DNA from: an uncultured Gemmatimonadaceae bacterium
GTDB lineage: Bacteria > Gemmatimonadota > Gemmatimonadetes > Gemmatimonadales > Gemmatimonadaceae
NCBI GenBank assembly: GCA_963829055.1
Contig: CAWHHI010000020.1
Location: 192,001-256,000, forward strand
Reading direction: 5' to 3'
Length of the DNA: 64,000 bases
Below the pieces are notes generated by a model that had not been told where the DNA came from, searched no databases, and worked only from the letters and a program-made list of their open reading frames with translations. Shown here one piece after another: positions 1 to 64,000 of the stretch (positions are counted from its first letter, which is position 1; each line of letters opens with the position of its first letter). Made by a program: the position numbers and the translations under genes.

Positions 1-679
1 GTGAGCCAGCGGGAGCGTGGTCCGTTCTCGTGCCAAGGTAGGACTCAACTGGCCAGGGAGCTCCAACGAACGCTACTCCAACAAAGACATGACGTCGAAC
101 GGCGCCTGATAGCTCAAGCTTCCGGATGACATCTCGCCGATCAGGTGCATTCAGGAACTCCTCGATCCACCCGGGTACGGCAGAGCCATAGGGATCCACC
201 GCACCTCCCGTACTCGTCATGACAAGGTGCACTTGACCGGTCCCGGACTCGCGAAAGCACGCTATGGAATCGATCCGGAGGGCTTCTAGGACAGCATAGA
301 TACGTGGGTTCTGACGCTCCAACCACCAATCAACCGGCGTGAAGCCCTTGATGTGGGCCAGCTCGCAGTCTTGGAGCGCCTTTTCTAACCTCTTCTTGAT
401 CTCCTTCACTCGGGCGTTAGGCCTTAAGACCACGTCCCAGTCGCCGGCCACGTTGAGTGCGAGTGGCCCCAGTGCTGGACCAATATTCCAAGTCTCCACG
501 CGAGCGCTGTCCACAGCGCCGACGCATTCGATGGCTATGTCAGGCGCCGTTTCGTCGCCGACGCGGAGATCATACAGCCCAGGCCCGCGCCCGTCGTCGT
601 GGAGGACTACTGGGCGTCCGAGCTCGCGCTGGAGAATGCGTCGCGCGCATTCCTCGAAGGTTATGCGTGATTGCCTCAT
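1..679 (-). CDS. Gene-cassette ORF, hypothetical protein, 3' end beyond the window; possible PD-(D/E)xK-like nuclease
   Basis: Own translation: ATG at 679, 16 nt after the attC core GTTAGGC, open to base 1 (MRQSRITFEECARRILQRELGRPVVLHDDGRGPGLYDLRVGDETAPDIAIEC...). Absent from the ORF track because no stop is in the window. Codon usage is AT-richer than in flanking genes. Confidence 0.75.
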   Translation of the reverse strand, partial: MRQSRITFEECARRILQRELGRPVVLHDDGRGPGLYDLRVGDETAPDIAIECVGAVDSARVETWNIGPALGPLALNVAGDWDVVLRPNARVKEIKKRLEKALQDCELAHIKGFTPVDWWLERQNPRIYAVLEALRIDSIACFRESGTGQVHLVMTSTGGAVDPYGSAVPGWIEEFLNAPDRRDVIRKLELSGAVRRHVFVGVAFVGAPWPVESYLGTRTDHAPAGS

Positions 680-695
680 CGCGACCGCGTTAGAT

Positions 696-795
696 GCCTA
701 ACGCCGAGCATCACCTGCGGGCGGATCAAATAAAAGGCAGCGGCGCAGCCGCTGCCACTCCGCGGCCCGCCCGTCTGGTGCATGCAACGTTAGGT
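696..795 (-). other. attC site (complete)
   Basis: Minus strand: R'' ACCTAAC-GTTGC-ATGCACC ... GGTGAT-GCTCGGC-GTTAGGC R'. Imperfect palindrome with one extra base in the L'' arm, directly downstream of the 824-1822 gene. Confidence 0.92.
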
Positions 796-823
796 AGCGG
801 GTGCGTGATGCCAGCCCGTCTCC

Positions 824-1822
824 TCAGAATACCGCGATGGGATTCACGGGCGCGCCAGTTCCACCCTTGATGCGAATCGGCGCGACCATGAAGAGGAACG
901 TCGGCCGCGATCGGCTGACCACCTCCGACGCCAGCTCCTCGAGGTTCAGGTTGTCCATGAGCGGGAGACCCAAGCCAACAATGGCGAGGAGATGGAGCGG
1001 CGTAACGACGCCTGGCACGACGGACGGCGACGCCTCGTTGGCGACGTCGCTCCCGAGGGCCGCGACACCACGCTCCTTCAGCCAAAACGCGAGGGACGGA
1101 TGTGGGCCTGAGGCATCATAGCCGACGAGCCACGGGCCACTCGCGGCCAGACGTGCCGCCCGCCCCGTCCGGATGAGGAGCACATCGCCCGGCTCGATCC
1201 GGACTTGGGACTGCCGTTCCCACGCGTCGAGGTCGGCCGGCGTGACTGACTGACCGGCCGGCAGGAATGGGATGCCCTTGAGCCGGGGGATGTCGACGAG
1301 AACTCCGCGGGTGACGATTCCTGCACGCATGACCTCGATGCCGAGGCGGCGAGCTCCCTCGGGCGCGATCTGGTCGCGGCCGACGCCGTTGTAGAGCTGA
1401 CCGCGGTAGACGAAGTGGGATAGGGCGTCGAGGTGGCTGAAGGCGAAACCGTGCGCGAGGATGGCGATTGAGTCGATCGCTCCGGACGTGGTAGAATCGA
1501 ACCGGCTGACGGCGACGCGGAGCCGAAACGGCGCGAAGGCGTTCGGCTCCGGCCCGGCGACGAGGTCGTTCGCGAGAGAGATGGTGATGCCGTCGCGGAC
1601 GCTCTGTGTGGCGGCACGGCGCTTCGCCGGTGTGATGAGATTGAGGGTGCCGAGTTCGTCCTGCGCGCCCCATCGGCCGGAATTGGAGATGCGAGCCATC
1701 CACGTGTTGAACGTGTCCCGGGGCACGGCGGTCGAACGGGCCGCCGGTGCCTGGGCGGCGGCCGGAGCGACATACGCGATGACCACGAGAAGGACCATCG
1801 CGCGCAACGCCATGAATCGCAT
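824..1822 (-). CDS. Cyclase family (kynurenine formamidase-like) metal-dependent hydrolase with signal peptide; gene cassette
   Basis: GRWGAQDELGTLNLIT, HGFAFSHLDALSH, RGVLVDIP, PGDVLLIRTG and GGTGAPVNPIAVF motifs; hydrophobic N-terminus. Confidence 0.88.
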   Translation of the reverse strand: MRFMALRAMVLLVVIAYVAPAAAQAPAARSTAVPRDTFNTWMARISNSGRWGAQDELGTLNLITPAKRRAATQSVRDGITISLANDLVAGPEPNAFAPFRLRVAVSRFDSTTSGAIDSIAILAHGFAFSHLDALSHFVYRGQLYNGVGRDQIAPEGARRLGIEVMRAGIVTRGVLVDIPRLKGIPFLPAGQSVTPADLDAWERQSQVRIEPGDVLLIRTGRAARLAASGPWLVGYDASGPHPSLAFWLKERGVAALGSDVANEASPSVVPGVVTPLHLLAIVGLGLPLMDNLNLEELASEVVSRSRPTFLFMVAPIRIKGGTGAPVNPIAVF

Positions 1823-1860
1823 CTGGAGGTCTCTTGGGTGGATGTGAAGAAAAACAGTAG

Positions 1861-2090
1861 CGGCTACCTAACGCCAATTCTACAACGTGCGCGAAACGCC
1901 GCTACGGCTTGAAGCCTCCAATACCGCACGCCCACGCCTCCTAACTCGGCACAATGCGGCGAACGCGTGGAGCGCGGCTGGAACCGCTGTCAATTCAACG
2001 ACCTACGGCGACGCCACCGAACCACGACCAATAGGCGGCGAGCGTTGCCGTCTAACACAATGGCGGCCGAGCATGATTTTGAGGGTCATG
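1861..2090 (-). other. Second attI-like segment (diverged copy of 15781-16010); crossover core GTTAGGT at 1872-1866
   Basis: Near-gapless alignment to 15791-16010 at offset 13920. The core is complementary to R'' of the attC at 789-795 (cggctacctaac vs ccgctacctaac). No attC palindrome upstream of the core. Confidence 0.75.
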
Positions 2091-2117
2091 GGCCGCGCCA
2101 GCGCGAACGACACAGCA

Positions 2118-4238
2118 TCACGCCAGATTCATCCGCCCGAGCAGCGCCTGGAACCTCGGTTGTCCGTGCAATGACGTAAACAGAAACGACCCCTTGATAC
2201 CATAGGTCGGACCCGCACGCTCGGCGACCGCCCGCTCGAGCCAGTCCATCGCCTGCTCGACGTCACCGAGACCCGCGTACACGTACGCGAAGTGATACGG
2301 CGCGACGTACGTGGTCCGCGCGTGCTCCTCGAGCTGCCGCAAGGCCGCTCGCGCTCTATCGAAGTCTCCGGCCATCCCGTATGCCTCGCCCAACTGGCCG
2401 AGCCAGAGCGTGTTCCCACGTGACAGCACGACCGCGCGCTCCAACTCAGCCAGGCCCTCGCTCTTCCGGTCACTGAGGAAGTACGCCCAGCCGAGCGTGG
2501 CGTGAGCGCGATCATCGTTAGGGTCGAGCTCCACCGCCTCCTCGCCGCGAACGATCGCCTCATCGTAATCGCCGGCGCGCAGGAACGCCGTCACAATGTC
2601 CAGGCGGTGCGCCAGCGGGTCCAGCTCCTGAGCGCGGCGCAGCAGCGCGATCGCGTCATCATAGCGACCGAGGCCCGCGCAGAGGCGCCCATACAGATCG
2701 TAGGCGTCGGCGCCACTCGGATTCAACTCGAGCGCGCGTTTGAAATCCCGCTCGGCGCCAGCCCAATCGAACTCGTGCACCGTCTTGAGGAATCCCATGG
2801 TGCAATGCGCCGCTCCCAACTCGGGATCGAGGCGAAGCGCGCTCGCCGCGGCGTCCGCCGCGCGACCGTACGCAACGGCGGGGGCCACGGTCCCTCCCTC
2901 AGCCAACTCGATGTATGCCATCGCAACGTGGGCGAACGCGAGCGCGAAGCTCGGGTCGCGCGCGGTCGCGCGATCGAACAGCGCGATAGCGCGCGTGAGC
3001 GACTCCGGCGTGAACTTGATGAACCGCTGCCTCCCTTCGAGAAAGAGCCGATACGCATACACATCCTTCGTCGGCTCTCTCCGAACCCGCGTCTGCTCGT
3101 CGCGTGATAGCTCCACCTCCAGCGCGTCAGCGATGTGAATCGCCACGTCCGTCTGGATCGCGAAGATGTCCGTCAGCTGCCTGTCGTACGTCTCCGACCA
3201 CAGCTGCCGATCCGACTCGGCGTCGATGAGCGTGGCGACGATGCGCACGCGGTCTCCGGCGTGTCGCACGCTCCCGTCGAGCAGCGTGGCGGCACCGATC
3301 TTCGCGCCGACCTCCTTCAGCGAATACTGGCGCTGCTTGAACGGCATCACCGACGCGCGCGAGATCACCTTGAGCGCGTGAATCTTCGACAGATGCGCGA
3401 TGACGTCTTCAGTGACGCCATCCGCGAAATACTCGTTGTCGGCATCCGCGCTGAGGTTGAGAAACGGCATCACCGCGACCGTCGAGGATCGGTCAGGGAA
3501 TGACACGTTAGGCGTCACCGGGCGCCTGACCGACGTGCGCACCTGTTCCGCAAGGGCGAGCACATCGGGATCCGGCTCGAGCTCCAGGTCCGCACGCATG
3601 CGGTTCGCGTGATCGGTCGCATGCTGAATCGCTCCAGCACGATCGCCCGCATCGTCGAGCGCGTGCATCAGCATTCGCGCGTACGCGCCGGAGTGCGGAT
3701 CGGCAGCCACCAGGCGGCGGCAGGTCCCGACCCTGCCGTGCACCTGCCCTGCCTGCTTCTGATCCGACGCGAGCGCGAGCAGCGCGCCGATGTACGCATG
3801 GTCGAGCTCGTTGCGATGCTGGTCGAGCCAGTAGCCGAACTCCGTCGAGTCGCCGAGATGAAATCCGTCGAGCAGCGGTCCCGTATAGAGCTGGACAACG
3901 CGCTCATGCGCGTTTGCCCCGATCGCGGTGCGCAGCTCCTGCAGGTCACAGTTCACGGCCGACGGGTGGAACAGCAGTCCGTCACCCGTCGACGCGATCG
4001 CCTCCTCGCCGACGGCCCCGCGCAGTACGTGGACCGCCAGGTTGAGGAGCCGGCGCGCGTTGGGCAGGTCCCGCTCGGGCCAGAGCAGCGCCATTGCCCG
4101 ATCGCGCGAGAGGGGCTGCGGCCAGCTGGCAACGATGAGCGTGAGTAACGCGATCCTGTGACGCTGCGCCGGCGGTCCCCCGAGAGGAGCATCGCCAGAG
4201 CGCAGACACGCGCCGCCGAGCAGTTGAACTGTGACCAT
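2118..4238 (-). CDS. SARP/BTAD-domain transcriptional regulator with TolB_N-like domain and TPR repeats
   Basis: LSRDRAMALLWPE and LYTGPLLDGF (wHTH/BTAD); VAVMPFLNLSADADNEYFADGVTEDVI; C-terminal TPRs. Confidence 0.85.
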   Translation of the reverse strand: MVTVQLLGGACLRSGDAPLGGPPAQRHRIALLTLIVASWPQPLSRDRAMALLWPERDLPNARRLLNLAVHVLRGAVGEEAIASTGDGLLFHPSAVNCDLQELRTAIGANAHERVVQLYTGPLLDGFHLGDSTEFGYWLDQHRNELDHAYIGALLALASDQKQAGQVHGRVGTCRRLVAADPHSGAYARMLMHALDDAGDRAGAIQHATDHANRMRADLELEPDPDVLALAEQVRTSVRRPVTPNVSFPDRSSTVAVMPFLNLSADADNEYFADGVTEDVIAHLSKIHALKVISRASVMPFKQRQYSLKEVGAKIGAATLLDGSVRHAGDRVRIVATLIDAESDRQLWSETYDRQLTDIFAIQTDVAIHIADALEVELSRDEQTRVRREPTKDVYAYRLFLEGRQRFIKFTPESLTRAIALFDRATARDPSFALAFAHVAMAYIELAEGGTVAPAVAYGRAADAAASALRLDPELGAAHCTMGFLKTVHEFDWAGAERDFKRALELNPSGADAYDLYGRLCAGLGRYDDAIALLRRAQELDPLAHRLDIVTAFLRAGDYDEAIVRGEEAVELDPNDDRAHATLGWAYFLSDRKSEGLAELERAVVLSRGNTLWLGQLGEAYGMAGDFDRARAALRQLEEHARTTYVAPYHFAYVYAGLGDVEQAMDWLERAVAERAGPTYGIKGSFLFTSLHGQPRFQALLGRMNLA

Positions 4239-4252
4239 CGACCTCGTCTGGC

Positions 4253-4305
4253 TGTTAATCCGTAGCTAATTCCGGGCGGACCGCCAGCTAATCGCTCCAG
4301 CTCAT
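4253..4305 (+). promoter_or_regulatory. Candidate SARP-type heptamer direct repeats
   Basis: TGTTAAT (4253), AGCTAAT (4264) and AGCTAAT (4286), spaced 11 and 22 bp, plus AGCTCAT (4299), between the divergent regulator and lipoprotein genes. Confidence 0.55.
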
Positions 4306-4353
4306 GTTCCCCGCACGTTCGAAGAAACATGACCTACACCCTGCGAGGCCACC

Positions 4354-4923
4354 ATGAGACGGACCATTGGATGCCTTTCCACGATCGCGCTGCTGTATGC
4401 ATGCAGTGAAGAGCGCATCACCAGCGAAACGAAGACGGTCGGTCTGCCGTCGACGGCCGCGTCAGCGAACACTCAAACGGCGGATGAAAACAAGGACCTC
4501 GCTACGCTCCGCCGAGTGACCGCGGCGTTCCATGACTTCGAGGCCGCGGACCGTGCCGGATGGTCGGTGCAGATCACGCCCTGCATGATGGACGCGACAC
4601 AGGGTGGCATGGGGTTCCACTACGGTAACCCGAAGCTCATCGACGGATCCGTCGCCGTCGATGAGCCGGAGCTTCTGCTCTATGAGCCGGAGAAGAACGG
4701 CCGCCTACGCCTCGTCGCGGTCGAGTACATCGTGCCGCTCACCGAGTGGAAATCAGCGGAGCCACCACGGCTCTTCGGACGCGACTTCAAGGTGAATGAG
4801 GAGTTCCAGGTCTGGGCGCTCCACGCGTGGGTGTGGGAGAACAACCCGAGCGGCATGTTCGCCGACTGGAATCCGCGGATCACGTGCGAGAACACCACCG
4901 CCGTATCCACGATGCCTCATTGA
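4354..4923 (+). CDS. Hypothetical lipoprotein
   Basis: LLYAC lipobox-like signal; conserved-looking GGMGFHY, PELLLYEP, LVAVEY and LHAWVWENNPSGMFADWNP motifs. Confidence 0.8.
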   Translation: MRRTIGCLSTIALLYACSEERITSETKTVGLPSTAASANTQTADENKDLATLRRVTAAFHDFEAADRAGWSVQITPCMMDATQGGMGFHYGNPKLIDGSVAVDEPELLLYEPEKNGRLRLVAVEYIVPLTEWKSAEPPRLFGRDFKVNEEFQVWALHAWVWENNPSGMFADWNPRITCENTTAVSTMPH

Positions 4924-4953
4924 GCGACTTCTCACGCCTCACGGAGTACAGCG

Positions 4954-5256
4954 ATGCCGAAGTACCTCATCGAACGCGAGATCCCGAACGCGGCGGCACT
5001 CTCCACCGCGGACCTCCGGACCATCGCGCAGCGGTCGTGCGCCGTGCTGCGACAGCTCGGCCCGCACATTCAGTGGGTGCAGAGCTTCGTCACCGAGGAC
5101 AAGCTCACCTGCCTCTACATCGCGCCTAACGCAGACATGATCCGCGAGCACGCACGGCTCGGCGGATTCCCGGCAGAGCACGTGCTCGAGGTGGCGACGA
5201 TCATCGACCCAACGACGGCCGAGCCGAACAAACTCGCCGCCGTAGCGAGCGCGTAG
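4954..5256 (+). CDS. DUF4242 domain protein
   Basis: MPKYLIEREIP...IQWVQSFVTEDKLTCLYIAP...IREHARLGGFPA pattern. Confidence 0.85.
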   Translation: MPKYLIEREIPNAAALSTADLRTIAQRSCAVLRQLGPHIQWVQSFVTEDKLTCLYIAPNADMIREHARLGGFPAEHVLEVATIIDPTTAEPNKLAAVASA

Positions 5257-5276
5257 CTCGCTCACGCAGGCCGCGA

Positions 5277-6146
5277 TCAGCGGCCTGCGGGTACCACCTC
5301 TCTCGTCGGAGCAGATGCTGGGCGTGCCGCGGTCGTTTCGTTAGGTGTCTCGACCGCGGCACGCGCGCGATAGAAGACGAACGCCGTGATGCCGATCGTG
5401 ATCGCGAGCGCCGCACCGAACTCGCTCGTCAGCCATTTCGTCGGACCAGTGTTGACCGTCACACGGTCGAAGAACGCCTGCACGAACAGGTTGTGCGACG
5501 CGTGCAGGATGGCCGCTGGCCACACGCTCCCCGAGCGCAGCCGCAGCCACGCGATCGGGAATCCCATCGCCACGACCATCGCGCCGAAGCACATCACCGA
5601 GTACCACGTCGGCGTTCCGCCGTTGTAGTCGGCGAAGACGATGAGCGGCACGTGCCACGCCGCCCAGATCGCGCCGCTGATCACCGCGGTTCGCTGAAAG
5701 GACATCGTCTTCGCGAGCGTCGGCACGAGGAAGCCGCGCCACCCGAGCTCCTCGCCGGTCGCCGAGAGCAGACTCTGGAGCGATCCGACCACGATAAACG
5801 TGACGACGGGGGTCTTGAACCGGCTGAGATCCACACCTCCAAGCCCCGTGAGCCACACCAGCCCGTACGCGACGGTGGCGTAGGCTACCGGGAGCAGATA
5901 CGCGAGGATCAACCAGCGCGGCGCACCCGGGCGCCATCCCTCTCCACGGACGTTGCGCTGAAACACGAGACGCGTGATGAGCGCGCTCACGCCCGGGCAC
6001 CACATGAGCGCGAGCACGTACATGCCTCCACTCGCGCCCAGGCTGCCGGCGGAGATGATCAACCAGTAGAACACCGCGCTCAGGCCGAAGGTCAGGCCGA
6101 GATACGTCGTCAGTTCCGCTCGCGTGTCGTTCGCGCGCGTGTCCAT
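5277..6146 (-). CDS. CPBP (CAAX/Abi) family intramembrane metalloprotease
   Basis: GEELGWRGFL, WAAWH and ILHASHN motifs; several TM segments. Confidence 0.92.
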   Translation of the reverse strand: MDTRANDTRAELTTYLGLTFGLSAVFYWLIISAGSLGASGGMYVLALMWCPGVSALITRLVFQRNVRGEGWRPGAPRWLILAYLLPVAYATVAYGLVWLTGLGGVDLSRFKTPVVTFIVVGSLQSLLSATGEELGWRGFLVPTLAKTMSFQRTAVISGAIWAAWHVPLIVFADYNGGTPTWYSVMCFGAMVVAMGFPIAWLRLRSGSVWPAAILHASHNLFVQAFFDRVTVNTGPTKWLTSEFGAALAITIGITAFVFYRARAAVETPNETTAARPASAPTREVVPAGR

Positions 6147-6254
6147 GGGCTCCTTCCAATCTGTGAGAGGTCTGCTACGGTGTTTACGTCAGTCGGCAAA
6201 GCCCCGCGATTCCGCGAAGCTACGCCGGGGCCGTCCCACCGCAACGGCAGCACC

Positions 6255-7838
6255 CTACGGTTTCGTCAGCTTGGCGAGATCCTGCGCGTATTTCGCCGAC
6301 GTCGCCTTGTCGCCAGCGACAGCCGCGGCGCGCATCGCCCCGTCCAGCGATCGATAGCGATTCGGATCGCGCGCCAGGGCCGCACGATACTCAGCGAGTG
6401 ACTCGCCCGGACGGCCGAGCGTGAGCAGCATGTCGCCGAGCAGCTCGCGGGCCGGCGCGAGCGGACCCGGAGTCACCGCCGCTTTCTCCGTCGCGTCCTC
6501 ACGCTCGGCCGCCTCACGCATCTCGCCGAGTGCTGTGTCTCGACGACCGCGTGCGAGATCGAGCCACGCGCTGGCGCCGATCCGCTGGATCGCCACCTGC
6601 TCGGCCCAGTAGGCCTCGTGGGTCGCGACCAGTCGACCGCGGATGGCTTCCAGTGAATCGATGGAGGCACGCGCTCGCGACGAATCGCCGGTGTGGGCGG
6701 AGCCTAACGCGATCGCGAAGTGGGTCACTGCTTCCGCGTACGGGAAGGCGCTCGTCGTTGGCTGCAGTGCTGCGGCCTCTGCCCACGCGCGCCGCTCGAG
6801 CGCATAGCGCGCCGGGATCGCCGCGAGGGCAAAGACGCCGGCGGAGCCCGGAGCGGCGCCGGTCACCGCGTTCGGATCGAAACGCGCGGCGAGCTCGGGC
6901 AGGCGCAGGACGATGGCGTGCGCCGCGGAGTCGCGGCGCATTTGGAGGTCGGCGTACACCGCGTAATCAGCCGCGTGCAGTGCCTCGGCGATGGACGCCT
7001 CGCGGGTCGCGGCGTCCATGGAGCGGAGATTGGTGGCGACCGATTCGTTCCACATCCCGACGCGTGTGAACGTGTGCGACGGCATGTGCAGCGCGTGCGC
7101 GGCGGACGGCGCGATGTCAGCGTAGCGGCGCGCGGCAGCAGCGGCGCGCCCCGCGAGCGCAGGGACGTCGTACGTATGGATGATGTAGTGCGCGAGACCC
7201 GGGTGGTTGGGCTGAGCCGCGAAGAGCGCCTCGAGCTCCGCACCTGCACGGAGCTGATCGCCGTAGCTCTTGTCCGTCGGCGACGCCGCCGCGACCAGCG
7301 CGATTGCGTGGAAGATCCTGGCTTCGGTATCGGTGGGGAATTTCGCGGCCAGCTCAGCCATCGCACGCTCGTACGCCTGGACGCGCGTCGGCTGATCGCG
7401 AGTGGTGGGGTCGGTGTAGAGCTGCGAGACGGCGGCGATGTAGGCACGTTCACGATCGCTCGCCTGAATGCCGAGGCGTGTCGCGGTCTCGACCGCCTGC
7501 CGACCGCGTTCGACCAGTGCTGGTGGCCTGACGTTGGGAACCATCGGGTTCGTCCATCGACTCAGCGCGATGCCCCACCAGGCCATGGCGCAGGTCGAGT
7601 CGGTGGCGAGCACCTCGTCGAACGTCCGAATCGACGCGCCGAACTCGAACGAGTGCAGCAACGCGACGGCACGGTCGAATTGCGGCGTGACTGCCGGCGC
7701 GCAGGATGTCGGGAAATGGACCGTCCCGAGCTTCTCGGTGGTCTGTCGCGGAGCGCCAGGCACCTGCGCGACGAGGCTGGTTGCGATCATGCTCGCGGTC
7801 AGCATGGCAGTTCCCGCGATTCCAGTGATGCGCGTCAT
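6255..7838 (-). CDS. Secreted TPR-containing hypothetical protein
   Basis: Signal peptide; LGTVHFPTSC, NHPGLAHYIIH and HALHMPSHTF motifs; helical repeats. Confidence 0.8.
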   Translation of the reverse strand: MTRITGIAGTAMLTASMIATSLVAQVPGAPRQTTEKLGTVHFPTSCAPAVTPQFDRAVALLHSFEFGASIRTFDEVLATDSTCAMAWWGIALSRWTNPMVPNVRPPALVERGRQAVETATRLGIQASDRERAYIAAVSQLYTDPTTRDQPTRVQAYERAMAELAAKFPTDTEARIFHAIALVAAASPTDKSYGDQLRAGAELEALFAAQPNHPGLAHYIIHTYDVPALAGRAAAAARRYADIAPSAAHALHMPSHTFTRVGMWNESVATNLRSMDAATREASIAEALHAADYAVYADLQMRRDSAAHAIVLRLPELAARFDPNAVTGAAPGSAGVFALAAIPARYALERRAWAEAAALQPTTSAFPYAEAVTHFAIALGSAHTGDSSRARASIDSLEAIRGRLVATHEAYWAEQVAIQRIGASAWLDLARGRRDTALGEMREAAEREDATEKAAVTPGPLAPARELLGDMLLTLGRPGESLAEYRAALARDPNRYRSLDGAMRAAAVAGDKATSAKYAQDLAKLTKP

Positions 7839-7888
7839 TCGGACCTCCGTGTCGTGATGTCCGCTCGCGGCCTAACGACTACTCGGCC

Positions 7889-8695
7889 TCACTGGAGCGC
7901 GCGTGTCAGCGCGGCTGGTCCTACCGCGCGAAAGATCGTCGCGTGAGTGAGGTCCGGTCGGGGCGTATAGACCGACGTGAGTCCGCGTGGCCGTACAGTG
8001 CGCACGAGCTCCGCGAGGCGTGCCGTGCCGGTCGCGATGTCCTCGACGTTCGAGCTGGCAAGGTAGAGCGTTCGCGGTATATCGTCGAAGGCCGTTAGGC
8101 GTGCCTGTGCCGAGTCGACGACCGCGCCGGCGTTCCACCACAGGCTCGGATCGAGCGCGACGTAGTGCTGGAACAGCTGCGGATCGGTGAGAAGCGTCTC
8201 GACAACGAACAGTCCAGCCAGTGACTCGCCGACGATGGCCCGCTCCGCGGTGGTGTGGTAGCGAGTTTCGATCTCGGGAATGAGCTCGTCGCGAATGAAT
8301 CGGCGGAAGGTGGCGGAGCCGCCCACGTGTGGCGCAATCGCGCTATCGGTCGCGACGCGGGTGGGCCCGGTGAGATCGCGCCGGCGCTCGGTATTCGGGA
8401 TGCCGACGATGATCACCGGCCGGATCGCGCCTAACGCAATCAGCGAGTCGACCGTGTGTACGACGTGCGGAAAGTCTTCGTCGAGCCCGCCGTCGGGCAT
8501 GTAGAGCGTCGGGAGTCGTGTCGCGGATGACGCGCGATGGCCTGGTGGCGTGTGCACGTTGACGCGTCGCGCTTCGCCGAGTGCTGGAGAGGCGATAGTG
8601 AACGTATCGTGTGCGGGTATCGGATCTGCCGGCGGCGTTGGTTGCTGCGCGCCCAGGGGCCCGGCGAGAAGCGCAAGGAATGCGAGGCGTCTCAT
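7889..8695 (-). CDS. Alpha/beta hydrolase (IroE/Fes-like putative esterase)
   Basis: LYMPDG, RRRDLT, GESLAG nucleophile motif, PSLWW. Start at ATG 8695, just after the core site at 8710-8716. Confidence 0.88.
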   Translation of the reverse strand: MRRLAFLALLAGPLGAQQPTPPADPIPAHDTFTIASPALGEARRVNVHTPPGHRASSATRLPTLYMPDGGLDEDFPHVVHTVDSLIALGAIRPVIIVGIPNTERRRDLTGPTRVATDSAIAPHVGGSATFRRFIRDELIPEIETRYHTTAERAIVGESLAGLFVVETLLTDPQLFQHYVALDPSLWWNAGAVVDSAQARLTAFDDIPRTLYLASSNVEDIATGTARLAELVRTVRPRGLTSVYTPRPDLTHATIFRAVGPAALTRALQ

Positions 8696-8709
8696 GGACA
8701 GTTCTCTCC

Positions 8710-8732
8710 GCCTAACGCCCAGGCTCAGTCGC
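8710..8732 (-). other. Half attC (L'-R' arm only), overlapped by the lgt-like 3' end
   Basis: + strand gcctaacgcccaggctcag resembles the arms at 12514 and 15188; no complementary arm found. Confidence 0.55.
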
Positions 8733-9593
8733 CAGCACCGGAGTCGCGACGCGCGCACCCGGTCGCGCAGCGGGCCCAGTGCGCGCGCGCATGATGACGA
8801 TGCCCACGATAAAGATGGCGATGGCGATGCACTGCGCCACGCTCAGCGCGAAGAAACGGTCGTCCTTGATTCGCAGGAACTCGACCGCAAAGCGCTCGAT
8901 TCCCGCCAGCACGCCGTAGACACCGAACAGCCAGCCGTCCGCATGCGTGTGGCGACGCAGGCGCCAGAGGATCGCGAACATCACCAACCCGAGTACGACC
9001 TCGATGAGCTGTGTGGGTACGACACCGACGACAGTCGACGGATCCATCGACGGCGGAAAGACCGCGTGAAACGCCTCGGTCATGCTGCCGACGGTCGATG
9101 CCGGCATGCCTTGCGGGAACGCGACGGCGAGCGGGCCTTCATACCACTTCCCGTAATCATCGCCGACGGCCCAGCATCCGCTGCGTCCGACGGCGTAGCC
9201 AGCGGCGATCGCGATTCCGGCGACGTCAGCGTACCGCGCGAAGGGGAGCTTTCGAAAACGGATCGTCGCCCAGCAGGCGATCACGGCGCCGATGAATCCG
9301 CCCCAGAACACGAACCCGGAGCGCGAGAACAGGTCATGCCAGTTGTGGGTGATGACCGCGACGAAGTACAGCTTCCCTCCGATCATCGTCCCGACGACCG
9401 CCGCGAGCAGGACATCGCTGACGTGTCGCGCTTCGTGTGTGTAGCCGCGTCGGAGCAGCTCGCGCTCCGACACGATCTGCGCGATGACGAACGCGAGCAG
9501 CACCGCGATCCCGAACCCGGAGAGCTCCAGATGGAACCCGCCGATGTGGATCGGGATGTTGAATGGATGGACGGTGACGGGTTGGCCGGTCAT
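8712..9593 (-). CDS. lgt: Prolipoprotein diacylglyceryl transferase family protein
   Basis: GGKLYF, FWGGFIG, GYAVGRSGCWAVGDDYG, PTQLIE and ERFAVEFLR motifs. The stop TAG lies inside GTTAGGC. Confidence 0.85.
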   Translation of the reverse strand: MTGQPVTVHPFNIPIHIGGFHLELSGFGIAVLLAFVIAQIVSERELLRRGYTHEARHVSDVLLAAVVGTMIGGKLYFVAVITHNWHDLFSRSGFVFWGGFIGAVIACWATIRFRKLPFARYADVAGIAIAAGYAVGRSGCWAVGDDYGKWYEGPLAVAFPQGMPASTVGSMTEAFHAVFPPSMDPSTVVGVVPTQLIEVVLGLVMFAILWRLRRHTHADGWLFGVYGVLAGIERFAVEFLRIKDDRFFALSVAQCIAIAIFIVGIVIMRARTGPAARPGARVATPVLATEPGR

Positions 9594-9626
9594 GTCAGAG
9601 GCTGGAGTGCCCGGGTGTGCGTCTGA

Positions 9627-10217
9627 TTAAATCAAGCTCGAAGCTCGTGACGCGTCGACCATCGCCCGCTTCGAAGCCTGGGCGAAGCGACGCTGCAGCC
9701 GACGGCCGAGTGGGTAACCGAGTCGCGCCAGCACGTGCGCCGGACGCGAGAACGCGTAGAGGTCGTACCAGACGCGGTCGTCTGCCTGGTGCCACTCGAC
9801 CGAGAAGCGCTCTTCGCCGAGCGCGCCATGTTCGGGCAACGTCCCGTAGGCGAATCCCGTTCGACGCACCCCGTTTGTCTCTTCGTCCATGACGTACACG
9901 ATACGACACGCGTTGAGCGACCAGAAGCCATAGTGGTGCGCCACGACCGCGACTGTCGTTCCCACTTCGATCGAGGCTTCACGCGGCTGCACGGAAGACC
10001 AGCCGAGTGTCATCATCCGCCACGCGCGGAGGGCCAGCAAGGCACGCTGGAACGTCTCGGCGCCCATACCGAGCTCGACACGGTTTCGGTCGACGTTGTA
10101 GCCTGCGGGTGCCTCGCCGCGAGTCGCACCGACCTCGGGATACGAGAAGGGCGCGTCCCGCTGAGAGTTCAGGAAGGCGTCGATCTGCTGCGCGGTCGGC
10201 TGGGTGAGATGGAACAC
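9627..10217 (-). CDS. DUF1990 family protein
   Basis: FSYPEVGAT, CRIVYV, GFAYGTLPEH, GEERFSV and AFSRP motifs. Confidence 0.9.
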   Translation of the reverse strand: MFHLTQPTAQQIDAFLNSQRDAPFSYPEVGATRGEAPAGYNVDRNRVELGMGAETFQRALLALRAWRMMTLGWSSVQPREASIEVGTTVAVVAHHYGFWSLNACRIVYVMDEETNGVRRTGFAYGTLPEHGALGEERFSVEWHQADDRVWYDLYAFSRPAHVLARLGYPLGRRLQRRFAQASKRAMVDASRASSLI

Positions 10218-10338
10218 AGGGTCGTCGCGGACGAGGATCGTTGCCTAACTACAGGTCCAGCGACATGAACACCGCGTTGGGGTCGGCGGTGTAATCGGCG
10301 AACGGGCGGCCACAGACGAACCGGTATGGATCTGCTGC

Positions 10339-10755
10339 CTAACGTGTCATGTCGTCGTCGGCAACCCTCAACCGTGCGACGATGTCACGGTACGCCGAGG
10401 CGATCAGCGTCTCGAGCGACGGGCCGTCGATGGCGAGACCAGGTTTGACCTTCACGTGGCGCATGTATTTGCCCGTACCCTGCATCAAACCCGCCGGATC
10501 CGGCAGCGTCGTGCCGTGGAAGAAACCGACGTTGACGTGATTCCTGAAGACGCTGACGTAGGCAAACGGCGCGTCTTCTACGCATACCGTGGCGTACCCA
10601 TCATGCATGAGCTCTCGAACATCGGCGCCGCATCGGCGCATGAGCGCAAACCATGTGCGCGCAATCGAGCCGAGCTCGCTCGGTTGCGCATCGAGCCACT
10701 GACCGATGGCGGGAGCCCGCTCGACGGCTCCGGTAAACCGCAGAAGTGCGGTCAC
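10339..10755 (-). CDS. DUF1801 domain protein
   Basis: HVNVGFFHGTTLPDPAGLMQGTGKYMRHVK motif. The stop TAG lies inside GTTAGGC (10337-10343). Confidence 0.88.
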   Translation of the reverse strand: MTALLRFTGAVERAPAIGQWLDAQPSELGSIARTWFALMRRCGADVRELMHDGYATVCVEDAPFAYVSVFRNHVNVGFFHGTTLPDPAGLMQGTGKYMRHVKVKPGLAIDGPSLETLIASAYRDIVARLRVADDDMTR

Positions 10756-10788
10756 GATGCGAACGTCCTTCGCGATAATGTTTGTGCT

Positions 10789-10820
10789 GCCTAACGCATG
10801 AGTTCAGCTGCAGAGCGCCT
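10789..10820 (-). other. Half attC (L'-R' arm only)
   Basis: gcctaacgcatgagttcagctgca closely matches the arms at 13101 and 14357; no partner arm. Confidence 0.7.
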
Positions 10821-11051
10821 GCCGATAGCGCCGCTAGTATGCTCGGCGCCCTGCAGGGCATCCCGCTCGATGCAGTGTCTCCTGTTCGGTGTCGCGCCGC
10901 ACGATATACCTAATCCACCGCCGACGTCACGTGCTCGGGCACCACAATCCACCCTATCAAGGTCCAACTGTTCATCGCGAGTGGGGGTGTGAGAATAGCG
11001 CAGTCTATCGTTCTGCCGGAGAACAGTGCACCGGGAGGGGAGGCGAATGCC

Positions 11052-11540
11052 ATGATTCGACGATTACTGATTGCCATGTCGCTGTCGCTACTGCCGTGGG
11101 GTGCGGCATGGGCTCAACAGCCCGACACTGCCGCGAAAACGACCACCACGCAGGAGCCTGAATGGTCGATTCCCCCGCGCCGCATTGACCTCTATGCCGG
11201 GCTCAGGTCAAACGGCGGCACCAGCTTCCTGATGGGCCTGAAGTATTCGCGCCGGCTACCCTCGACAACGAATTTCGCCGGCGCTGGATTCTTCGAGGTC
11301 GCCTTTGCCAGCCCCACCGAATATCTGCTGGGGGCCCTGGCGCAGTACATGCCGCTGAACCGACTGCTTCTGGAAACGGGTCCCGGGTGGGCCATAGATG
11401 GGGGCAGCGATTTCTTCTGGCGCGTGAGCGGAGAATACGAGCTGAAAATCCGTCGATTGTCACTGATACCGAAGTTTTACGTCGACTTCGTGCAAAGCAC
11501 GACCGTGTTCGGCTATGGACTCGCCATCGGTCGCCACTGA
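11052..11540 (+). CDS. Hypothetical secreted protein, probable small outer-membrane beta-barrel
   Basis: Signal peptide (AWA-QQ) and alternating beta-strand pattern; opposite orientation to the array. Confidence 0.65.
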   Translation: MIRRLLIAMSLSLLPWGAAWAQQPDTAAKTTTTQEPEWSIPPRRIDLYAGLRSNGGTSFLMGLKYSRRLPSTTNFAGAGFFEVAFASPTEYLLGALAQYMPLNRLLLETGPGWAIDGGSDFFWRVSGEYELKIRRLSLIPKFYVDFVQSTTVFGYGLAIGRH

Positions 11541-11735
11541 CGAGCCGCCGGGACTGGTGGACACGCTTCACATGGCTTCGATGGTCGACATGCTTCGAGC
11601 TTCATTGGCACGCGCACGCCCGAGTACGCGGTCGTACTCCGCGGCCGCGTGACTCACACCCTCGGCGTCTGGCGGTGCCCGGCGCATCGCCGAGCCTCAG
11701 CGACGGCGCACGAGTCGGCGCTCGGCGGTGCGTCG

Positions 11736-12304
11736 CTACGGCGATGACGGGCGGCGGGGCAGGAATTCGGGCGGTATGGGCTTGTCGGGGCGCTCGGTGT
11801 CCTACAGCAGGCCGACGACCCACCAGCGGGCGCCGTCGTGAAGAGCTGGATGCTGTTGATGCCGCGGGCCGGGTGAGCGTCCGTCGAATCGCGATGCATC
11901 TCGTAGGTGCTGAAGACGTGCACGATATTGCCGAACGCCTCGCTCGTGCGCACGATCTCACGCTCGCTGAATCCATGGCGCGGCGGGCCGCTCGACGCCC
12001 GCTGGACGTAGTCCTCGACCGTCAGTATACGGATCACCTGCGGGCCGTTCCCCGACCCGCTGGTCGGCATGAGGCGGGCGCCCGGTACGAACAGCGACCG
12101 GAAGCGATCGGCGTCGCGCTTCTGATCGGCGAGGATAGTGTTGGCGTCGTAGAGCGCGGCGATGATCGCGTCGACCGACGCCACATCACTGGGCCGAGCA
12201 GCCACGGTGGCGGCCGCGGTGGCGCTCGGGACGGCCTGTGCCGCCGCGTGTAGCCACGGCGACGCACTCAGGCCTGCCAGCACAACGCGGGTAATGTGTC
12301 TCAT
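11736..12304 (-). pseudogene. NTF2-like secreted hypothetical protein, disrupted
   Basis: DVASVDAIIAALYD, RFRSLF and RGINSIQL motifs. A frameshift near 11840 restores HDGARWWVVGLL, followed by an in-frame TAG before DTERPDKPIP. Confidence 0.65.
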
Positions 12305-12329
12305 GAGCGCCTCGCAGGGTCGGTGGGCG

Positions 12330-12481
12330 TGCAGCGCTCCTCGCCGACGGAGTGGGTGGGATCCGGCACCGTGCGCGACCGGGTTGTCCTCGAACACCGT
12401 CGTCGCTTCCTCGAAGCTCAGCCGGTGTTTGCGGAGGTTGCGCCGTGGCCTGTCGGGGTGCCACTCGAACTGACGGGCCAT
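12330..12481 (-). pseudogene. brnT: BrnT-family toxin N-terminal fragment
   Basis: QFEWHPDRPRRNLRKHRLSFEEATTVFED, then TVPDPTHSVGEER in another frame. The rest of the gene and the antitoxin are absent. Confidence 0.7.
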
Positions 12482-12513
12482 TGGATGAGATCATACGCGA
12501 TGCGTGTGCATCC

Positions 12514-12552
12514 GCCTAACGCCCAGCTCACCTGCGGGCCACACCCGAGCCA
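12514..12552 (-). other. Half attC (L'-R' arm only)
   Basis: gcctaacgcccagctcacctgcgggc resembles the arm of attC 696-795; the upstream gene's stop abuts it with no R''/L''. Confidence 0.7.
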
Positions 12553-13074
12553 TCAGGAGCCGCAGTAGCGCCGTCCCCGGCAAACGAGGGTCGCGAACGC
12601 TTCGCTGCGGATCCGCCAGCGCCCCTCGGCGTCGCGGCGCCAGATCGCGTAGTACGTGCCGCCCACCTCAGTCGGTTCGCCGCCCTCGCGCCACGTCTCC
12701 TGCCATCGTCCCGATTCTGTCGCCACGGCGCACGTCGGTCGGTCACAGCCGACCACCTGCACTGGCTCGTACGTCAGCCGGAACTCCGGCCGGGCGGTCA
12801 TGTTCTCGAGAAAGACGCTGAGGAACGCCGCGCGCCCCAGGCGCGTCACGCGCGCGGAGACCTGGACGGCGCTGTCCTCGACGAGCTGTCCGAGGGCACC
12901 GCTGTCCCGTGCAATGAGCGCCGCGTTCCAGCGCGCGCGGGCCGCACGCACGTCAGCCGCGGCGTCAGCGTGGGGCGCGGCCCTTCCCCCGGTGGCGCAC
13001 GCGGCGACTGCGGCGCAGGCGATGACGAGAGTGGCTCGCCGCGGGTCGTAACGCCCTGGTTCTCTCAGTGTCAT
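12553..13074 (-). CDS. NTF2-like/DUF4440 family lipoprotein; gene cassette
   Basis: VRAARARWNAALIARD and GTYYAIWRRDAEGRWRIRSE motifs; VAAC lipobox. Start at 13074 or 13080. Confidence 0.75.
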   Translation of the reverse strand: MTLREPGRYDPRRATLVIACAAVAACATGGRAAPHADAAADVRAARARWNAALIARDSGALGQLVEDSAVQVSARVTRLGRAAFLSVFLENMTARPEFRLTYEPVQVVGCDRPTCAVATESGRWQETWREGGEPTEVGGTYYAIWRRDAEGRWRIRSEAFATLVCRGRRYCGS

Positions 13075-13100
13075 GCGCAACGTAGATGACAGTGGCGGCG

Positions 13101-13191
13101 GCCTAACGCATGAAGTTGATGCAAGGGCACCTCATAGGATGCGGCGCCGCCGCCTCCACACCGCCCTTGCCAGGTCCAGCACACGTTAGGT
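13101..13191 (-). other. attC site (complete, somewhat degenerate)
   Basis: gcctaac...gcaagggc...gcccttgc...gttaggt. R'' flank gggcacctaac is identical to the cassette start at 13712-13722, and the stop TAA lies in R''. Confidence 0.85.
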
Positions 13192-13683
13192 GCCCGGCGG
13201 TTCACGAGGCGGTGTTGCACACGGGACGCGCACAGCACGAAAGTTTGGTGACAGCGCCGGTCGGTGCCCCGACTCGTCCACGGTCACTGTTTTGAAATCG
13301 CTGAGCGGCTCGAGGCGTCCGGCTAGCGTGTCGCCCCGGACGCCGAGCCGGCCCCCATACCCCGTCGAGAATCGATCGGGCTGTGGCTCGAGCAGCAAGA
13401 CCTCCACGGAGTCGCGGAATGTCGTCCAGATCGCATTCGCCCGCCCCGAGGGTGTCCGCGGGAGCGGACGCCAACGGCGCTGGCTCGGCTGCTCGGCTGC
13501 AACGGAGGCCGAATCGAGGAACACGTCGCTGGTCGGAATGACGGCTGCCGGTCCGTCCCAATGCAGAACCCGATAGCAGCCGGCAGCGGCGCGCTCGGCG
13601 TCAGAGAGTGTAATCGAAGGGTGAGAGTGGCCTGGCGTCCGGCAGGCGATGCAAACGACGGCGAGTACAACCCCGACGCGCAT
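13186..13683 (-). CDS. Hypothetical lipoprotein; gene cassette
   Basis: RBS aaggagag and CIAC lipobox; the ORF fills the space between two attC sites. Confidence 0.75.
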   Translation of the reverse strand: MRVGVVLAVVCIACRTPGHSHPSITLSDAERAAAGCYRVLHWDGPAAVIPTSDVFLDSASVAAEQPSQRRWRPLPRTPSGRANAIWTTFRDSVEVLLLEPQPDRFSTGYGGRLGVRGDTLAGRLEPLSDFKTVTVDESGHRPALSPNFRAVRVPCATPPREPPGT

Positions 13684-13715
13684 GTCGAGCTCTCCTTACG
13701 CACATGGACGTGGGC

Positions 13716-13814
13716 ACCTAACGCCTGAAGTTGAGCTGCGGGTGAGTTCAATAGAATGCGGCGCCGCAGGCGCCGCCACGGCAGATCGCCCGACAGCTCC
13801 AACGGACGTTAGCC
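13716..13814 (-). other. attC site (complete)
   Basis: acctaacgcctgaagttgagctg...cagctccaacggacgttagcc, with an extra base in the L'' arm. Confidence 0.92.
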
Positions 13815-13868
13815 CGCAAGCGCGCGATGCGTCAGTCGAAATCCCACAACGGCTAGACCCGTCGAGCA

Positions 13869-14341
13869 TCAGGACCGGCGGCTTTCGCGCCACACGATTC
13901 TGAGGAAGGCCTTCAACGCCTCTTGCGCGAATTCCTGCTTCTGCGCGTGTTGGTCGATGAGCAAATACGTGATGAGGTTCCGGAAGACGCGATCGCGGAC
14001 TTGAGTGAAGTACCAGTCCTGAAGCTCTCGAACTCGCGCGACGCCTCGATCTGAAGCGTACAACAACTTGTTTCGCTCATTCTTGATGCCGGCAACGTGC
14101 AGACCGCTCGGTCGCCGGACATCTCGTCTGAACGGCAGCTACCGCCAGTGCACTTTCGCAGCAATGGGTTGAGTGTATCGGGCCGTGGGCTGACGTCGCG
14201 AGACGGAGATTAGCGCCGAGTGCGGTGCCTTCGCGAAGCGACGGACGCTCCTGCCAGCGACCTTCGCCGCGCACGAGTTGCGCGCACGGGCCTGGGCTGC
14301 ACGAGGGCCGAGTGCAGCGGCGAGATTTCTAGCTCTTCCAT
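13869..14341 (-). pseudogene. Disrupted cassette gene; only the C-terminal part is readable
   Basis: No full ORF between the attC sites; protein-like C-terminus KNERNKLLYASDRG...YLLIDQHAQKQEFAQEALKAFL. Confidence 0.45.
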
Positions 14342-14356
14342 CAAGACCCTGTTGCG

Positions 14357-14394
14357 GCATAACGCATAGAGTTCAGCTGCAACGTTCGCTAGGC
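14357..14394 (-). other. Internally deleted 38-bp attC
   Basis: gcataacgcatagagttcagctgcaacgttcgctaggc: both ends present, R'' mutated to GCCTAGC, centre collapsed at cagctg. Confidence 0.65.
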
Positions 14395-14404
14395 GGGCGC
14401 GCCG

Positions 14405-14812
14405 CTATGCAGATTTGCGTCTGTCACCGAGAAGGGACTGGGACGTGACAAACAGAGACTCCACGGCAGCAGCGATCTGCCCACGGACATCGCCGCGAAC
14501 CGGCGTCAACCCATGCGCAACGGAACTACGAAGCCGGTATGCCTCGTTCAAGGCGGCAAATGTGCCTTGGTCAAGGACACCCTCCGACGCAAGCCGGCGT
14601 AGTAAGCTGCGCGTGTCAGGACGGTCGGGAGACGGCTCAGAAAGGAGCCGCATCGTTGCTTCGGCTGCGGTCCATGCGAGAAGGAGCGCGGCTTCGACAT
14701 GCCCGGAGGAAACGAGCTTGCGAGCCTCGTCGAACCGCCGTCGAATGGAATCGTCGTCAAGCGGTCGCAAGTCTTCGCCGGGAAGAAGCTGCTCTCGGGG
14801 CTTCGGGGCCAT
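14405..14812 (-). CDS. HEPN-like protein (resembles the C-terminal half of REase_AHJR-like proteins)
   Basis: AALLLAWTAAEATMR helix and R-x4-H motif (RSSVAH); start uncertain. Confidence 0.6.
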   Translation of the reverse strand: MAPKPREQLLPGEDLRPLDDDSIRRRFDEARKLVSSGHVEAALLLAWTAAEATMRLLSEPSPDRPDTRSLLRRLASEGVLDQGTFAALNEAYRLRSSVAHGLTPVRGDVRGQIAAAVESLFVTSQSLLGDRRKSA

Positions 14813-14929
14813 GAGAACAAAACGGCTCAGGCCGACGTGTAACCACGCTGGCGGAGAGTCGGTCGACTCGAGACTCCCGGTCAGCGCATGAACGACGGTG
14901 AAAGATAGGCCGTGAGTAGAACAGGTCGT

Positions 14930-15158
14930 CACCAGCCCGAATGGCCAACCGAGTACGCCGAATCGGCAGTGCAGGCAACCTGGCAGGTGTGACCATCAGG
15001 GGTAATGATCGTGAGGGTGATGGGTGACGCGATTGGCGGTCGTCCGTTGCCAGTTTCGGCTGCTGCGTGGGCGACTTTTGACGCCACACCGTCAGCCGAT
15101 CCCGCCGGTACCTGTCGGGAAGCGGAGGCCCGGGGAGGGTGAATTCGAAGAGGAGCAT
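14930..15158 (-). pseudogene. Possible RusA-like gene fragment
   Basis: MLLFEFTLPGPP...RRDRLTVWRQK, then after a frameshift VAHAAA...PIASPITLTII; catalytic DxDN motif not seen. Confidence 0.35.
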
Positions 15159-15187
15159 CGGCCGAACTGTGAGGAGCCGACTGCTCC

Positions 15188-15279
15188 GCCTAACGCCCAA
15201 GTTGAACTGCGAGCGGATCTCATAACGCGAGCGCGGCGAGCTACCACAGACCGCTCGTCGGCTCCGCCGAACGTTAGCC
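15188..15279 (-). other. attC site (complete), first of array 1
   Basis: gcctaacgcccaagttgaactgcgagcgg...ccgctcgtcggctccgccgaacgttagcc. Confidence 0.88.
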
Positions 15280-15339
15280 GGTGCCGTGCGTCGGATGCTC
15301 GACGCCCGGCACCCGCGCGAAAGTTGATAGCGGAATACA

Positions 15340-15743
15340 TTACCGATCGGGTTCGGCCGTCTTAGACGACCCGTTGCCCAATACGGTACACGTAGTCGGA
15401 CAGGTGCCTCCCGACAGTCAGCGCGTAGTCAGGATGGCCGTACTGCTGTCGTGCGGGCCCAACCGAGGATCTCAGCGCCCACCACGATGCTCCGAACTTG
15501 GTGGTGCTGAAGGAAGTTGAGGATCTTCGCTCCGATCGCGACGTCGTCGCGCACGTCGACCATTTCAGAGAACCACTTCTCCATCTCGCGCACCTTGCCG
15601 CGGTCGTCGTGGGCAATGCCGACGGCGACTTTGCTGGCACGCCGGTTATCCGGCCCGTAAAACGCGATGGTCCCGATCGGATAGCCTTGGAACCCACGCT
15701 CGGCCTTGCGCTCCAGACGCTCTCTCGGCGTTCGATCAGACAT
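15340..15743 (-). pseudogene. Hypothetical protein of the first cassette, 3' part frameshifted
   Basis: GFQGYPIGTIAFYGPDNRRASKVAVGI; downstream G-x-PH, DY, TCP and PYWA fragments are scattered over frames. Confidence 0.65.
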
Positions 15744-15780
15744 GACCCGCGACCCTCGAACTGGGATTCACAGTCAGTGC

Positions 15781-16007
15781 ATCCGGCTCAACGCTGTTTG
15801 TATTGCGTGGGAAGGACCATCTTGCGGCTTGACCATTCAGATGCGACACGTCCCTGCCGTCTAACTCGGCTCAATGCGGCGAGGTAGCGCGTCATCGCTG
15901 GAAGTACCGTGCTCACAATGTAGTGCGACATCCGCCCCTAGGGCTCCTGTGTTAGGCGGCGAGGCGTGCCGCCTAACCCAATGGCGGCCGAGCATCGTTT
16001 CTGAGGG
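15781..16007 (-). other. attI region of array 1; crossover core at 15792-15786
   Basis: Non-palindromic. Minus strand AATACAAACAGCG|TTGAGCCGG matches the R'' flank of the first attC (ccggctaac) apart from one extra base. Homologous to 1861-2090. Confidence 0.7.
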
Positions 16008-16985
16008 TCACGGCTCCGGACGACGGCGCTCGAACGCTACGTCCAACGGACTCCGGACGCGACAACTCCCTTCGCCTGGACGAAGGTACTCGAGGGTCGT
16101 CGAGAGATCCCGGTGGCCGACCAGGTTCTGTACGTCCCGCGCGTCGCTCCCGGTCCGCAGGAGATGCATCGCGAACGAGTGCCGCAACATCCGTGGTGTC
16201 ACCCGCGCCGTCAGACCTGCCGCACGCCCCGCACGCGACACGGCACGCTGAATCGTCGTGGCATTCACGTGGTGGCGGCGCCGCTGACCGCTCGCGCGAT
16301 CCATGTGCTGGCGCGCAGCCGGAAAGAGCCACGTCCACCGCCAGTCGCGCACGGCGCGCCCTGACGCGAGCAGCTCGACGTAGCCACCACCGGAAACCGT
16401 GTCGCGCATGTGCTGCCGCCGCACCGCGTCGACCTGCGCCGCGATCGCGTCCCGGAGCGCGTCCGGCAACAGCGCGAATCGACGCAGCGTACCATCGTCG
16501 CCGCGAATGCGAATGCGCCGTCGGCCGATATCAACGTCACTCACGCGCAACGTCGCGCACTCCATCAGCCGGAGCCCGGTGCCGTACAGGAGCGACACGG
16601 CCAAGTGCCGCGCAGGTGCGACCGCCGCCAGCAGCCGAGCGACCTCGTCGGGCGCCAGTACTTCCGGCGGGCCGATTCGCCGAGGCGTCTTCGGAAGCTT
16701 CGGCACGCGCCACTCCGCTAGGCCGAGTACGTCGCGATAGAGAAACACGAGCGACGCCCTCGCCTGTCTCGAGGTGCTCGGTGTCGCGCGCCGCTCAGTC
16801 ACCAGCCAGTCGAGGAAGCGCCCGCTCTCCGACGCATCGACGGTGCTCGGATGACGAAGCTCGCAGAAACGCACGAAGCGCACGATCCACCATCGATAGG
16901 CACCCGCGGTGCGCGCACTCAGACGCCGCGACCGCGCCACCACGCGAACCCGCGCCAATAAACGCTCATCGCCTGTCGCATTCAT
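16008..16985 (-). CDS. intI: Integron integrase, divergent or degenerate
   Basis: SAM-like N-terminus (RTAGAYRWWIVRFVRF, QARASLVFLYRDVL), LLYGTGLRLMEC, integron-specific WTWLFPA...RRRHH segment, LRHSFAMHLL, GHRDLSTTLEY, VRSPLD. Confidence 0.9.
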   Translation of the reverse strand: MNATGDERLLARVRVVARSRRLSARTAGAYRWWIVRFVRFCELRHPSTVDASESGRFLDWLVTERRATPSTSRQARASLVFLYRDVLGLAEWRVPKLPKTPRRIGPPEVLAPDEVARLLAAVAPARHLAVSLLYGTGLRLMECATLRVSDVDIGRRRIRIRGDDGTLRRFALLPDALRDAIAAQVDAVRRQHMRDTVSGGGYVELLASGRAVRDWRWTWLFPAARQHMDRASGQRRRHHVNATTIQRAVSRAGRAAGLTARVTPRMLRHSFAMHLLRTGSDARDVQNLVGHRDLSTTLEYLRPGEGSCRVRSPLDVAFERRRPEP

Positions 16986-17178
16986 TCCGCAAAATCGCGA
17001 ACGCCGACCGAGTAACCGTCATCTTTTCACCCCCACACCAGTCCTGCGCGCGCGCCCGAAGCATGTACATTAGCCGCGTCTCACCGCCGGATCGCCACGC
17101 CTCGCCTAACGGCCAGGCATGACGACCGGCACCGGCATGCACAGGAACGGAAGCAACAGACGCAGGGAGGTGTCGAAG

Positions 17179-18312
17179 ATGGCCCGGAAGATCCTGTTCG
17201 TGATTCATGGTATCGCCCAGCGCGCGCCTGACAATGCCACCGACAAGCCACGCGTCGCGGCGGACGGCTGGCACGTCGATCTCGTTCACAACTTCATCGC
17301 GCTCGCGGGAAAACACGCACCCGGCGTGGACATCGGGCTCAACCCCGGACTGGACGGCGTCAAGATCGTGCCGCTGTCCTACTGCGATCTCCTCATCGAG
17401 CAACTCGAGCGCTGGGACTCACTCGGCGACAAGAACGTCGCGGACGCCGTCGCCAAACAATTCCCCGGCGTGCCTGCCGAGTTGGTGAACGTGCTGCGCG
17501 ACATCTCGACGGCCGACGCGCCGTACTTCTGGAAAGGCGGCGTCGACATCCTGCTGTATCGCGTGTTCAACGACGCCGCCATCCGCTCGCACGTGCGCTC
17601 GCAGGTCACACGCGCGCTGTTCGACAACGCCGTGAACGGCGTGCTCCCGTCGTGCGGCTTCATCACGCACAGCATGGGCACCGCCGTCATGCACGACGTG
17701 CTCGCGGAGATCTTCGCGAACCCGCAGGAGTTCGGCGGCTTCGTGAACATGGACATCGACATCTACGTCAGCCTCGCGAACGTCAGCAAAGTTCTCGAGA
17801 ACGTCGCGAACCCGCAGAAGTCTCCCGTTAGGCCCTTCGGCGCGCCCGGCATTGGCCGAGCGCGGTGCCGGTCATTCGTGAACGCGCATCACGACTCGGA
17901 CCCTGTTCCCTTCCTCGGCCTGTTCAAGCCGGACTGGGACACCGCCACGACACCGTACCGCGATGTGCGCATCGAGCGCATCAAGGAGCCCAACACACAC
18001 TCGTACCAGCGATACCTCGAGAACCCACGCGTGTGGGTGCCGATCTTCCGCACGCTGCTCGAGACGTCCATCAGCAAGCAGCAGGCGGACGACCTCATCG
18101 CGGAATACGACGCGACGCCCGCGGCGGCGTGCCCGCAGGCACTCGACGATCTCTGTCAGGCCGTGAAGGGCATCGCCGAAGCGTGGAAGAACCGCGCGGG
18201 TGCGGTTGGCACGTGGCAGTTCGTCGTCGAGCTCACGAAGGCACGACGCGTGATCGACGAAGCGCGGCAGCAGTGCTTCGGCCCAGGCGGTGGGCTGGGG
18301 TCCGTCATATGA
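17179..18312 (+). CDS. Hypothetical alpha/beta-hydrolase-fold protein
   Basis: LFVIHGI, ITHSMGT nucleophile elbow, DPV and NTHS; RBS gggagg. Confidence 0.7.
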   Translation: MARKILFVIHGIAQRAPDNATDKPRVAADGWHVDLVHNFIALAGKHAPGVDIGLNPGLDGVKIVPLSYCDLLIEQLERWDSLGDKNVADAVAKQFPGVPAELVNVLRDISTADAPYFWKGGVDILLYRVFNDAAIRSHVRSQVTRALFDNAVNGVLPSCGFITHSMGTAVMHDVLAEIFANPQEFGGFVNMDIDIYVSLANVSKVLENVANPQKSPVRPFGAPGIGRARCRSFVNAHHDSDPVPFLGLFKPDWDTATTPYRDVRIERIKEPNTHSYQRYLENPRVWVPIFRTLLETSISKQQADDLIAEYDATPAAACPQALDDLCQAVKGIAEAWKNRAGAVGTWQFVVELTKARRVIDEARQQCFGPGGGLGSVI

Positions 18313-19388
18313 GGGCGCTCGGAGTAGTGCTGCTGTTGCAGCTGACGCTGGTCGCGCCCGCGCACGCCCAGGGTCTCGGGAGCTGCCAGGATCCGTGGGG
18401 GAAGCCGCCCGGCCTAACGGGAAAGACACGCGCCGTTCACCCCGACCGCCTCCGCGAGCGGTTCGCGCGCTCGATCGCCACGCACGACTGGGCGACGGCG
18501 TTCGCGGGCGCCGTCGCGGTGATCGACACAACCCTGAATCGCGTCGGTGGGCAGTCGGCCGAATTCGACCGGATCCGCCGGGCCTTCGTGGGCGCCGCGG
18601 ACACGGTCGCGGTCGGACTCGCGCGCGCGCTCCAGCGACCGCAGTCGGAGCTCGCGGGCGCACTGGCCGAACTCGAGATCAACCAGTTCCGTCCCGTCAC
18701 GAACGTGGATGGCAACCTCGTCATCCTGCAGAGTAACCGCATCCCGTTAGGCATCACACTCGACAGCACGCGCCTCTCCGCCGACCAGCTCGAGGCCGTC
18801 TGCTGGAGCGGCTGGAGCCTCCATCGGCTGCTCTCGAACGTCAACTTCGAGACGATTCCCGGCGCGCTCGCACGCATCGAAGCGCAGGAGCGTCGGTGGG
18901 AGCGCTACCGCACCAACGGGCCAATGCAGCTGCCGCACGAGATGGCCCTCAATCGCGTGCGTCGCTTCGTCGTTCCGCCACGCGGCTCGTCGCGCTTCAA
19001 TCCGCCTCGCTTCGATCTCGTCGCCGTGCATCCGTTCGCCGGCATCGAGCTCGTGCGCACAGACGACGCCGTCGCAACCACGCCGTCCGTCGCCGCGGAG
19101 ATCGGCGGGGCCACGTTCTGGATCAACGATTGGAAGCAGCACATCGGCGCGTCGTGGGTGCTGGCGTACGACAGCGACGGACGCATCGGTCGCGGTCCGC
19201 TGGTCAGGCTCGGCGGCTATGTGACCGCGGGCGTGCTCGCTCGCACGGACGCGGGCGGTAAGAGCAGGAAGTCTCTGCTCATCAACATCGACGCGCTCCG
19301 GTTGCTCAAGCCGGACGTCGCGCCGCAGGCCGTGCGACAGGCACAGAGCATCGCTGGCGAAGTGCTCGATCGGCTCCCGCCGCGATAG
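18309..19388 (+). CDS. Secreted hypothetical protein
   Basis: ATGA overlap with the upstream stop; signal peptide MRALGVVLLLQLTLVAPAHA. Confidence 0.7.
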   Translation: MRALGVVLLLQLTLVAPAHAQGLGSCQDPWGKPPGLTGKTRAVHPDRLRERFARSIATHDWATAFAGAVAVIDTTLNRVGGQSAEFDRIRRAFVGAADTVAVGLARALQRPQSELAGALAELEINQFRPVTNVDGNLVILQSNRIPLGITLDSTRLSADQLEAVCWSGWSLHRLLSNVNFETIPGALARIEAQERRWERYRTNGPMQLPHEMALNRVRRFVVPPRGSSRFNPPRFDLVAVHPFAGIELVRTDDAVATTPSVAAEIGGATFWINDWKQHIGASWVLAYDSDGRIGRGPLVRLGGYVTAGVLARTDAGGKSRKSLLINIDALRLLKPDVAPQAVRQAQSIAGEVLDRLPPR

Positions 19389-19419
19389 CGAACGGTCGAC
19401 CTGACGACAGATAGTCTCG

Positions 19420-20169
19420 TTAGGTCGACCGCATGAGGCTACAGCCAGCCTCCTGCGCCATGAGCATTCCGAACACGCCCGTCGGCATGAGGGTCGCGCC
19501 AGGCACGAGGTTGGCCTTGATCTCCTCGTAGACCGTGCGGAAGTCCTGCTTCGTCGCGGTCGCGGTGCGAGACGAGAAGCCGCGCGTCGCGAGATCACAC
19601 CCGATGAAGATGACGCCGCGCGCCGTCAGCGATTTGATGAGCGGCGTCGGCTTCTCGCTCACGACTTCCTTGCCCTCGGCATCCAGCTTCTGATAGTAGA
19701 TGTTCCGCGTCACCGGCTTCTTCGTCTTCTCGTCCAGCGTCTTGGTGGACGTGCCGATGTCGTACTTCGCCCACATCGCGTCGTTGTAGAGCAACGGCAC
19801 GGCGCGGTGGCGCAGGACCACGACCACACTCGCGTCGGAATCGCCCGTCCCGAAGACGTCCTTCACGGAGCCCAGGTAGCTCATCGCGTGGTAGAGCGCC
19901 GTGCCGTCCTCGATCTCAGGAGAGTCGAACACCGCTTTGTGTTTCGCCGTGATGCGATCCATCCAGCTCGGATCCCACTTCACTGGCGGTAGCTGCGGAG
20001 GCGGCGATGACGGCGGTGCCGCCGCGGGCGTCGGGGCCTGGCTGGCGGCGGTAGCAGCCGTGGCGGCGGGCGTGCACGCCGCAGCAGCAATGGCAGCGGC
20101 ACCAACGGCGAGCTCACCAATGAACTGGCGGCGTGGAGTGCGAGAGTCGTTGTTTGACGAGCGGCTCAT
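19420..20169 (-). CDS. Tat-exported DsrE-like hypothetical protein
   Basis: PRRQFIG twin-arginine signal; HKAVFDSP, VVLRH, RGVIFIGC and AQEAGC motifs. Confidence 0.75.
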   Translation of the reverse strand: MSRSSNNDSRTPRRQFIGELAVGAAAIAAAACTPAATAATAASQAPTPAAAPPSSPPPQLPPVKWDPSWMDRITAKHKAVFDSPEIEDGTALYHAMSYLGSVKDVFGTGDSDASVVVVLRHRAVPLLYNDAMWAKYDIGTSTKTLDEKTKKPVTRNIYYQKLDAEGKEVVSEKPTPLIKSLTARGVIFIGCDLATRGFSSRTATATKQDFRTVYEEIKANLVPGATLMPTGVFGMLMAQEAGCSLMRST

Positions 20170-20423
20170 GGACGGGTCTCGTGGATGAACGGCCTGACGC
20201 GAGGAGGCCTCCGAAACTAAGGCCCGGCACCACCGGGCGCACGACCGGACTGTGCAAATTGCCAAGCCGCCGGGGCATACCGGTGCCCCAGGGCGCGGGG
20301 CCGCCCTTCGGCACCACCGTCACAGGAGCACTCACGATATCCGAAGGGGCCGGCAAGCCACCTCGCTCGCCGACCCCTTCGCTCATCCACGCCGCCGGTA
20401 CGGCTACCGGTTCCTACCGGTTC

Positions 20424-21407
20424 CTAGCGGTTCCAGGCCGGCGAGATGTCGAGCGCGGCGCTGGTCGTTAGGCGTGTGACGCCGGTCCCGTCCGCGTTCA
20501 TGGTGAAGATGTCCGAGTTGCCGCCGCGGATGCTGATGAAGGCGAGCTGCTTGCCGTCAGGCGACCATGACGGAGCCAGGTCCTGCACGGCAGTGCCCGG
20601 CCCGTCGGTGAGGCGGCTGATCTGCCGGTCATCGATGTTGATCACGAACACGTCGCTCGTCAGAATGTTGTCGTCGCCCGAGTCGAACGCCGTGCTGTAC
20701 GCGATCTGTTTGCCGCCGGGTGCCCAACTGGGCTCGCGCACGTCCGTATCGACCGACTCGTTCGTCAGGCGGGTGACCTGCAGACCATCGAGGGTCACCA
20801 CGTAGAGGTCGGTCGTCTGATCCGACGCGCCATCACGTGCGCTGACGAACGCGATCTGCTTCCCGTCGGGCGACCACGATGGGTCGGCGTCCGTGCCGGC
20901 GGCATTGGTCACACGACTCACGCCACTGCCATCATCGTTCATGGTGTAGATGTCACCGGCGGGATCGTTCCGCATGCTGACGAACGCGATGCGCTTGCCG
21001 TCCTTCGACCAGGTCGGCGACGTGTCGATGCCACCGCTCTCCGTCAATCGGCGGACACCGCTCCCGTCCGCATTCATCACGTAGATCTCGCCGAACGAGT
21101 CCTGTCGCAGGCTCACGAACGCGATTCGCTTTCCATCCGGCGACCACGCCGGCGCGACGTCGGGCCCCGCCGAATTCGTCAATCGGCTGACGCCGCTCCC
21201 GTCGGGGTTCATGCTGTAGATCTCGAAGTTACCCGGCGCATCGCGATCGCTCACGAACAGAATCCGGCGATTGTTACCACCGACGTTCGTGCCCAGCGAC
21301 GGGCCACTCGGCGCGTTAGGCGCGGTGGGCAGCGGCCGCGTCGCGTCATCGCATGCGGCGGTGGAAAGAAGTCCGAGGACGATGAGGGTGCGTTGTATGC
21401 GGAACAT
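20424..21407 (-). CDS. TolB-like PD40-repeat lipoprotein
   Basis: Repeated PAWSPDGKRIAFVS / EIYVMNADGSG units; TAAC lipobox. Confidence 0.88.
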   Translation of the reverse strand: MFRIQRTLIVLGLLSTAACDDATRPLPTAPNAPSGPSLGTNVGGNNRRILFVSDRDAPGNFEIYSMNPDGSGVSRLTNSAGPDVAPAWSPDGKRIAFVSLRQDSFGEIYVMNADGSGVRRLTESGGIDTSPTWSKDGKRIAFVSMRNDPAGDIYTMNDDGSGVSRVTNAAGTDADPSWSPDGKQIAFVSARDGASDQTTDLYVVTLDGLQVTRLTNESVDTDVREPSWAPGGKQIAYSTAFDSGDDNILTSDVFVINIDDRQISRLTDGPGTAVQDLAPSWSPDGKQLAFISIRGGNSDIFTMNADGTGVTRLTTSAALDISPAWNR

Positions 21408-21451
21408 GGTGAAGCTCCTTATGGGTTCAGCGGTGGGTTGGGTCGTGTGGA

Positions 21452-22454
21452 CTAGCGATTCCAGGCGGGGCTCACATCCGCCGCTGGGTTGGTCTTCAGG
21501 ACTGTGACGCCGGTGCCGTTCGCGTTCATGATCGCGATGTCCGAATTGAAGTCGAGCTCGCGGACGAACGCGATCAGCTTGCCGTCGGGTGACCACGACG
21601 GCTGGGAGTCGTTGGTGCCGCCCGGGCCGCCCGTGAGGCGCGTGACGCGATTGCCGTCCAGATCCAGAACGTAGATGTCCTGACTCAGCACGTCCGGCTC
21701 GCCATTGGTACCACCGGGCAGCTGCACGAGCGTGTTGAACGCGATCTGCTTGCCGCCCGGCGCCCAGCTCGGCGCCTGGACCCGCACGCCTTCCCACGTT
21801 AGGCGATTGACCTGCCGGGTGTCGACGTCCACGACATACAACTCGGTACTTCCGCCATTCAGCGCATCCCGCGCGCTGACGAACACGATCTGCTTGCCGT
21901 CGGGCGACCACGCCGGCTCGCCGTCCGTGCCGGTGAATTCGGTCAAACGAGACACGCCGCTGCCATCCGCGGCGTTCATGACGTAGATCTCGCCCTGCTC
22001 ATCGTCACGGGTGCTGACGAACGCGATCCGCTTGCCGTCCTTCGACCAGGTCGGCGCCTCGTCCAGATGGTTGTCGAACGTCAGCCGCTGGACGGCCGTC
22101 CCGTCGGCGTTCATCACGTAGATCTCACCGTTCGGGTCGTGGCGGTTGCTGACGAACGCGACCCGCTTGCCATCGGGCGACCACGCGGGCTGGACGTCGA
22201 AGCCGGCCGACGTTGGTGAGCCGATCCAGCCCAGACCCGTCGGGGTTCATGCTGTAGATCTCCACGTTGCCGATCTCGTCGCGCGAACTGGCGAACAGGA
22301 TTCGCCTGTTATTGCCGCCGTTATTCACGCCGAGCGACGAAGCTGGCGGCGCCGCGGGTGCGGTGGGTGTGGACTGATCCGCGCACGCGGCAACGGCCAG
22401 GAGCACTCCGAGCATCAAGGGGATACGAGCAGGTGCGGCGAGGGTTGGGTGCAT
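21452..22454 (-). CDS. TolB-like PD40-repeat lipoprotein, paralog (apparent frameshift around 22120-22215)
   Basis: Same repeat units and the same GGNNRRILF...PAWNR frame as the neighbour; split across ORFs. Confidence 0.8.
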
Positions 22455-22520
22455 GGCGAAGCTCCTTATGGCGTCAGATGGGGGATCGTTGCTCGAGGGT
22501 CCGAGGCCGCGGTCTACCGT

Positions 22521-22534
22521 GTTGGTATACCAAC
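22521..22534. promoter_or_regulatory. Perfect 14-bp palindrome, candidate operator
   Basis: GTTGGTATACCAAC, about 65 bp upstream of the first TolB-like gene. Confidence 0.4.
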
Positions 22535-22655
22535 CGCGACGGACGACAAGGTGCGCCCACCACGCGCGCACGAGTATCCGGCGGAGGACCGGAAGTCGAC
22601 TCACGATGATTGTGTGCGGGAACTACCCGAGGAGGGGCGGAGCCCCTGACTTTCG

Positions 22656-23360
22656 TCAGGCCTCGGTGGCGCTCTCAGCGTCGAGGCCGTGCTTCGCCGC
22701 GAGCAACGCGGCCTGCGTGCGGTCACCCGCACCGATCTTCGGCAGCATCGCGCTGATGTACCCCTTCACCGTGCCGACGCTCAGATGCAGTGCAGCGGCG
22801 ATCTGCTTGTTGGCGTGCCCACGTGCTATGAGCCGGAGCACGTCGAGCTCACGCGGCGTTAGGTGCGCGAACGGCGATGGCGCGGCCGGAGCGGAGACCT
22901 TCCGCATGAGACGCCCCTGCGCGCGTGGATCGAGCGTCGGCAACCCGCGAGCGGCGGCGTGGATCGCCTGAACGAGCTGGGCGCGCATCGTATCCTTCAG
23001 CAGGTACCCGATCGCGCCCGCTCTGACGGCGTCGATGATGCACTCATCGTCCGGCCGTGTGGTGAGAATGAGGACGTGGGTCGTCGAGCCCGTGGCGCGG
23101 ATCCGCTCGGTCGCCGCGATCCCGTCCAGGCGCGGCATCATCACATCCATCAACACGACGTCAGGACGCAGCCGCTCCACCAGACGCACCGCTTCCTCCC
23201 CATCCACGGCCTCGCCGACGACCTCGATCGTCTCGTGTTCCTCGGAGAGGATCATCCGAAGGCCCTCGCGGACGATCTCGTGGTCATCCGCGACAAGCAC
23301 GCGTGTCCGCACGCCGCGCGGCGCCTCGCTTTCCGGCTTCGAGGTGCTCACGATGGCCAC
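22656..23360 (-). CDS. NarL/LuxR-family response regulator
   Basis: VLVADDH, DVVLMDVMMP, GYLLKD and LTPRELDVLRLIARG HTH. Confidence 0.93.
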   Translation of the reverse strand: MAIVSTSKPESEAPRGVRTRVLVADDHEIVREGLRMILSEEHETIEVVGEAVDGEEAVRLVERLRPDVVLMDVMMPRLDGIAATERIRATGSTTHVLILTTRPDDECIIDAVRAGAIGYLLKDTMRAQLVQAIHAAARGLPTLDPRAQGRLMRKVSAPAAPSPFAHLTPRELDVLRLIARGHANKQIAAALHLSVGTVKGYISAMLPKIGAGDRTQAALLAAKHGLDAESATEA

Positions 23361-23525
23361 ATTGGTCGCCTCGTAGCGGGCTCCTGGGAGCGCCGATGAT
23401 GCGAGACCAACCGCGTGGCCGCAATGGAACGAAGTGCGAGAAGTAGGGCACTCGCGTTAGAATGGAGGCATCCTGGCGTCTTCAAGGCCGCCGCGCACAC
23501 CAGTACGCCCGCCACTCAATCGCTC

Positions 23526-24769
23526 ATGCCCACCGCCCCGCTCGGTATCGGCTTCATCGGCAGCGGCTTCAACACGCGCTTTCACATCCAGGCGCTTCCA
23601 GGCCGTTCGCGACGCCGAGGTGCGCGGCGTCTGGAGCCCGAACAGGAAGAACGCCGCTTCGGCGGCCGAGCTCGCGCGCACGCTCGACGTCGGCGACGCG
23701 AAGGCGTACGCGAGCATCACCGACATGGTCGCGGACCCGGCCATCGACGCGATCTGGCTCTGCGGACCGAATCACGCCCGCATTGAGAACGTGTCGGAGA
23801 TCGTACACGCAATCGAGTCGGGGCGCGGTGACGCTCAAAGGCATCGCCTGCGAGAAGCCGCTCGCCCGCAACGTGGCCGAGGCGAAGCGGGTGAACGAGC
23901 TCGTTAGGCGCGTCAAGCTGCCGACCGGCTATCTCGAGAACCAGCTGTTCTCTCCGCAGGTGGAGCTCGGGAAGTCCCTGCTCTGGGCCCGTGGCGCGTC
24001 GAACACGGGACGCCCCTACCTCGCCCGTGCAGCCGAGGAGCACAGCGGTCCGCACATGCCGTGGTTCTGGCGCGGCGAGCTGCAGGGTGGCGGCGTGCTG
24101 AACGACATGATGTGCCACTCGGCCCTCGTCGTCAGGCACCTGCTCACGAAGCCGGGCGCGTCGTACGACACCGTGAAGCCGGTTCGCATCACCGGTCACA
24201 TCGCGAGCCTCAAGTGGTCGCGCCCGGAGTACGCGAAGCGGCTGTCGAAGACGATGGGCAAGGAAGTCGACTACACGAAGACGCCGTCCGAGGACTTCGC
24301 GAGCGTCATGATCGAGTTCGAGACGGACGACGGCTTCACCGTGCTCGGCGAAGCGTCCACATCGTGGAGCTTCGTCGGCGCGGGGCTTCGCCTGTCGGCC
24401 GAGTTGTTAGGCCCGGAGTACTCGATGTCGTGGAACACGCTCGACTCGGGGCTCAAGCTGTTCTTCAGCCGCGAGGTGAAGGGCCGTCAGGGTGAGGACC
24501 TCGTCGAGAAGCAGAACGCCGAGATGGGCTTGATGCCGGTGGTCGCGAGCGAGGCGGCCGCGTATGGCTACGAGGCGGAGGACCGCCACTTCGTGCGCGT
24601 CTTTCAGGGCAAGGAAGAGCCCAAGCTCACGTTCGACGATGGCGTCGAAGTCGTGAAGATCCTCATGACCGCGTATGCGAGCGCCGAGCAGGGGAAGACG
24701 CTCGCGTTTCCGCCGAAGGGGATCGACAAGTTCGTGCCCCAGGTCGCACGCGGAGCGTGGAAGCCGTGA
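23526..24769 (+). CDS. Gfo/Idh/MocA family oxidoreductase (apparent frameshifts near 23600 and 23830)
   Basis: IGFIGSGF, CEKPLARN and GGGVLNDMMCH motifs. Confidence 0.85.
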
Positions 24770-26753
24770 CGGCACCTACGCGAGCGCGAGGCGGCATGGC
24801 CTCGGGGCAGAGCTCGACGCTCGTGCAGACGGTGGACATCGAGACGCCGGAGCTGGTGACGTTCAGCTACACCATCGCTGGCGTCGGCTCGCGCGTCGCC
24901 GCGGCGCTGATCGACTATCTCCTGTGCCTCCTGCTGTTCATCGCGATCATCGTCGGGATGGCGTTCATCGGCGCGAGCCGATTGGTGCGGTTAGGCGGAA
25001 CGTCGTCGGACGCGTGGGCGCTCGCGATCGTGGTGCTCGCGCAGTTCTTCATCCTGTGGGGCTACTACGTGCTGTGGGAGGGGCTGGCCGACGGCCAGAC
25101 TCCGGGCAAGCGCTACATGCGCCTCCGCGTCGTGAGCGACGGTGGCTACTCGGTGTCGTTCGCCGGCTCGGCCATCCGCAATCTCGTCAGGATCGTGGAC
25201 ATGCAACCGGTGTTCACGTATGGCGCCGGGATCGTGAGCATTCTCGCGACGAAGCAGGGCAAGCGACTGGGTGATCTCGCCGCGGGAACGCTCGTGGTGC
25301 GTGAACAACTTGTTCATCGGGAATCGGGAATCGGGCGGGACGCGCGCCGAAGGCGGGCGGCGGGAATCGAGCAAAGACCGTGGTGCAGCATCGGCCGGCG
25401 ACGGTGCCGCGTCAGGCACGGCTCACCGACGACGAGTTCGCCGTCGTCGAGCGGTTCATGGAGCGACGGTCAGCCTTGGATCCGGTGCGACGCGTTGAGC
25501 TCGCGACTCGCCTCGTGGAGCGGTTCGCGAGCGCGTTCGTCGGCTATTCAACTACTGCTGGCAGCCCGCTCGATCAGCTGTTCGAGCTGTACGCGGACGA
25601 GCGTCAGGCGCGCGCGAGCGGCGCGGTCGTGGGACGCGAGACGGGCGCGGCGCGTGAGCGTCACGCCATCGTCGCGTCAGGCACACCGAGATGGTCGTCG
25701 TTCGCGGCGCGGCTCGATCGCGCGCAGCACGGCGGGCTCAAGTCGCTCGGCGAGGATGGCGTGCGGAACTTCGTGGCCGAGTATCGGGACCTCGCGGCGG
25801 ATCTCGCGCGATTGCAGACGGCGGCGCGCGGTCGCGAGCGCGATGAGGTGTTCTACCTGAGCCGCCTCATGGCCGGCGCGCACAACCTGTTGTATCGCGG
25901 TCGCGCGCTGACGCTGAACGATTTATGGCGGACGTTCGCGGTCGACGCGCCGCGCGAGGTGCGACGCTCGTGGCGTCCCATCGCGCTCGCCGGGCTGTTG
26001 ATGTTCGGGCCGGCGATCATCGCGTACACAGCGGTGGTGCGCGATCCACCGGTCGCGCGCGTGTTCATTCCCCCGGCGATGCTGGACCGCGCGGAGGATG
26101 GCGTGAGGCGAGCGCGGCAGGGCCAGGGATACATCGAGGATCCCGAGCTGTTCCGTCCGGTGATGGCGACGAGCATCATCGCGAACAACGTGCAGGTGAC
26201 GTTCGCGGCGTTCGCCATGGGAATCGCGTTAGGCATCGGGACGGTGATCGTGCTCGTGACGAATGGCGTCAGCATCGGCGGCGTGTTCGGGCTCTACGCG
26301 TCGAAGGGGATCGGAACGCTGCTGGTCAAGTTCGTGGCGCCACACGGCGTGCTGGAGCTGACCGCGATCTGCATCGGCGGCGGGGCCGGCTTGCTGCTGG
26401 CGGCGGCGATATTGATCCCGGGGAATCGTCCGCGGAGCGTGGCGCTGCGCGAGAACGGTCGGCGCGCGATCCGGCTGATCGCGGCGTCGACGGTGCTGCT
26501 GCTGATTGCGGGAACGCTGGAGGGTTTCGTGTCGCCGATCGAGACGTGGCCGCTCTCGTGGAAGCTCGCGGTCTCGGCCGCGACGGCGGTGTTCCTGGCG
26601 GCGTACTTGTCAGGCGGACGCAGAGCGGGTCGTTCCTGCGACTCCAGCGGAGACAATACCGGTCGGAGACGACTTGCTCGGCCTTCGGCCAGCTATCCCG
26701 GCGACGCGACGTCAGCAGAACTGCGTTCGACAACCCGTCTCAGACTCGCATAG
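24766..26753 (+). CDS. RDD-domain plus SpoIIM-domain membrane protein (frameshift near 25390)
   Basis: IAGVGSRVAAALID, GQTPGK and KRLGDLAAGT (RDD); YRDLAADLA, PHGVLEL and AGTLEGFVS (SpoIIM). Confidence 0.8.
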
Positions 26754-27062
26754 TAGTGCGCGCAATCGGACAGCGCCGCAGAAGATCTGGCGGATCGATT
26801 CCCGGCGAACGCAGAAGGACCAGAAAAAGGCGTCCGGACGCCGGCGGTGCACCAGGCCTTTGGATGCAAGAACGAGCCTCGGGACGCATCGACGAGCCGG
26901 TGCTCCCGACGCCCGAGTTCTCCTCATCTCAGTGGCTGCGTTGTAATACGCCCGCGCTGCCTCTCCACGGGATGACAGCATCCGGCCGATCCGCCCAGAT
27001 CCGTTCGCACTTCGCGTGCTGCGATGCTTGCGGCAGGAAGTCCGACGCCACACGCGCCATGC

Positions 27063-28414
27063 CTACAACGCCCCGCGGCCTTTGATCTCGAGGTACTTGT
27101 TCACGACCGCTGCTGTCATGGCCTGCGGTGACACGTCGAGCACATTCACGCCCGCGCGACGCATGCGCTCGAGCACCGTGTGTCGGCCCGCAACCAACTC
27201 CTCCGCCGCCGCGCTCGTGAAGAGTGCCAGGTCACGCTCGCCGCGCGGCACCGCCGCCTCGAACACGGCGTCGTTGCGGAGGGCGACCACCACCACGAGG
27301 TGCCGGCCGGCGCTGCGCGTCACGTGCGCGACCAGCGCCCGCGATGCACGCTCGTCGATCACATCGGTGAAGAACACGATCAGCGCGCGCCGACGTTGCC
27401 GGCTGGCCAGATAGCGGAAGGCAGCCGGCGTAGTCCGGCTCGGCCATGGTCGCCGTGACGGGAATGAGTGCATTCCGCACGAGCCGTAGGGCAGCGTCAC
27501 CACGGTTCGGCGGCACGAACGCACGGACCTCCTGATCGAACACCATCGTGCCCACGCGATCGCCTGACGTCGCCGCGACGTCCGTCAGCACGAGGGCGGC
27601 CGAGAGGGCGTGCTCGAGCCGCGAGAACTCGCCGGCGAGCTGCGTCATCGCGCGGCCGCACTCGATCATCGTGAAGATCGTCTGCGACTGCTCGATGGTG
27701 AACTCGCGCACCATGTGCTTCCGCCGCCGCGCCGTCGCCTTCCAGTCGATGTGACGCGGGTCGTCGCCGACGGCGTAGTCGCGAAGGCCGGCGAACGCGC
27801 GACTGTCGCCGCGCTGCCGGAGCACGCGCACGCCCGCGGTGTGCAGACGATGCTGCACCGCGAGCAGGCGGAATCGCCTGCACGTTCGACACCGACGGCG
27901 TGACGAGAATCGTGTCGCTCGGCGCGAACGTCGCGCGCGACGCGAGGAGACCGAGCCGCGTGTTCGACTGCAGCCCGACGCGACCTAACGCGGCGAGTCC
28001 TCGCACCATCCCCGACAACTCGAACGGCACAGCGCGCGGTGCCACGCGCCGGGGAGCTCGACGTCAGCGGTCCGCAACGCCACCGCGAACGGCTGACGGC
28101 ATCTCGTCGACGACGTTGACACGGAGCGCGCGCGGCCACGCGGAGCGGAGGGTGTACGCGCCCGCGACGCGGTCGCCGATCCCGACAGCACCGGCAACGT
28201 CGCGCTCGATGATCACTCCGCGCCGTCCGGGCAACGTGACCCAATCGGCAAGCACGAGCACCACCAGCACGACGATCCCGGCGAGACCGGCGTAGATACC
28301 AATGCGACCCGGGAGAAGCCACAGCACCCCGACACCCGCGACCGCCCACGCTAAACGCCGCGTGGGGATTACGCGAAGCCACAGGCGCTGCGGATGAGTC
28401 TCGTTAGGAGGCAT
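27063..28414 (-). CDS. DUF58 domain protein (several apparent frameshifts)
   Basis: FAGLRDYAVGDDPRHIDWKATAR, GDRVG, RRALIVFFTD and YLEIKGRGAL. Confidence 0.85.
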
Positions 28415-28435
28415 CGGCGTCGACTGCGGCTGGTG

Positions 28436-28521
28436 GCTGGGTGGTCGTGCTGGTGGCTGGGTGACGCTGATGAGCACCCAGCCGCATCCAGCGTCACCCA
28501 GCAACAAGCACGACACCCAGC
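28436..28521. repeat. Intergenic long hairpin built from CTGGGTG/CACCCAG-type heptamers
   Basis: gctgggtgacgctg (28456) pairs with cagcgtcacccagc (28489); the outer arm 28436-28451 pairs with 28507-28521. Confidence 0.7.
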
Positions 28522-28535
28522 AGCAGCTCGCTGTT

Positions 28536-29523
28536 CTACTCCGGCACTCGAACTCGCGAGACAACCATATCAACGACTTCTTCGACCGTTCTGCCTTCGA
28601 CCTCGAGCTCCGGCGCAAGCGTGATCCGATGACGCAGCACCGCATGCACGCGGCCTTTCACATCGTCCGGCACCACGTAGTCGCGTCCCTCCAGCACCGC
28701 ACCCGCACGCGCCGCGCGCATGAGCGCCACCGTCGCGCGCGGGCGACGCACCTAACGATATCGACGGCCTCGCCCCGCGTCCCGCGCGTGATGCCGCGCG
28801 ATGTAGTCCTGAATCTCCGGCGCCACACGCACCCCGTCCACCAGCGAGCGCATCGCGCGCACCTCCGCCTCCGCCGACCACCGGCGCCACCAGCGCCGTC
28901 ACCTGCTCCGGATCGAAGCCCGCCTCCTGCGCCGCCAGCATCGCGAGCTCGGCCTCATGCGACGGATAGCCCATCACCGCTTCGAGCAGAAAGCGGTCGA
29001 GCTGCGCCTCGGGCAGCGGATACGTCCCCTCGTGCTCCACCGGATTCTGCGTCGCGAACACCGTGAACGGCGCGTCCAGCGGATGCGTCACGCCGTCCAC
29101 CGTCACCTGCCGCTCCGCCATCGCCTCGAGCAGCGCCGCCTGCGTCTTCGCCGGCGCGCGGTTGATCTCGTCGGCCAGCAGAATGTCCGTGAACACCGGG
29201 CCCGGCCGGAACTCGAAGCCCACCGCCGGATCGCGCAGCATGCTCACGCCCGTCACGTCCGACGGCATGAGGTCGGGCGTGAACTGGATGCGCGAGAACT
29301 TCACGCCTAACGCGCCCGCCAGCGTCCGCACGAGCAGCGTCTTCGCCGTCCCCGGCACGCCCTCGATCAGCAGGTGCCCGCGCGCCAGGAACGTCACCAG
29401 CGCGTCCTCGATCACCGCGTCCTGCCCGACGACGCGCTGGGCCACCGCCGCATGAATGCGCCGTATCAGCTCGGCGCCCTGCTCGAGGGACAGCGGCGGC
29501 GACGAAGAGTCGGATACGGTCAC
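28536..29523 (-). CDS. moxR: MoxR family AAA+ ATPase (apparent frameshifts in the 3' part)
   Basis: [46 protein letters not shown] and [14 protein letters not shown]. Confidence 0.9.
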
Positions 29524-30835
29524 GAGGATTTCGGGAAGGAAGTGAGTGACGTCTCGAGCCGGCGCAGCGCCTGGCCCGACGATCTCGAGATCGCGACGCG
29601 GAAACTGGCCGCGCGAGCGCCTGACGAACGAGCTCGACGTCGGGCGCACCGCGCCGGGACGCGCTGCTCGGGCCCAGCGCGAGGAAGGCGTCGTCGGAGC
29701 GAGACGGCGCTGCGCGCACCTAACGAATGCTCGACGCGACGCCGCACGCCGTGAACGAGACGCGCCGTCGCCGTCCGCGTCGCGCCCACGGCACGGTACG
29801 CGCGCGCCAGCGCATCCACGTGCTCGAGCGGCGAGCGCCGCTCGATCCGCTCGGCCGCACGCGGCGGAAGCAGTCGCGGACCCACCGCCAGCAGGAGCAC
29901 GAGCCCCGCACCCGCAAGCTGTAGCACGAGATGACCGGAGGCGGTGCGGCCGAGGTATGTGACGATGCCGCGCACCGTGCCCGGGTGATCGCCGTAGCCC
30001 TGATGGTACTCATCGAAGACGAGTCGTTCGGCGTCGACCACCGCCAGGCGCGTCCGTCGCTCACGTACTCCAGCATACGCACCGCCGCGACGTCCGCGCC
30101 CCAGCGACACACGCGCAGCACGTCGTTGCGAAGCAGATCCGGGTCGGCGACGACCACAACGCGCCCGCGCCCGAGCGGAAATCCGATGGCCGCCGGAGCT
30201 CGTGGCCTGCGAAGATCGATGGATCCGTCGCACCGTCGCCAGCGTCCGCGAGCCCGGCGGGCGTATGCGCCCTTCCACGCGAAGCGCGAGAATGTGCGTC
30301 TGCCGATCGGGCCAGAACGGAAGTCCGGCGCTCAGGAAGCTTTCGTCGCGGTCGCGCGCAGATGCTGGTATCCGTCGGCGACGAGCGTGACCGGAGCTGC
30401 TCGACGAGAATCTGCGCCGCGCCAATGACCGACCCTGCTCGCGGGACCTCGTGCCATCCTCGCCTAGCCCGAGCGAGTCGGCAAGCGGGCCACCGCCCAG
30501 CACGAAGAGCGAGCCCGCACCTCGCCGTACGCGCTCGAGCAGTCTCGTGCGTCTCCATCGCGCTCGGCGTGATCGGCGGGTCGAGCACGAGGTGAACGGA
30601 CGGTCGTGTCGCCTAACGGGATGGTGTCGGTCGAGGCGCTCCGTTGGACTGCCAGCCGAGCCGGCCGGCGAGCTCGTAGAGCGCCGAGGCGCCCTGGGCG
30701 TCGGTCGGAGCGAATCGTGAGTCGCGAGTCACCGGTCCGACCGCCCGTCTGCTCCGGCGTCAGCAGCGCGACGATGATGATCGCGGCCGCGATGATCGGC
30801 AGCGCAACGCGCGGCTGGAGCAGCCGTCGCCTTGC
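29520..30835 (-). CDS. DUF4350-like membrane protein (multiple apparent frameshifts)
   Basis: [20 protein letters not shown] and [12 protein letters not shown]; position in the MoxR operon. Start approximate. Confidence 0.65.
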
Positions 30836-31499
30836 GACCGGGTGCCGCCGGGGCCGTCACGCGGCGCGCTCCTCCGCCTCGGAACACGCCGCGTCGCAAG
30901 ATCGTGCAGCGCCGCGTACGTCGGGGCGTCGCACGTGCCGACGCCGAACATCACGCGATCGTAGCGTCGGCCGAAGCGCCGGAAGTCGCCGCTGTGCCGG
31001 CGAAGCCGCGTCGCTGCAGCTCACGAGCATAGTCGCCACTCGTCTTCGACGGATGCAGCCGGATGCGTTCTGCCGCGGCGAGCCGCTCGGTCACGCCGCG
31101 ATACAGCAGATGCGCGGCCTCCGTATAGTTGCCGGCCGCCGCGAGCTCGATCGGCCTCCATCCAGGGATCGCCCGCGCCCTGTACCGTGCCCGCCCGCAC
31201 GCGACGACGTCGCTCCTCGGCCTCGTGCCCGAGCGACGAGGCGCGCGACGATCGCGAGCACGACGACGATCGCGAGCCCGAGCACGATCCACTTCGCGTT
31301 AGGGATCTCGGACACGGACGCGAAGATCCGGCGGATCAACGCGGCGATCCAGTCGAGGAGTCGATCGAGGAGCGTCGCGCGTGACCGACCGCTGGTAGGG
31401 ACGCTGCCTGATGATCGCCGCGACCGAATCCTGAATCGCCGCAGCCGGCCATGGTGCCGTGCGACCCTGCACCACGAGCCCGAGCAGCGTCGCGATCAA
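30832..31499 (-). CDS. DUF4129 domain protein (apparent frameshifts)
   Basis: AAAGNYTEAAHLLYRG...HPSKTSGDYAREL. Boundaries approximate. Confidence 0.65.
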
Positions 31500-32245
31500 G
31501 CGGAGAGCCCCTCCGCCATCATCTCGATGTCGTAGCCCTCGTTTCGCACGCGCGCGTCGTAGTACAGCAGCATCTCGGTGATCGCGAACATCGGGTAGGC
31601 GAGAATCGACGCCGCGACGGTGAGGACCGTCGAGATCACGATGCTCCCCGTCACGGCCGCGACGATCGCCGACCGCGAAGTACAGCACGAAGAAGATGAG
31701 AAACGCGAGCAACGTCGTGCCGAGGATGTGCAGCTTCTGCCCGCGCGACAGGGCCGCCGAGCGACCGAGTGCGCTGAACGCGCCGCGCCCTTCGATGATG
31801 ACCCCCGCCGTCACGGCAAAGTAGCGCGTCATCACGTAGAGGAACCCGACGAAGAAGAACAGGAAGCCGACGATCATGAGCAGGTACTTGATGAGCAAGC
31901 GCGATCATCACGGCCGGGAGGCGCGCCAGCTGCGTCACGGACGGCTACCGCCGGCTCGATCGGGTGCCCGAGGTAGTCCTCGGACGAGAGGCGCACCATG
32001 ACCGCGCTCATGAGGGACACGCTTATCCAGTACCCGAACAGCATGAGCACGCTGTAGCCAGCCGTTAGGCGCGCGATCTGCTGATCGAGCTGCGTGGCCG
32101 GTCCGAGAATGACGAGCTGCAGCACGAGGATCGGCGCGTAGCAGACGGCCGACATGAGCAGATAGGTCAGCGGGTCGCGCCGGTAGAGTTGGAACGCGGC
32201 GTCGACGATTTCGCTCGCCGACCGTGGCCGAAGGGGCAGAGACAC
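31496..32245 (-). CDS. Hypothetical membrane protein of the MoxR/DUF58 operon (apparent frameshifts)
   Basis: LPLRPRSASEIVDAAFQLYRR, ALGRSAALSRG and YYDARVRNEGYDIEMM. Confidence 0.75.
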
Positions 32246-32503
32246 AGGTGGGGACCGGGAATGGGGAACCGGGAACGGGCACTGCCCCGCAAGATGTTGT
32301 GTCGTTGGAGGGTCTACCAGCGGCTTGGCCACGATATCCGGGTGGCGTTCGGCCTTGGGGCCCTGATCGCCCCCGGATCGGCACCCGTTATGGCAACTTG
32401 CCCCTAACCTCTTCCCCCGGTCCGTTTTCGGCGTGTATCCTAGGTCGGACGGGAAACCCCTCGCGCTGGACGACCGACGTTGGCTCGCTCGGAGGATGCC
32501 TAA

Positions 32504-32818
32504 ATGGAAGCTGCCATCTCCGCATGGCTGCAGGACCTCGCGATTCGCGCGTTCGGAATCTCGCTGTTCGTCATGCTGGCGATCGACGGCGCGTTCGCCG
32601 TGATCCTCCTCGCGACGCGCGACCGGGCCATCGTGAACCGCTGGACGTCGCGCGTGCTGGCCGTCAATCTCGTGCTCGCTGGCACAGGCATCGGCGTGCC
32701 CGTCCTTGCCCTCAGCACGAGACTCGCCGTGCGCATGATCGCGCCGCTCATTCCGAAGCTCCCGGGCGTCATGATCATCGACGACGACGCTCCGGAGGGC
32801 GTAGGAAGGAGGCCGTAG
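32504..32818 (+). CDS. Small hypothetical membrane protein
   Basis: Two hydrophobic segments, RBS ggagg, typical codon usage. Confidence 0.7.
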   Translation: MEAAISAWLQDLAIRAFGISLFVMLAIDGAFAVILLATRDRAIVNRWTSRVLAVNLVLAGTGIGVPVLALSTRLAVRMIAPLIPKLPGVMIIDDDAPEGVGRRP

Positions 32819-32888
32819 GAGCGGCCGGGAAGGAGGCCTTAGGAAGGAGGAGGGCGGATAGCGGAAGGCGGATGGCGGAGAAGAGGCG

Positions 32889-32994
32889 TGTCATCCCGAG
32901 CGCCAGCGACGAGGGATCTTCTCGAACGTTCTCGTGGCCGAGACTGGCCACGACGTACATCACAGGAGATCCCTCGCTGCCGCTCGGGATGACA
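32889..32994. repeat. REP-like palindromic element, type B
   Basis: tgtcatcccgagcg...cgagggatct...agatccctcg...cgctcgggatgaca; second copy at 46368. Confidence 0.85.
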
Positions 32995-33055
32995 TGGCTC
33001 CTTCCTACGGCCTCCTTCCTCCGCCCTGCCTCCTACGGCCCGCGCCCTGCGGGCG

Positions 33056-33745
33056 CTACACCCCGAAGCAGTAGAACAGCCCCGCCCCGCCCGTCGCGAC
33101 GAGGTCCGCCTGACTGCACGACCGGCTCATGTGCGCGGCGTTCCAGGACGAGTTGCCGCCTCCCGACCGATCGTGATGCCCGAGCATGGCCGACCCGGCC
33201 GAGTCGCTCGTCCAGTTGTTGCACGTCGTGCCTGCGGGCGTGCCTAACAACACCCGGCCGAACGAGTCGGAGCCGGTGAGAATGTCGTGCTGGTTCGGCG
33301 TGTCGCCGCGACCGTTGACGGGCAATCCCTTCTCGTTGAGCGCGAACTCCTTGTTGATGGAGTTGCGGTCGCGCTGGATGTCACCGTGGAGATCGGCGAC
33401 GTTCCAGGCGATGAGCGCGCCCTTGGCATTGTACCACGGCCCGTTGCCGATGCGATCGCGGGCATTGATCGGCGGCTGACCCGCGGCCGCGGCGGCGCTC
33501 AGGTACGCGTGCCAGGTGCGGCTCCCTGCACCAGCCGCGCGCGCGAGGGTCAGGCAGTGCTCGTCCGCCCCGGCGAGTCCGCCGAGGTTCGCGCCGGCGC
33601 CTTTGCCGACGCTGGTGACGAAGAAACCCATCGGCTGCTGCGGTTGCTGCGGCTGGGCGGGCGTGGCCTGAGCCGCGACGGTCGAGGCGGCGAGGAGCAG
33701 GGCTGCAGGTAGCGCGTGGGTTAGCGATCTATTCAGCGTATTCAT
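33056..33745 (-). CDS. Secreted lectin-like (endostatin-like fold) hypothetical protein
   Basis: FFVTSVG, NLGGLAGADEHC, NARDRIGNGPW, HDILTGS and GAGLFYCF. Confidence 0.8.
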   Translation of the reverse strand: MNTLNRSLTHALPAALLLAASTVAAQATPAQPQQPQQPMGFFVTSVGKGAGANLGGLAGADEHCLTLARAAGAGSRTWHAYLSAAAAAGQPPINARDRIGNGPWYNAKGALIAWNVADLHGDIQRDRNSINKEFALNEKGLPVNGRGDTPNQHDILTGSDSFGRVLLGTPAGTTCNNWTSDSAGSAMLGHHDRSGGGNSSWNAAHMSRSCSQADLVATGGAGLFYCFGV

Positions 33746-34042
33746 GAAAAGGGCTCCGTCCGGTTTGAACCGATAGACTCGCTATGTAGGGAGCCATTCG
33801 GAATAGGACGGGTGACAGTCATTTGTCAGGCGTCCACGGATAACACGCTCGGGGCAAGCGCGCGGCGCGCGGCAGGTGCGACGCCGTTAGGCAGCTTTGG
33901 CTACGGTCGCACGGGGGAGGCACCCGGCTTCGCTCGCTCGAAATGACACGCTCCACCTCCACTGGCGCTCGAGCGCCACGAGCAACAGGCTATGCTCGAC
34001 GTCGACCCAGCCGCGATCCGCACCGCTGCGCTCCCATTCTGG

Positions 34043-36667
34043 ATGACCCCGTTTCTCCTTGCTGCCCTGGCGCTCACCGCGCGAATCTCGACGCTTCAGG
34101 CCGTCGCCCAGGACTCGACGGCGCCGACCGCGGTCGCCGTCCGCGCGCGCGGTGGTGTGCGCATTGATGGACGCCTGGACGAAGAGGCATGGAAAGCGGC
34201 GACCCCGGTCACGTCGTTCACGCAGCGAGACCCCGATGCCGGCCGACCCGCAACCGAGCGGACAGAGGTCCGCATCATCTATGACGCCGCCGCGATCTAC
34301 ATCGGCGCGCGGCTCTTCGATTCGACGGGCGCCGTGCGCAGTCGATTGGGACGGCGAGATAGCGAGCTGTCCGGTTCGGATTGGTTCTTCGTGACGCTGG
34401 ATAGCTACCACGACCACCTCACGGCGTATCGCTTCGGCGTCAATCCGAGTGGCGTTAGGCGTGACGAGAAGGTGAGTACCGAGACGGACGAAGACGAGTC
34501 GTGGGACCCTATCTGGGAGGCCGCTGCGACACGCGACGCCGCGGGTTGGATGGCGGAGCTCCGCATTCCACTCAGCCAGCTTCGCTTTCGCGACGTTGAC
34601 GAGCAGACGTGGGGCATTCAGCTCGTCCGCCAGATCGCACGCAACAATGAAGAGAGCTGGTTCGCGTTCGTCCCGAAACGCGAGCGCGCCGTTGTGGGTC
34701 GCTACGGACATCTCACCGGAATGCGCGGTCTCATGCCGCGCGGCCGCCTCGAGCTGCTCCCATACGCCGTTAGCCGCGTCCGCTACGATACGCCTGCGCA
34801 GAGCGAGGACGTTCCGTTCGTGAACCCGTTCCGCGACGGCTCGGAGCAGACGGCATTGTTAGGTCTCGACCTCAAGTATCGATTGGCGAGCAACGTAACG
34901 CTGGACGCGACGGTGAATCCGGATTTCGGTCAGGTTGAAGTCGATCCCGCCGTTGTGAACCTCACTGCGTTCGAGACGCGCTTCGAGGAGCGGCGACCGT
35001 TCTTCATCGAAGGCTCCGAGATCTTCGGCTTCAATGGGACGGAACTGTTCTATTCGCGCCGCATCGGAGCACCACCTCCAGGCCGTCCGCCGTCAGGCGC
35101 GGTCTACGACAACATGCCCGAGAACGTGACGATTCTCTCGGCAGCGAAGCTGTCGGGGAAGGCGCGTGGGTGGTCACTCGCGGTGCTCGACGCCGTGACG
35201 GGCCGCGAGCACGCGTCCTATGTCGGCGAGAATGGCGACCGAGGCCAAGCGGAGGTTGCGCCACTCGCGAACTACTTCGTTGGACGAGCGCGTCGCGAGC
35301 TGCACGAAGGCAACACAGTGGTCGGCGCCATGGCGACGGCCGTGCACCGGGACCTCAGCGACAGTGCGCTCACCTCTCGCGTGCGCTCGCGGGCATTCTC
35401 AGGAGGAATCGATTTCTCACACGACTGGGACGAGCGCAAATGGTCGCTGGAAGGCTTCGCCGCCGGCTCGCACATCACCGGCTCGAACGCTGTGATCACC
35501 GCTGCCCAGCGGTCGTCGGCGCGCTACTATCAACGCCCCGATGCGTCGCGCCTAACGCTCGACTCGTCCGCCACGACGCTCGCGGGCTTCGCCAGCCGTC
35601 TCGAGCTGCGGCGAGCCGCGGGCGAACACTGGCGTGGAGACGCGACTGCCGCGACGGTGAGTCCCGGGTTCGAGACGAACGACATCGGCTTCCAGGCGCG
35701 CGCCGACCAGCACTCCGCGACCGCGACGGTGCAGTACGTCCAGGAGGAACCGGGACGGATCCTGCGTGAGTGGAGCCTCGAGGGCGGTCCGCGCGGCACC
35801 TGGAACTGGGATGGCAATCGCATCGGGACGCGGCTCAACTTCGAGGGTGATGCGCAACTGCTGAATTACTGGAGTGGCGATTTCGAGGTGAACCGCGAGT
35901 TCGCCGTCCTCGATGACAGGCTGACACGTGGCGGTCCGCTCGTGCGCTCACCGGCCCGAACGAACGTGTCGGTCAGCATCGAGAGCGACCCGCGGCGGGT
36001 GTGGACGCTCGACATGGGCGTCGACGGCTGGTGGGGGCCGGTGAGCCGCAGTGCATCGGTCGACGTCGAGGTCGGGGTCAAGCCGGCGCCCAACTGGAAC
36101 GTGTCCATCGCCCCGGAGTGGTCACGCGACCGCGCCAGCAACCAATACGTGACGTCGGTCGCCAATGCGCTGGCTCCCGCGACGTTCGGCCGCCGGTACG
36201 TGTTCGCCGACCTCGATCAGACGGAACTCTCCATCGCGACCCACATCAACGTGACATTCACGCCGTCACTGTCACTCGAGGTATTCGCTCGGCCATTCAT
36301 CGGGAGCGGCACGTTCGGCGCCTTGAAGGAACTGACTCAACCGCGCGCGCTTTCCTTCGCTCGGTATGACAGCGTGGGGACCGTCACGCGCAACGGCAGC
36401 GAGGTCATCGTCGACCCGGACGGCGACGGGCCGGCAGATGAATTCGGGGTGGACGACGAGACGTTCACAACGCGGTCGCTCCGCGGGAACGCGGTGCTGC
36501 GGTGGGAGTGGCGGCCGGGCTCGACGCTGTTTCTCGTCTGGCAGCAGCAGCGCGAGGTGGAGGACGCGAGCGGCGACCTGCGGCTCCGCCGCGACCTCCG
36601 TCGACTCGGTCGGGCGAGCCCGGACAACGTGTTCGTCATCAAGGCGACCTGGTGGCTCAATCCATAG
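34043..36667 (+). CDS. CBM9-like plus DUF5916 domain protein
   Basis: IDGRLDEEAW, WMAELRIPLSQLRF, TVNPDFGQVEVD and FEERRPFFIEG; C-terminal beta-barrel-like strands. Confidence 0.88.
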   Translation: MTPFLLAALALTARISTLQAVAQDSTAPTAVAVRARGGVRIDGRLDEEAWKAATPVTSFTQRDPDAGRPATERTEVRIIYDAAAIYIGARLFDSTGAVRSRLGRRDSELSGSDWFFVTLDSYHDHLTAYRFGVNPSGVRRDEKVSTETDEDESWDPIWEAAATRDAAGWMAELRIPLSQLRFRDVDEQTWGIQLVRQIARNNEESWFAFVPKRERAVVGRYGHLTGMRGLMPRGRLELLPYAVSRVRYDTPAQSEDVPFVNPFRDGSEQTALLGLDLKYRLASNVTLDATVNPDFGQVEVDPAVVNLTAFETRFEERRPFFIEGSEIFGFNGTELFYSRRIGAPPPGRPPSGAVYDNMPENVTILSAAKLSGKARGWSLAVLDAVTGREHASYVGENGDRGQAEVAPLANYFVGRARRELHEGNTVVGAMATAVHRDLSDSALTSRVRSRAFSGGIDFSHDWDERKWSLEGFAAGSHITGSNAVITAAQRSSARYYQRPDASRLTLDSSATTLAGFASRLELRRAAGEHWRGDATAATVSPGFETNDIGFQARADQHSATATVQYVQEEPGRILREWSLEGGPRGTWNWDGNRIGTRLNFEGDAQLLNYWSGDFEVNREFAVLDDRLTRGGPLVRSPARTNVSVSIESDPRRVWTLDMGVDGWWGPVSRSASVDVEVGVKPAPNWNVSIAPEWSRDRASNQYVTSVANALAPATFGRRYVFADLDQTELSIATHINVTFTPSLSLEVFARPFIGSGTFGALKELTQPRALSFARYDSVGTVTRNGSEVIVDPDGDGPADEFGVDDETFTTRSLRGNAVLRWEWRPGSTLFLVWQQQREVEDASGDLRLRRDLRRLGRASPDNVFVIKATWWLNP

Positions 36668-36674
36668 ATTGAGG

Positions 36675-36871
36675 GTCATTCCGAGCGGAGCCGCGAAGCG
36701 GCGCAGTCGAGGAGCTATGTCATTCCGAGCGAACGAAGTGAGTCGAGGAATCGTTGCTGTCCGAGTAGAGATGCCGCTCTACCGGGACGCGAAGGATTCC
36801 TCGATGCGCCCAGAGGCACCCGCGGCCTGCGGCCTCCGCTCGGAATGACACGGGCGGGCGCTCGGAATGAC
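36675..36871. repeat. REP-like palindromic element cluster, type A
   Basis: Two gtcattccgagcg and two cgctcggaatgac ends around a tcgaggaatc...gattcctcga core. Confidence 0.88.
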
Positions 36872-36901
36872 GGCCTCGCCCACCACGCTCCCCAAGTGAC
36901 C

Positions 36902-38306
36902 ATGCTCGCACCACTCGTCGTCGCCGCCGCGCTGCTCACCCAGCAACCGAATCAGGGTGTCCGCCAGTTCGTCTCCGTCTCCGATTCCGTCGTCGCACTG
37001 ACGAACGTCCGGGTCATCGACGGCACCGGCGCCGCCCCGCGCGCCGGTCAGACCGTCGTCATGAAGGGCGGCGTCATCCAATCGATCGGCGACGCGGCCT
37101 CGGCGAAGATCCCCGCTGGCGCCCGCACCATGGACCTCGCGGGACGTACCGTCATGCCCGGCTACGTGATGCTCCACGAGCATCTGTTCTATCCATCGGG
37201 CGGCGGCGCGATCTACAACGAGCAGGGGTACAGCTTCCCGCGGCTCTACCTCGCCGGTGGCGTCACGACCATGCGCACCGCCGGCAACATGTCCGGGTAC
37301 GCCGACATCGGGATCAAGAAGGCGATCGACGAAGGCACAATGCTCGGGCCGACGGTCGACGTCACCGCGCCCTACCTCGAGGGCCCTGGCCTCCCGATTC
37401 CGCAGGTGAAAGCGCTCCGCGACGCCGCCGACGCACGAAAGATGGTGAACTACTGGGCCGATGAGGGCGCGACGTCGTTCAAGGCCTACATGCACATCAC
37501 GCGCGCGGAGCTTGGCGCCGCGGCGCAGGAGGCGCACAAGCGGAATCTCAAGATCACCGGGCACCTGTGCTCGGTGACGTTCAAGGAAGCCGCGGCGTTA
37601 GGCATCGACGACCTCGAGCACGGCTTCGTCGTCGCCAGCGACTTCGTCCCCGACAAGAAGCCTGACGAGTGCCCGGCCGGCAACGCCGTGCAGCGCTCCA
37701 TCGCGGCACTCGACGTGAACGGCGCCGGCGCCCGCGATCTCATCGCCGAGCTCGTGCGCCGGAAGGTCGCGATCACGTCGACGCTCACGATCTTCGAGAC
37801 GTTCGCGGCATCGAATGCCTAACGCGCCGACGAAAGCGCTCGACGCGCTGCTTCCCGAGGCACGCCGGCAGTATGAGCAACGCCGAGCGGCGATCGCGCA
37901 GTCGCCGGACACGACGTGGAACGTGCTCGTGAGGAAAGAGATGCAGCTGGAGAAGATGTTCGCGGACGCTGGCGGGCTGCTCGTCGTCGGCACGGACCCG
38001 ACGGGCTTCGGCGGCGTCGTCGCGGGCTACTCGAACCAGCGCGCGCTCGAGCTGCTGGTGCAGGCGGGCTTCACGCCGGTCGAGGCGATCAAGGTCGCGA
38101 CGCTCAACGGCGCGAAATACCTCGGCCGCGACGCGAAGATCGGGACGCTCGCTGCTGGAAAGCAGGCGGACCTGGTGGTCGTTCGGGGCGACCCGTCCAC
38201 GAAGATCGACGACGTCGAGAACGTCGAGATCGTGTTCAAGGGCGGGGTCGGCTACGACTCGGCCAAGATCTTCGAGTCCGTGAAGGGACGAGTCGGGTTG
38301 CACTAG
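36902..38306 (+). CDS. Amidohydrolase family protein (frameshift near 37815)
   Basis: MPGYVMLHEH, GGVTTMRTAG, TGH, LEHG, VGTD and GKQADLVVV. Confidence 0.88.
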
Positions 38307-38331
38307 CTGCGCGAGACGCGCAGAGTGCTTC

Positions 38332-38493
38332 GTCATTCCGAGCGGAGGGCCGAAGGCCCGGAGTCGAGGAGGTCGTCATTCCGAGCGGAGCGCCGGAGGC
38401 GCGCAGTCGAGGAATCGAGATTGTCCTAATAGAGGGGCCCTCTACCGGGACGATCGCGATTCCTCGACTCGCTGTCGCTCGCTCGGAATGACA
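38332..38493. repeat. REP-like element, type A
   Basis: gtcattccgagcg x2 ... agtcgaggaatc ... gattcctcgact ... cgctcggaatgaca. Confidence 0.88.
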
Positions 38494-38644
38494 TAAACTG
38501 AGTGACTGACCCACTTGGAACTGGCCATGCCGCCGCCGGATGCCCAGCCATATAGCCATATCCGTCGCTCCGACGGTCGACCTGAAACCGATGCCGGGCC
38601 GTGTCGTACTTTGCCTGAGCACTACTCTCCCCGGGAGCTACCCT

Positions 38645-39814
38645 GTGACCCCACGCCTCGTCCGCGTGGCGGCTGCCGTCGTCGTCGCCGCCTTTTTCTT
38701 CGTTTCCTCGCAGGCCACCGCCCAGGATGATCGTGGCGGCAATGGCCAGGATGATCGCCGCAGCCTCGACCTCGGCGTGAGTGGCGTCGGCATCAGCATT
38801 GGCGACTCGCGGCGCTGGACCGGCCTTCGCCTCAACTTTCGAGACTCCCGACTCGAGGAAGCGAACGGCATCAACGCGACCATCTGGGGTCCGTACAAGG
38901 GGGGCGCCGGGCGAGTGAACGGTCTTGCCCTCGGGCTCCCGGCTACCGGAGCGAGCAGCCTCTCCGGGCTCGGCGTCGGGATCTTTGGCTTCGGCGTCGA
39001 GCGTTCGTTCACCGGCATCGGCGTCGCCGGCGTCGGGATGGGCGGCGGTGGTGACATGAAAGGTGTCATGGTCGCCGGGATTGGCATGGGCGGGGGCGGT
39101 AACATCAGCGGGATCAGCATCGCCGGTCTCGGCATGGGCGGCGGCGGCGACCTCAATGGCATCGCCATCGGTGGCCTCGGCGCAGGGATGGGAGGCAACC
39201 TGACGGGGGTCTTCGTCGCCGGGCTCGGCGCGGGTGGCGGCGGCAACGTCCGAGGAATTGGCGTCGGCGGCCTGGGACTCGGCGCCGGCGGCAGCCTAAC
39301 GGGCATCGCGGTCGGCGGCCTCGGCGTAGGCGCTGGCGGCAGCGCGAAAGGATTGCTCGTGGGTGGGCTCGGCGCCGGAGTGGGCGGCGACCTGACCGGC
39401 ATCGGCCTCGGAGGTCTTGGCATTGGCGCTGGTGGCGACATCACCGGCCTCGTGATCGGCGGACTCGGTGCCGGATTCGGCGGAACGCTACGCGGAGTCG
39501 GCATCGGCGGCGTCGGTGTCGGTGGCTCGCGCATTCGGGGGATCGCGATCGGCGGTGTGGGCGTGGGCGGTGAGGACCTCAAGGGCGGCTTCGCCACGAT
39601 TGGCGTTCTCAAGGTCGAGAACAACGGCCACTTTCAGGGCGTCGGCGTCGCGGGCTTCAGCCAGATCAAAGGACAGCAGAGCGGGTTGACGATTGGGCTC
39701 GTGAACTACGCGTGGGACCTGCGCGGCGTGCAGGTCGGCGTGATCAACATCGCGCGGAGCAATCCGAAAGCGACGCGCGTGCTGCCGCTGTTCAACGCGG
39801 ATTTCTCGAAATGA
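38645..39814 (+). CDS. Secreted glycine-rich 16-residue repeat protein (LA_2272-like surface repeat)
   Basis: Signal peptide; about 12 units such as DLTGIGLGGLGIGAGG; C-terminal GLVNYA...GVQVGVIN...LPLFN. Confidence 0.75.
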   Translation: MTPRLVRVAAAVVVAAFFFVSSQATAQDDRGGNGQDDRRSLDLGVSGVGISIGDSRRWTGLRLNFRDSRLEEANGINATIWGPYKGGAGRVNGLALGLPATGASSLSGLGVGIFGFGVERSFTGIGVAGVGMGGGGDMKGVMVAGIGMGGGGNISGISIAGLGMGGGGDLNGIAIGGLGAGMGGNLTGVFVAGLGAGGGGNVRGIGVGGLGLGAGGSLTGIAVGGLGVGAGGSAKGLLVGGLGAGVGGDLTGIGLGGLGIGAGGDITGLVIGGLGAGFGGTLRGVGIGGVGVGGSRIRGIAIGGVGVGGEDLKGGFATIGVLKVENNGHFQGVGVAGFSQIKGQQSGLTIGLVNYAWDLRGVQVGVINIARSNPKATRVLPLFNADFSK

Positions 39815-39944
39815 TCGAGTCGCGCCCGTCGATGGTGGTGGATTGAGGTCGACCGGGATGCGAAGATTCGGCGGACGCTGAATCGCCGGGAAGACTCGCC
39901 GGTTGCGGCGGAATCATCCCGATACCTCGACAGGCCAGGATACG

Positions 39945-41593
39945 ATGCGCGCTTTCGCCGGAGCCTCAGCACTCCTTCTCAGCGCGGCGCTGAGCCTTCC
40001 AGCTCAGCAGCCTAACGACTCGGTTCGGGCGCGCGTCGATCGCGTCTTCGCCCAGTGGAGCTCCCGAGAGGGGCCGGGCTGCTCCGCAGCGGCAAGCCAG
40101 GATGGGAAGACGATCTACGAGGCCGGGTACGGCTCCGCCAATCTCGAGGCGGACGTCCCCATCACGCCGAGCTCGATCTTCCACGCCGCGTCGGTCTCGA
40201 AGCAGTTCACGGCGATGGCGGTCATGCTCCTCGTGCGGGAAGGCAAGCTGTCGCTCGATGCCGACGTGCACACGTACATCCCCGAGCTCCCCGACTATCG
40301 CGGGCAGCGCATCACGCTCCGCCACCTGCTCACGCACACGAGCGGCCTCCGCGATCAGTGGGACCTGCTGGCGATCGCGCGCGGGCGCTTCGAGGAGAAC
40401 CGCATCACGCAGGACGACGTCCTCGACATCGTGACGCGACAGAAGGCGCTCAACTTCCCACCCGGCACCGAATACCTGTACAGCAACAGCGGCTATACGC
40501 TCGCCGCGATCATCGTCAGCCGAGTCGCGGGGATGCCGATGCGGCAGTTCGCGGAGGAGCGGATCTTCAAGCCGTTAGGCATGACGCGCACGCACTTTCA
40601 CGACGACTACACGATGGTCGTGAAGGGTCGCACATCCGCCTACGAACGCAGGCGGGATGGACAGTGGCATGTCAGCATCCCGAACTTCGACACGTACGGC
40701 GCGACGAGTCTCTTCACGACGGTCGGTGATCTTCTGAAATGGCAGGAGAACTTCCGACGCCCGGTCGTAGGTGACACCGCCCTGCTCCGCGCCATGCAGA
40801 CCAACGCGATTCTCACCAACGGCGATACGGTCGGGTATGGTCTGGGCCTAACGCTTGGTGGCGCGCCCGGCATGCGGATGATTGGTCACAACGGCGCTGA
40901 CGCCGGCTATCGCGCAATGACGGGGCGATACCCGGACCAGGGATTCGCGATCTCTGTCCTCTGCAACGCGGCGTCAGCGGATCCATCGGGGCTCGCGACG
41001 AAAGCGAGTGAGATCTTTCTGGGCAAAGGTCTGCCGGAGCTGCCCAGCCCGGTCGCACTGCAGCACCGGCCACCGCCGGAGCAGCTCGCGCGATACACGG
41101 GACTCTACGTCCATCCGGTCACCGGCGATGTCACGTACGTGTCGCTCAAGGACCGCGAGCTCATCGTCGGGCGGACGAGCGGACCGGCACTGGTGCCCGT
41201 CGGCGATAGTCGCTTCTGGCTGCCTGGGCAGCGGATCGAATGGACGTTTCAGCCTAACGGGAGCGTCGTCCAGACGTACCGCAGACGGCTGTCGCAACAT
41301 CCGGTGACGCTCGTGCGACACGACGCGGTCAGACCGTCGGCAGCGGAGCTGGCCCAGTATGCCGGTGACTACACGAGCCCGGAGCTCGGCGCGACCTACA
41401 CGGTTTCGGTCGCCGACACGGCCCTGAGCTTTCGCACGGGTGTCACTGACGCATGGAAGGCAACTCCCACCTACACGATGCCTTCGACGGAGAGGTGCAA
41501 GTCGAGTTCACGCGCGACCCTGGCGGACGTCTCACCGGGCTGCAGATGAGCACGGGTCGCGTGAGGAGAGTCTGGTTCGAGAAGGTGAGGTAG
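39945..41593 (+). CDS. Serine hydrolase, beta-lactamase/PBP class C-like (frameshift near 41475)
   Basis: SVSK, LLTHTSG, YSN and HNG motifs; signal peptide. Confidence 0.9.
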
Positions 41594-41596
41594 GGT

Positions 41597-41726
41597 GTCA
41601 TTCCGAGCGCTGTGAGGACATTCGCGAGCGAGCGTGAGCGGTCGAGGAATCGAGACCGTACAGGTAGAGAGCCCTCTATCCGGACGATCGCGATTCCTCG
41701 ACTCGCTGTCGCTCGCTCGGAATGAC
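41597..41726. repeat. REP-like element, type A
   Basis: Same termini; core gaggaatcgagaccgtacaggtagagagccctctatccggacgatc is identical to the copy at 49635. Confidence 0.88.
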
Positions 41727-41769
41727 GCAACGCTATTTTTCGGCATGACGTCGACGCCGAGTAGCACTC

Positions 41770-42849
41770 ATGCCGCAGCGCACCGGTAGCGCCACCCTCC
41801 CGCTTCACACCGGGCGAGCACCCGCGTGGCTGTTCGGACGTATGGCCAGGCTCGCGCCGGAGATCGTCGAGGCCATCGTGCTCGCGCACGGGCGGAGCGC
41901 GTTCCTCGAGCGACTCTCGGACCCGCACTGGTTCCAGGCGTTCGGCTGCGTGCTCGGCTTCGACTGGCACTCGAGCGGTGTGACGACCACGGTGTGTGGC
42001 GCGCTCAAGGAAGGGCTCGCTCCTCGTGCCGCCGACCTCGGCCTCTACGTCGCCGGCGGCAAGGGCAAGACGTCGCGGCAGACGCCTAACGAGCTACAGG
42101 AGTTCGGCGCGCGGCTCGGCATGGACGGCGACCGGCTCGCCTACAACAGCCGCATGGCCGCGAAGGTGGACTCCGCCGCCGTACAGGACGGCTTCGACAT
42201 CTACCATCACAGCTTCTTCCTCTCGAGTGATGGCGAGTGGGCCGTCGTGCAACAGGGCATGCGCGAGCACGACGGCAACGCGCGCCGCTACCACTGGCTC
42301 GGCTCCCGGGTGAGCGATTTCGTGAACGAGCCGCACGCGGCTATCGCGAGCGACGCGCAGGAGCAGACGGTGCTCAACCTGGTGGCGGCTGAATCGGCGG
42401 ACAGTCGCACGGCGTCGGCGGAATTCGCGCGTCTCGAGCCGCGGCTCGTCGATCGTGAGATCGCGAGAGTGATCACGCTCGCGCTTCCGGGCCGCCACTG
42501 GGTGGACGTGCGGAAGGACATCAACCCGGCGCATCTGCGGAAGGTGCTGCTGTCCACGTACGAGGCGGCGCCGCAGAACTTCGAGGAGATGCTCGCGGTC
42601 CCGGGCGTTGGCGCCAAAGCGGTGCGTGCGCTCGCGCTGGTGGCCGAGGTGGTGTATGGCTCGCCGGCGAGCGTGAAGGATCCGGCGCGGTTCAGCTTCG
42701 CGCATGGCGGCAAGGATGGGCATCCCTACCCGGTCAATCGCGACGTGTACGACCACTCGGTGGAGTGGCTTCGTGAGGCGGTGTCGAAGGCGAAGATCGG
42801 CCGGAGCGAGCAGCTCCACGCGCTGCAGCGATTGGCGGACTGGCGTTAG
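41770..42849 (+). CDS. DUF763 domain protein
   Basis: LPLHTGRAPAWLF, DWHSSGVTT, AKVDSAAVQDG and FAHGGKDGHPYPV. Confidence 0.9.
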   Translation: MPQRTGSATLPLHTGRAPAWLFGRMARLAPEIVEAIVLAHGRSAFLERLSDPHWFQAFGCVLGFDWHSSGVTTTVCGALKEGLAPRAADLGLYVAGGKGKTSRQTPNELQEFGARLGMDGDRLAYNSRMAAKVDSAAVQDGFDIYHHSFFLSSDGEWAVVQQGMREHDGNARRYHWLGSRVSDFVNEPHAAIASDAQEQTVLNLVAAESADSRTASAEFARLEPRLVDREIARVITLALPGRHWVDVRKDINPAHLRKVLLSTYEAAPQNFEEMLAVPGVGAKAVRALALVAEVVYGSPASVKDPARFSFAHGGKDGHPYPVNRDVYDHSVEWLREAVSKAKIGRSEQLHALQRLADWR

Positions 42850-43127
42850 GTTCCGGGACGCTTCGCCGGCACGCCCTCGAGCATGCCACGCACGCTGAGG
42901 TCCTCGTCAACGTCGGGCCAGTGAATGCCCGTCCCCTCGCCGATGATCTCGTACCGTGACTCGCTGATCGGGCGTCGCGTCGGACAACCGCCACGACCAC
43001 GAGAGCGGGTACGCCGATCGTCCGTCCATCTGCGAGCACGCGCGATGATCATGTCCTCGGTCACCTCGACCGCGGTCACTCGCGCCGTTCCACTGCCACC
43101 GCTATTGGGCTTCGCCGCAGTGCTCAC
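42846..43127 (-). CDS. DUF2442 domain protein, putative antitoxin (internal frameshifts)
   Basis: LADGRTIGVP in one frame, GTGIHWPDVDEDLSV in another. Confidence 0.8.
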   Translation of the reverse strand: MSTAAKPNSGGSGTARVTAVEVTEDMIIARARRWTDDRRTRSRGRGGCPTRRPISESRYEIIGEGTGIHWPDVDEDLSVRGMLEGVPAKRPGT

Positions 43128-43347
43128 GCCAGGCCTCCAGAATCTGCCCTCTGTACTCTAAGATAGTTCGCCGAACAATTGCGAGGTCGCGGGAGGACAG
43201 ACCATGGTTCACCGCCAACTGGATCGGGTCGAGCCAGAACTTGCACGTCGCCCGGTCACGCCTGACATGAACATGCGCTGGCTCGTTGCAGTCGAAGCTG
43301 TAGAAGAAGAACCGGAATGGGCCGGGAATCCCTGAGATCGTCGGCAT
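43102..43347 (-). CDS. DUF4160 domain protein
   Basis: MPTI...FRFFFYSFDCNEPAHVHV...KFWL...AWREH. Confidence 0.9.
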   Translation of the reverse strand: MPTISGIPGPFRFFFYSFDCNEPAHVHVRRDRATCKFWLDPIQLAVNHGLSSRDLAIVRRTILEYRGQILEAWREHCGEAQ

Positions 43348-43387
43348 CGGTAACAGAAGATGCCGTCGTCGAACCGTTCGCCTCTCA

Positions 43388-45659
43388 TCAGTTCGGTGCC
43401 GACTGTTCCCGAATATCCCGCCGTAGACCTGCGACGATCCCCGAAAACTCCGGCGCCACCCTCAGCGCGGCCATTGGCGGCGAATGCAGCGCAAACGCCG
43501 ACAACAGCGGATCGCGAATCTCCACCGCGTGCCTGAGGAACTCGAGCGCCTCCGCACGACGCCCCGCACTCTCCGCCGCCGGCGCCAGCACCGCCGGCTG
43601 CACGTACTCGTTGCGCGACCGCGCCACCAGCTCGAGATACACCGCGTCCGCCTGTTCCCTGTATCCAAGCCTCGCGCACGCCGCCGCGAGCGCCAGCATC
43701 AGCCACGGATGTCGACCATAACGCGGCAGCAGCGTCGGGATCAGATCCACCATCTCCTGCGCATTGCCACCGTACGCGTGCGCGTTCACGTACGACCACA
43801 CGGCGAAGAACGAGTGCGCGTCGAGCTCCCGCGCACGCCGTGCCTCTACCAGCGCCTCGTCGTACCGTCGCGCGAAGCTCAGGATGATCGAGAGCTGCGA
43901 ATGCGCGATCGCGCTCAGCGGATCGCGCTCGATGATCGACCGCAGCTCGCTGACCGCCTCATCGAACTTGCCACGCGCATAGCACAGATCGAACGCCGCG
44001 TGCATCACGCGCGCCTCCGGATCCGAGGCATCGATCGCCAGCGCACGATTCCACGTCTCCGTCGCACGGTCGGGGTCGAAGTCGATGCACGTCGCCACGA
44101 GCGCCGACGCGGTGTACGCACCCACGAGCGTCTTGTGATGCGCCAGCGCCGACGCCGCGGCCCACTTGGCGCGCGCCGTGATGCGATCCGGCGATGACAT
44201 TCCCCAGAAGCTCGACAGGATCAGCGTCTGCGCGAGGTCCGCCAGCGCCGGCGCGAACTCCGGATCGAGCGCGACGGCCTGCTCCAGTAGATCGATCGCG
44301 GTCAGCAACGACGGCCCACGTTCCTTCATCAGCGGGCGAGCCTTGAGATACAGCTCGTACGCGTCGATGTTGGACGTCGACGGCCTAACGAGCGCGCCGC
44401 CGGCGCCCACTCCGCCGCGCAACGCGACCGCGAGCCGCGACGCGATCGCCGTCGCGATCTCGTCCTGGATGGCGAAGATGTCCGTCAGCTCACGGTCGTA
44501 GCGCTCCGACCAGAGATGATAGCCATCGTTCACGCTGATGAGCTGCGCCGTGATCCGCACGCGATTGCCCGCGCGACGAACGCTTCCCTCGACCACCGCG
44601 CCCGACGTTCAGCTTCTCGCCGATCGCGCGAAAGTCATGCGCCTTCCCCTTGAACGCGAACGCGGACGTTCGCGCCGCCACGCGCAGCCCCGGCACCTGC
44701 GCCAGCGCGTTGATGATCTCCTCGGCTATCCCATCACCGAAGTATTCGTTCTCCGGATCGGCGCTCATGTTCGCGAACGGCAGCACGGCGACGGACGCAT
44801 CCGCGCCGGGCGTCGACGCCCACGGCTGCGCTGGCGCCCGCAGTGCGTCGAGGAAGCGCTCCATCGTCGCGAACCGCTCGTTAGGATCGCGAGCCATGGC
44901 CGTCAGCATTGCGCCGTCGATGTGGCGAGGGATGTCCGGACGTCGCGTGCTGGCGCGCGGCGGCGGGCGGGTGAAGCGCCTAACGAGCAGCGCTTCGACC
45001 GACGGGCCGGAAAACGGCGGCTCACCCACCAGCATCTCGAACAGCACGCACGCCAGGCTGTACTGATCGGACCGCCCGTCCACGTGCGGGTCGGCGGCGG
45101 CCTGCTCGGGGCTCATGTACGCCGGAGTCCCGAGCGTCAGCCCGGCGGTGGTGATGCGATCGTTACCGGCCGGGCTGTGCGCACGAGCGATGCCGAAGTC
45201 CGCGACGAGCGCATGGCCCGACTGCAGCAGGATGTTCTCGGGCTTGATGTCGCGGTGAATCACCCCATTCGCGTGCGCGTACGCGAGCGCGTCGGCGACC
45301 TCACGAGTGATGCGCTGCGCTTCGTGAGTGTCGATGATCCGCTCACGCTCGAGCCGAGTGCGAAGGGATTCGCCGGCGACGAAGGGCATGACGTAGTACA
45401 GGACTCCTTCATCGTCGCCCGAATCGAACAGCGGCAGGATGTTCGGGTGCGCGAGCTTCGCCGTCGTATGAATCTCGGCCAGAAAGCGCTCGGCGCCGAC
45501 AGACGCGGCCACGTCGGCGTGCAGGATCTTGATCGCCACTGGTCGGTCATGACGCTCGTCGTGAGCGAGGTAGACCGTGGCCATTCCCCCTGAGCCGAGC
45601 TCTCGCTCGAGTCGGTACTGGCCGGACAGGGCGGCGGAAAGACGTGTGTCGGTGGGCAC
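43388..45659 (-). CDS. Ser/Thr protein kinase with TolB_N-like domain and TPRs (frameshift near 44600)
   Basis: GSGGMATVY, VAIK, HRDIKPEN, DFG and GTPAYMSPEQ; VAVLPFANMS; TPRs. Confidence 0.9.
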
Positions 45660-45751
45660 CCTGAATAATGCTACTCCCCACTCAGCGCCGCACGCGGGAA
45701 GCGGTGACGCACGGTTCGAGGACGCGGCCGAGTCGAGTACTTTCCACGCCC

Positions 45752-46408
45752 ATGACCCTCCGCGACTCGCCCTGGTATTCCGCGCTCTCGCCGTACGTCG
45801 AGCGAGACGACCTGACCGTGACACTGGCCCATCCATTTCTGCGGCCGACGGGTGAACGCGTAGGTGAGATTCCCAGCGTCTTCATGCGCTTCCCCATGTG
45901 GCGCGGGGCGCCGTTCGCCGACGACTTCGGGAAGAAGAGCGCGGCGATGGTCGATCTCGATGGCGAGCACCTGTTCGCCGAGCTCGCGATCCTGCGGCTG
46001 CTGGAGCGCGATGGGTGGGAAGGCCGCTGGATCTACACGACCGGAAGCGGCGAGGTCTCGAAGTACCTGTACACGTGGCGTGACGTGCCGCGTCAGGAGC
46101 AGCCGAACCGCCCGATCCAGAACGACGCCGCGCGCGCGCTGCTGTACGCGATCGCCGACCGGTCGGGGAATCGGTACGGCGGATGCTGGGGCGTGTTCGC
46201 CTGGCGCGAGAACAGCTTCGCGTTCTTCGAGGCGAAGCGGCAGGCGTCGCCGAAGGACAAGGAGAAGCTCAAGCCGGCGCAGGAAGCGTGGGTGCGCGCC
46301 GCGCTCTCGCTCCGCGAGCAGCACATGTCGGCGCGCGACTTCGCGTTCGTCCAGTGGGACTACGGTGTGTCATCCCGAGGAGCGCCAGCGACGAGGGACC
46401 TTGTGTGA
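45752..46408 (+). CDS. Hypothetical protein with VRR-NUC-like motif
   Basis: GGCWGVFAW...FFEAK...LKPAQEAW; the last 13 codons derive from a REP element. Confidence 0.6.
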   Translation: MTLRDSPWYSALSPYVERDDLTVTLAHPFLRPTGERVGEIPSVFMRFPMWRGAPFADDFGKKSAAMVDLDGEHLFAELAILRLLERDGWEGRWIYTTGSGEVSKYLYTWRDVPRQEQPNRPIQNDAARALLYAIADRSGNRYGGCWGVFAWRENSFAFFEAKRQASPKDKEKLKPAQEAWVRAALSLREQHMSARDFAFVQWDYGVSSRGAPATRDLV

Positions 46409-46474
46409 AGTACTCGTGGTGAGACTGGCCACGATGACGTCACACAAGGTCCCTCGCTGTCGCTCGGGATGACA
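46368..46474. repeat. REP-like element, type B
   Basis: tgtcatcccgag...cgagggaccttgtgtga...tcacacaaggtccctcg...ctcgggatgaca. Confidence 0.85.
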
Positions 46475-46482
46475 GGCCGGCG

Positions 46483-48402
46483 TCACATACCCAGTCGCTC
46501 GTGGAGTAGGCAGATGCTGCTCATCCACATGAGCGTGGAATCCATGCGCGTCCTCGTTGGCCCGTCCATGGACGGGAACGAGTCCAGCAGCCCGACGACC
46601 TTCTTCCGGTCGTAGATCCCCGGCCCGTCGAGCATCTCGCTCCGCAACGTGTCCTGCAGCATCGTGAACAGCTTGCCACCCTGCTGCACCGTGGACGGCG
46701 GCGACATGAACGGGTGCTTTTGTCTCCTGTACACTGTATCCGTGATGACGGGTTTCGCAGCCTCGCGCAGCACCCACTTCTCCGTCATGCCGTTGATCTT
46801 CATCGACACCGGCATCTGCGCCACCGCCTCCACGACGTGATGGTCCAGGAACGGCAGGCGGCCTTCGACCGAGTGCGCCATCTCCATCCGATCGCCGAGG
46901 TTGCTCAGGATGTAGTTAGGCAGCATCGTCTTCGCCCAGACGTAGAGCGACTGATTCACCACGTCACGGCCATCCATCTGCCGCTCGACGTCGAGACAGT
47001 TCATGAGCAGACGATACGTATCGCGGTCGGCATACGCGTTCGTGAAATCATCGCTCGCGACCGAGAGCAGACTGCTACCGATCTGTGACCACGTCTCGAG
47101 CTGCGATGGAACGTAGCCGAGTGCCTGCCTAACGCTTTCGATCCGCGTGCCCGGCTGCGGCATGAGCAGACCCGCCGACACACGATTTGCCGCCTCGAGC
47201 TGCGCGAGCAGCTGCTGCTTCGACGCCGCGTCGAGCCCGTCGCTCCCATACATCACCGCGTCACGCCGGAAGTGGGGATATCCAGCGAGAATCTCGTCGC
47301 TCCCCTCCCCCGTCAGCACGACCTTTACCCCAGAATCACGCACCGCTCGGCTCAACAGATACTTCGCCACCACGTGCGAGTTCGCGAACGGTCGCTCGGC
47401 GTGATACAGCGCGTCCGCGAGATGATCGGCCATGTGCTCCGAACGGATGTCGATGCGACAGAACTCCGCACCGGAGAGCCTGGCCTGCTCCTCGGCGATC
47501 GCCCCTTCGTCGTAGTCGGCGTGGTCGAACGACAGCGTGTACGCGCGCAGCGGTCGCGACGAGAGCTTCGACGCGACGCCGAGCACGGTGCACGAATCGA
47601 TGCCGCCGCTGAGGTAGCAGGCGACGGGAACGTCCGCGCGGAGGCGCAGTCGCACCGCTTCCTCGAACTCGTGCTGGAAGCGCTCGATGTGCTCGCGCGG
47701 ATCCTTCGGGACGACAGCGCCGTCCTTGAGCGGATAGTCCCAGTCCCAGTACTGCGTGACGCGTACGTGCTCGCCGTCGGTCATGAGATAGCTCCCCGGC
47801 GGAAGCTGATAGATCCCCTCGAACAGCGAGCGATCGGGCGCGTGCGTGACGAAGTGAATGTCGTAGAGCGTGTCGCGATCCCAGCGCAGCGGGACGCCGA
47901 ACTCCGCGAACGCCTTGATCTCCGACGCGAGATAGAAGGTGCCGTTATGCACCGTGTAATACATCGGCTTGATGCCGAACCGATCGCGCGCCGCGAACAG
48001 GACGCCGTCGCGCTCATCCCAGATCGCGTAGGCGAATTCACCGCGCAGCGCGTGAACCGACCGCGCGCCGCGATCCTCGAAGAGGTGAAGCGCGATCTCC
48101 GAGTCCGAGCGGGTGTTGAAGACGTGACCCTGCTTCTCCAACTCGCAGCGGATGCGCTCGAAGTCGTAGAACTCGCCGTTGGCGACGATGCGAAGCTGCT
48201 GGTTCTCGTTGGCGATCGGCTGATCGCCGGTCGCCAGGTCGATGATGCTCAGACGCGCGTGGCCGAGCCCGGCGCGACAGCGCGGGTCGACCCAGACGCG
48301 ATGCGCGTCGGGGCCGCGATGGTGGAGCTTACGCGACGCGCGATGGAGGGCGTCGGCGGAGACACTGCCCTGACGCGAGACTGCTGCTACGATGCCGCAC
48401 AT
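46483..48402 (-). CDS. asnB: Asparagine synthase (glutamine-hydrolysing) family amidotransferase
   Basis: MCGI, HRGPD, RLSIID, ARDRFGIKP, LSGGIDS, TGEGSDE and EGRLPFLD. Confidence 0.93.
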   Translation of the reverse strand: MCGIVAAVSRQGSVSADALHRASRKLHHRGPDAHRVWVDPRCRAGLGHARLSIIDLATGDQPIANENQQLRIVANGEFYDFERIRCELEKQGHVFNTRSDSEIALHLFEDRGARSVHALRGEFAYAIWDERDGVLFAARDRFGIKPMYYTVHNGTFYLASEIKAFAEFGVPLRWDRDTLYDIHFVTHAPDRSLFEGIYQLPPGSYLMTDGEHVRVTQYWDWDYPLKDGAVVPKDPREHIERFQHEFEEAVRLRLRADVPVACYLSGGIDSCTVLGVASKLSSRPLRAYTLSFDHADYDEGAIAEEQARLSGAEFCRIDIRSEHMADHLADALYHAERPFANSHVVAKYLLSRAVRDSGVKVVLTGEGSDEILAGYPHFRRDAVMYGSDGLDAASKQQLLAQLEAANRVSAGLLMPQPGTRIESVRQALGYVPSQLETWSQIGSSLLSVASDDFTNAYADRDTYRLLMNCLDVERQMDGRDVVNQSLYVWAKTMLPNYILSNLGDRMEMAHSVEGRLPFLDHHVVEAVAQMPVSMKINGMTEKWVLREAAKPVITDTVYRRQKHPFMSPPSTVQQGGKLFTMLQDTLRSEMLDGPGIYDRKKVVGLLDSFPSMDGPTRTRMDSTLMWMSSICLLHERLGM

Positions 48403-48669
48403 GTATGGATCTCCCTCGCGGCCGGCGACAGGAAATCAACCGACCGCATTTGGTTAGAGCTTTCTGAATTTCCGGAAGATCGGGTTTTCGGGGGCCGCAG
48501 CAAGCCGACAGGAGTGGGGATCGAACCCTGTCGATGGTCAGGGATTCACGGGGAGAGCCTGCGGTGAAACGGCTCTGACAGCATTGGAACGATTGTACTG
48601 ACCTGAAAGCTTCGCTCTAGCGTTGCGGGAGCGTCAGGGGACTCGCAAGCGCGAGCGTCCCATAGCCGT

Positions 48670-48696
48670 AATCCTGTCAATCCTGCCAATCCTGTC
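48670..48696 (+). repeat. Three tandem nonamers AATCCTGYC
   Basis: aatcctgtc-aatcctgcc-aatcctgtc; inverted counterpart at 49110-49136. Confidence 0.85.
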
Positions 48697-48722
48697 TGCT
48701 GTTCTTTTCCCGAGATTCTGTC

Positions 48723-49140
48723 ATGCAGCACGCAGACATCACCGAGAAGGTCATCGGGTGCTCCATGAAGGTGCACCGGCACGCTCGGCCCCGGCTACCT
48801 GGAATCAGTGTATCGCAACGCGCTCGCGCACGAGCTTCAGCAGCGGGCCATACCGTTCGAACGAGAGAAGCGCGTGCGAGTTTGGTATGACGGCATCGTC
48901 GTCGGCGATTACTCCGCTGATCTGCTGGTCCAGGAGTGCGTGCTGGTCGAGGTCAAAGCTGTCCGCTGCCTCGCTCCCGGCCACGAGGCGCAGTTGGTCA
49001 ACTATCTGACTGGGATCCAGTTGGACGTTGGACTGCTCATCAACTTCGGCGCGGAGAGTCTGGAGTTCAGACGAAAGGCCCGGGCGTATCAGCCACGCCA
49101 GAAAAACGCGACAGGATTGACAGGATTGGCAGGATTGTGA
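48723..49140 (+). CDS. GxxExxY protein (frameshift near 48780)
   Basis: ITEKVIGCSMKVHR, then LGPGYLESVY, ADLLV, VEVK and GLLINFG. Confidence 0.88.
49110..49136 (-). repeat. Three tandem nonamers GRCAGGATT
   Basis: gacaggatt-gacaggatt-ggcaggatt, encoding the TGLTGLAGL tail. Confidence 0.85.
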
Positions 49141-49212
49141 CGGCGGTAATCGTGTCATGCTCCTTCAGTTGCGCGACTGCGACCGCCGACCGCAGGATAG
49201 GTTTTCTATATC

Positions 49213-49626
49213 ATGTCCGACGCACCAGTACTTCTCTACGACGGCCTCTGTGGCTTCTGCGACGGCACCGTGCAGTTCATCCTCGAGCACGATCGCCGAG
49301 GGGCGCTTCGCTTCGCGACGCTGCAGGGTGACTTTGCTCGCGGCGTGATCGAACGGCACCCCGAGCTCGCGGGGGTCGATTCACTCGTGCTTGTCGAGCG
49401 CGGTGCGTCAGGGGAGGAGCGGATCTACGTCCGCTCAGAGGGCGCATTGCAGGTCGCGAAATATCTCGGCGGCGCATGGACGCTCGCGCGTGGGCTCAGG
49501 ATCGTGCCGCGATTTCTGCGCGACCTCGTGTACGACGGCTTCGCGCGCGTCCGATACCGGGTCTTCGGCCGCTACGACGCCTGCCCGATCCCGAGCGCGG
49601 AGCAGCGGGCTCGCTTCATCGACTAG
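49213..49626 (+). CDS. DCC1-like thiol-disulfide oxidoreductase (DUF393)
   Basis: LLYDGLCGFC, LRFATLQG and RYRVFG. Confidence 0.92.
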   Translation: MSDAPVLLYDGLCGFCDGTVQFILEHDRRGALRFATLQGDFARGVIERHPELAGVDSLVLVERGASGEERIYVRSEGALQVAKYLGGAWTLARGLRIVPRFLRDLVYDGFARVRYRVFGRYDACPIPSAEQRARFID

Positions 49627-49634
49627 CGTGGGTC

Positions 49635-49804
49635 GTCATTCCGAGCGGGCTTGTCATTCCGAGCGAGCGTCAGCCGGGTGCCCGCAACGCGGGCGCACGA
49701 GGAATCGAGACCGTACAGGTAGAGAGCCCTCTATCCGGACGATCAGCGATTCCTCACGCGCCCAGAGGGCACTCGCGGCCTTCGGGCCTCCGCTCGGAAT
49801 GACA
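49635..49804. repeat. REP-like element, type A
   Basis: gtcattccgagcg x2 ... cgctcggaatgaca, between convergent genes. Confidence 0.88.
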
Positions 49805-49827
49805 ACCCGCTCGGAGCGACACCAGGG

Positions 49828-51201
49828 CTACCGATTGAACGGCTGCTCCTGAATCCAGTTGAACTTGCGGCTGACCAGATTCAACCGATTCGGGTCGAAG
49901 CGCCGAAGTCGCACGACGAGCGAGTCGGCACCGACCTTCCCCGCCAACACGAGATGCTCGGCGTCTGGTTTCGTGTAGGTCATGGTCCGCCCCTGCTTCG
50001 GATTGAACCGATTCGTGAGCGTGAGCTCCGGCTTGGTGCTGTCCGCCTTCACGGCATAACGCTCCACAGAGTCCGACATTGAGCGGAACACCGCGCGGTT
50101 GAACTCGCCGAACACGACCCGCTTGAGGAGAAGCGAATCCGAGAGGAGCAGTGGTTGGTCGACGCCGTTCTTCGTCAGTGACTCGACGTCCCAGATCCCA
50201 TGGACCGGAAGCTTCGGCGCGTTCGGTCCGGTCAACGTGCGATAGTAGCCGAGTCCTCCGGAGAGGTTCGTGTACATGTTGTAGCCCACGAAGCACGTGA
50301 CGATGACGGTCGCGATGACCCTCGCGCGCCACGTCGAGAACAGCGGTGGCATCACCCGCGGCGCGACGGGCCGGTTGAGCACGAGCGCGTTCAGCAGTCG
50401 CTTCGCGTCGGGCGCGGCGAGGAAGATCGCCATGAGCAGCAGGTGCGTCGAGTACAGCTTGACCGGCACATCGAACGTGTAGTTGAGCAGCACGACGTTC
50501 GCGAGCACGCCGCAGAGCAGGAGCGCGCCTAACGTCGTCGTGCGGCGGAACACCAGCAGGAAGCCGCCGATGGCCTCGCCGAATCCGGTGAAGCTCTGGT
50601 AGATGGCGGAGTGACCCATGAACGCCCAGAGGACGCCCATGGGCGAGAATTCCCCGTACGGCTCGACGAGCCGGTCCAGCATCGGCGCCGGCATCTGCGT
50701 GGGGATGATCTTCGCGAATCCGTAGCCGAACATGATGCTCATGAGCCCGAAGCGGACGTACACCTGCAGCCACTGGCTCAGGCGTCCGTACTCACGTCGC
50801 TTGCGGTCGAGGAGCGTCCAGATGACTGTGATGCCTAACGCGAGCAGCAGGCAGTTCACCAGCGACGCATAGTTCATCATGGTGTCACCGCTGCCGGTCG
50901 GCACGACGGGCACCGGTTTCTCGAGCCCCAGGATGTGCGTCTCGGTCCAGAGCGCGAGCCACTGTTCGCCCTTCCCCCACCAGCGCGCTGGGTTCCATGA
51001 GCCGGGGATGATCCCGAGCGGGAACGGGATCAGGTAGAGCACGAAATACGCGAACAGGAAGCGGAAGCCGATGCGCTTGGCGGCGCTCCACTCCATGGCC
51101 GGCGATGTCGCGGATTCGCCGTTAGGCGATGGCGCACCCTTGGGGCGGATGAACTCGATGGGATCGAGGGTCGTGCGTTCGGGCACCTGCGTGGCGGACA
51201 T
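49828..51201 (-). CDS. DoxX-like membrane protein
   Basis: TGSGDT, YGFAKIIPTQMP, SPMGVLWAFMG and NYTFDVPVK; multiple TM segments. Confidence 0.8.
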   Translation of the reverse strand: MSATQVPERTTLDPIEFIRPKGAPSPNGESATSPAMEWSAAKRIGFRFLFAYFVLYLIPFPLGIIPGSWNPARWWGKGEQWLALWTETHILGLEKPVPVVPTGSGDTMMNYASLVNCLLLALGITVIWTLLDRKRREYGRLSQWLQVYVRFGLMSIMFGYGFAKIIPTQMPAPMLDRLVEPYGEFSPMGVLWAFMGHSAIYQSFTGFGEAIGGFLLVFRRTTTLGALLLCGVLANVVLLNYTFDVPVKLYSTHLLLMAIFLAAPDAKRLLNALVLNRPVAPRVMPPLFSTWRARVIATVIVTCFVGYNMYTNLSGGLGYYRTLTGPNAPKLPVHGIWDVESLTKNGVDQPLLLSDSLLLKRVVFGEFNRAVFRSMSDSVERYAVKADSTKPELTLTNRFNPKQGRTMTYTKPDAEHLVLAGKVGADSLVVRLRRFDPNRLNLVSRKFNWIQEQPFNR

Positions 51202-51335
51202 CAGCGAGGCTCCATGGACGTGGCGACTCGCGAAGCTAGAGTCGTGTCACGCGTCTCGCGAGGGCGACCTGATACGGTTCGTCCCATGTCTGGCGATGGC
51301 GCTGGATCCTGGTGCGACGATGGCGCTGATCCTGG

Positions 51336-51695
51336 ATCGTCGCGCCGGAGCCGGTGGGAACTACGATTGGGCGGATGACACGGAAAACGGCCGGATACGA
51401 CTTTGCATTGACGCTGGCTCTCGCCGGACCCTGAATGAAAAGAGGAACGGCCGCTCGGGACGCGCAGTGCGTCCCGAGCGGCCGTTCCCAAGAAATCCCG
51501 GCTCGTGGCGAGAGGAGCCGGACTCTACCGAGCGCTATCCTGCTTCTTCCGTGTCATCCGCCAAATCGCGGTTCCCACCGGCCCCGCGCAACGATGGCGG
51601 GAGTGCAAAGCCGTATCCGGCAGTTTCGCAGTACAGATCCGCCCAATCGTAGTCCCCACCGGCTCCGGCGCGATGATGCCTGAATGCAAAGCGTC
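51336..51695. repeat. About 75-bp unit present once in reverse (51336-51409) and twice forward (about 51530-51596, 51602-51677)
   Basis: Reverse complement of the left unit (aatgcaaagtcgtatccggc...atccgcccaatcgtagttcccaccggctccggcgcgacgat) matches 51602-51677 closely. Confidence 0.8.
51436..51488 (-). terminator. Probable intrinsic terminator
   Basis: Perfect 20-bp stem ggaacggccgctcgggacgc/gcgtcccgagcggccgttcc, followed on the minus strand by TCTTTTCA. Confidence 0.65.
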
Positions 51696-51745
51696 GCGAC
51701 GAACCATCGCGGCACACCTAACGCCACGCCGACCATACTAACCAG

Positions 51746-53046
51746 CTATGGTGCCGTGACGATAAGCGGCCCGAGCTCGAACTCGATGTTCTCCAGCGGA
51801 CTGAACACGAGGATCGGACCGAAGGCCGTCGTCCCGCCGCCCCAGAGAATCCCGTAGAGCGTCACGTCGTTCGTGAACGCCGCCTGACTCCCGAAGATCG
51901 GGGAACCGCTATCGCCGCCTGCGTTCCCCGACAACACCTCGTCCTGGCACAGCTGAACGATGTCGGTATCCGTGACGCCGACGTCCACACACGTGCGCGA
52001 CGACGGTACCGACCGTCCATCCCGTCGTCCGTCCAATCTTGTCCAGCGTCTCACCGAAGATGGAGAACGGCTGCCGGTCGGTGATCGTGAACGTCGGTTG
52101 CTGGTCATAGATCGTGAGCGGGCCGGATGTCAGACCGCGGAACGTCGTCTGGGCGATCGCGCCGACTCTCGCATCTGTCCCCGAGAAGTACCGCGCGAGG
52201 GATGCGTCGCTGAAGCGGCAGCGGCGGTGGAGATAGCACCCATCGGTGAAGTACTCCGGATCGAGGTGCTCGATCGCGATCAGGTTGGCGGGCAGCGGCG
52301 TCGGCTGGAAAATCTCGGTGTGCTGCACGCCACCCTGCGTCCCGCTGCAGTGCGAGTTCGTGACGAGGTACGTGTCCGAGCTCTGCGCACTACGTGCATT
52401 GAACCCGAGCGTGCAGACGAAGAAGAATCCCGGCGGAAGGTCGGCACTGTTGAACGCGATCTGCAGCCCGCCCACGGTCGGGCGAATCCTGTCGCGCAGC
52501 GTGGCGAGGAATCGGATGGGCTCCGCGTCCTCGACGGTGAACGCATCGGGCGGGACATTGAGCTTGGCGATCTCCGATTCGAAGAGCTCGTGCGACGTTC
52601 CCTTCTCCACACCAATGCGCAGGTGATTGTTCGACTCGTCGATATCGAGGATAGACGAATCTCGGAAGATCGGCCGACTCGCGAATGCGCGTCCGCCAGT
52701 CCGTGAGGCGGACGTAGTCGAACTTCGCCGGGCGTACCTGAATTCGACTGACGTCCACTCCGCGGAACAGGGCTGGGCGCGCCGCAATCGCCTGCTTCGC
52801 CGCGGCGGCCTGGTTCGGGTCGGTCAGGTGGAGGACCGCTGACCCGTCAGGCGCGCGCGATAGCCCGCCGAACCCCGGGACCGTGCGCGCAATCTGCGCG
52901 AACTCGCGATCGAGTCCTCGCAACGCGCGCCGAGCTTGAGGACTCGCGGGCGGCCTGGCGCCGCTGGGTCCGACCGGGTCACTACAGGCGCTGGCGATGA
53001 ACGCCAGCGCGACGACACCGAACCGCGCCGTGGTGCGCGTACGCAT
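51746..53046 (-). CDS. Secreted trypsin-like (S1) serine protease lipoprotein (frameshifts near 52650 and 51990)
   Basis: CTLGF, TNSHC, SDASL, KIGRTTG and GDSGSP; ASAC lipobox. Confidence 0.82.
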
Positions 53047-53545
53047 GGAGCCTTCCTCACCGACGAGGGCCAGGACGCGTGCAGAGACGGCGACCCGCAT
53101 CAGGTCCGTCGGCCCCCGTGCAGCGCGGACCCGCGTGCGCCGAGCTGGCCGCCGAAGGGCCCGCCATGCTATGTGGTGTCCGCTACGGTGTCAAAGTCAG
53201 CCGTTAGGCGGCGCCGCTCCTCAAAGATCAGCCCGCCACGAATACGCGCCTCGTGCCTAACGCTTCCTGGCACACGTATCCGCGAATTCGCGAGGCGAGA
53301 TCCACGATCGCGGCGTGCGCATCGCACCGGATGGGCGGCGACGAGATGCCGCCGGAACCGAGGGCCGCAGCAACGGGCGTCGGACACGGAATCCTTATCG
53401 GCCAAGACGACAGGCGCGCCCACGCGTGCATCCCGTCGCACGGCGCGCCAACCCAGTCAATGGCCCCGCTCGCGGCGGTTGCCGTCTTCGCGGTAAATTC
53501 CGGAGGACGTCGTGATACCCGATGACCCTTACCCTCGAGCGCCAC

Positions 53546-53707
53546 ATGAAACGCAAAGGACCGAGATCGGTTCCGGACTTCTCTCGCAAGCCGAAGGGCA
53601 AGCCGGACGCCGCGCAGGCAGACACCAACGCCCCGCCTCCCAAGCAGGTGGATCGAGTCGTGAAACCCACCACCAAGTCCGGCGGCGCCGGCCGACGCGG
53701 CGGCTGA
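53546..53707 (+). CDS. Small basic hypothetical protein (53 aa)
   Basis: MKRKGPRSVPDFSRKPKG...GRRGG, GC3-rich codons, directly upstream of the DinB-family gene. Confidence 0.5.
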   Translation: MKRKGPRSVPDFSRKPKGKPDAAQADTNAPPPKQVDRVVKPTTKSGGAGRRGG

Positions 53708-53740
53708 CCGCAACTGCACCCTCACTGCCCGGACACTGCG

Positions 53741-54229
53741 ATGAGCTTCGCCGAGTCGCTGCTCCCCGAGTTCGACATGGAGATGGCCAGCACACGCAAG
53801 GCGATCGAGCGTGTGCCATCGGACAAGGGCGCCTGGAAGCCCCACCCAAAATCCTTCTCGCTCGGCCACCTCACGCAGCTCGTCGCAACCATGCCGGGGT
53901 GGATCACGAACATGGCCACGCAACCCGAGCTGGATCTCGCCGCCGCACCGGGCTACAGCCTCCAAAGCACGGAGTCGCTCCTGGCGAGATTCGACAAGCT
54001 CGTCGCCGAAGCGCGCGCGGCGATCGCTGCGTTGAAGGACGCGGACGTCGCAACGCCGTGGTCCCTGAAGCACGGCGAGCGCGTGCTGATGACGTCACCG
54101 CGTGGCGCCACCATCCGGCAGACGATCAACCACCTCATCCACCACCGCGGTCAGCTCACGGTCTACCTGCGTCTGGTGGACGTCCCCGTGCCGTCGATCT
54201 ACGGGCCGACGGCCGACGAGCCATGGTGA
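53741..54229 (+). CDS. DinB/YfiT family protein
   Basis: WKPHPKSFSLG and NHLIHHRGQLTVYLR...PSIYGP. Confidence 0.9.
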   Translation: MSFAESLLPEFDMEMASTRKAIERVPSDKGAWKPHPKSFSLGHLTQLVATMPGWITNMATQPELDLAAAPGYSLQSTESLLARFDKLVAEARAAIAALKDADVATPWSLKHGERVLMTSPRGATIRQTINHLIHHRGQLTVYLRLVDVPVPSIYGPTADEPW

Positions 54230-54231
54230 GC

Positions 54232-54371
54232 TGTCATTCCGAGCGGGTTGTCATTCCGAGCGGAGCGTCAAGCGAGTCGAGGAATCGCGACCATCCGGGT
54301 AGAGAGGCCCCTCTACCAGTACGATCCCGATTCCTCGACTCCGCGCCTCCGGCGCTCCGCTCGGAATGACA
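54232..54371. repeat. REP-like element, type A
   Basis: tgtcattccgagcg x2 ... cgctcggaatgaca, between convergent genes. Confidence 0.88.
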
Positions 54372-54373
54372 AG

Positions 54374-56815
54374 CTACTCCCGCCGCAGCGCCTCCAGCGG
54401 ATCGACGCCGGACGCCCGTCTCGCCGGTAGCCAGCTCGCGAGCGCCGCAACGGCCGTGAGCAGCAGCGGGACGCCGATGAACGTCACCGGATCCACCACG
54501 CTCGATCCGTAGAGAATCCCCCGCAGCAGGCGGCTCGCCCCGAGCGCGCCACCAATCCCGATCGCGGCGCCGATGACCACGAGCGAGAGCCCCTGCTTCA
54601 TGATCATGCCGACGACGTCCGCCGACGCGGCACCGATCGCCATACGAATCCCGATCTCGCGCCGACGCTGACTCACGGTGTACGCCATCACGCCGTACAT
54701 CCCGACGCTCGCCAGTACGAGACCGAGGAGACCGAACACACCGAGTGCCGCACCAGCCAGGCGTGCCGGCATCAGGGCAAGGCCGAGATGCTTGGACATC
54801 GTGCGCACGCTGCTCACCGGCAGCGTCTCATCGAACGCCGTGACGGCCGCACGAAGTGCCGGCGCGACCGCTTCCGGATCGCCGGTAGTGCGAATGACGA
54901 TGTCCATCGCTTCGCTCCAGTGCTGCGCCTGGGCGACGTAGTAGAACGGTGTCGGTGGCTCACCGAGCCGCTGGTACTTGCCGGTGGGCACCACGCCAAT
55001 GACGGTGTGATCCCGTCCTGCATAGCGGACTGTCCGGCCAATGGGACTCGTGCCCGGCCAGTACTTCCTGGCCATCTGCTCGTTCACGACCATCACGCGA
55101 ACCGAAGCGCTGTCGTCCTGCTCGGTGAAGCCGCGCCCCTGTTTGAACTGGATGCCCATCGCCTCGAAGTACCCGGGCGTCACCTGCGTGCGCTGCAGCG
55201 ACATGTTCTCGTTCTTCGCCGGCGTGTATCCCGCGATCTCGACGTAGGAGTCGCTCTCGTTCAGGCCTAATGGGACGATCGCCGTGTAGCCGACGGCCTT
55301 CACGTTCGGCAGCGCCGTCAGTTTCTCACGCAACCGGCGATAGAGCTCCTCACTGCGCGCTCGGTCATAGCCCTGGAGGCCCGGCGCCAGGTTGGCCATC
55401 AGGAGGTTGTCGCTGACGAACCCCTTGTCGACCGTCGTGGCGTTCTGAAGGTCGCGCAGGAAGAGTCCCGCGCTCACGAGCAGCACGATCGAAAGCGCCA
55501 TCTGCGCCACGACCAGCCCCTTGCTCGCGCGCGAGCGCGATTGTCCGGCCGGCGCTTCGCCCTTGAGCGCCGGAATCAATGAAGGACGCGTCGCCTGCAG
55601 TGCCGGCGCGAGTCCGAACAGCAGCCCGGTGATCAGCGACACGCCGAAGGCGAAGGCGACCACCAATGGACTCAGGTGGAGATCGGCGCTGAAGTCCACG
55701 TCCATCGGAATCTGGATCTTGTTGGCGAGGCCGATGACCCACCACGCGAGCGCGATGCCGACGAGTCCCGACGCGCCGGCGAAGAGCAGGCTCTCCGTCA
55801 GCAGCTGCTGCACGAGACGCCCGCGTCGCGCGCCAAGGCTGATTCGGATCGCCATCTCCCGCGCGCGGTCGCGCGCTCGGGCCAGAAAGAGATTCGCCAC
55901 GTTCACGCACGCGATGAGCAGCAGCATGCCGACGACCGCCATGACGACCGACGAGAGTGCGACCTGCGCGCTCTTGAAGGAGGGATGAATCCCCGCCTCG
56001 GACTGCAGCACGAGGTTGATGCCGCTATCGTCGTAGTCCTTGGGATGCTCGGTTCGCAGGCCCGCGATCAGCGCCTTCATGTGCTCGTTCGCCTGCGGCA
56101 CAGTCACGCCGGGCTTGAGGCGCGCGACGATGCTGAACGAGTTGTCGCCACGACTGGTGTACGCCTCACGGTCGCCGGGGATGATGTCGTCGAACTGCGT
56201 GAGCGGGACCCAGAGCGCCGGAATGACCAGCGGTACCGTGCCTCGGAATCCCGCTGGCGTGACGCCGACGATCTGATAGCTGCGGCCGTTCAGGACGAGC
56301 GACTTGCCGACGATTCCGGAGTCCCCGCCGAATGCGTTCTTCCACGTGGACCAGCTGAGCACCGCCACGGGATGCGCGCCACGTCCGCTATCCTCGGCCG
56401 GCACGAACGTGCGACCCAGTGCCGCGTTCACGCCGAGTACCGAGAAGTGATTCGCGCTGGCCATGACCCCGAGCACGCGCTGGTTCCGGCCCCCCGCGGT
56501 GAGGTTCATGCTCTCGAAGCTCCACAGCGACACTCCCGAGAACGTGTCGCCGGACCGGTCGCGCACATCCTGGAAATGCGGGACCGAGTTGGACCCGTAC
56601 AGCATGTCACCGCGGTAGGTGCGGTAGAGCTGAACCAGCTCGTCCGGGGCGCGCGTGCCCGGCAGGGGCCGCAGCAGCAGTCCGTCGATGACGGAGAAGA
56701 CGGCGGTGTTGAGGCCTATCCCGAGCGCGAGCGTCACGACGACGACGCCCGTGAAGACGGGATTCTTGACCAACAGACGGACCGCGTAGCGGAGGTCTTC
56801 GAGCAGCGTGTGCAT
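54374..56815 (-). CDS. ADOP-family duplicated ABC (MacB/FtsX-type) permease
   Basis: EDLRYAVRLL, TLALGIG, LLIACVNVANL, EIGIRMAIGA and DPLEALRRE. Confidence 0.92.
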   Translation of the reverse strand: MHTLLEDLRYAVRLLVKNPVFTGVVVVTLALGIGLNTAVFSVIDGLLLRPLPGTRAPDELVQLYRTYRGDMLYGSNSVPHFQDVRDRSGDTFSGVSLWSFESMNLTAGGRNQRVLGVMASANHFSVLGVNAALGRTFVPAEDSGRGAHPVAVLSWSTWKNAFGGDSGIVGKSLVLNGRSYQIVGVTPAGFRGTVPLVIPALWVPLTQFDDIIPGDREAYTSRGDNSFSIVARLKPGVTVPQANEHMKALIAGLRTEHPKDYDDSGINLVLQSEAGIHPSFKSAQVALSSVVMAVVGMLLLIACVNVANLFLARARDRAREMAIRISLGARRGRLVQQLLTESLLFAGASGLVGIALAWWVIGLANKIQIPMDVDFSADLHLSPLVVAFAFGVSLITGLLFGLAPALQATRPSLIPALKGEAPAGQSRSRASKGLVVAQMALSIVLLVSAGLFLRDLQNATTVDKGFVSDNLLMANLAPGLQGYDRARSEELYRRLREKLTALPNVKAVGYTAIVPLGLNESDSYVEIAGYTPAKNENMSLQRTQVTPGYFEAMGIQFKQGRGFTEQDDSASVRVMVVNEQMARKYWPGTSPIGRTVRYAGRDHTVIGVVPTGKYQRLGEPPTPFYYVAQAQHWSEAMDIVIRTTGDPEAVAPALRAAVTAFDETLPVSSVRTMSKHLGLALMPARLAGAALGVFGLLGLVLASVGMYGVMAYTVSQRRREIGIRMAIGAASADVVGMIMKQGLSLVVIGAAIGIGGALGASRLLRGILYGSSVVDPVTFIGVPLLLTAVAALASWLPARRASGVDPLEALRRE

Positions 56816-56896
56816 GTACCGCCTGCCTGGGACGAATCGTAGTCGGGAAACTCTGGGTGGTCTCCCTACTGCTCGGCCGGCGATCTGGTTTCTGCA

Positions 56897-57035
56897 GTCA
56901 TTCCGAGCGGAGCGAAGCGAGTCGAGGAATCGCGATCGTGATAGGTAGAGGGGGCCCTCTACCCGTATGATCGCGATTCCTCGACTCCGGCCTTCGGCCT
57001 TCGCTCGGAATGACAGCCGCTCGCTCGGAATGACA
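56897..57035. repeat. REP-like element, type A, with duplicated right end
   Basis: gtcattccgagcg...tcgctcggaatgacagccgc x2. Confidence 0.88.
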
Positions 57036-57039
57036 GCCG

Positions 57040-59091
57040 CTACGGGACGACCTTCCGTGGATCGATGCGCACGATCCACAGGCCCGTGACCATGTCGTTG
57101 ACGTACGCCATGCCGTTCTTCACCACCACGCCCCACGTCATTGTCTTGTTAGGCACCACGCCCACCGTATCGGCGGGCAGCATCTCGACGATCGTGCGAC
57201 CCTGCGCCTTGAGGTCGCCGCGCAGCTCGCCCGAGATGTCGAACGCGTGGAAGCCGCCGTTGTACGCGCCCATGTACAGCGTGTCGCCGGCGGTCCAGAC
57301 GTTATGCACGCCGCCGTACTCCGGCTCGTACCACGCCACGGACTTCGGGTGCTCGATGTCGCTCACGTCGATCACCTGCAGGCGTCCGTACGCGCGGATC
57401 GACGAGACATCCCACGTGCCCGTCGGCGCGAAGGGCGGAAACACCTCGTCCGAGATGAAGACGTAGTTCTTGTGACGCCACGCCGTGTGCGTGCCGCTGA
57501 TGAACCCCGGCCCGTAGTCCGCCGTCGCGCCCGGATACAGCGCCTCGGCGTTGTACTTGTAGTTGCTGATGAGTTTCGGCTCCGTCGGGGTCCCGCCTTT
57601 CATCCCGTTCCCGACATCGAGGATCACGAGCCCATCGCTCCAGTACGCGATGTAGGCGATACCGTCCTTCACGTCGATGTCGTGCAGCGCTCGCCCGGCC
57701 CGCGTCTCCTTCGTCTGCCACGTCGCCACGCGCTTCGGCTTGAGCGGGTCGTTGATATCGATGATGTCGAGCGAGCCGGTGCCGCTATTCGTGAGATACA
57801 CGAACGTGCCGTACTTGGCCTGCGTGTTCACGAACGCCGAGTGCACGCCGGCGGTGACGCCGTCGGTGAATTCCGCGACCGCTTTCGGGTGGGCCGGGTC
57901 GGCCGTCGACGCGATGACGATGCCGTTCTTCCGATCGGCCGCGCCCTCGCGCGTGAACACCATCCACTTGCCGTCCTCGGTCGTCATGAGGTCGTTCATC
58001 GACCGCGAGTTCGCCATGATCGAGTCGGTGATCACCGGGTTCGCCGGGTTGCTGACATCGATCGCATAGATGCGGTCCCCGCCTAACGTGGTGCCGAGGT
58101 AGAGGTGTTTTCCGTCGGGGTGGGCCCACACCTCGCTGGTGTAGAACGCACTGCGTGGCAGACGACCCATGACCGTGGCCGTACGGCGCACGTCGCGCGC
58201 GCCTAACGTCACGGTCGCGTCGACGGTCTGTGCGCCAAGCGATGCCGTGACGACGTACGTGCCGGCCACGTTGCCGACGAACGCGCCGCTCTCATCGATC
58301 GTGCCCTGACCCGGGGAGAAGCTCCACGCCGGCGTTAGGCCCGCGAGCGTCTGACCGCGCGCGTCCTTGACGGTGAGCGCGAATCGCACGACGTCGCCCT
58401 GGCGGGCACGCGTGCGCTCGGGCGTGATCGATGCCGTCACGCCGCTGGACGGAATCACGGTGAGCGGGATTGTCGCGGTCGCCCGGGTACCCGTTCCGGC
58501 ACGCGCCGTGATGGCGGTCGTGCCCGCCCCGACCGCGACGACGACACCGTCCGTGACACGCGCGACGCTCGGATTCGCGCTCGTCCACGCGATCGCGTCG
58601 TCGCGCGCGTCCCCTGCGGCCGAGAGTGCGGTCGCGGCAAGCCGAAGGCGCTGACCGACCAGCATCTTCGATACGGCTGGCGTCACGACAACGCGCGCGG
58701 CCGGACCGGGCGTGATATGCACCTCGATCTTCTCGACGATCGGACGACCGCCGGGCACGAGCGCCGACACGGCGACGGGCACGGTTCCGGGCGAGCCGGC
58801 TCGTACCCAGCCTAACGAATCGACCGCGCCCTGGAAGCGTCCGCCCTGCGCGTTGAAGCGCACGATCGCCCCCGGCACGACGTTGCCGCGCGTGTCCAGC
58901 GCCTGCACCACGAGCTGGAGTGAGTCGCCGACCGCGATAGTCCGGACCGCCGGCGTGATGCGGACGCGCTCGACGGCCGCACCTGGCGTTTGCGCGGAGA
59001 GAATCGCCGGCGCCGCCAATCGAACAAGCAACGCAGTGACGGCACTCGGGCCGGAGAGCCTGGAAAGCCGAAGCATGATCGTTGGGGTCAT
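57040..59091 (-). CDS. Secreted Ig-like-domain plus LVIVD-repeat protein
   Basis: WTSANPSVARV Ig-like segments; GLVILDV, RLQVIDVSD and GGFHAFDISG repeats. Start at 59091 or 59076. Confidence 0.78.
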   Translation of the reverse strand: MTPTIMLRLSRLSGPSAVTALLVRLAAPAILSAQTPGAAVERVRITPAVRTIAVGDSLQLVVQALDTRGNVVPGAIVRFNAQGGRFQGAVDSLGWVRAGSPGTVPVAVSALVPGGRPIVEKIEVHITPGPAARVVVTPAVSKMLVGQRLRLAATALSAAGDARDDAIAWTSANPSVARVTDGVVVAVGAGTTAITARAGTGTRATATIPLTVIPSSGVTASITPERTRARQGDVVRFALTVKDARGQTLAGLTPAWSFSPGQGTIDESGAFVGNVAGTYVVTASLGAQTVDATVTLGARDVRRTATVMGRLPRSAFYTSEVWAHPDGKHLYLGTTLGGDRIYAIDVSNPANPVITDSIMANSRSMNDLMTTEDGKWMVFTREGAADRKNGIVIASTADPAHPKAVAEFTDGVTAGVHSAFVNTQAKYGTFVYLTNSGTGSLDIIDINDPLKPKRVATWQTKETRAGRALHDIDVKDGIAYIAYWSDGLVILDVGNGMKGGTPTEPKLISNYKYNAEALYPGATADYGPGFISGTHTAWRHKNYVFISDEVFPPFAPTGTWDVSSIRAYGRLQVIDVSDIEHPKSVAWYEPEYGGVHNVWTAGDTLYMGAYNGGFHAFDISGELRGDLKAQGRTIVEMLPADTVGVVPNKTMTWGVVVKNGMAYVNDMVTGLWIVRIDPRKVVP

Positions 59092-59096
59092 CGCGA

Positions 59097-60084
59097 CTAC
59101 CGCAGAGTAGAGCTGTCGGCAGAACGCCCAGCCGCCTTCCGCCCGATGTCGACTGCCTTGAAGCCGGCCTCGCCCCAGTTGATGACGAAGACGCTGAAGC
59201 CCTGCTGCATGCGCGCTTCGATGTCCGTGGCCGTTGCCGGGTAGCCGCACGCGACGTTGAACTCCTTGCACGCCGCGAGCACCTGCTGGATCGCGGCCTC
59301 CCACCCTTTCTCGTCGAACACGCGCTGCCCGTTCGCGTCGGTCGCAGTGAACACCCCGCGTAGCGTGCCGGCTCCCGGGAACAACACGCCGATCCCCTTC
59401 ACCGCCGCGATCTCCCTGACGCGAGCGAGTCCGGCCTTGCTCTCGACGATGGTGAAGTTGACGAGCTCACCCTTCGGGTCGAGCGGCCAGACGTCGGCCT
59501 TCTCCTTGTACTCCTTCTCGCTCATGCCCCAGTAGGCTGGCGCGCTACCGACGTTGTCGGAGCGCGTGCCGCCCTTCGACTTGAAGCGCATGGCGGCAAG
59601 CCCGGTCTTCACTTCCTCGGGGCTCTCGACGCCGACGAACACCACACCGCTCACGCCGAGGTCGAGCTGCTTGCCGATGTCCGCGACTGCCTTTGCGGGG
59701 TCGGGCGCGATCTCGTGCATCTTCACGAAGAGCGGATGATGGAAGCGCGCCGCCGCCCCCTTCGCGACCATGCCGCCCTCGGCGATCCCCTTCGCGAATT
59801 CGGCGTACGCGGGATAGGCGCGATCGAAGTCGCCTTCCATGCTGCCATCGAAGAGATAGTCGGCGGTCGTGTAGCCTAACGCGTCCTTGGCCAGCTCGGA
59901 CTGCGACTTCGGCTTCACGGTGTCGGCCGTCGTCGCGGCACCCGGGCGGGCACGCGGATTCCGCGGGCCATACACGCCGAACACGGGCTTCTTGCTGGGC
60001 GAGGAGATCGACGACCGGATTCAAATGACGCAGCGACTGCAGGAGCACCACGCACGCTACCGACACCGCACGCCATCGTGACAT
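59097..60084 (-). CDS. HpcH/HpaI aldolase/citrate lyase family protein (frameshift near 60000)
   Basis: LDLGVSGVVF, AAMRF, IVESKAG...EIAAVKGIGVLFPGAGTL and QVLAACK. Confidence 0.78.
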
Positions 60085-60393
60085 GCACGCCGACTCGCAT
60101 AGACTCAATCCCTGGGCGAAAGACGTAAGGCGCGGTCAGTGCGCGGGTTCGTCGGAGCCAAGTATCTCGTCACAGACTCGGCGGCCGTCGGCCAGACCCG
60201 CGGCCGCCACGGATCCGCGGCAGCATGGCGCAGTCACTCAGTACCGAGGTACTCAGTCGTCGAGTCATCAGTCATCAGTCGGAGTCTGTCGGTTGGTAGT
60301 ACGATCTCGTCGGACCAGCGAGCCTGTTCGGTACATGTACGGGCCGATTGTATCGACGGGCGACTGGACGAGCATCGGACGCATGTTGGTCGT

Positions 60394-60845
60394 ATGCAAG
60401 ATTTCCGGCGGTTATCGTCTGGAGACGCGCGCACGTTTTCGCGATCGACGTACGACAGCGTGACGAAGACATTCCCGCGCACAGGCTACTCGCGATCTCA
60501 AGTCGCAGCTGCGCCGCGCGGCGGAGTCGATCGCAAGCAATATCGTCGAGGGTTGGCGCGGCGACACGAAAGGAATTCGCGCGTTTCCTCGACATCAGCA
60601 TCAAGTCGACTTCGGAGGTCGACTACCAACTCGAGCTTGCGCGAGACTACGGCGTTCTCCCGTATCATGCTTGGAAGCCACTGCCGTCGGAGGTCGTGCA
60701 GATAAGGAAGATGCTCTTCGCCCTGCGACGCGCGGTTCTCGCGGCTGACCAGGCGGCTCACTCGACCGGCCGCCGCACGCCGAACCACCCGATCCACCCG
60801 ATTCAGAGACCGCAGCCGCCGAAACCCGGAGTCCCTAGGAACTGA
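60394..60845 (+). CDS. Four-helix-bundle protein (23S rRNA IVS family), several apparent frameshifts
   Basis: MQDFRRL, VWRRAH, TKTFP, SQLRRAAESIASNIVEG and FLDISIKSTSEVDYQL, spread over frames. Confidence 0.8.
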
Positions 60846-61039
60846 AACCTGATGACTGGCAACTAAGCACTGACGACTTGTTACCGACCGGACGGTTCGC
60901 GATGCCAGCCCTCTCAGGTCTCCAGCCCAAACCCAGCCTCCGTCCGTAGCAGCCACCAGCCTTGCTGCCCCAACGGCTCGTCCCCACTATACGTAGTTAG
61001 GCAGCACCCCCCCCGCCTGGCTCTATTCGGAGGACCGGC

Positions 61040-63546
61040 ATGAAGTCAGTGTTTGCCGCCGCGGCATCGAGCGCAGTGCTCGTCGTCGCGGGTTCTACTG
61101 TCTACTTCGGTCCTCGCCCGATCGAGGCGGCCCGCCTCCCGAGCTACGGGCATGCTCCCCTCCCCAAACGCGCGCCCGCTGTCTCCAACGAAGCCCTAAC
61201 AGCTGTCGTCAGAGGCACTTGCGGCACCTGCCACAGCGAAAAGACGCGCTCCGGCAATCTCGTCCTCGCCACGTTCGACGTCGCCAACGCCGCGTCGACG
61301 CCCGAGACGGCCGAGAAGATGATCGCCAAGCTGCGCGCCGGGATGATGCCGCCGCCCGGGCGCAGACGACCCGGCGGCGACACCCTCGTCGCGCTCGCTG
61401 ACGACGCTCGAGCGGCTCGTCGACCACGCCGCCGCGGCGAAGCCCGAACCCGGCGCGCGCACCTTCCAGCGCCTGAATCGCGCCGAGTACGAGCGCTCCG
61501 ATCAAGCGACCTGCTCGACGCTCGACGTCGACGCCGGCAAGTGGCTGCCGCTCGACACGAAGAGCGCGAACTTCGACAACATCGCCGACGTGCAGACTGC
61601 CGTCGGCCACGCTGCTCGACGCCTACCTCGACGCCGCGAGCGAGATCAGCCGCCTCGCGGTCGGCGACCCGAAGGCCAGCGTCACGTCCGCGACCTACAA
61701 GCTGCCGCGCCTCGCCTCGCAGATGGACCAGGTCGAAGGCGCGCCGATCGGCACGCGCGGCGGCATCGCCGTCACGCACAACTTCCCGGCCGACGGCGAG
61801 TACGTCTTCGCGGTCGTCGCTGCACGCGATCCCGACCGGCCAGCTCTTCGGCTCGACGCTCCGTTCGACGAGAAGATCGAGGTCTCGGTCAACGGCGAGC
61901 GCGTCGCGCTGCTCGACATCGATCGCTGGATGTCGCAGGCCGACCCGAACGGCCTGGAGATCAAGACGAACCCGATTCCGGTCCGCGCCGGGCCGCAGCG
62001 CGTCACCGCGGCGTTCCTCACGACGTTCGACGGCCCGGTCAACGACCTGATCGCGCCGATCGGCCACAGCATCGCCGACACGCAGATCGGATCGCAGATC
62101 GGGCATCACGAGCATGCCCGCACCTGCAGGACTTCACCGTCACGCGGGCCGTACAACCCGACCGGCGTGTCCGAGACGCCGAGCCGGCAGTCGCATCTTC
62201 ACGCTGTCGCCCGACGCACGCCGACGAAGCGCGCCCCTGCGCCGAGAAGATCGTCACCCGACCTCGGCGGCGAGGCCTATCGCCGGCCGCTGACGCCGAG
62301 CGACGTGAAGGCGCTCATGGCGTTCTACGATGAAGGCGCTACGCGAGGGCGGATTCGAGCTCGGGATTCGCACGGCGCTCGAGGCGATCCTGGCGAGCCC
62401 GCACTTCGTCTTCCGCATGGAGGACACGCCGCGCGGCGCCAAGCCCGGCGACGCGCGTATGCGATCGGCGAGCTCGACCTCGCCTCGCGGCTCTCGTTCT
62501 TCCTCTGGGGCGAGCCGCCCGACGATCGCTGATCGCGGTCGCAAAGCAGCGGACGCGCTGTCGCACTCCGACGGTGCTCAAGGCGCAGACGCAGCGCATG
62601 CTCGCCGATCCGCGCTCCGAGGCGCTGGCGACGCGCTTCGCCGCGCAGTGGCTCCGGCTTCAGGACATCGAGAAGGTCCACCCGGACGCGCTCCAGTACC
62701 CGGACTTCCACAAGCAGCTCGCCGACGACATGCAGCGCGAGACGGAGCTGTTCTTCTACTCAGCTCGTCCGCGAGAACCGCAGCATGCTCGATCTGTACA
62801 CGGCCGACTACACGTACGTCAACGAGACCGCTCGCGAAGCACTACGGCATTCCGGGCGTCACCGGCGACGAGTTCCGCCGCGTGCGCTATCCGGACGACC
62901 GGCGCCGCGGCCTGCTCGGCCAGGCGAGCGTGCTGACGCTGACGTCGCACGCGAACCGCACGTCGCCGGTGCTGCGCGGCAAGTGGGTGATGGAAGTGCT
63001 TGCTCGGCTCGCCGCCGCCACCGCCGCCGCCGGACGTGCCCGATCTCGAGCAAGACCGGCGAGGCGAAGGAAGGCCGCATGCTCACGACGCGCGAGCGGA
63101 TGGAGATGCATCGCGTCGAACCCGCAGTGCCGCTCGTGTCACCAGTTCATGGATCCGATCGGTCTCGCGCTCGACAACTTCGACGTGACCGGACAGTGGC
63201 GCATTCGCGAGAACGGCGCGGCGCTCGACACGCGCGGGCAGCTTCTACGACGGCACGCCGGTCTCGAATCTCGGCCGAGCTGCAGCGCGGCGCTGCTCAA
63301 GCGCCCGACGCCGCTGATCCGCACGTTCACGCGAACCTGATGGCGTACGCGCTCGGCCGTCGCATCGAGTACTACGACAGCCCGATCGATCCGCCACATC
63401 GCGAACGACGCGGCCGCCGAGCGGCTACACAGTGCAGCGACTTCATGCTCGGCGTCGTGACGAGCGACGCGTTCCGGGCGAGGCGCGTACCCGCGGCCGC
63501 GGCCGACGTCGGCAGATCGACGACACTGACCAGCTCGAAACCCTAA
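61040..63546 (+). CDS. DUF1592-family cytochrome c-like multidomain protein (many apparent frameshifts)
   Basis: CGTCH, KLRAGMMPP, RLNRAEY, LASRLSFFLW, FAAQWL, RTSPVLRGKWV, CRSCH and LMAYALGR. Confidence 0.85.
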
Positions 63547-63570
63547 CGACGTACGCGGAGATTCTGGTCC

Positions 63571-64000
63571 ATGCATTTCCTGACCGGCAAGCCTCTTCCT
63601 CGCCGCACGTTCGTCCGGGCATGGGCGCCACGTTCGCGCTGCCGTTCCTCGACGCGATGCTGCCCGATCGGTTCGCGCCGCGAGTCGTCTCGCGCCGGAT
63701 CGCACGCGCTTCGTCGCCATCGAGATGGTGCACGGCGCCGCCGGCTGCAACGAGCTCGGCGCGAAGCTGAACCTCTGGTCGCCGGCCGCAGCCGGGACGG
63801 CAGTTCGACCTCGGCCCGACGGCGCTCAAGTCGCTCGAGCCGTACCGCGAGCACCTGACGATCGTCAGCAACACGGACGTCCGGCAGGCCGAGCCGGTGA
63901 CGCCGAAGGAGATCGGCGGCGACCACTTCCGGTCGAGCGCCGTGTTCCTCACGCAGTCGCATCCGAAGCAGACCGAGGGCTCCGACGTCTACGTCGGGAC
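63571..64000 (+). CDS. DUF1552 domain protein, partial and frameshifted
   Basis: LPRRTFVR, FALPFLDAM, IEMVHGAAG and GGDHFRSSAVFLT; usual partner of DUF1592. Confidence 0.82.

What the first reader, a model, noticed from the sequence alone, without database searches (positions are those of the whole stretch)
1..64000. The integron core heptamer GTTAGGC is a highly iterated motif across the whole window, including inside ordinary genes
Seen: by hand I count about 79 CCTAAC/GTTAGG hexamers, about 59 of them GCCTAAC/GTTAGGC. Outside the integron (17000-64000) there are about 56 hexamers and 42 heptamers, against about 5 heptamers expected from base composition alone at an assumed 67% GC. The hexamers split evenly between strands (about 29 vs 27). 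Genes accommodate the motif in several frames using codons otherwise rare here: GCG-TTA-GGC (26228, 37597), CGC-CTA-ACG (35551), CCT-AAC (42085), GTT-AGG (23903, 34454). It also supplies stop codons (19420, 42847, 63544). Established: GTTRRRY is the IntI crossover core, and frame-independent iterated motifs are the signature of uptake sequences (DUS/USS) and HIP1. Inference: this lineage has a genome-wide signal (uptake, methylation/repair bias, nucleoid-protein site or recombination site) identical to the preferred integron core. That could seed the chromosome with IntI secondary sites and offer a route for gene capture. I know of no description of this motif, but cannot check.
Basis: partly seen in the sequence, partly recalled or inferred. 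Interest (0 to 1): 0.9.

Follow-up and report, generated by a model that had tools for sequence, protein, structure and literature searches.

The report
Hyper-abundant octamer in Gemmatimonadaceae genomes
The genome is peppered with about 5,000 copies of the 8-base word CGTTAGGC, a signature like the DNA-uptake tags of Neisseria and Haemophilus, now seen in a subset of genera of a common soil bacterial family and identical to the core of that lineage's integron recombination sites.

Summary
The window holds 59 GTTAGGC against 2.8 expected. The real unit is the octamer CGTTAGGC/GCCTAACG, with 5,004 copies in the 7.78 Mb genome. That is 49x a trinucleotide-aware null and 22x a synonymous-codon-shuffle null.

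The motif is strand-symmetric, shows no replichore polarity, uses all four stop-free frames and arises by substitution. Sites are conserved 2-3x above background and avoid each other within about 300 bp.

The host is an uncultured Gemmatimonadaceae. 70 of 251 family genomes (18 of 68 genera) are motif-rich, with genus-specific variants ("dialects"). None of 92 genomes from other families of the phylum is enriched.

The octamer equals the lineage's attC R' core plus one base. However, only about 4 window copies lie in attC-like hairpins, and integron integrase does not track the motif.

Vsr, RecC, AddAB, two methyltransferases and pilins also fail to track it. ComEC and type IV pilus genes are family-wide.

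Best reading (about 0.4): an uptake-sequence-like self-tag spread by molecular drive. No function was shown. I found no published description.

The parts
1..64000 (.). 59 copies of GTTAGGC/GCCTAAC, of which 50 are the full octamer CGTTAGGC/GCCTAACG, scattered through genes and spacers on both strands
   Evidence: One search lists every position. One search counts 50 octamers and 80 hexamers. The expectation is 2.76 heptamers.
26227..26234 (+). Octamer read as xCG-TTA-GGC (rare Leu codon TTA) inside a SpoIIM-like gene (25380-26753)
   Evidence: This frame holds 1,169 of the 3,007 genome-wide sites that lie in confident genes. 45.7% of all TTA codons lie in the octamer.
35550..35557 (-). Octamer whose complement is read as xGC-CTA-ACG in the DUF5916 gene (33992-36667)
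   Evidence: 556 sites genome-wide use this frame.
42084..42091 (-). Octamer whose complement is read as xxG-CCT-AAC-G in the DUF763 gene (41770-42849)
   Evidence: 823 sites genome-wide use this frame.
23902..23909 (+). Octamer read as xxC-GTT-AGG-C (rare Arg codon AGG) in a GFO/IDH/MocA-type oxidoreductase gene (23462-24769)
   Evidence: 438 sites genome-wide use this frame.
37817..37824 (-). GCCTAACG whose TAA ends the N-terminal fragment of an amidohydrolase gene that continues in another frame (36845-37822 and 37815-38306)
   Evidence: Genome-wide, 183 of 701 TAA stops and 160 of 1,473 TAG stops lie inside the octamer.
42844..42851 (+). End-variant CGTTAGGT supplying the TAG stop of the DUF763 gene
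   Evidence: CGTTAGGT is the commonest single-mismatch variant, 827 copies against 48 expected.
19418..19425 (+). End-variant CGTTAGGT whose complement supplies the TAA stop of the minus-strand gene 19420-20265
691..796 (-). True attC hairpin (R'' ACCTAAC ... R' C-GTTAGGC), lying far from the integrase
   Evidence: DNA fold of -32.8 kcal/mol. attC covariance model 31.9 bits, but this was a training sequence.
13096..13192 (-). True attC hairpin of the integron, with R' = C-GTTAGGC
   Evidence: Model score 45.4 bits, but this was a training sequence.
13711..13815 (-). Weak attC-like element
   Evidence: Model score 16.9 bits, E 0.019; not a training sequence.
15858..15962 (+). Weak attC-like or attI-proximal element ending in GTTAGGC. 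It overlaps the inverted pair GTTAGGCGGC/GCCGCCTAAC at 15948-15980, just downstream of intI.
   Evidence: Model score 18.6 bits, E 0.0064. Inverted repeat I15.
16008..16985 (-). Integron-type tyrosine recombinase (intI), on the same strand as its cassettes
   Evidence: Pfam Phage_integrase plus SAM_4. TIGR02249 best E 1.5e-78 in G000.

Best explanation
CGTTAGGC is a lineage-specific genomic 'self-tag' of the same kind as the DNA uptake sequences of Neisseriaceae (DUS) and Pasteurellaceae (USS). I infer that a sequence-specific protein recognises the double-stranded octamer in either orientation. The most likely candidate is a component of the type IV pilus/ComEC DNA-uptake route. Fragments that carry the word are then favoured for import and recombination. 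Over time this bias (molecular drive) converts near-matches all over the chromosome into the word by ordinary base substitution. It does so regardless of reading frame, and at the cost of rare codons and some amino-acid changes. About one copy per recombination-sized stretch is enough. Shifts in the recogniser's specificity give genus-level dialects.

Shown here: the statistics, anatomy, conservation, spacing, taxonomic distribution and dialects of the motif, and the presence of generic uptake genes.

Inferred: that uptake is the biased step, and the identity of the recogniser.
For: (1) Scale. 5,004 copies, one per 1.56 kb. That is 49x an order-2 Markov null and 22x a codon-shuffle null, with all 20 contigs alike.

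(2) DNA-level, orientation-free recognition. 2,547 forward and 2,457 reverse copies. There is no replichore or local polarity: neighbouring sites share a strand in 2,589 of 4,984 cases. Family-wide the totals are 91,481 against 91,223. All four stop-free frames are used (1,169, 438, 556 and 823), and only 21 sites fall in the two stop frames.

(3) The motif overrides coding preferences. 45.7% of TTA codons and 15.8% of CTA codons lie in the motif, as do 183 of 701 TAA stops. 44 of 72 lineage-specific sites differ in amino acid from the orthologue.

(4) Origin by substitution. Only 11 of 184 non-shared sites have a gap in the counterpart. There is no flanking conservation beyond 8 bp.

(5) Maintenance with turnover. 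46 of 89 G000 sites are conserved in G001 against 19.8% for arbitrary 8-column windows. For G004 it is 35 of 103 against 17.2%. Many non-shared counterparts differ at 2 or more positions.

(6) Saturating spacing. Gaps of 100 bp or less make up 1.4% of gaps against 6.3% expected, and gaps of 200 bp or less 4.4% against 12.3%.

(7) Absence from likely foreign DNA. Three deserts totalling 128 kb have zero copies.

(8) Dialects. CGTTATGC is raised in g1, g9, g51 and g22, not raised in g52, g58, g43 and g73, and equal or dominant in g37, g60 and g48. The end positions are tolerant: TGTTAGGC 435 copies, CGTTAGGT 827.

(9) Generic uptake machinery is present. ComEC in 31 of 31 genomes, PilM in 238 of 251, and 7 pilin-like genes plus a ComEA-type HhH motif in G000.

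(10) The rival drivers I tested do not track the motif.
Against: No uptake bias, competence or receptor has been shown for any Gemmatimonadota. 0 papers in the library contain both 'Gemmatimonad' and 'uptake sequence'.

ComEC and PilM are equally present in motif-poor genomes, so they explain nothing about the patchy distribution (18 of 68 genera; within g52, 5 rich and 2 poor genomes). DUS and USS, by contrast, are family-wide (recalled).

No G000 pilin reaches the ComP_DUS family threshold (best E 0.08). The two minor pilins I tested give cross-hits in rich and poor genomes alike.

Internal single-mismatch variants are very few, 9-27 copies for the rare-background words. That fits strong selection on a cellular function as well as it fits drive.

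There are no DUS-style inverted pairs acting as terminators: 13 inverted pairs within 60 bp.

Site conservation and even spacing are also expected for a selected intracellular binding site.
Confidence: 0.4

Rival explanations
1. The octamer is the binding or activity site of an intracellular protein and is kept at high, even density by selection rather than by uptake bias. Candidates are a Chi-like recombination regulator read by a helicase-nuclease from either direction, or a nucleoid, segregation or self-recognition protein.
For: Sites are conserved 2-3x above background. Spacing is even. Internal variants are very few. The motif is absent from probable foreign DNA. An 8-mer of comparable density per strand is what Chi-type self-markers look like (recalled).
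Against: There is no orientation bias relative to replication or locally; known Chi and KOPS sites are polar (recalled). RecC was not found in 0 of 31 genomes. AddAB-like pairs occur in 4 of 8 rich and 8 of 23 other genomes, and in neither form in G014, the densest genome of the 31-genome set. An enrichment of 22-49x, and paying for it with rare codons, far exceeds what I recall for Chi. No candidate protein was identified.
Confidence: 0.22
2. The excess is a mutational by-product. A DNA methyltransferase and a linked short-patch or mismatch repair activity repeatedly restore the word. This is the older explanation offered for HIP1 and for CCWGG-related words.
For: HIP1, the closest octamer precedent, is bound up with methyltransferases (abstract and passages of PMC13756078). 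The commonest variants are C-to-T changes at the two terminal cytosines (TGTTAGGC 435, CGTTAGGT 827). G000 carries an Eco57I/MmeI-type MTase next to a helicase domain (apparently frameshifted) and a Dam-like MTase.
Against: Vsr was found in 0 of 8 motif-rich genomes and 3 of 23 others. G000 has no match to N6_N4_Mtase, N6_Mtase or C5 DNA_methylase; the genome is 86% complete. The Eco57I-type gene is present in 5 of 5 test genomes, rich and poor alike. The Dam-like gene is present in the 3 poor genomes tested and missing from rich G014. Single-position repair cannot hold six internal positions almost invariant (inference).
Confidence: 0.1
3. The motif is functionally tied to integrons. It is either a field of IntI secondary recombination sites, or the target of an IntI-derived DNA-binding activity, that promotes cassette capture or genesis.
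For: There is exact identity with the lineage's attC R' core plus the preceding base. All 18 G021 attCs and both window attCs in the alignment read CGTTAGGC. The chance that a random octamer contains GTTAGGC on either strand is about 16 in 65,536 (my arithmetic). 183 TAA stops sit in GCC-TAA-CG, the arrangement I recall for many cassette ends. IntI passes the curated cut-off in 145 of 251 family genomes.
Against: IntI does not track the motif. At genus level it is 15 of 18 rich against 40 of 50 others. At genome level it is 51 of 70 against 101 of 181, which is not corrected for phylogeny or genome size. G014 and 18 other rich genomes have no IntI hit at E<=1e-60. Relatives with long arrays using the same core are motif-poor (G021 has 65 copies, mostly in arrays). 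Only about 4 of the window's copies lie in attC-like hairpins. Close inverted pairs that could form proto-attCs are rarer than chance. Site-specific recombination does not create words by point substitution inside genes (inference).
Confidence: 0.08
4. Artefact of sequencing, assembly or binning.
For: G000 is a 20-contig metagenome-assembled genome with frameshifted genes (rpoB, chorismate synthase, MTases) and about 4% contamination.
Against: The same excess appears in 69 other assemblies of varied fragmentation, from 4 to 1,170 contigs. Sites are conserved at orthologous positions between genomes. The same assembly contains motif-free stretches.
Confidence: 0.01

Closest known systems
DNA uptake sequence (DUS) of Neisseriaceae, with its dialects and ComP minor-pilin receptor
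   Same: Non-palindromic short word at about 1 per kb, far above expectation, on both strands equally. Genus-level dialects (PMC3630211 seen as search listing and abstract only). Absent from foreign DNA. Type IV pilus and ComEC genes are present.
   Different: 8 bp rather than 10-12 bp. Not arranged as inverted pairs in terminators. Found in only 18 of 68 genera of the family. No ComP_DUS-family pilin detected. Uptake bias is untested.
Uptake signal sequence (USS) of Pasteurellaceae
   Same: Mostly inside genes, in several frames, with tolerant outer positions. Spacing is more even than random (the USS spacing is recalled). Consistent with accumulation by molecular drive.
   Different: No AT-rich flanking segments. 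Single-mismatch variants at core positions are far rarer relative to perfect copies than I recall for USS. The receptor is unknown in both cases; ComN/PpdA is only predicted for USS (PMC12616744, listing and abstract only).
HIP1 (GCGATCGC) of cyanobacteria
   Same: A hyper-abundant octamer, 15-300x over-represented by the same second-order Markov measure. It is conserved, quasi-regularly spaced and patchy within its phylum, and was recently argued to be an uptake watermark (PMC5861425 abstract; PMC13756078 abstract and passages).
   Different: HIP1 is a palindrome containing methylase sites. CGTTAGGC is not palindromic, and no tracking methyltransferase was found.
Chi and FtsK-orienting (KOPS) octamers
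   Same: 8-mers over-represented in the resident chromosome that act as self-markers.
   Different: Those are strongly co-oriented with replication and only modestly enriched (recalled). This motif shows no polarity. RecC is not found and AddAB does not track it.
Integron attC R' core site GTTRRRY
   Same: Identical letters: the lineage's attC R' reads C-GTTAGGC.
   Different: An attC is a 60-140 nt imperfect hairpin with paired R''/R' and L''/L' boxes. More than 90% of the window's copies are lone words inside ordinary genes, and IntI presence does not predict motif richness.

Membership tests
DNA uptake enhancing sequences (DUS/USS) | Short word hyper-abundant genome-wide relative to composition- and codon-aware nulls | tested here: met
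   5,004 against 102. 2,995 against 137 +/- 11 inside CDS.
DNA uptake enhancing sequences (DUS/USS) | Both orientations equally frequent, with no replication polarity | tested here: met
   2,547 against 2,457. Bins and run tests.
DNA uptake enhancing sequences (DUS/USS) | Competent cells take up DNA carrying the word preferentially | not testable with these tools
   Needs uptake or transformation assays. No report was found.
DNA uptake enhancing sequences (DUS/USS) | Type IV pilus / ComEC uptake machinery encoded | tested here: met
   ComEC in 31 of 31. PilM in 238 of 251. Pilins and a ComEA-type HhH motif in G000. These are equally present in motif-poor genomes.
DNA uptake enhancing sequences (DUS/USS) | Dedicated sequence-specific receptor (ComP-type minor pilin) | tested here: inconclusive
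   Best ComP_DUS E-value is 0.08, below the cut-off. The two minor pilins tested cross-hit in all 5 test genomes.
DNA uptake enhancing sequences (DUS/USS) | Shared by the whole family, with dialects between genera | tested here: inconclusive
   Dialects are present. But only 18 of 68 genera are rich, and genus g52 is split 5 rich to 2 poor.
HIP1-type highly iterated palindromes | Palindromic octamer overlapping methyltransferase sites | tested here: not met
   CGTTAGGC is not its own reverse complement. No tracking MTase was found.
Chi / KOPS / architecture-imparting octamers | Strong co-orientation with the direction of replication | tested here: not met
   No skew in 100-kb bins against GC skew. 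Same-strand neighbour fraction is 0.52.
Chi | A RecBCD or AddAB reader present wherever the motif is abundant | tested here: not met
   RecC in 0 of 31. AddAB-like pairs in 4 of 8 rich genomes and none in G014. These are incomplete MAGs, so the genes are 'not found' rather than shown absent.
Integron attC recombination site | R''-L''...L'-R' imperfect hairpin of 60-140 nt | tested here: not met
   Met for about 4 elements only (691-796, 13096-13192, and weakly 13711-13815 and 15858-15962). All other copies are lone words. The model is biased towards one relative's attC type.
REP/MITE-type dispersed repeats | Conserved flanks and spread by insertion | tested here: not met
   No conservation outside 8 bp. 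173 of 184 non-shared sites are ungapped substitutions.

The most novel reading that the evidence does not exclude
Some Gemmatimonadaceae have a sequence-specific DNA-uptake (or self-recognition) system whose target is the integron attC core itself. If so, these cells would preferentially import DNA from one another and also integron cassettes from any donor. That would couple natural transformation to integron gene capture. The genome-wide spread of the word would be the footprint of that filter.
Probability: 0.1. Interest if true: 0.95.

Novelty: new variant of a known kind. Interest (0 to 1): 0.8.

Why it matters
Sequence-tagged DNA uptake is documented in only two families of host-associated Proteobacteria, and HIP1 in cyanobacteria is still debated. 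A third or fourth independent case would sit in an abundant, mostly uncultured soil family, with graded densities, dialects, and rich and poor members within single genera. That would give a natural comparative system for asking how such tags arise, spread and decay, and what reads them.

It also has practical uses. The octamer count is a one-line diagnostic for binning, contamination and recent horizontal transfer in Gemmatimonadaceae metagenome assemblies. In this assembly it flags 128 kb.

The exact identity with the integron attC core is unexplained. If it is not chance, it bears on the open questions of how cassettes are recruited and exchanged in soil.

Tried and rejected
(1) Replichore or KOPS-like polarity. 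The listing seemed to show 13 of 13 and 12 of 12 same-strand sites in G061 and G151. Fetching G061:C2 showed 15 forward and 8 reverse in 60 kb, so the listing is merely sorted by strand. G000 shows no polarity.

(2) Vsr-type repair: not found in rich genomes.

(3) RecBCD and AddAB as Chi readers: they do not track the motif.

(4) Integron integrase as a correlate: no genus-level association.

(5) Methyltransferases. Three main families are not found in G000. The two that are present do not discriminate rich from poor genomes.

(6) Pilin receptor. No ComP_DUS membership, and the protein searches were swamped by pilin cross-hits.

(7) Single origin. The RpoB tree needs 2 changes for g1 plus G014, but the AU test does not reject one clade (p 0.175). 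G010 and four g1 genomes had no rpoB locus and are not in the tree.

(8) Mean protein identity of sampled genomes to G000 was too noisy, because of paralogues, to order lineages.

(9) Single-mismatch 'depletion' is not interpretable as depletion, because the null's trinucleotide counts are inflated by the motif itself. I use only the absolute counts.

(10) Motif deserts as mobile elements: rejected. They carry housekeeping genes that duplicate others in the genome at 46-59% identity (FtsK, FolD, DAHP synthase, M17 peptidase), so chimeric or mis-binned DNA, or very large foreign insertions, are more likely.

(11) DUS-style inverted-pair terminators: not seen.

(12) Amino-acid change at lineage-specific sites (44 of 72) is no higher than in other diverged windows (55-57%). 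It shows tolerance of protein change, not a special excess.

(13) timed out and was rerun faster. Earlier-findings look-ups returned nothing.

Full report
THE OBSERVATION

GTTAGGC occurs 59 times in the window. 100 dinucleotide-preserving shuffles gave 2.76 +/- 1.92, and none reached 59. There are 80 hexamers. Outside 1-17000 there are 56 hexamers (27 forward, 29 reverse) and 42 heptamers. The codon readings quoted for 26228, 37597, 35551, 42085, 23903 and 34454 are correct against my gene calls.

The window is G000:C20:192001-256000 of a 7,784,024-base assembly in 20 contigs. Genome-wide there are 5,630 heptamers, on every contig at 0.57-0.93 per kb. The base before the heptamer is C in 89% of copies. 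Nothing further out is conserved.

The unit is therefore the octamer CGTTAGGC/GCCTAACG. It has 5,004 sites against 102 expected under an order-2 (trinucleotide-aware) Markov model. It is the top-ranked 8-mer of the genome, and in raw count it is close to the commonest all-G+C words.

It permutes synonymous codons within each gene, keeping every protein and each gene's codon usage. It gave 137 +/- 11 in 10 shuffles against 2,995 observed inside coding sequence. That null is conservative, because it keeps the rare codons that the motif itself contributes.

ANATOMY

Gene calls and frames. My gene caller is crude: GC3-based, 5,560 genes, 67.7% of the genome. With those calls, 3,007 of the 5,004 sites lie wholly inside confident genes. 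All four stop-free frames are used:
- xCG-TTA-GGC: 1,169 sites
- xxC-GTT-AGG-C: 438 sites
- xGC-CTA-ACG: 556 sites
- xxG-CCT-AAC-G: 823 sites

The two frames that would read TAG or TAA hold 9 and 12 sites.

Codon cost. 45.7% of all TTA codons lie in the octamer, as do 15.8% of CTA, 9.9% of CCT and 6.2% of AGG. So do 183 of 701 TAA stops and 160 of 1,473 TAG stops.

Orientation. The two orientations are equal, 2,547 against 2,457. There is no relation to GC skew or gene strand in 100-kb bins. Neighbouring sites share a strand in 2,589 of 4,984 cases, and the longest run, 14, is within simulation.

Spacing. Sites avoid each other at short range. Gaps of 100 bp or less are 1.4% against 6.3% for an exponential distribution. 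Gaps of 200 bp or less are 4.4% against 12.3%. Only 13 inverted pairs lie within 60 bp.

Variants. The end positions tolerate change (TGTTAGGC 435, CGTTAGGT 827, CGTTAGGG 428), and one internal variant is raised (CGTTATGC 583). The other rare-background internal variants number only 9-27. The ratios below 1 in that call are not evidence of depletion, because the motif inflates the null.

EVOLUTIONARY BEHAVIOUR

I fetched about 400 kb and about 320 kb from two congeners and aligned them to G000. That gave 197 kb of alignment at 77.4% identity (G004) and 143 kb at 78.8% (G001).

G000 octamers are conserved in G001 at 46 of 89 sites, against 19.8% for arbitrary 8-column windows. In G004 it is 35 of 103 against 17.2%. 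In the reverse direction it is 46 of 86 and 35 of 68. So sites are kept 2-3 times better than background.

Yet about half are lineage-specific, and their counterparts often differ at 2-4 positions. Only 11 of the 184 non-shared sites have a gap in the counterpart, so copies arise by substitution rather than insertion. In 44 of 72 lineage-specific coding sites the overlapping codons differ in amino acid. That is about the same as other diverged windows (55-57%).

Three stretches have no copy at all: C6:5440-55037, C11:1-46789 and C6:591808-623330, with GC 0.66-0.73. They encode housekeeping genes (aro/trp enzymes, FtsK, GlnA, FolD). Several of these duplicate genes elsewhere in G000 at only 46-59% identity. 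They sit at or near contig ends of a genome with 3.95% estimated contamination. They are probably chimeric or foreign DNA, and they serve as an internal negative control.

WHO HAS IT

Record titles of the closest RpoB relatives name Gemmatimonadaceae.

Family survey. I surveyed 251 family genomes of at least 80% completeness and tabulated them from my hand transcription.
- 70 genomes in 18 of 68 genera carry 0.15 or more copies per kb. I chose this threshold after seeing the distribution.
- 163 genomes carry 0.02 or fewer per kb.
- Whole genera are rich: g9 at 1.16-1.34 per kb, and also g1, g51, g58, g65 (up to 7,821 copies in G190) and g73.
- Genus g52 is split, with 5 genomes at 0.87-0.97 per kb and 2 genomes holding 66 and 8 copies.
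- Density rises with genome size (Spearman 0.35 across genomes, 0.44 across genera).

Phylum survey. None of 92 genomes from 11 other families of the phylum has more copies than the reversed-word control.

Origins. On an RpoB tree, g1 and G014 are separated by motif-poor genomes, which needs 2 changes. An AU test does not reject a single clade (p 0.175).

Dialects. Samples of other genomes gave the following:
- G014: the same word at 47x.
- G010: the same word at 18x plus CGTTTGGC at 6x.
- G030 (another family): CGTTATGC at 14x.
- G018 and G016: no hyper-abundant 8-mer in the samples.

On the 251-genome panel, CGTTATGC behaves differently between genera:
- Raised over its reversed control in g1 (G000 583 against 142), g9 (G014 708 against 207), g51, g22 and g76.
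- Not raised in g52 (G062 13 against 115), g58, g43 or g73.
- Equal to or above the main word in g37 (G105 499 against 421), g60 (G123 363 against 110) and g48 (G058 201 against 85).

Unpublished genomes. The pooled tallies include genomes flagged as unpublished: G013, G048, G094, G241, G256, G303 and G330.

THE INTEGRON COINCIDENCE

In motif-poor relatives the few octamers cluster on one strand at cassette-like spacing. G021:C95 proved to be a textbook cassette array. Its attC sites are 96-110 nt long, with R'' GCCTAAC, conserved L boxes and R' GTTAGGC preceded by C. The window's own clear attCs (691-796 and 13096-13192, minus strand) also end in CGTTAGGC. So the hyper-abundant word is exactly the lineage's R' core plus one base.

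I found no functional tie. An attC covariance model finds only about 4 attC-like elements in the window. That model is dominated by one relative's attC type and includes the two window attCs as training rows.

The integron here is small. intI lies at 16008-16985 on the same strand as its cassettes, which extend to roughly 12.5 kb. Most of 1-12,000 is ordinary chromosome, including lgt.

The integron integrase family TIGR02249 passes its curated cut-off in 145 of 251 genomes. At E<=1e-60 it is present in 51 of 70 rich and 101 of 181 other genomes. Fisher's p is 0.014, uncorrected for phylogeny and genome size. By genus it is 15 of 18 rich against 40 of 50 others. G014 has none.

The coincidence remains unexplained. 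By my arithmetic, a random octamer contains GTTAGGC on either strand with probability of about 2.4e-4.

MECHANISM

The combination points to a DNA-level, orientation-free recognition event that biases which alleles persist, saturating at about one site per few hundred bases. The features are the extreme excess, strand symmetry, frame independence, substitutional origin, conservation with turnover, short-range repulsion, absence from foreign DNA and dialects. This is the signature of DUS and USS, and of HIP1, which a 2026 paper now also reads as an uptake watermark (PMC13756078, abstract and passages).

Generic uptake genes are present but do not discriminate:
- ComEC in 31 of 31 genomes.
- PilM in 238 of 251.
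- Seven pilin-like genes and a ComEA-type motif in G000.

Every specific driver I could test fails to track the motif:
- Vsr in 0 of 8 rich genomes.
- RecC in 0 of 31.
- AddAB-like pairs in 4 of 8 rich and 8 of 23 others.
- The three main DNA methyltransferase families not found in G000.
- An Eco57I/MmeI-type and a Dam-like MTase present in rich and poor genomes alike.
- No pilin reaching the ComP_DUS threshold, and uninformative pilin searches.

I therefore commit to uptake-linked molecular drive as the most likely mechanism, at about 0.4. A selected intracellular binding site is second, at about 0.2. The recogniser is unidentified, and no function has been shown.

KNOWN OR NEW

Full-text searches gave the following:
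- The octamer itself: only primers and unrelated constructs among the 20 of 478 hits listed.
- 'Gemmatimonad' with 'uptake sequence': 0 papers.
- Surveys of uptake sequences and iterated octamers: only Neisseriaceae, Pasteurellaceae and cyanobacterial HIP1 (listings and abstracts).

Subscription journals and supplements were not searched.

I rate this a new variant of a known kind. It is a hyper-abundant genomic word of the DUS/USS/HIP1 class. It is non-palindromic, occurs in a new phylum, is patchy at genus level, and coincides with the integron core.

Noticed in passing
whole genome G000: A second dispersed repeat family is built around GTCATTCCGAGCG / TCGGAATGAC, with about 700-1,000 copies of its core 8-10-mers. 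Related words such as TCGGGATGAC and AGTCGAGGAA are also raised. It looks like a REP/MITE-type element.
   Followed up: no
G000 C6:5440-55037, C11:1-46789, C6:591808-623330 (outside the window): Three stretches of 30-50 kb at or near contig ends have no octamer. They carry housekeeping genes that duplicate others in the genome at 46-59% identity. They are probably chimeric or mis-binned DNA, or very large foreign insertions.
   Followed up: partly
window 36845-38306: An amidohydrolase gene is split into two frames. The first part ends at the TAA of a GCCTAACG copy (37817-37824). This is either a real disruption at a motif copy or an assembly indel beside it.
   Followed up: partly
G000 C19:50635-53961 (rpoB), C6 chorismate synthase, C8 MTase genes: Several essential or long genes are broken into two frames (rpoB into 414 and 1,151 aa open frames). 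This suggests indel errors in the assembly, so gene calls and 'pseudogenes' in this genome should be read with care.
   Followed up: no
window 12500-16985: The integron has its integrase on the same strand as, and upstream of, its cassettes, the 'inverted' arrangement as I recall it. It holds only a few cassettes. A lone attC lies 12 kb further on, at 691-796.
   Followed up: partly
251 Gemmatimonadaceae genomes: Integron integrases are very common in this family: 145 of 251 genomes pass the curated TIGR02249 cut-off, and several have two or more full-length copies.
   Followed up: partly
G000 C8:73862-77248 (L276): An MmeI/Eco57I-type adenine methyltransferase lies next to an SNF2/ResIII helicase domain and is spread over three overlapping frames. 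Intact homologues of 1,024-1,137 aa exist in five relatives. It may be part of a defence system.
   Followed up: partly
G017 (sister lineage of the genus): G017 gave 14-16 separate pilin-like hits to single G000 pilin queries, against 2-7 hits in the other four genomes. This suggests an expanded pilin gene family.
   Followed up: no

Follow-up and report, generated by a model that had tools for sequence, protein, structure and literature searches.

Can an integron platform that has no integrase gene of its own still gain and lose gene cassettes? Cassette clusters without an integrase are commonly taken for dead remnants or off-target insertions; to our knowledge, attI sites are not predictable outside a few classes. 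The window, i.e., the whole stretch of 64,000 nucleotides analyzed here (G000:C20:192001-256000), belongs to the genome G000 of an uncultured Gemmatimonadaceae bacterium (7.78 Mb, 20 contigs, 85.86% complete). It carries two copies of an attI-like module, one of which has no adjacent intI; no tblastn match was found nearby, and the closest intI-family gene is 13.9 kb off. The following features are relevant:

1866..2090, minus strand: solo attI module, copy c4, ~210-225 bp, read toward lower coordinates
15786..16010, minus strand: copy c5, at the 3' end of an integrase-like gene
16008..16985, minus strand: IntI-family gene, transcribed toward its own array (inverted type)
2118..4238, minus strand: BTAD-TPR regulator gene upstream of c4, outside the module; the orthologues in G001 and G002 are without the module
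797..1871, minus strand: first cassette of c4, with a putative cyclase gene at 824-1822 (PF04199); the match stops at 1869 in runs X3 and X5
696..796, minus strand: attC closing the cyclase cassette (attC HMM E 1.5e-12)
C20:190545, 189213, and 188963: further attC of c4, left of the window (attC HMM E 1.7e-12, 4.7e-17, and 0.027)
13101-13192, 13716-13815, and 15188-15280, minus strand: three intact attC of the c5 array (attC HMM)
10789-10854, minus strand: partial attC of the c5 array (attC HMM)

The solo module and its copies

A sequence-only reading of the window had proposed an ungapped likeness between 1871-2030 and 15791-15950. This likeness is real: 85 of 160 positions were identical, against 34-51 at offsets of -5 to +5, and the global alignment of 1867-2090 with 15787-16011 scored 176 (z = 15), compared with 15.7 ± 10.6 and a maximum of 59 for 1000 dinucleotide shuffles. 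The named blocks were located as claimed, at 1905/15825 (CGGCTTGA), 1941/15861 (CTAACTCGGC), 1952/15872 (CAATGCGGCGA), 1977/15897 (GCTGGAA), 2032/15953 (TAGGCGGCGA), and 2081/16003 (GAGGGTCA), and the TCA at the end of the second copy is indeed the stop of the integrase ORF (16008-16985). The distance between c4 and c5, given as 13.9 kb, was measured at 13,920 bp, and the gene placed where intI would be is a BTAD-TPR gene (2118-4238, minus strand) that terminates 28 bp past the module. Extra boxes described at about 73 and 185 bp from the crossover lie at 73 and 184 bp. The crossover motif is present, but with three free bases instead of four (TA.AA...GCG|TT). Both of the proposed tandem platforms exist, but they belong to six copies in the genome, three of which are in tandem within 22.5 kb; an integrase-family gene does adjoin the copy at 15.8 kb, but two of its catalytic residues are missing. 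With the same cassette, metagenome contig L114 has an R box one base shorter than that of c5 (window 15786-15792), and the extra base of c5 is either a mutation or an assembly error.

Profile searches of G000 located the module at C20:105.0, 120.0, 185.3, 193.9 (c4), and 207.8 kb (c5) and at C17:248.6 kb, with a pairwise identity of 56-71%, and retrieved no further full-length module. Only c5 is in contact with an integrase gene, at the 3' end of that gene; five copies are without intI, and tblastn detected no intI remnants near the solo copies of G000. For attC detection, an HMM built here replaced a strict hairpin scan, which missed most sites; over the 7.8 Mb of G000, it gave 33 hits, 24 of them at E<1e-3. 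At five of the six copies, an attC lies 0.5-1.5 kb downstream in cassette orientation, the exception being c6. c4 heads attC cassettes in matching orientation (696-796 plus three outside the window), and its array, as judged with our own attC HMM and not IntegronFinder, corresponds to the definition of a CALIN, with at least two attC and intI outside the clustering distance; upstream of the array, the next attC is 10 kb away. Five attC clusters in G000 are without the module:

C10:178-190 kb, C9:90-93 kb, C9:208-210 kb, C20:158-174 kb, and C20:890 kb: module-less attC clusters or single attC, no intI nearby

Several other elements were observed around the arrays. Two attC ~80 bp apart in the c2 array (C20:119251-119514) form an ORF-less cassette. 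CTAAC or ATAAC starts lie just before minus-strand genes at window positions 7872, 8712, 10245, 10339, 10791, 12516, and 14359; part of them lead into partial attC sequence, and they are probably decayed older cassettes of the c5 array. At 11654-12481 (minus strand) of the window, just the first 35 codons resemble the BrnT toxin family, below the cut-off, and the frame looks frameshifted or fused. In C20, an extra GCG|TTAGG box occurs ~250 bp upstream of c1, c2, and c3, where the host gene lying upstream ends or is about to end, and GCG|TTGG boxes likewise follow the stop codon in G003:C608 and G003:C886; the upstream GCG|TTAGG box is a possible far boundary of the module.

A profile of eight copies, run on 41 genomes including seven of the genus, gave full-length matches in five of the seven and weak matches only elsewhere. 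With a profile of 21 copies (cut-off E<=1e-5; 15 candidates scored per genome, which makes the copy numbers minimum values), matches were obtained in 8 of 150 family genomes and in four of five chosen genomes. At least 33 copies were counted across 11 related genomes, seven behind the 3' end of intI (in seven genomes) and 26 solo; this count leaves out G002:C399 (unconfirmed), G006:C481 (partial, without attC), and weak matches at E 1e-4 to 1e-2. Among the 25 solo copies with downstream DNA, an attC was present within 2 kb in 20, one had a weak hit, and four (including c6 of G000) had none, which agrees with the expectation of the sequence-only reading that homologues precede attC arrays. G087 (99% complete, 3 contigs) carries three solo modules and has two intact intI elsewhere, and G004 (92% complete) carries six copies, with no IntI found. 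An exact palindrome pattern searched over GTDB retrieved 33 loci, of which two, both Gemmatimonadaceae records, have module and attC; the remaining loci were rejected as modules, being chance or another motif. L025, L044, and L013 (about 3001-3026), from unrelated phyla, show the same ~25-bp palindrome, but the remainder of the module is missing and there is no attC within 3 kb. In L222 (G046:C101, 1273-1347), the module is interrupted after its distal third, behind a degenerate intI, by a sequence that we take to be transposase-like.

In a quick tree, the copies cluster by genome, the six of G000 together with one strain copy (support 98). Orthologues of the BTAD gene (G001 and G002) and of the c1 amidohydrolase (G005) are without the module, and three host genes that bear it in G003/G004 lack it in G000. 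Because orthologous host genes elsewhere are without the module and copies group by genome, we infer that the platform was gained at different loci in separate lineages; the six or more copies would have spread through lineage-specific amplification. Candidate routes are the insertion of a whole integron, with the upstream intI then lost cleanly, or a transfer driven by IntI via the distal GTT boxes.

Cassette turnover at the crossover

Contigs from 4 of 24 listed runs (four studies) were aligned to positions 500-3500 of the window; four RNA runs with <10% of the words present were excluded. Run X6 gave one 555-nt contig, which matches 1867-2150 and has 271 foreign letters before 1867, and run X3, from a different study, has the same loose end, with the contig break at 1869/1870. 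The X3 cyclase contig matches up to 1869 and has 73 further letters, as would be expected if the cyclase cassette stood second in that strain; the match of the X5 cyclase contig also ceases at 1869. The alternative first cassette of X3 and X6 is visible for 30 letters, short of any attC, and these letters are absent from G000 at <=3 mismatches. One X1 contig (1610-1896) reproduces the cyclase-module join of G000 with 27 module-side letters, under the 31-letter rule. The sequence-only reading had listed a lack of read support for the join as a point of possible failure, and this failure did not occur: the BTAD-to-module join was bridged in three of four runs (X1, X3, and X6). Support for the cyclase-to-module join was weak (one contig, 27 letters), because other strains hold something else there.

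Among nine metagenome contigs of near-identical strains, five depart from G000 at the crossover (L115 at solo c2; L119 and L120 at solo c1, with a new first cassette that has its own attC; L117 and L122 at c5), and four keep the first cassette. L119/L120, L117/L122, and L116/L121 may be the same strains, so that the independent events are few, and the pattern search behind this sample missed c4, whose left arm differs, which places long c4 contigs outside it. The G000 segment replaced at c1 has a stop codon, not an attC, at its far end. First cassettes also differ between the orthologous solo loci G004:C22/G003:C834 and between G004:C1/G003:C886.

Cassette exchange at the crossover, by which an attI can be recognized, was thus found both in the runs covering c4 and in the strain contigs. 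Because the strain sequences change right at the G|TT crossover, c4 behaves as a functioning attI platform would, and the earlier proposal of an orphan attI kept under selection gains direct support from this turnover.

Anatomy of the module

The module can be divided into the following parts, with distances counted from the crossover:

1866..1872, minus strand: R box GTTAGGT, crossover at G1872|T1871; left of 1867, the sequences of other strains differ
1877..1883, minus strand: candidate degenerate L box, 4 bp from the R box; it resembles attI behind intI of other genera, in a partly circular comparison
1936..1962: box at -73 plus inverted half-site
1977..1984, minus strand: weak box at about -112, just over the 99th percentile of the null
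2029..2058: palindrome of ~30 bp in the distal part, with two IntI-type boxes placed back to back (-157/-184)
2069..2089: conserved distal GAGCA block plus tail; the tail of c5 contains the integrase stop

GTTAGGT at 1872-1866 has the form GTTRRRY with the crossover G|TT expected of an R box, and its AAC is retained, or nearly so, in 19 of 21 aligned copies. The candidate L box, ATTCTAC, lies across a 4-bp spacer, a separation of 4-5 bp being described for attI in the relevant part of PMC12614218; two of its three purines are missing, and it is like 17 sites behind other intI that were pattern-picked from 25 flanks. A weight matrix derived solely from 41 attC ends (threshold at the 99th percentile of column shuffles) peaked in the 21 copies at +24, +74, +112, and +184 in the same orientation as R and at +131 and +157 in the inverted orientation. 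Base 1939 is T in the window and G in all four runs examined, and G restores the consensus of the box at -73; in more distant genera, the -73 block is a full palindrome. The left arm of the distal palindrome is degenerate in c4. The R/L site is conserved to the same extent as the distal blocks.

The arms of the distal palindrome covary, being paired in 92.6% of cells with 21 double changes, a result matched by 0 of 500 shuffles; the test is weakened by the relatedness of the sequences and by a structure taken from the same alignment, and symmetry of the changes is likewise to be expected at a dyad protein site. Its G-U pairs favour the plus strand. A giant attC or a long RNA fold was rejected, as the extended search found only 16 pairs in 229 columns, and no attC-like pairing between the module ends was found. 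Rfam covariance models gave no match at E<=1 in window 1-20000, no terminator pattern was found in the module, and no frame is open across the six genome copies, every frame being stopped in at least five of six. A scan for a Pc promoter of the sigma-70 type at 1800-2200 returned no sites, which is a weak test because the promoters of this phylum may differ.

In the class 1 integron, attI1 spans 65 bp, and two accessory repeats are described as binding IntI1 and favouring attI x attC recombination (sections of PMC12901181 and PMC8946536). Because the attI1 repeats bind IntI1, we lean, by analogy, toward the conserved blocks up to -184 being accessory IntI-binding boxes, similar to DR1/DR2 but more numerous and partly palindromic; the blocks may thus be the IntI-binding footprint that had been proposed. 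Promoter or operator elements for cassette expression are a possible but less probable explanation of the blocks, and a bottom-strand hairpin is doubtful.

Source of the recombinase and rival explanations

The integrase beside c5 scored 266 bits against TIGR02249 (cut-off 265). Its catalytic set R146, K171, H277, R280, H303, and Y312 reads R, D, R, R, H, and Y (compared with VchIntIA, D for K160 and R for H267), and a gap of 5 aa lies within its IntI-specific insert. Strains keep the frame intact; the changes in it are 8 non-synonymous against 11 synonymous, a ratio of 0.27 (p=0.005), compared with 0.03-0.27 for control genes. The best eight database relatives all lack K and H, and five of them also R146; Y312 is lost in eight of the next 42 hits, and K is retained in 69 of 70 among hits 51-120. 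A quick tree places the protein in a degenerate group of ~20 proteins (support 81) with similar or greater catalytic loss. Of seven module-linked integrases, two are intact, five are without K171, and four are without H277; the intact relatives of the window integrase that stand behind the same module are those of G003 and G145. Intact IntI are encoded elsewhere in the genome in G001, G136, and G417, and none was found in G046. The inverted layout, with attI behind the 3' end of intI, recurs in the relatives examined and is a known integron type, as described in parts of PMC4889954 and PMC3575428. In L141, L174, and L065, a canonical intI is followed directly by a second tyrosine recombinase gene.

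The idea of a single intI in G000 was rejected, as a second one is present at C4:2862-3182 (L140). It breaks off after ~105 codons, where it adjoins 2.8 kb of lower-GC sequence that forms the start of the contig; the locus is syntenic with the intact gene of G001 (G001:C73), and P0121 (8 members) is 99% identical to the fragment and full length, with 350 aa and a complete R-K-H-R-H-Y. The break probably reflects an assembly junction. Also present on this contig (L140:6613-6719) is a dispersed repeat of ~107 bp, in part palindromic, with well over 100 matches across G000.

We consider it likely that cassettes enter and leave each solo platform through the action of an unlinked, intact IntI; the recombinase acting on the orphan sites would be encoded at another locus of the genome. 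c4 would then be a true integron attI platform without its own integrase gene that still gains and loses cassettes; IntI made elsewhere would bind the simple site and recombine an incoming attC at G1872|T1871. The likeliest enzyme would be the intact-type intI, of which the first 105 codons are at G000:C4:2862-3182, because the window integrase is without the K171 and H277 equivalents. Against an unlinked enzyme, the intact IntI shares only ~41% identity with the module-linked one, and an attI generally recombines inefficiently with a non-cognate IntI, as stated in the relevant part of PMC8946536. G004 has six copies, yet no IntI was found; 4 of 25 solo copies have no nearby attC and one has a weak hit, and the five module-free attC clusters of G000 also count against it. 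A rather unlikely variant is a distributed two-integrase integron, in which the multi-box attI would have spread to many chromosomal loci as stand-alone docks, its own integrase would have become a conserved, catalytically dead paralogue that binds the accessory boxes as architectural helper or brake, and the unlinked IntI would do the cutting at all docks. In sum, the orphan attI reading was supported, but with a multi-copy family dispersed over the genome in place of a pair and with a catalytically degenerate linked integrase.

It is improbable that the solo attI is active through residual activity of the window integrase (16008-16985) despite K171D and H277R. This integrase retains R146, R280, H303, and Y312, passes TIGR02249, is intact in strains, and belongs to the cognate clade, with intact relatives behind the same module, and the IntI1 mutant K171A is described as only 5-fold down in activity (part of PMC2811028). 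H277, however, is a key residue, invariant in 182 Shewanella integrases as given in the relevant part of PMC9229058; close relatives also lose R146 (five of the top eight hits) or Y312 (eight of the next 42), and the 5-aa gap falls in an insert needed for attC work. Similarly improbable, and ranked slightly below, is an origin as relics of whole integrons minus intI, the modules serving as promoters for fixed cassettes and the strain differences arising via homologous exchange or deletion. Loss of intI is an accepted origin of CALINs in PMC4889954 (as far as its main text goes), the copies are only 56-71% identical, and the c1 replacement has no attC at its left end; on the other side, breakpoints fall at the crossover in four different copies, the R/L site is conserved as much as the distal blocks, and neither an intI remnant near the solo copies of G000 nor, in a test that is weak for this phylum, a sigma-70-type promoter was found.

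The module might also be mobile in itself, as a MITE or as a cassette end (delta-attI-type or ORF-less) moved by IntI, behind which cassettes gather secondarily, but we regard this as very unlikely. The grouping of copies by genome, the module-free orthologous host genes in other species, and the three copies with an extra GCG|TTAGG ~250 bp upstream at a host gene end would suit it, as would the recombination of attI-terminated cassettes described for class 1 and 2 integrons in part of PMC12901181. The module ends, however, show no attC-like pairing, terminal inverted repeats and target duplications were not seen, the BTAD gene has no preceding attC, and a mobile unit could explain the spread while the site still works as an attI. 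Least probable of all is that a structured RNA, a terminator, or a small ORF underlies the conservation. Pairing in the distal palindrome (with its double changes and plus-strand G-U pairs) speaks for an RNA, but the pairs are few, the Rfam and terminator searches were negative, the gene upstream of c6 is divergent, and symmetric change in related sequences is equally expected of a dyad protein site; a small ORF is contradicted by the stops in every frame. The small ORF or ncRNA that the sequence-only reading had named as an alternative cause was therefore not upheld.

Among known systems, attI1 of class 1 integrons (as covered in PMC12901181 and PMC8946536) resembles the module in its GTTRRRY R box with crossover G|TT, the extra IntI-type boxes upstream, and the cassettes downstream; its inverted degenerate L box 4-5 bp away has a candidate counterpart in the module. 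In contrast to attI1, the module spans ~210 bp with up to six extra boxes, two of them as back-to-back palindromes, is without an adjacent intI, and occurs in several copies per genome. CALINs, defined in 2016 (PMC4889954), likewise have at least two attC, no intI within 4 or 10 kb, and an IntI encoded elsewhere; here, however, the array is headed by a conserved full attI, and the first cassette varies between strains. The relevant parts of that paper give intI loss, rearrangement, and secondary-site insertion as CALIN origins, pattern-match attI for classes 1-3 only, and do not describe conserved solo attI heads. Inverted-integrase integrons, e.g., of Treponema (relevant parts of PMC4889954 and PMC3575428), share the intI directed toward the array with attI behind its 3' end, but here it is the platform alone, intI excluded, that is amplified, and catalytic residues of the linked intI are lost in five of seven genomes. 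The attG insertions and SALINs described in part of bioRxiv 10.1101/2022.09.11.507474 also place chromosomal cassettes away from intI, with IntI acting at a distance; attG is short and unrelated to attI, whereas the target here is a long, conserved attI paralogue. Delta-attI-type cassettes (part of PMC12901181) likewise carry attI sequence inside or between arrays that is still recombinogenic, but these are truncated attI ends on cassettes of mobile integrons, and here whole platforms follow ordinary chromosomal genes; c4 was rejected as such a cassette, as the module is full length and no attC precedes the BTAD gene. In the mostly open-access literature searched, no description of a multi-copy solo attI or of a conserved dead chromosomal IntI was found.

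The paralogous copies provide the footprint of a long attI, and the strain data indicate that solo copies still exchange cassettes. Two questions thereby become testable, namely whether CALINs can be live capture sites served in trans and what role the accessory boxes have. If a pseudo-integrase is conserved next to such a platform, it would add a new regulatory component to integrons.
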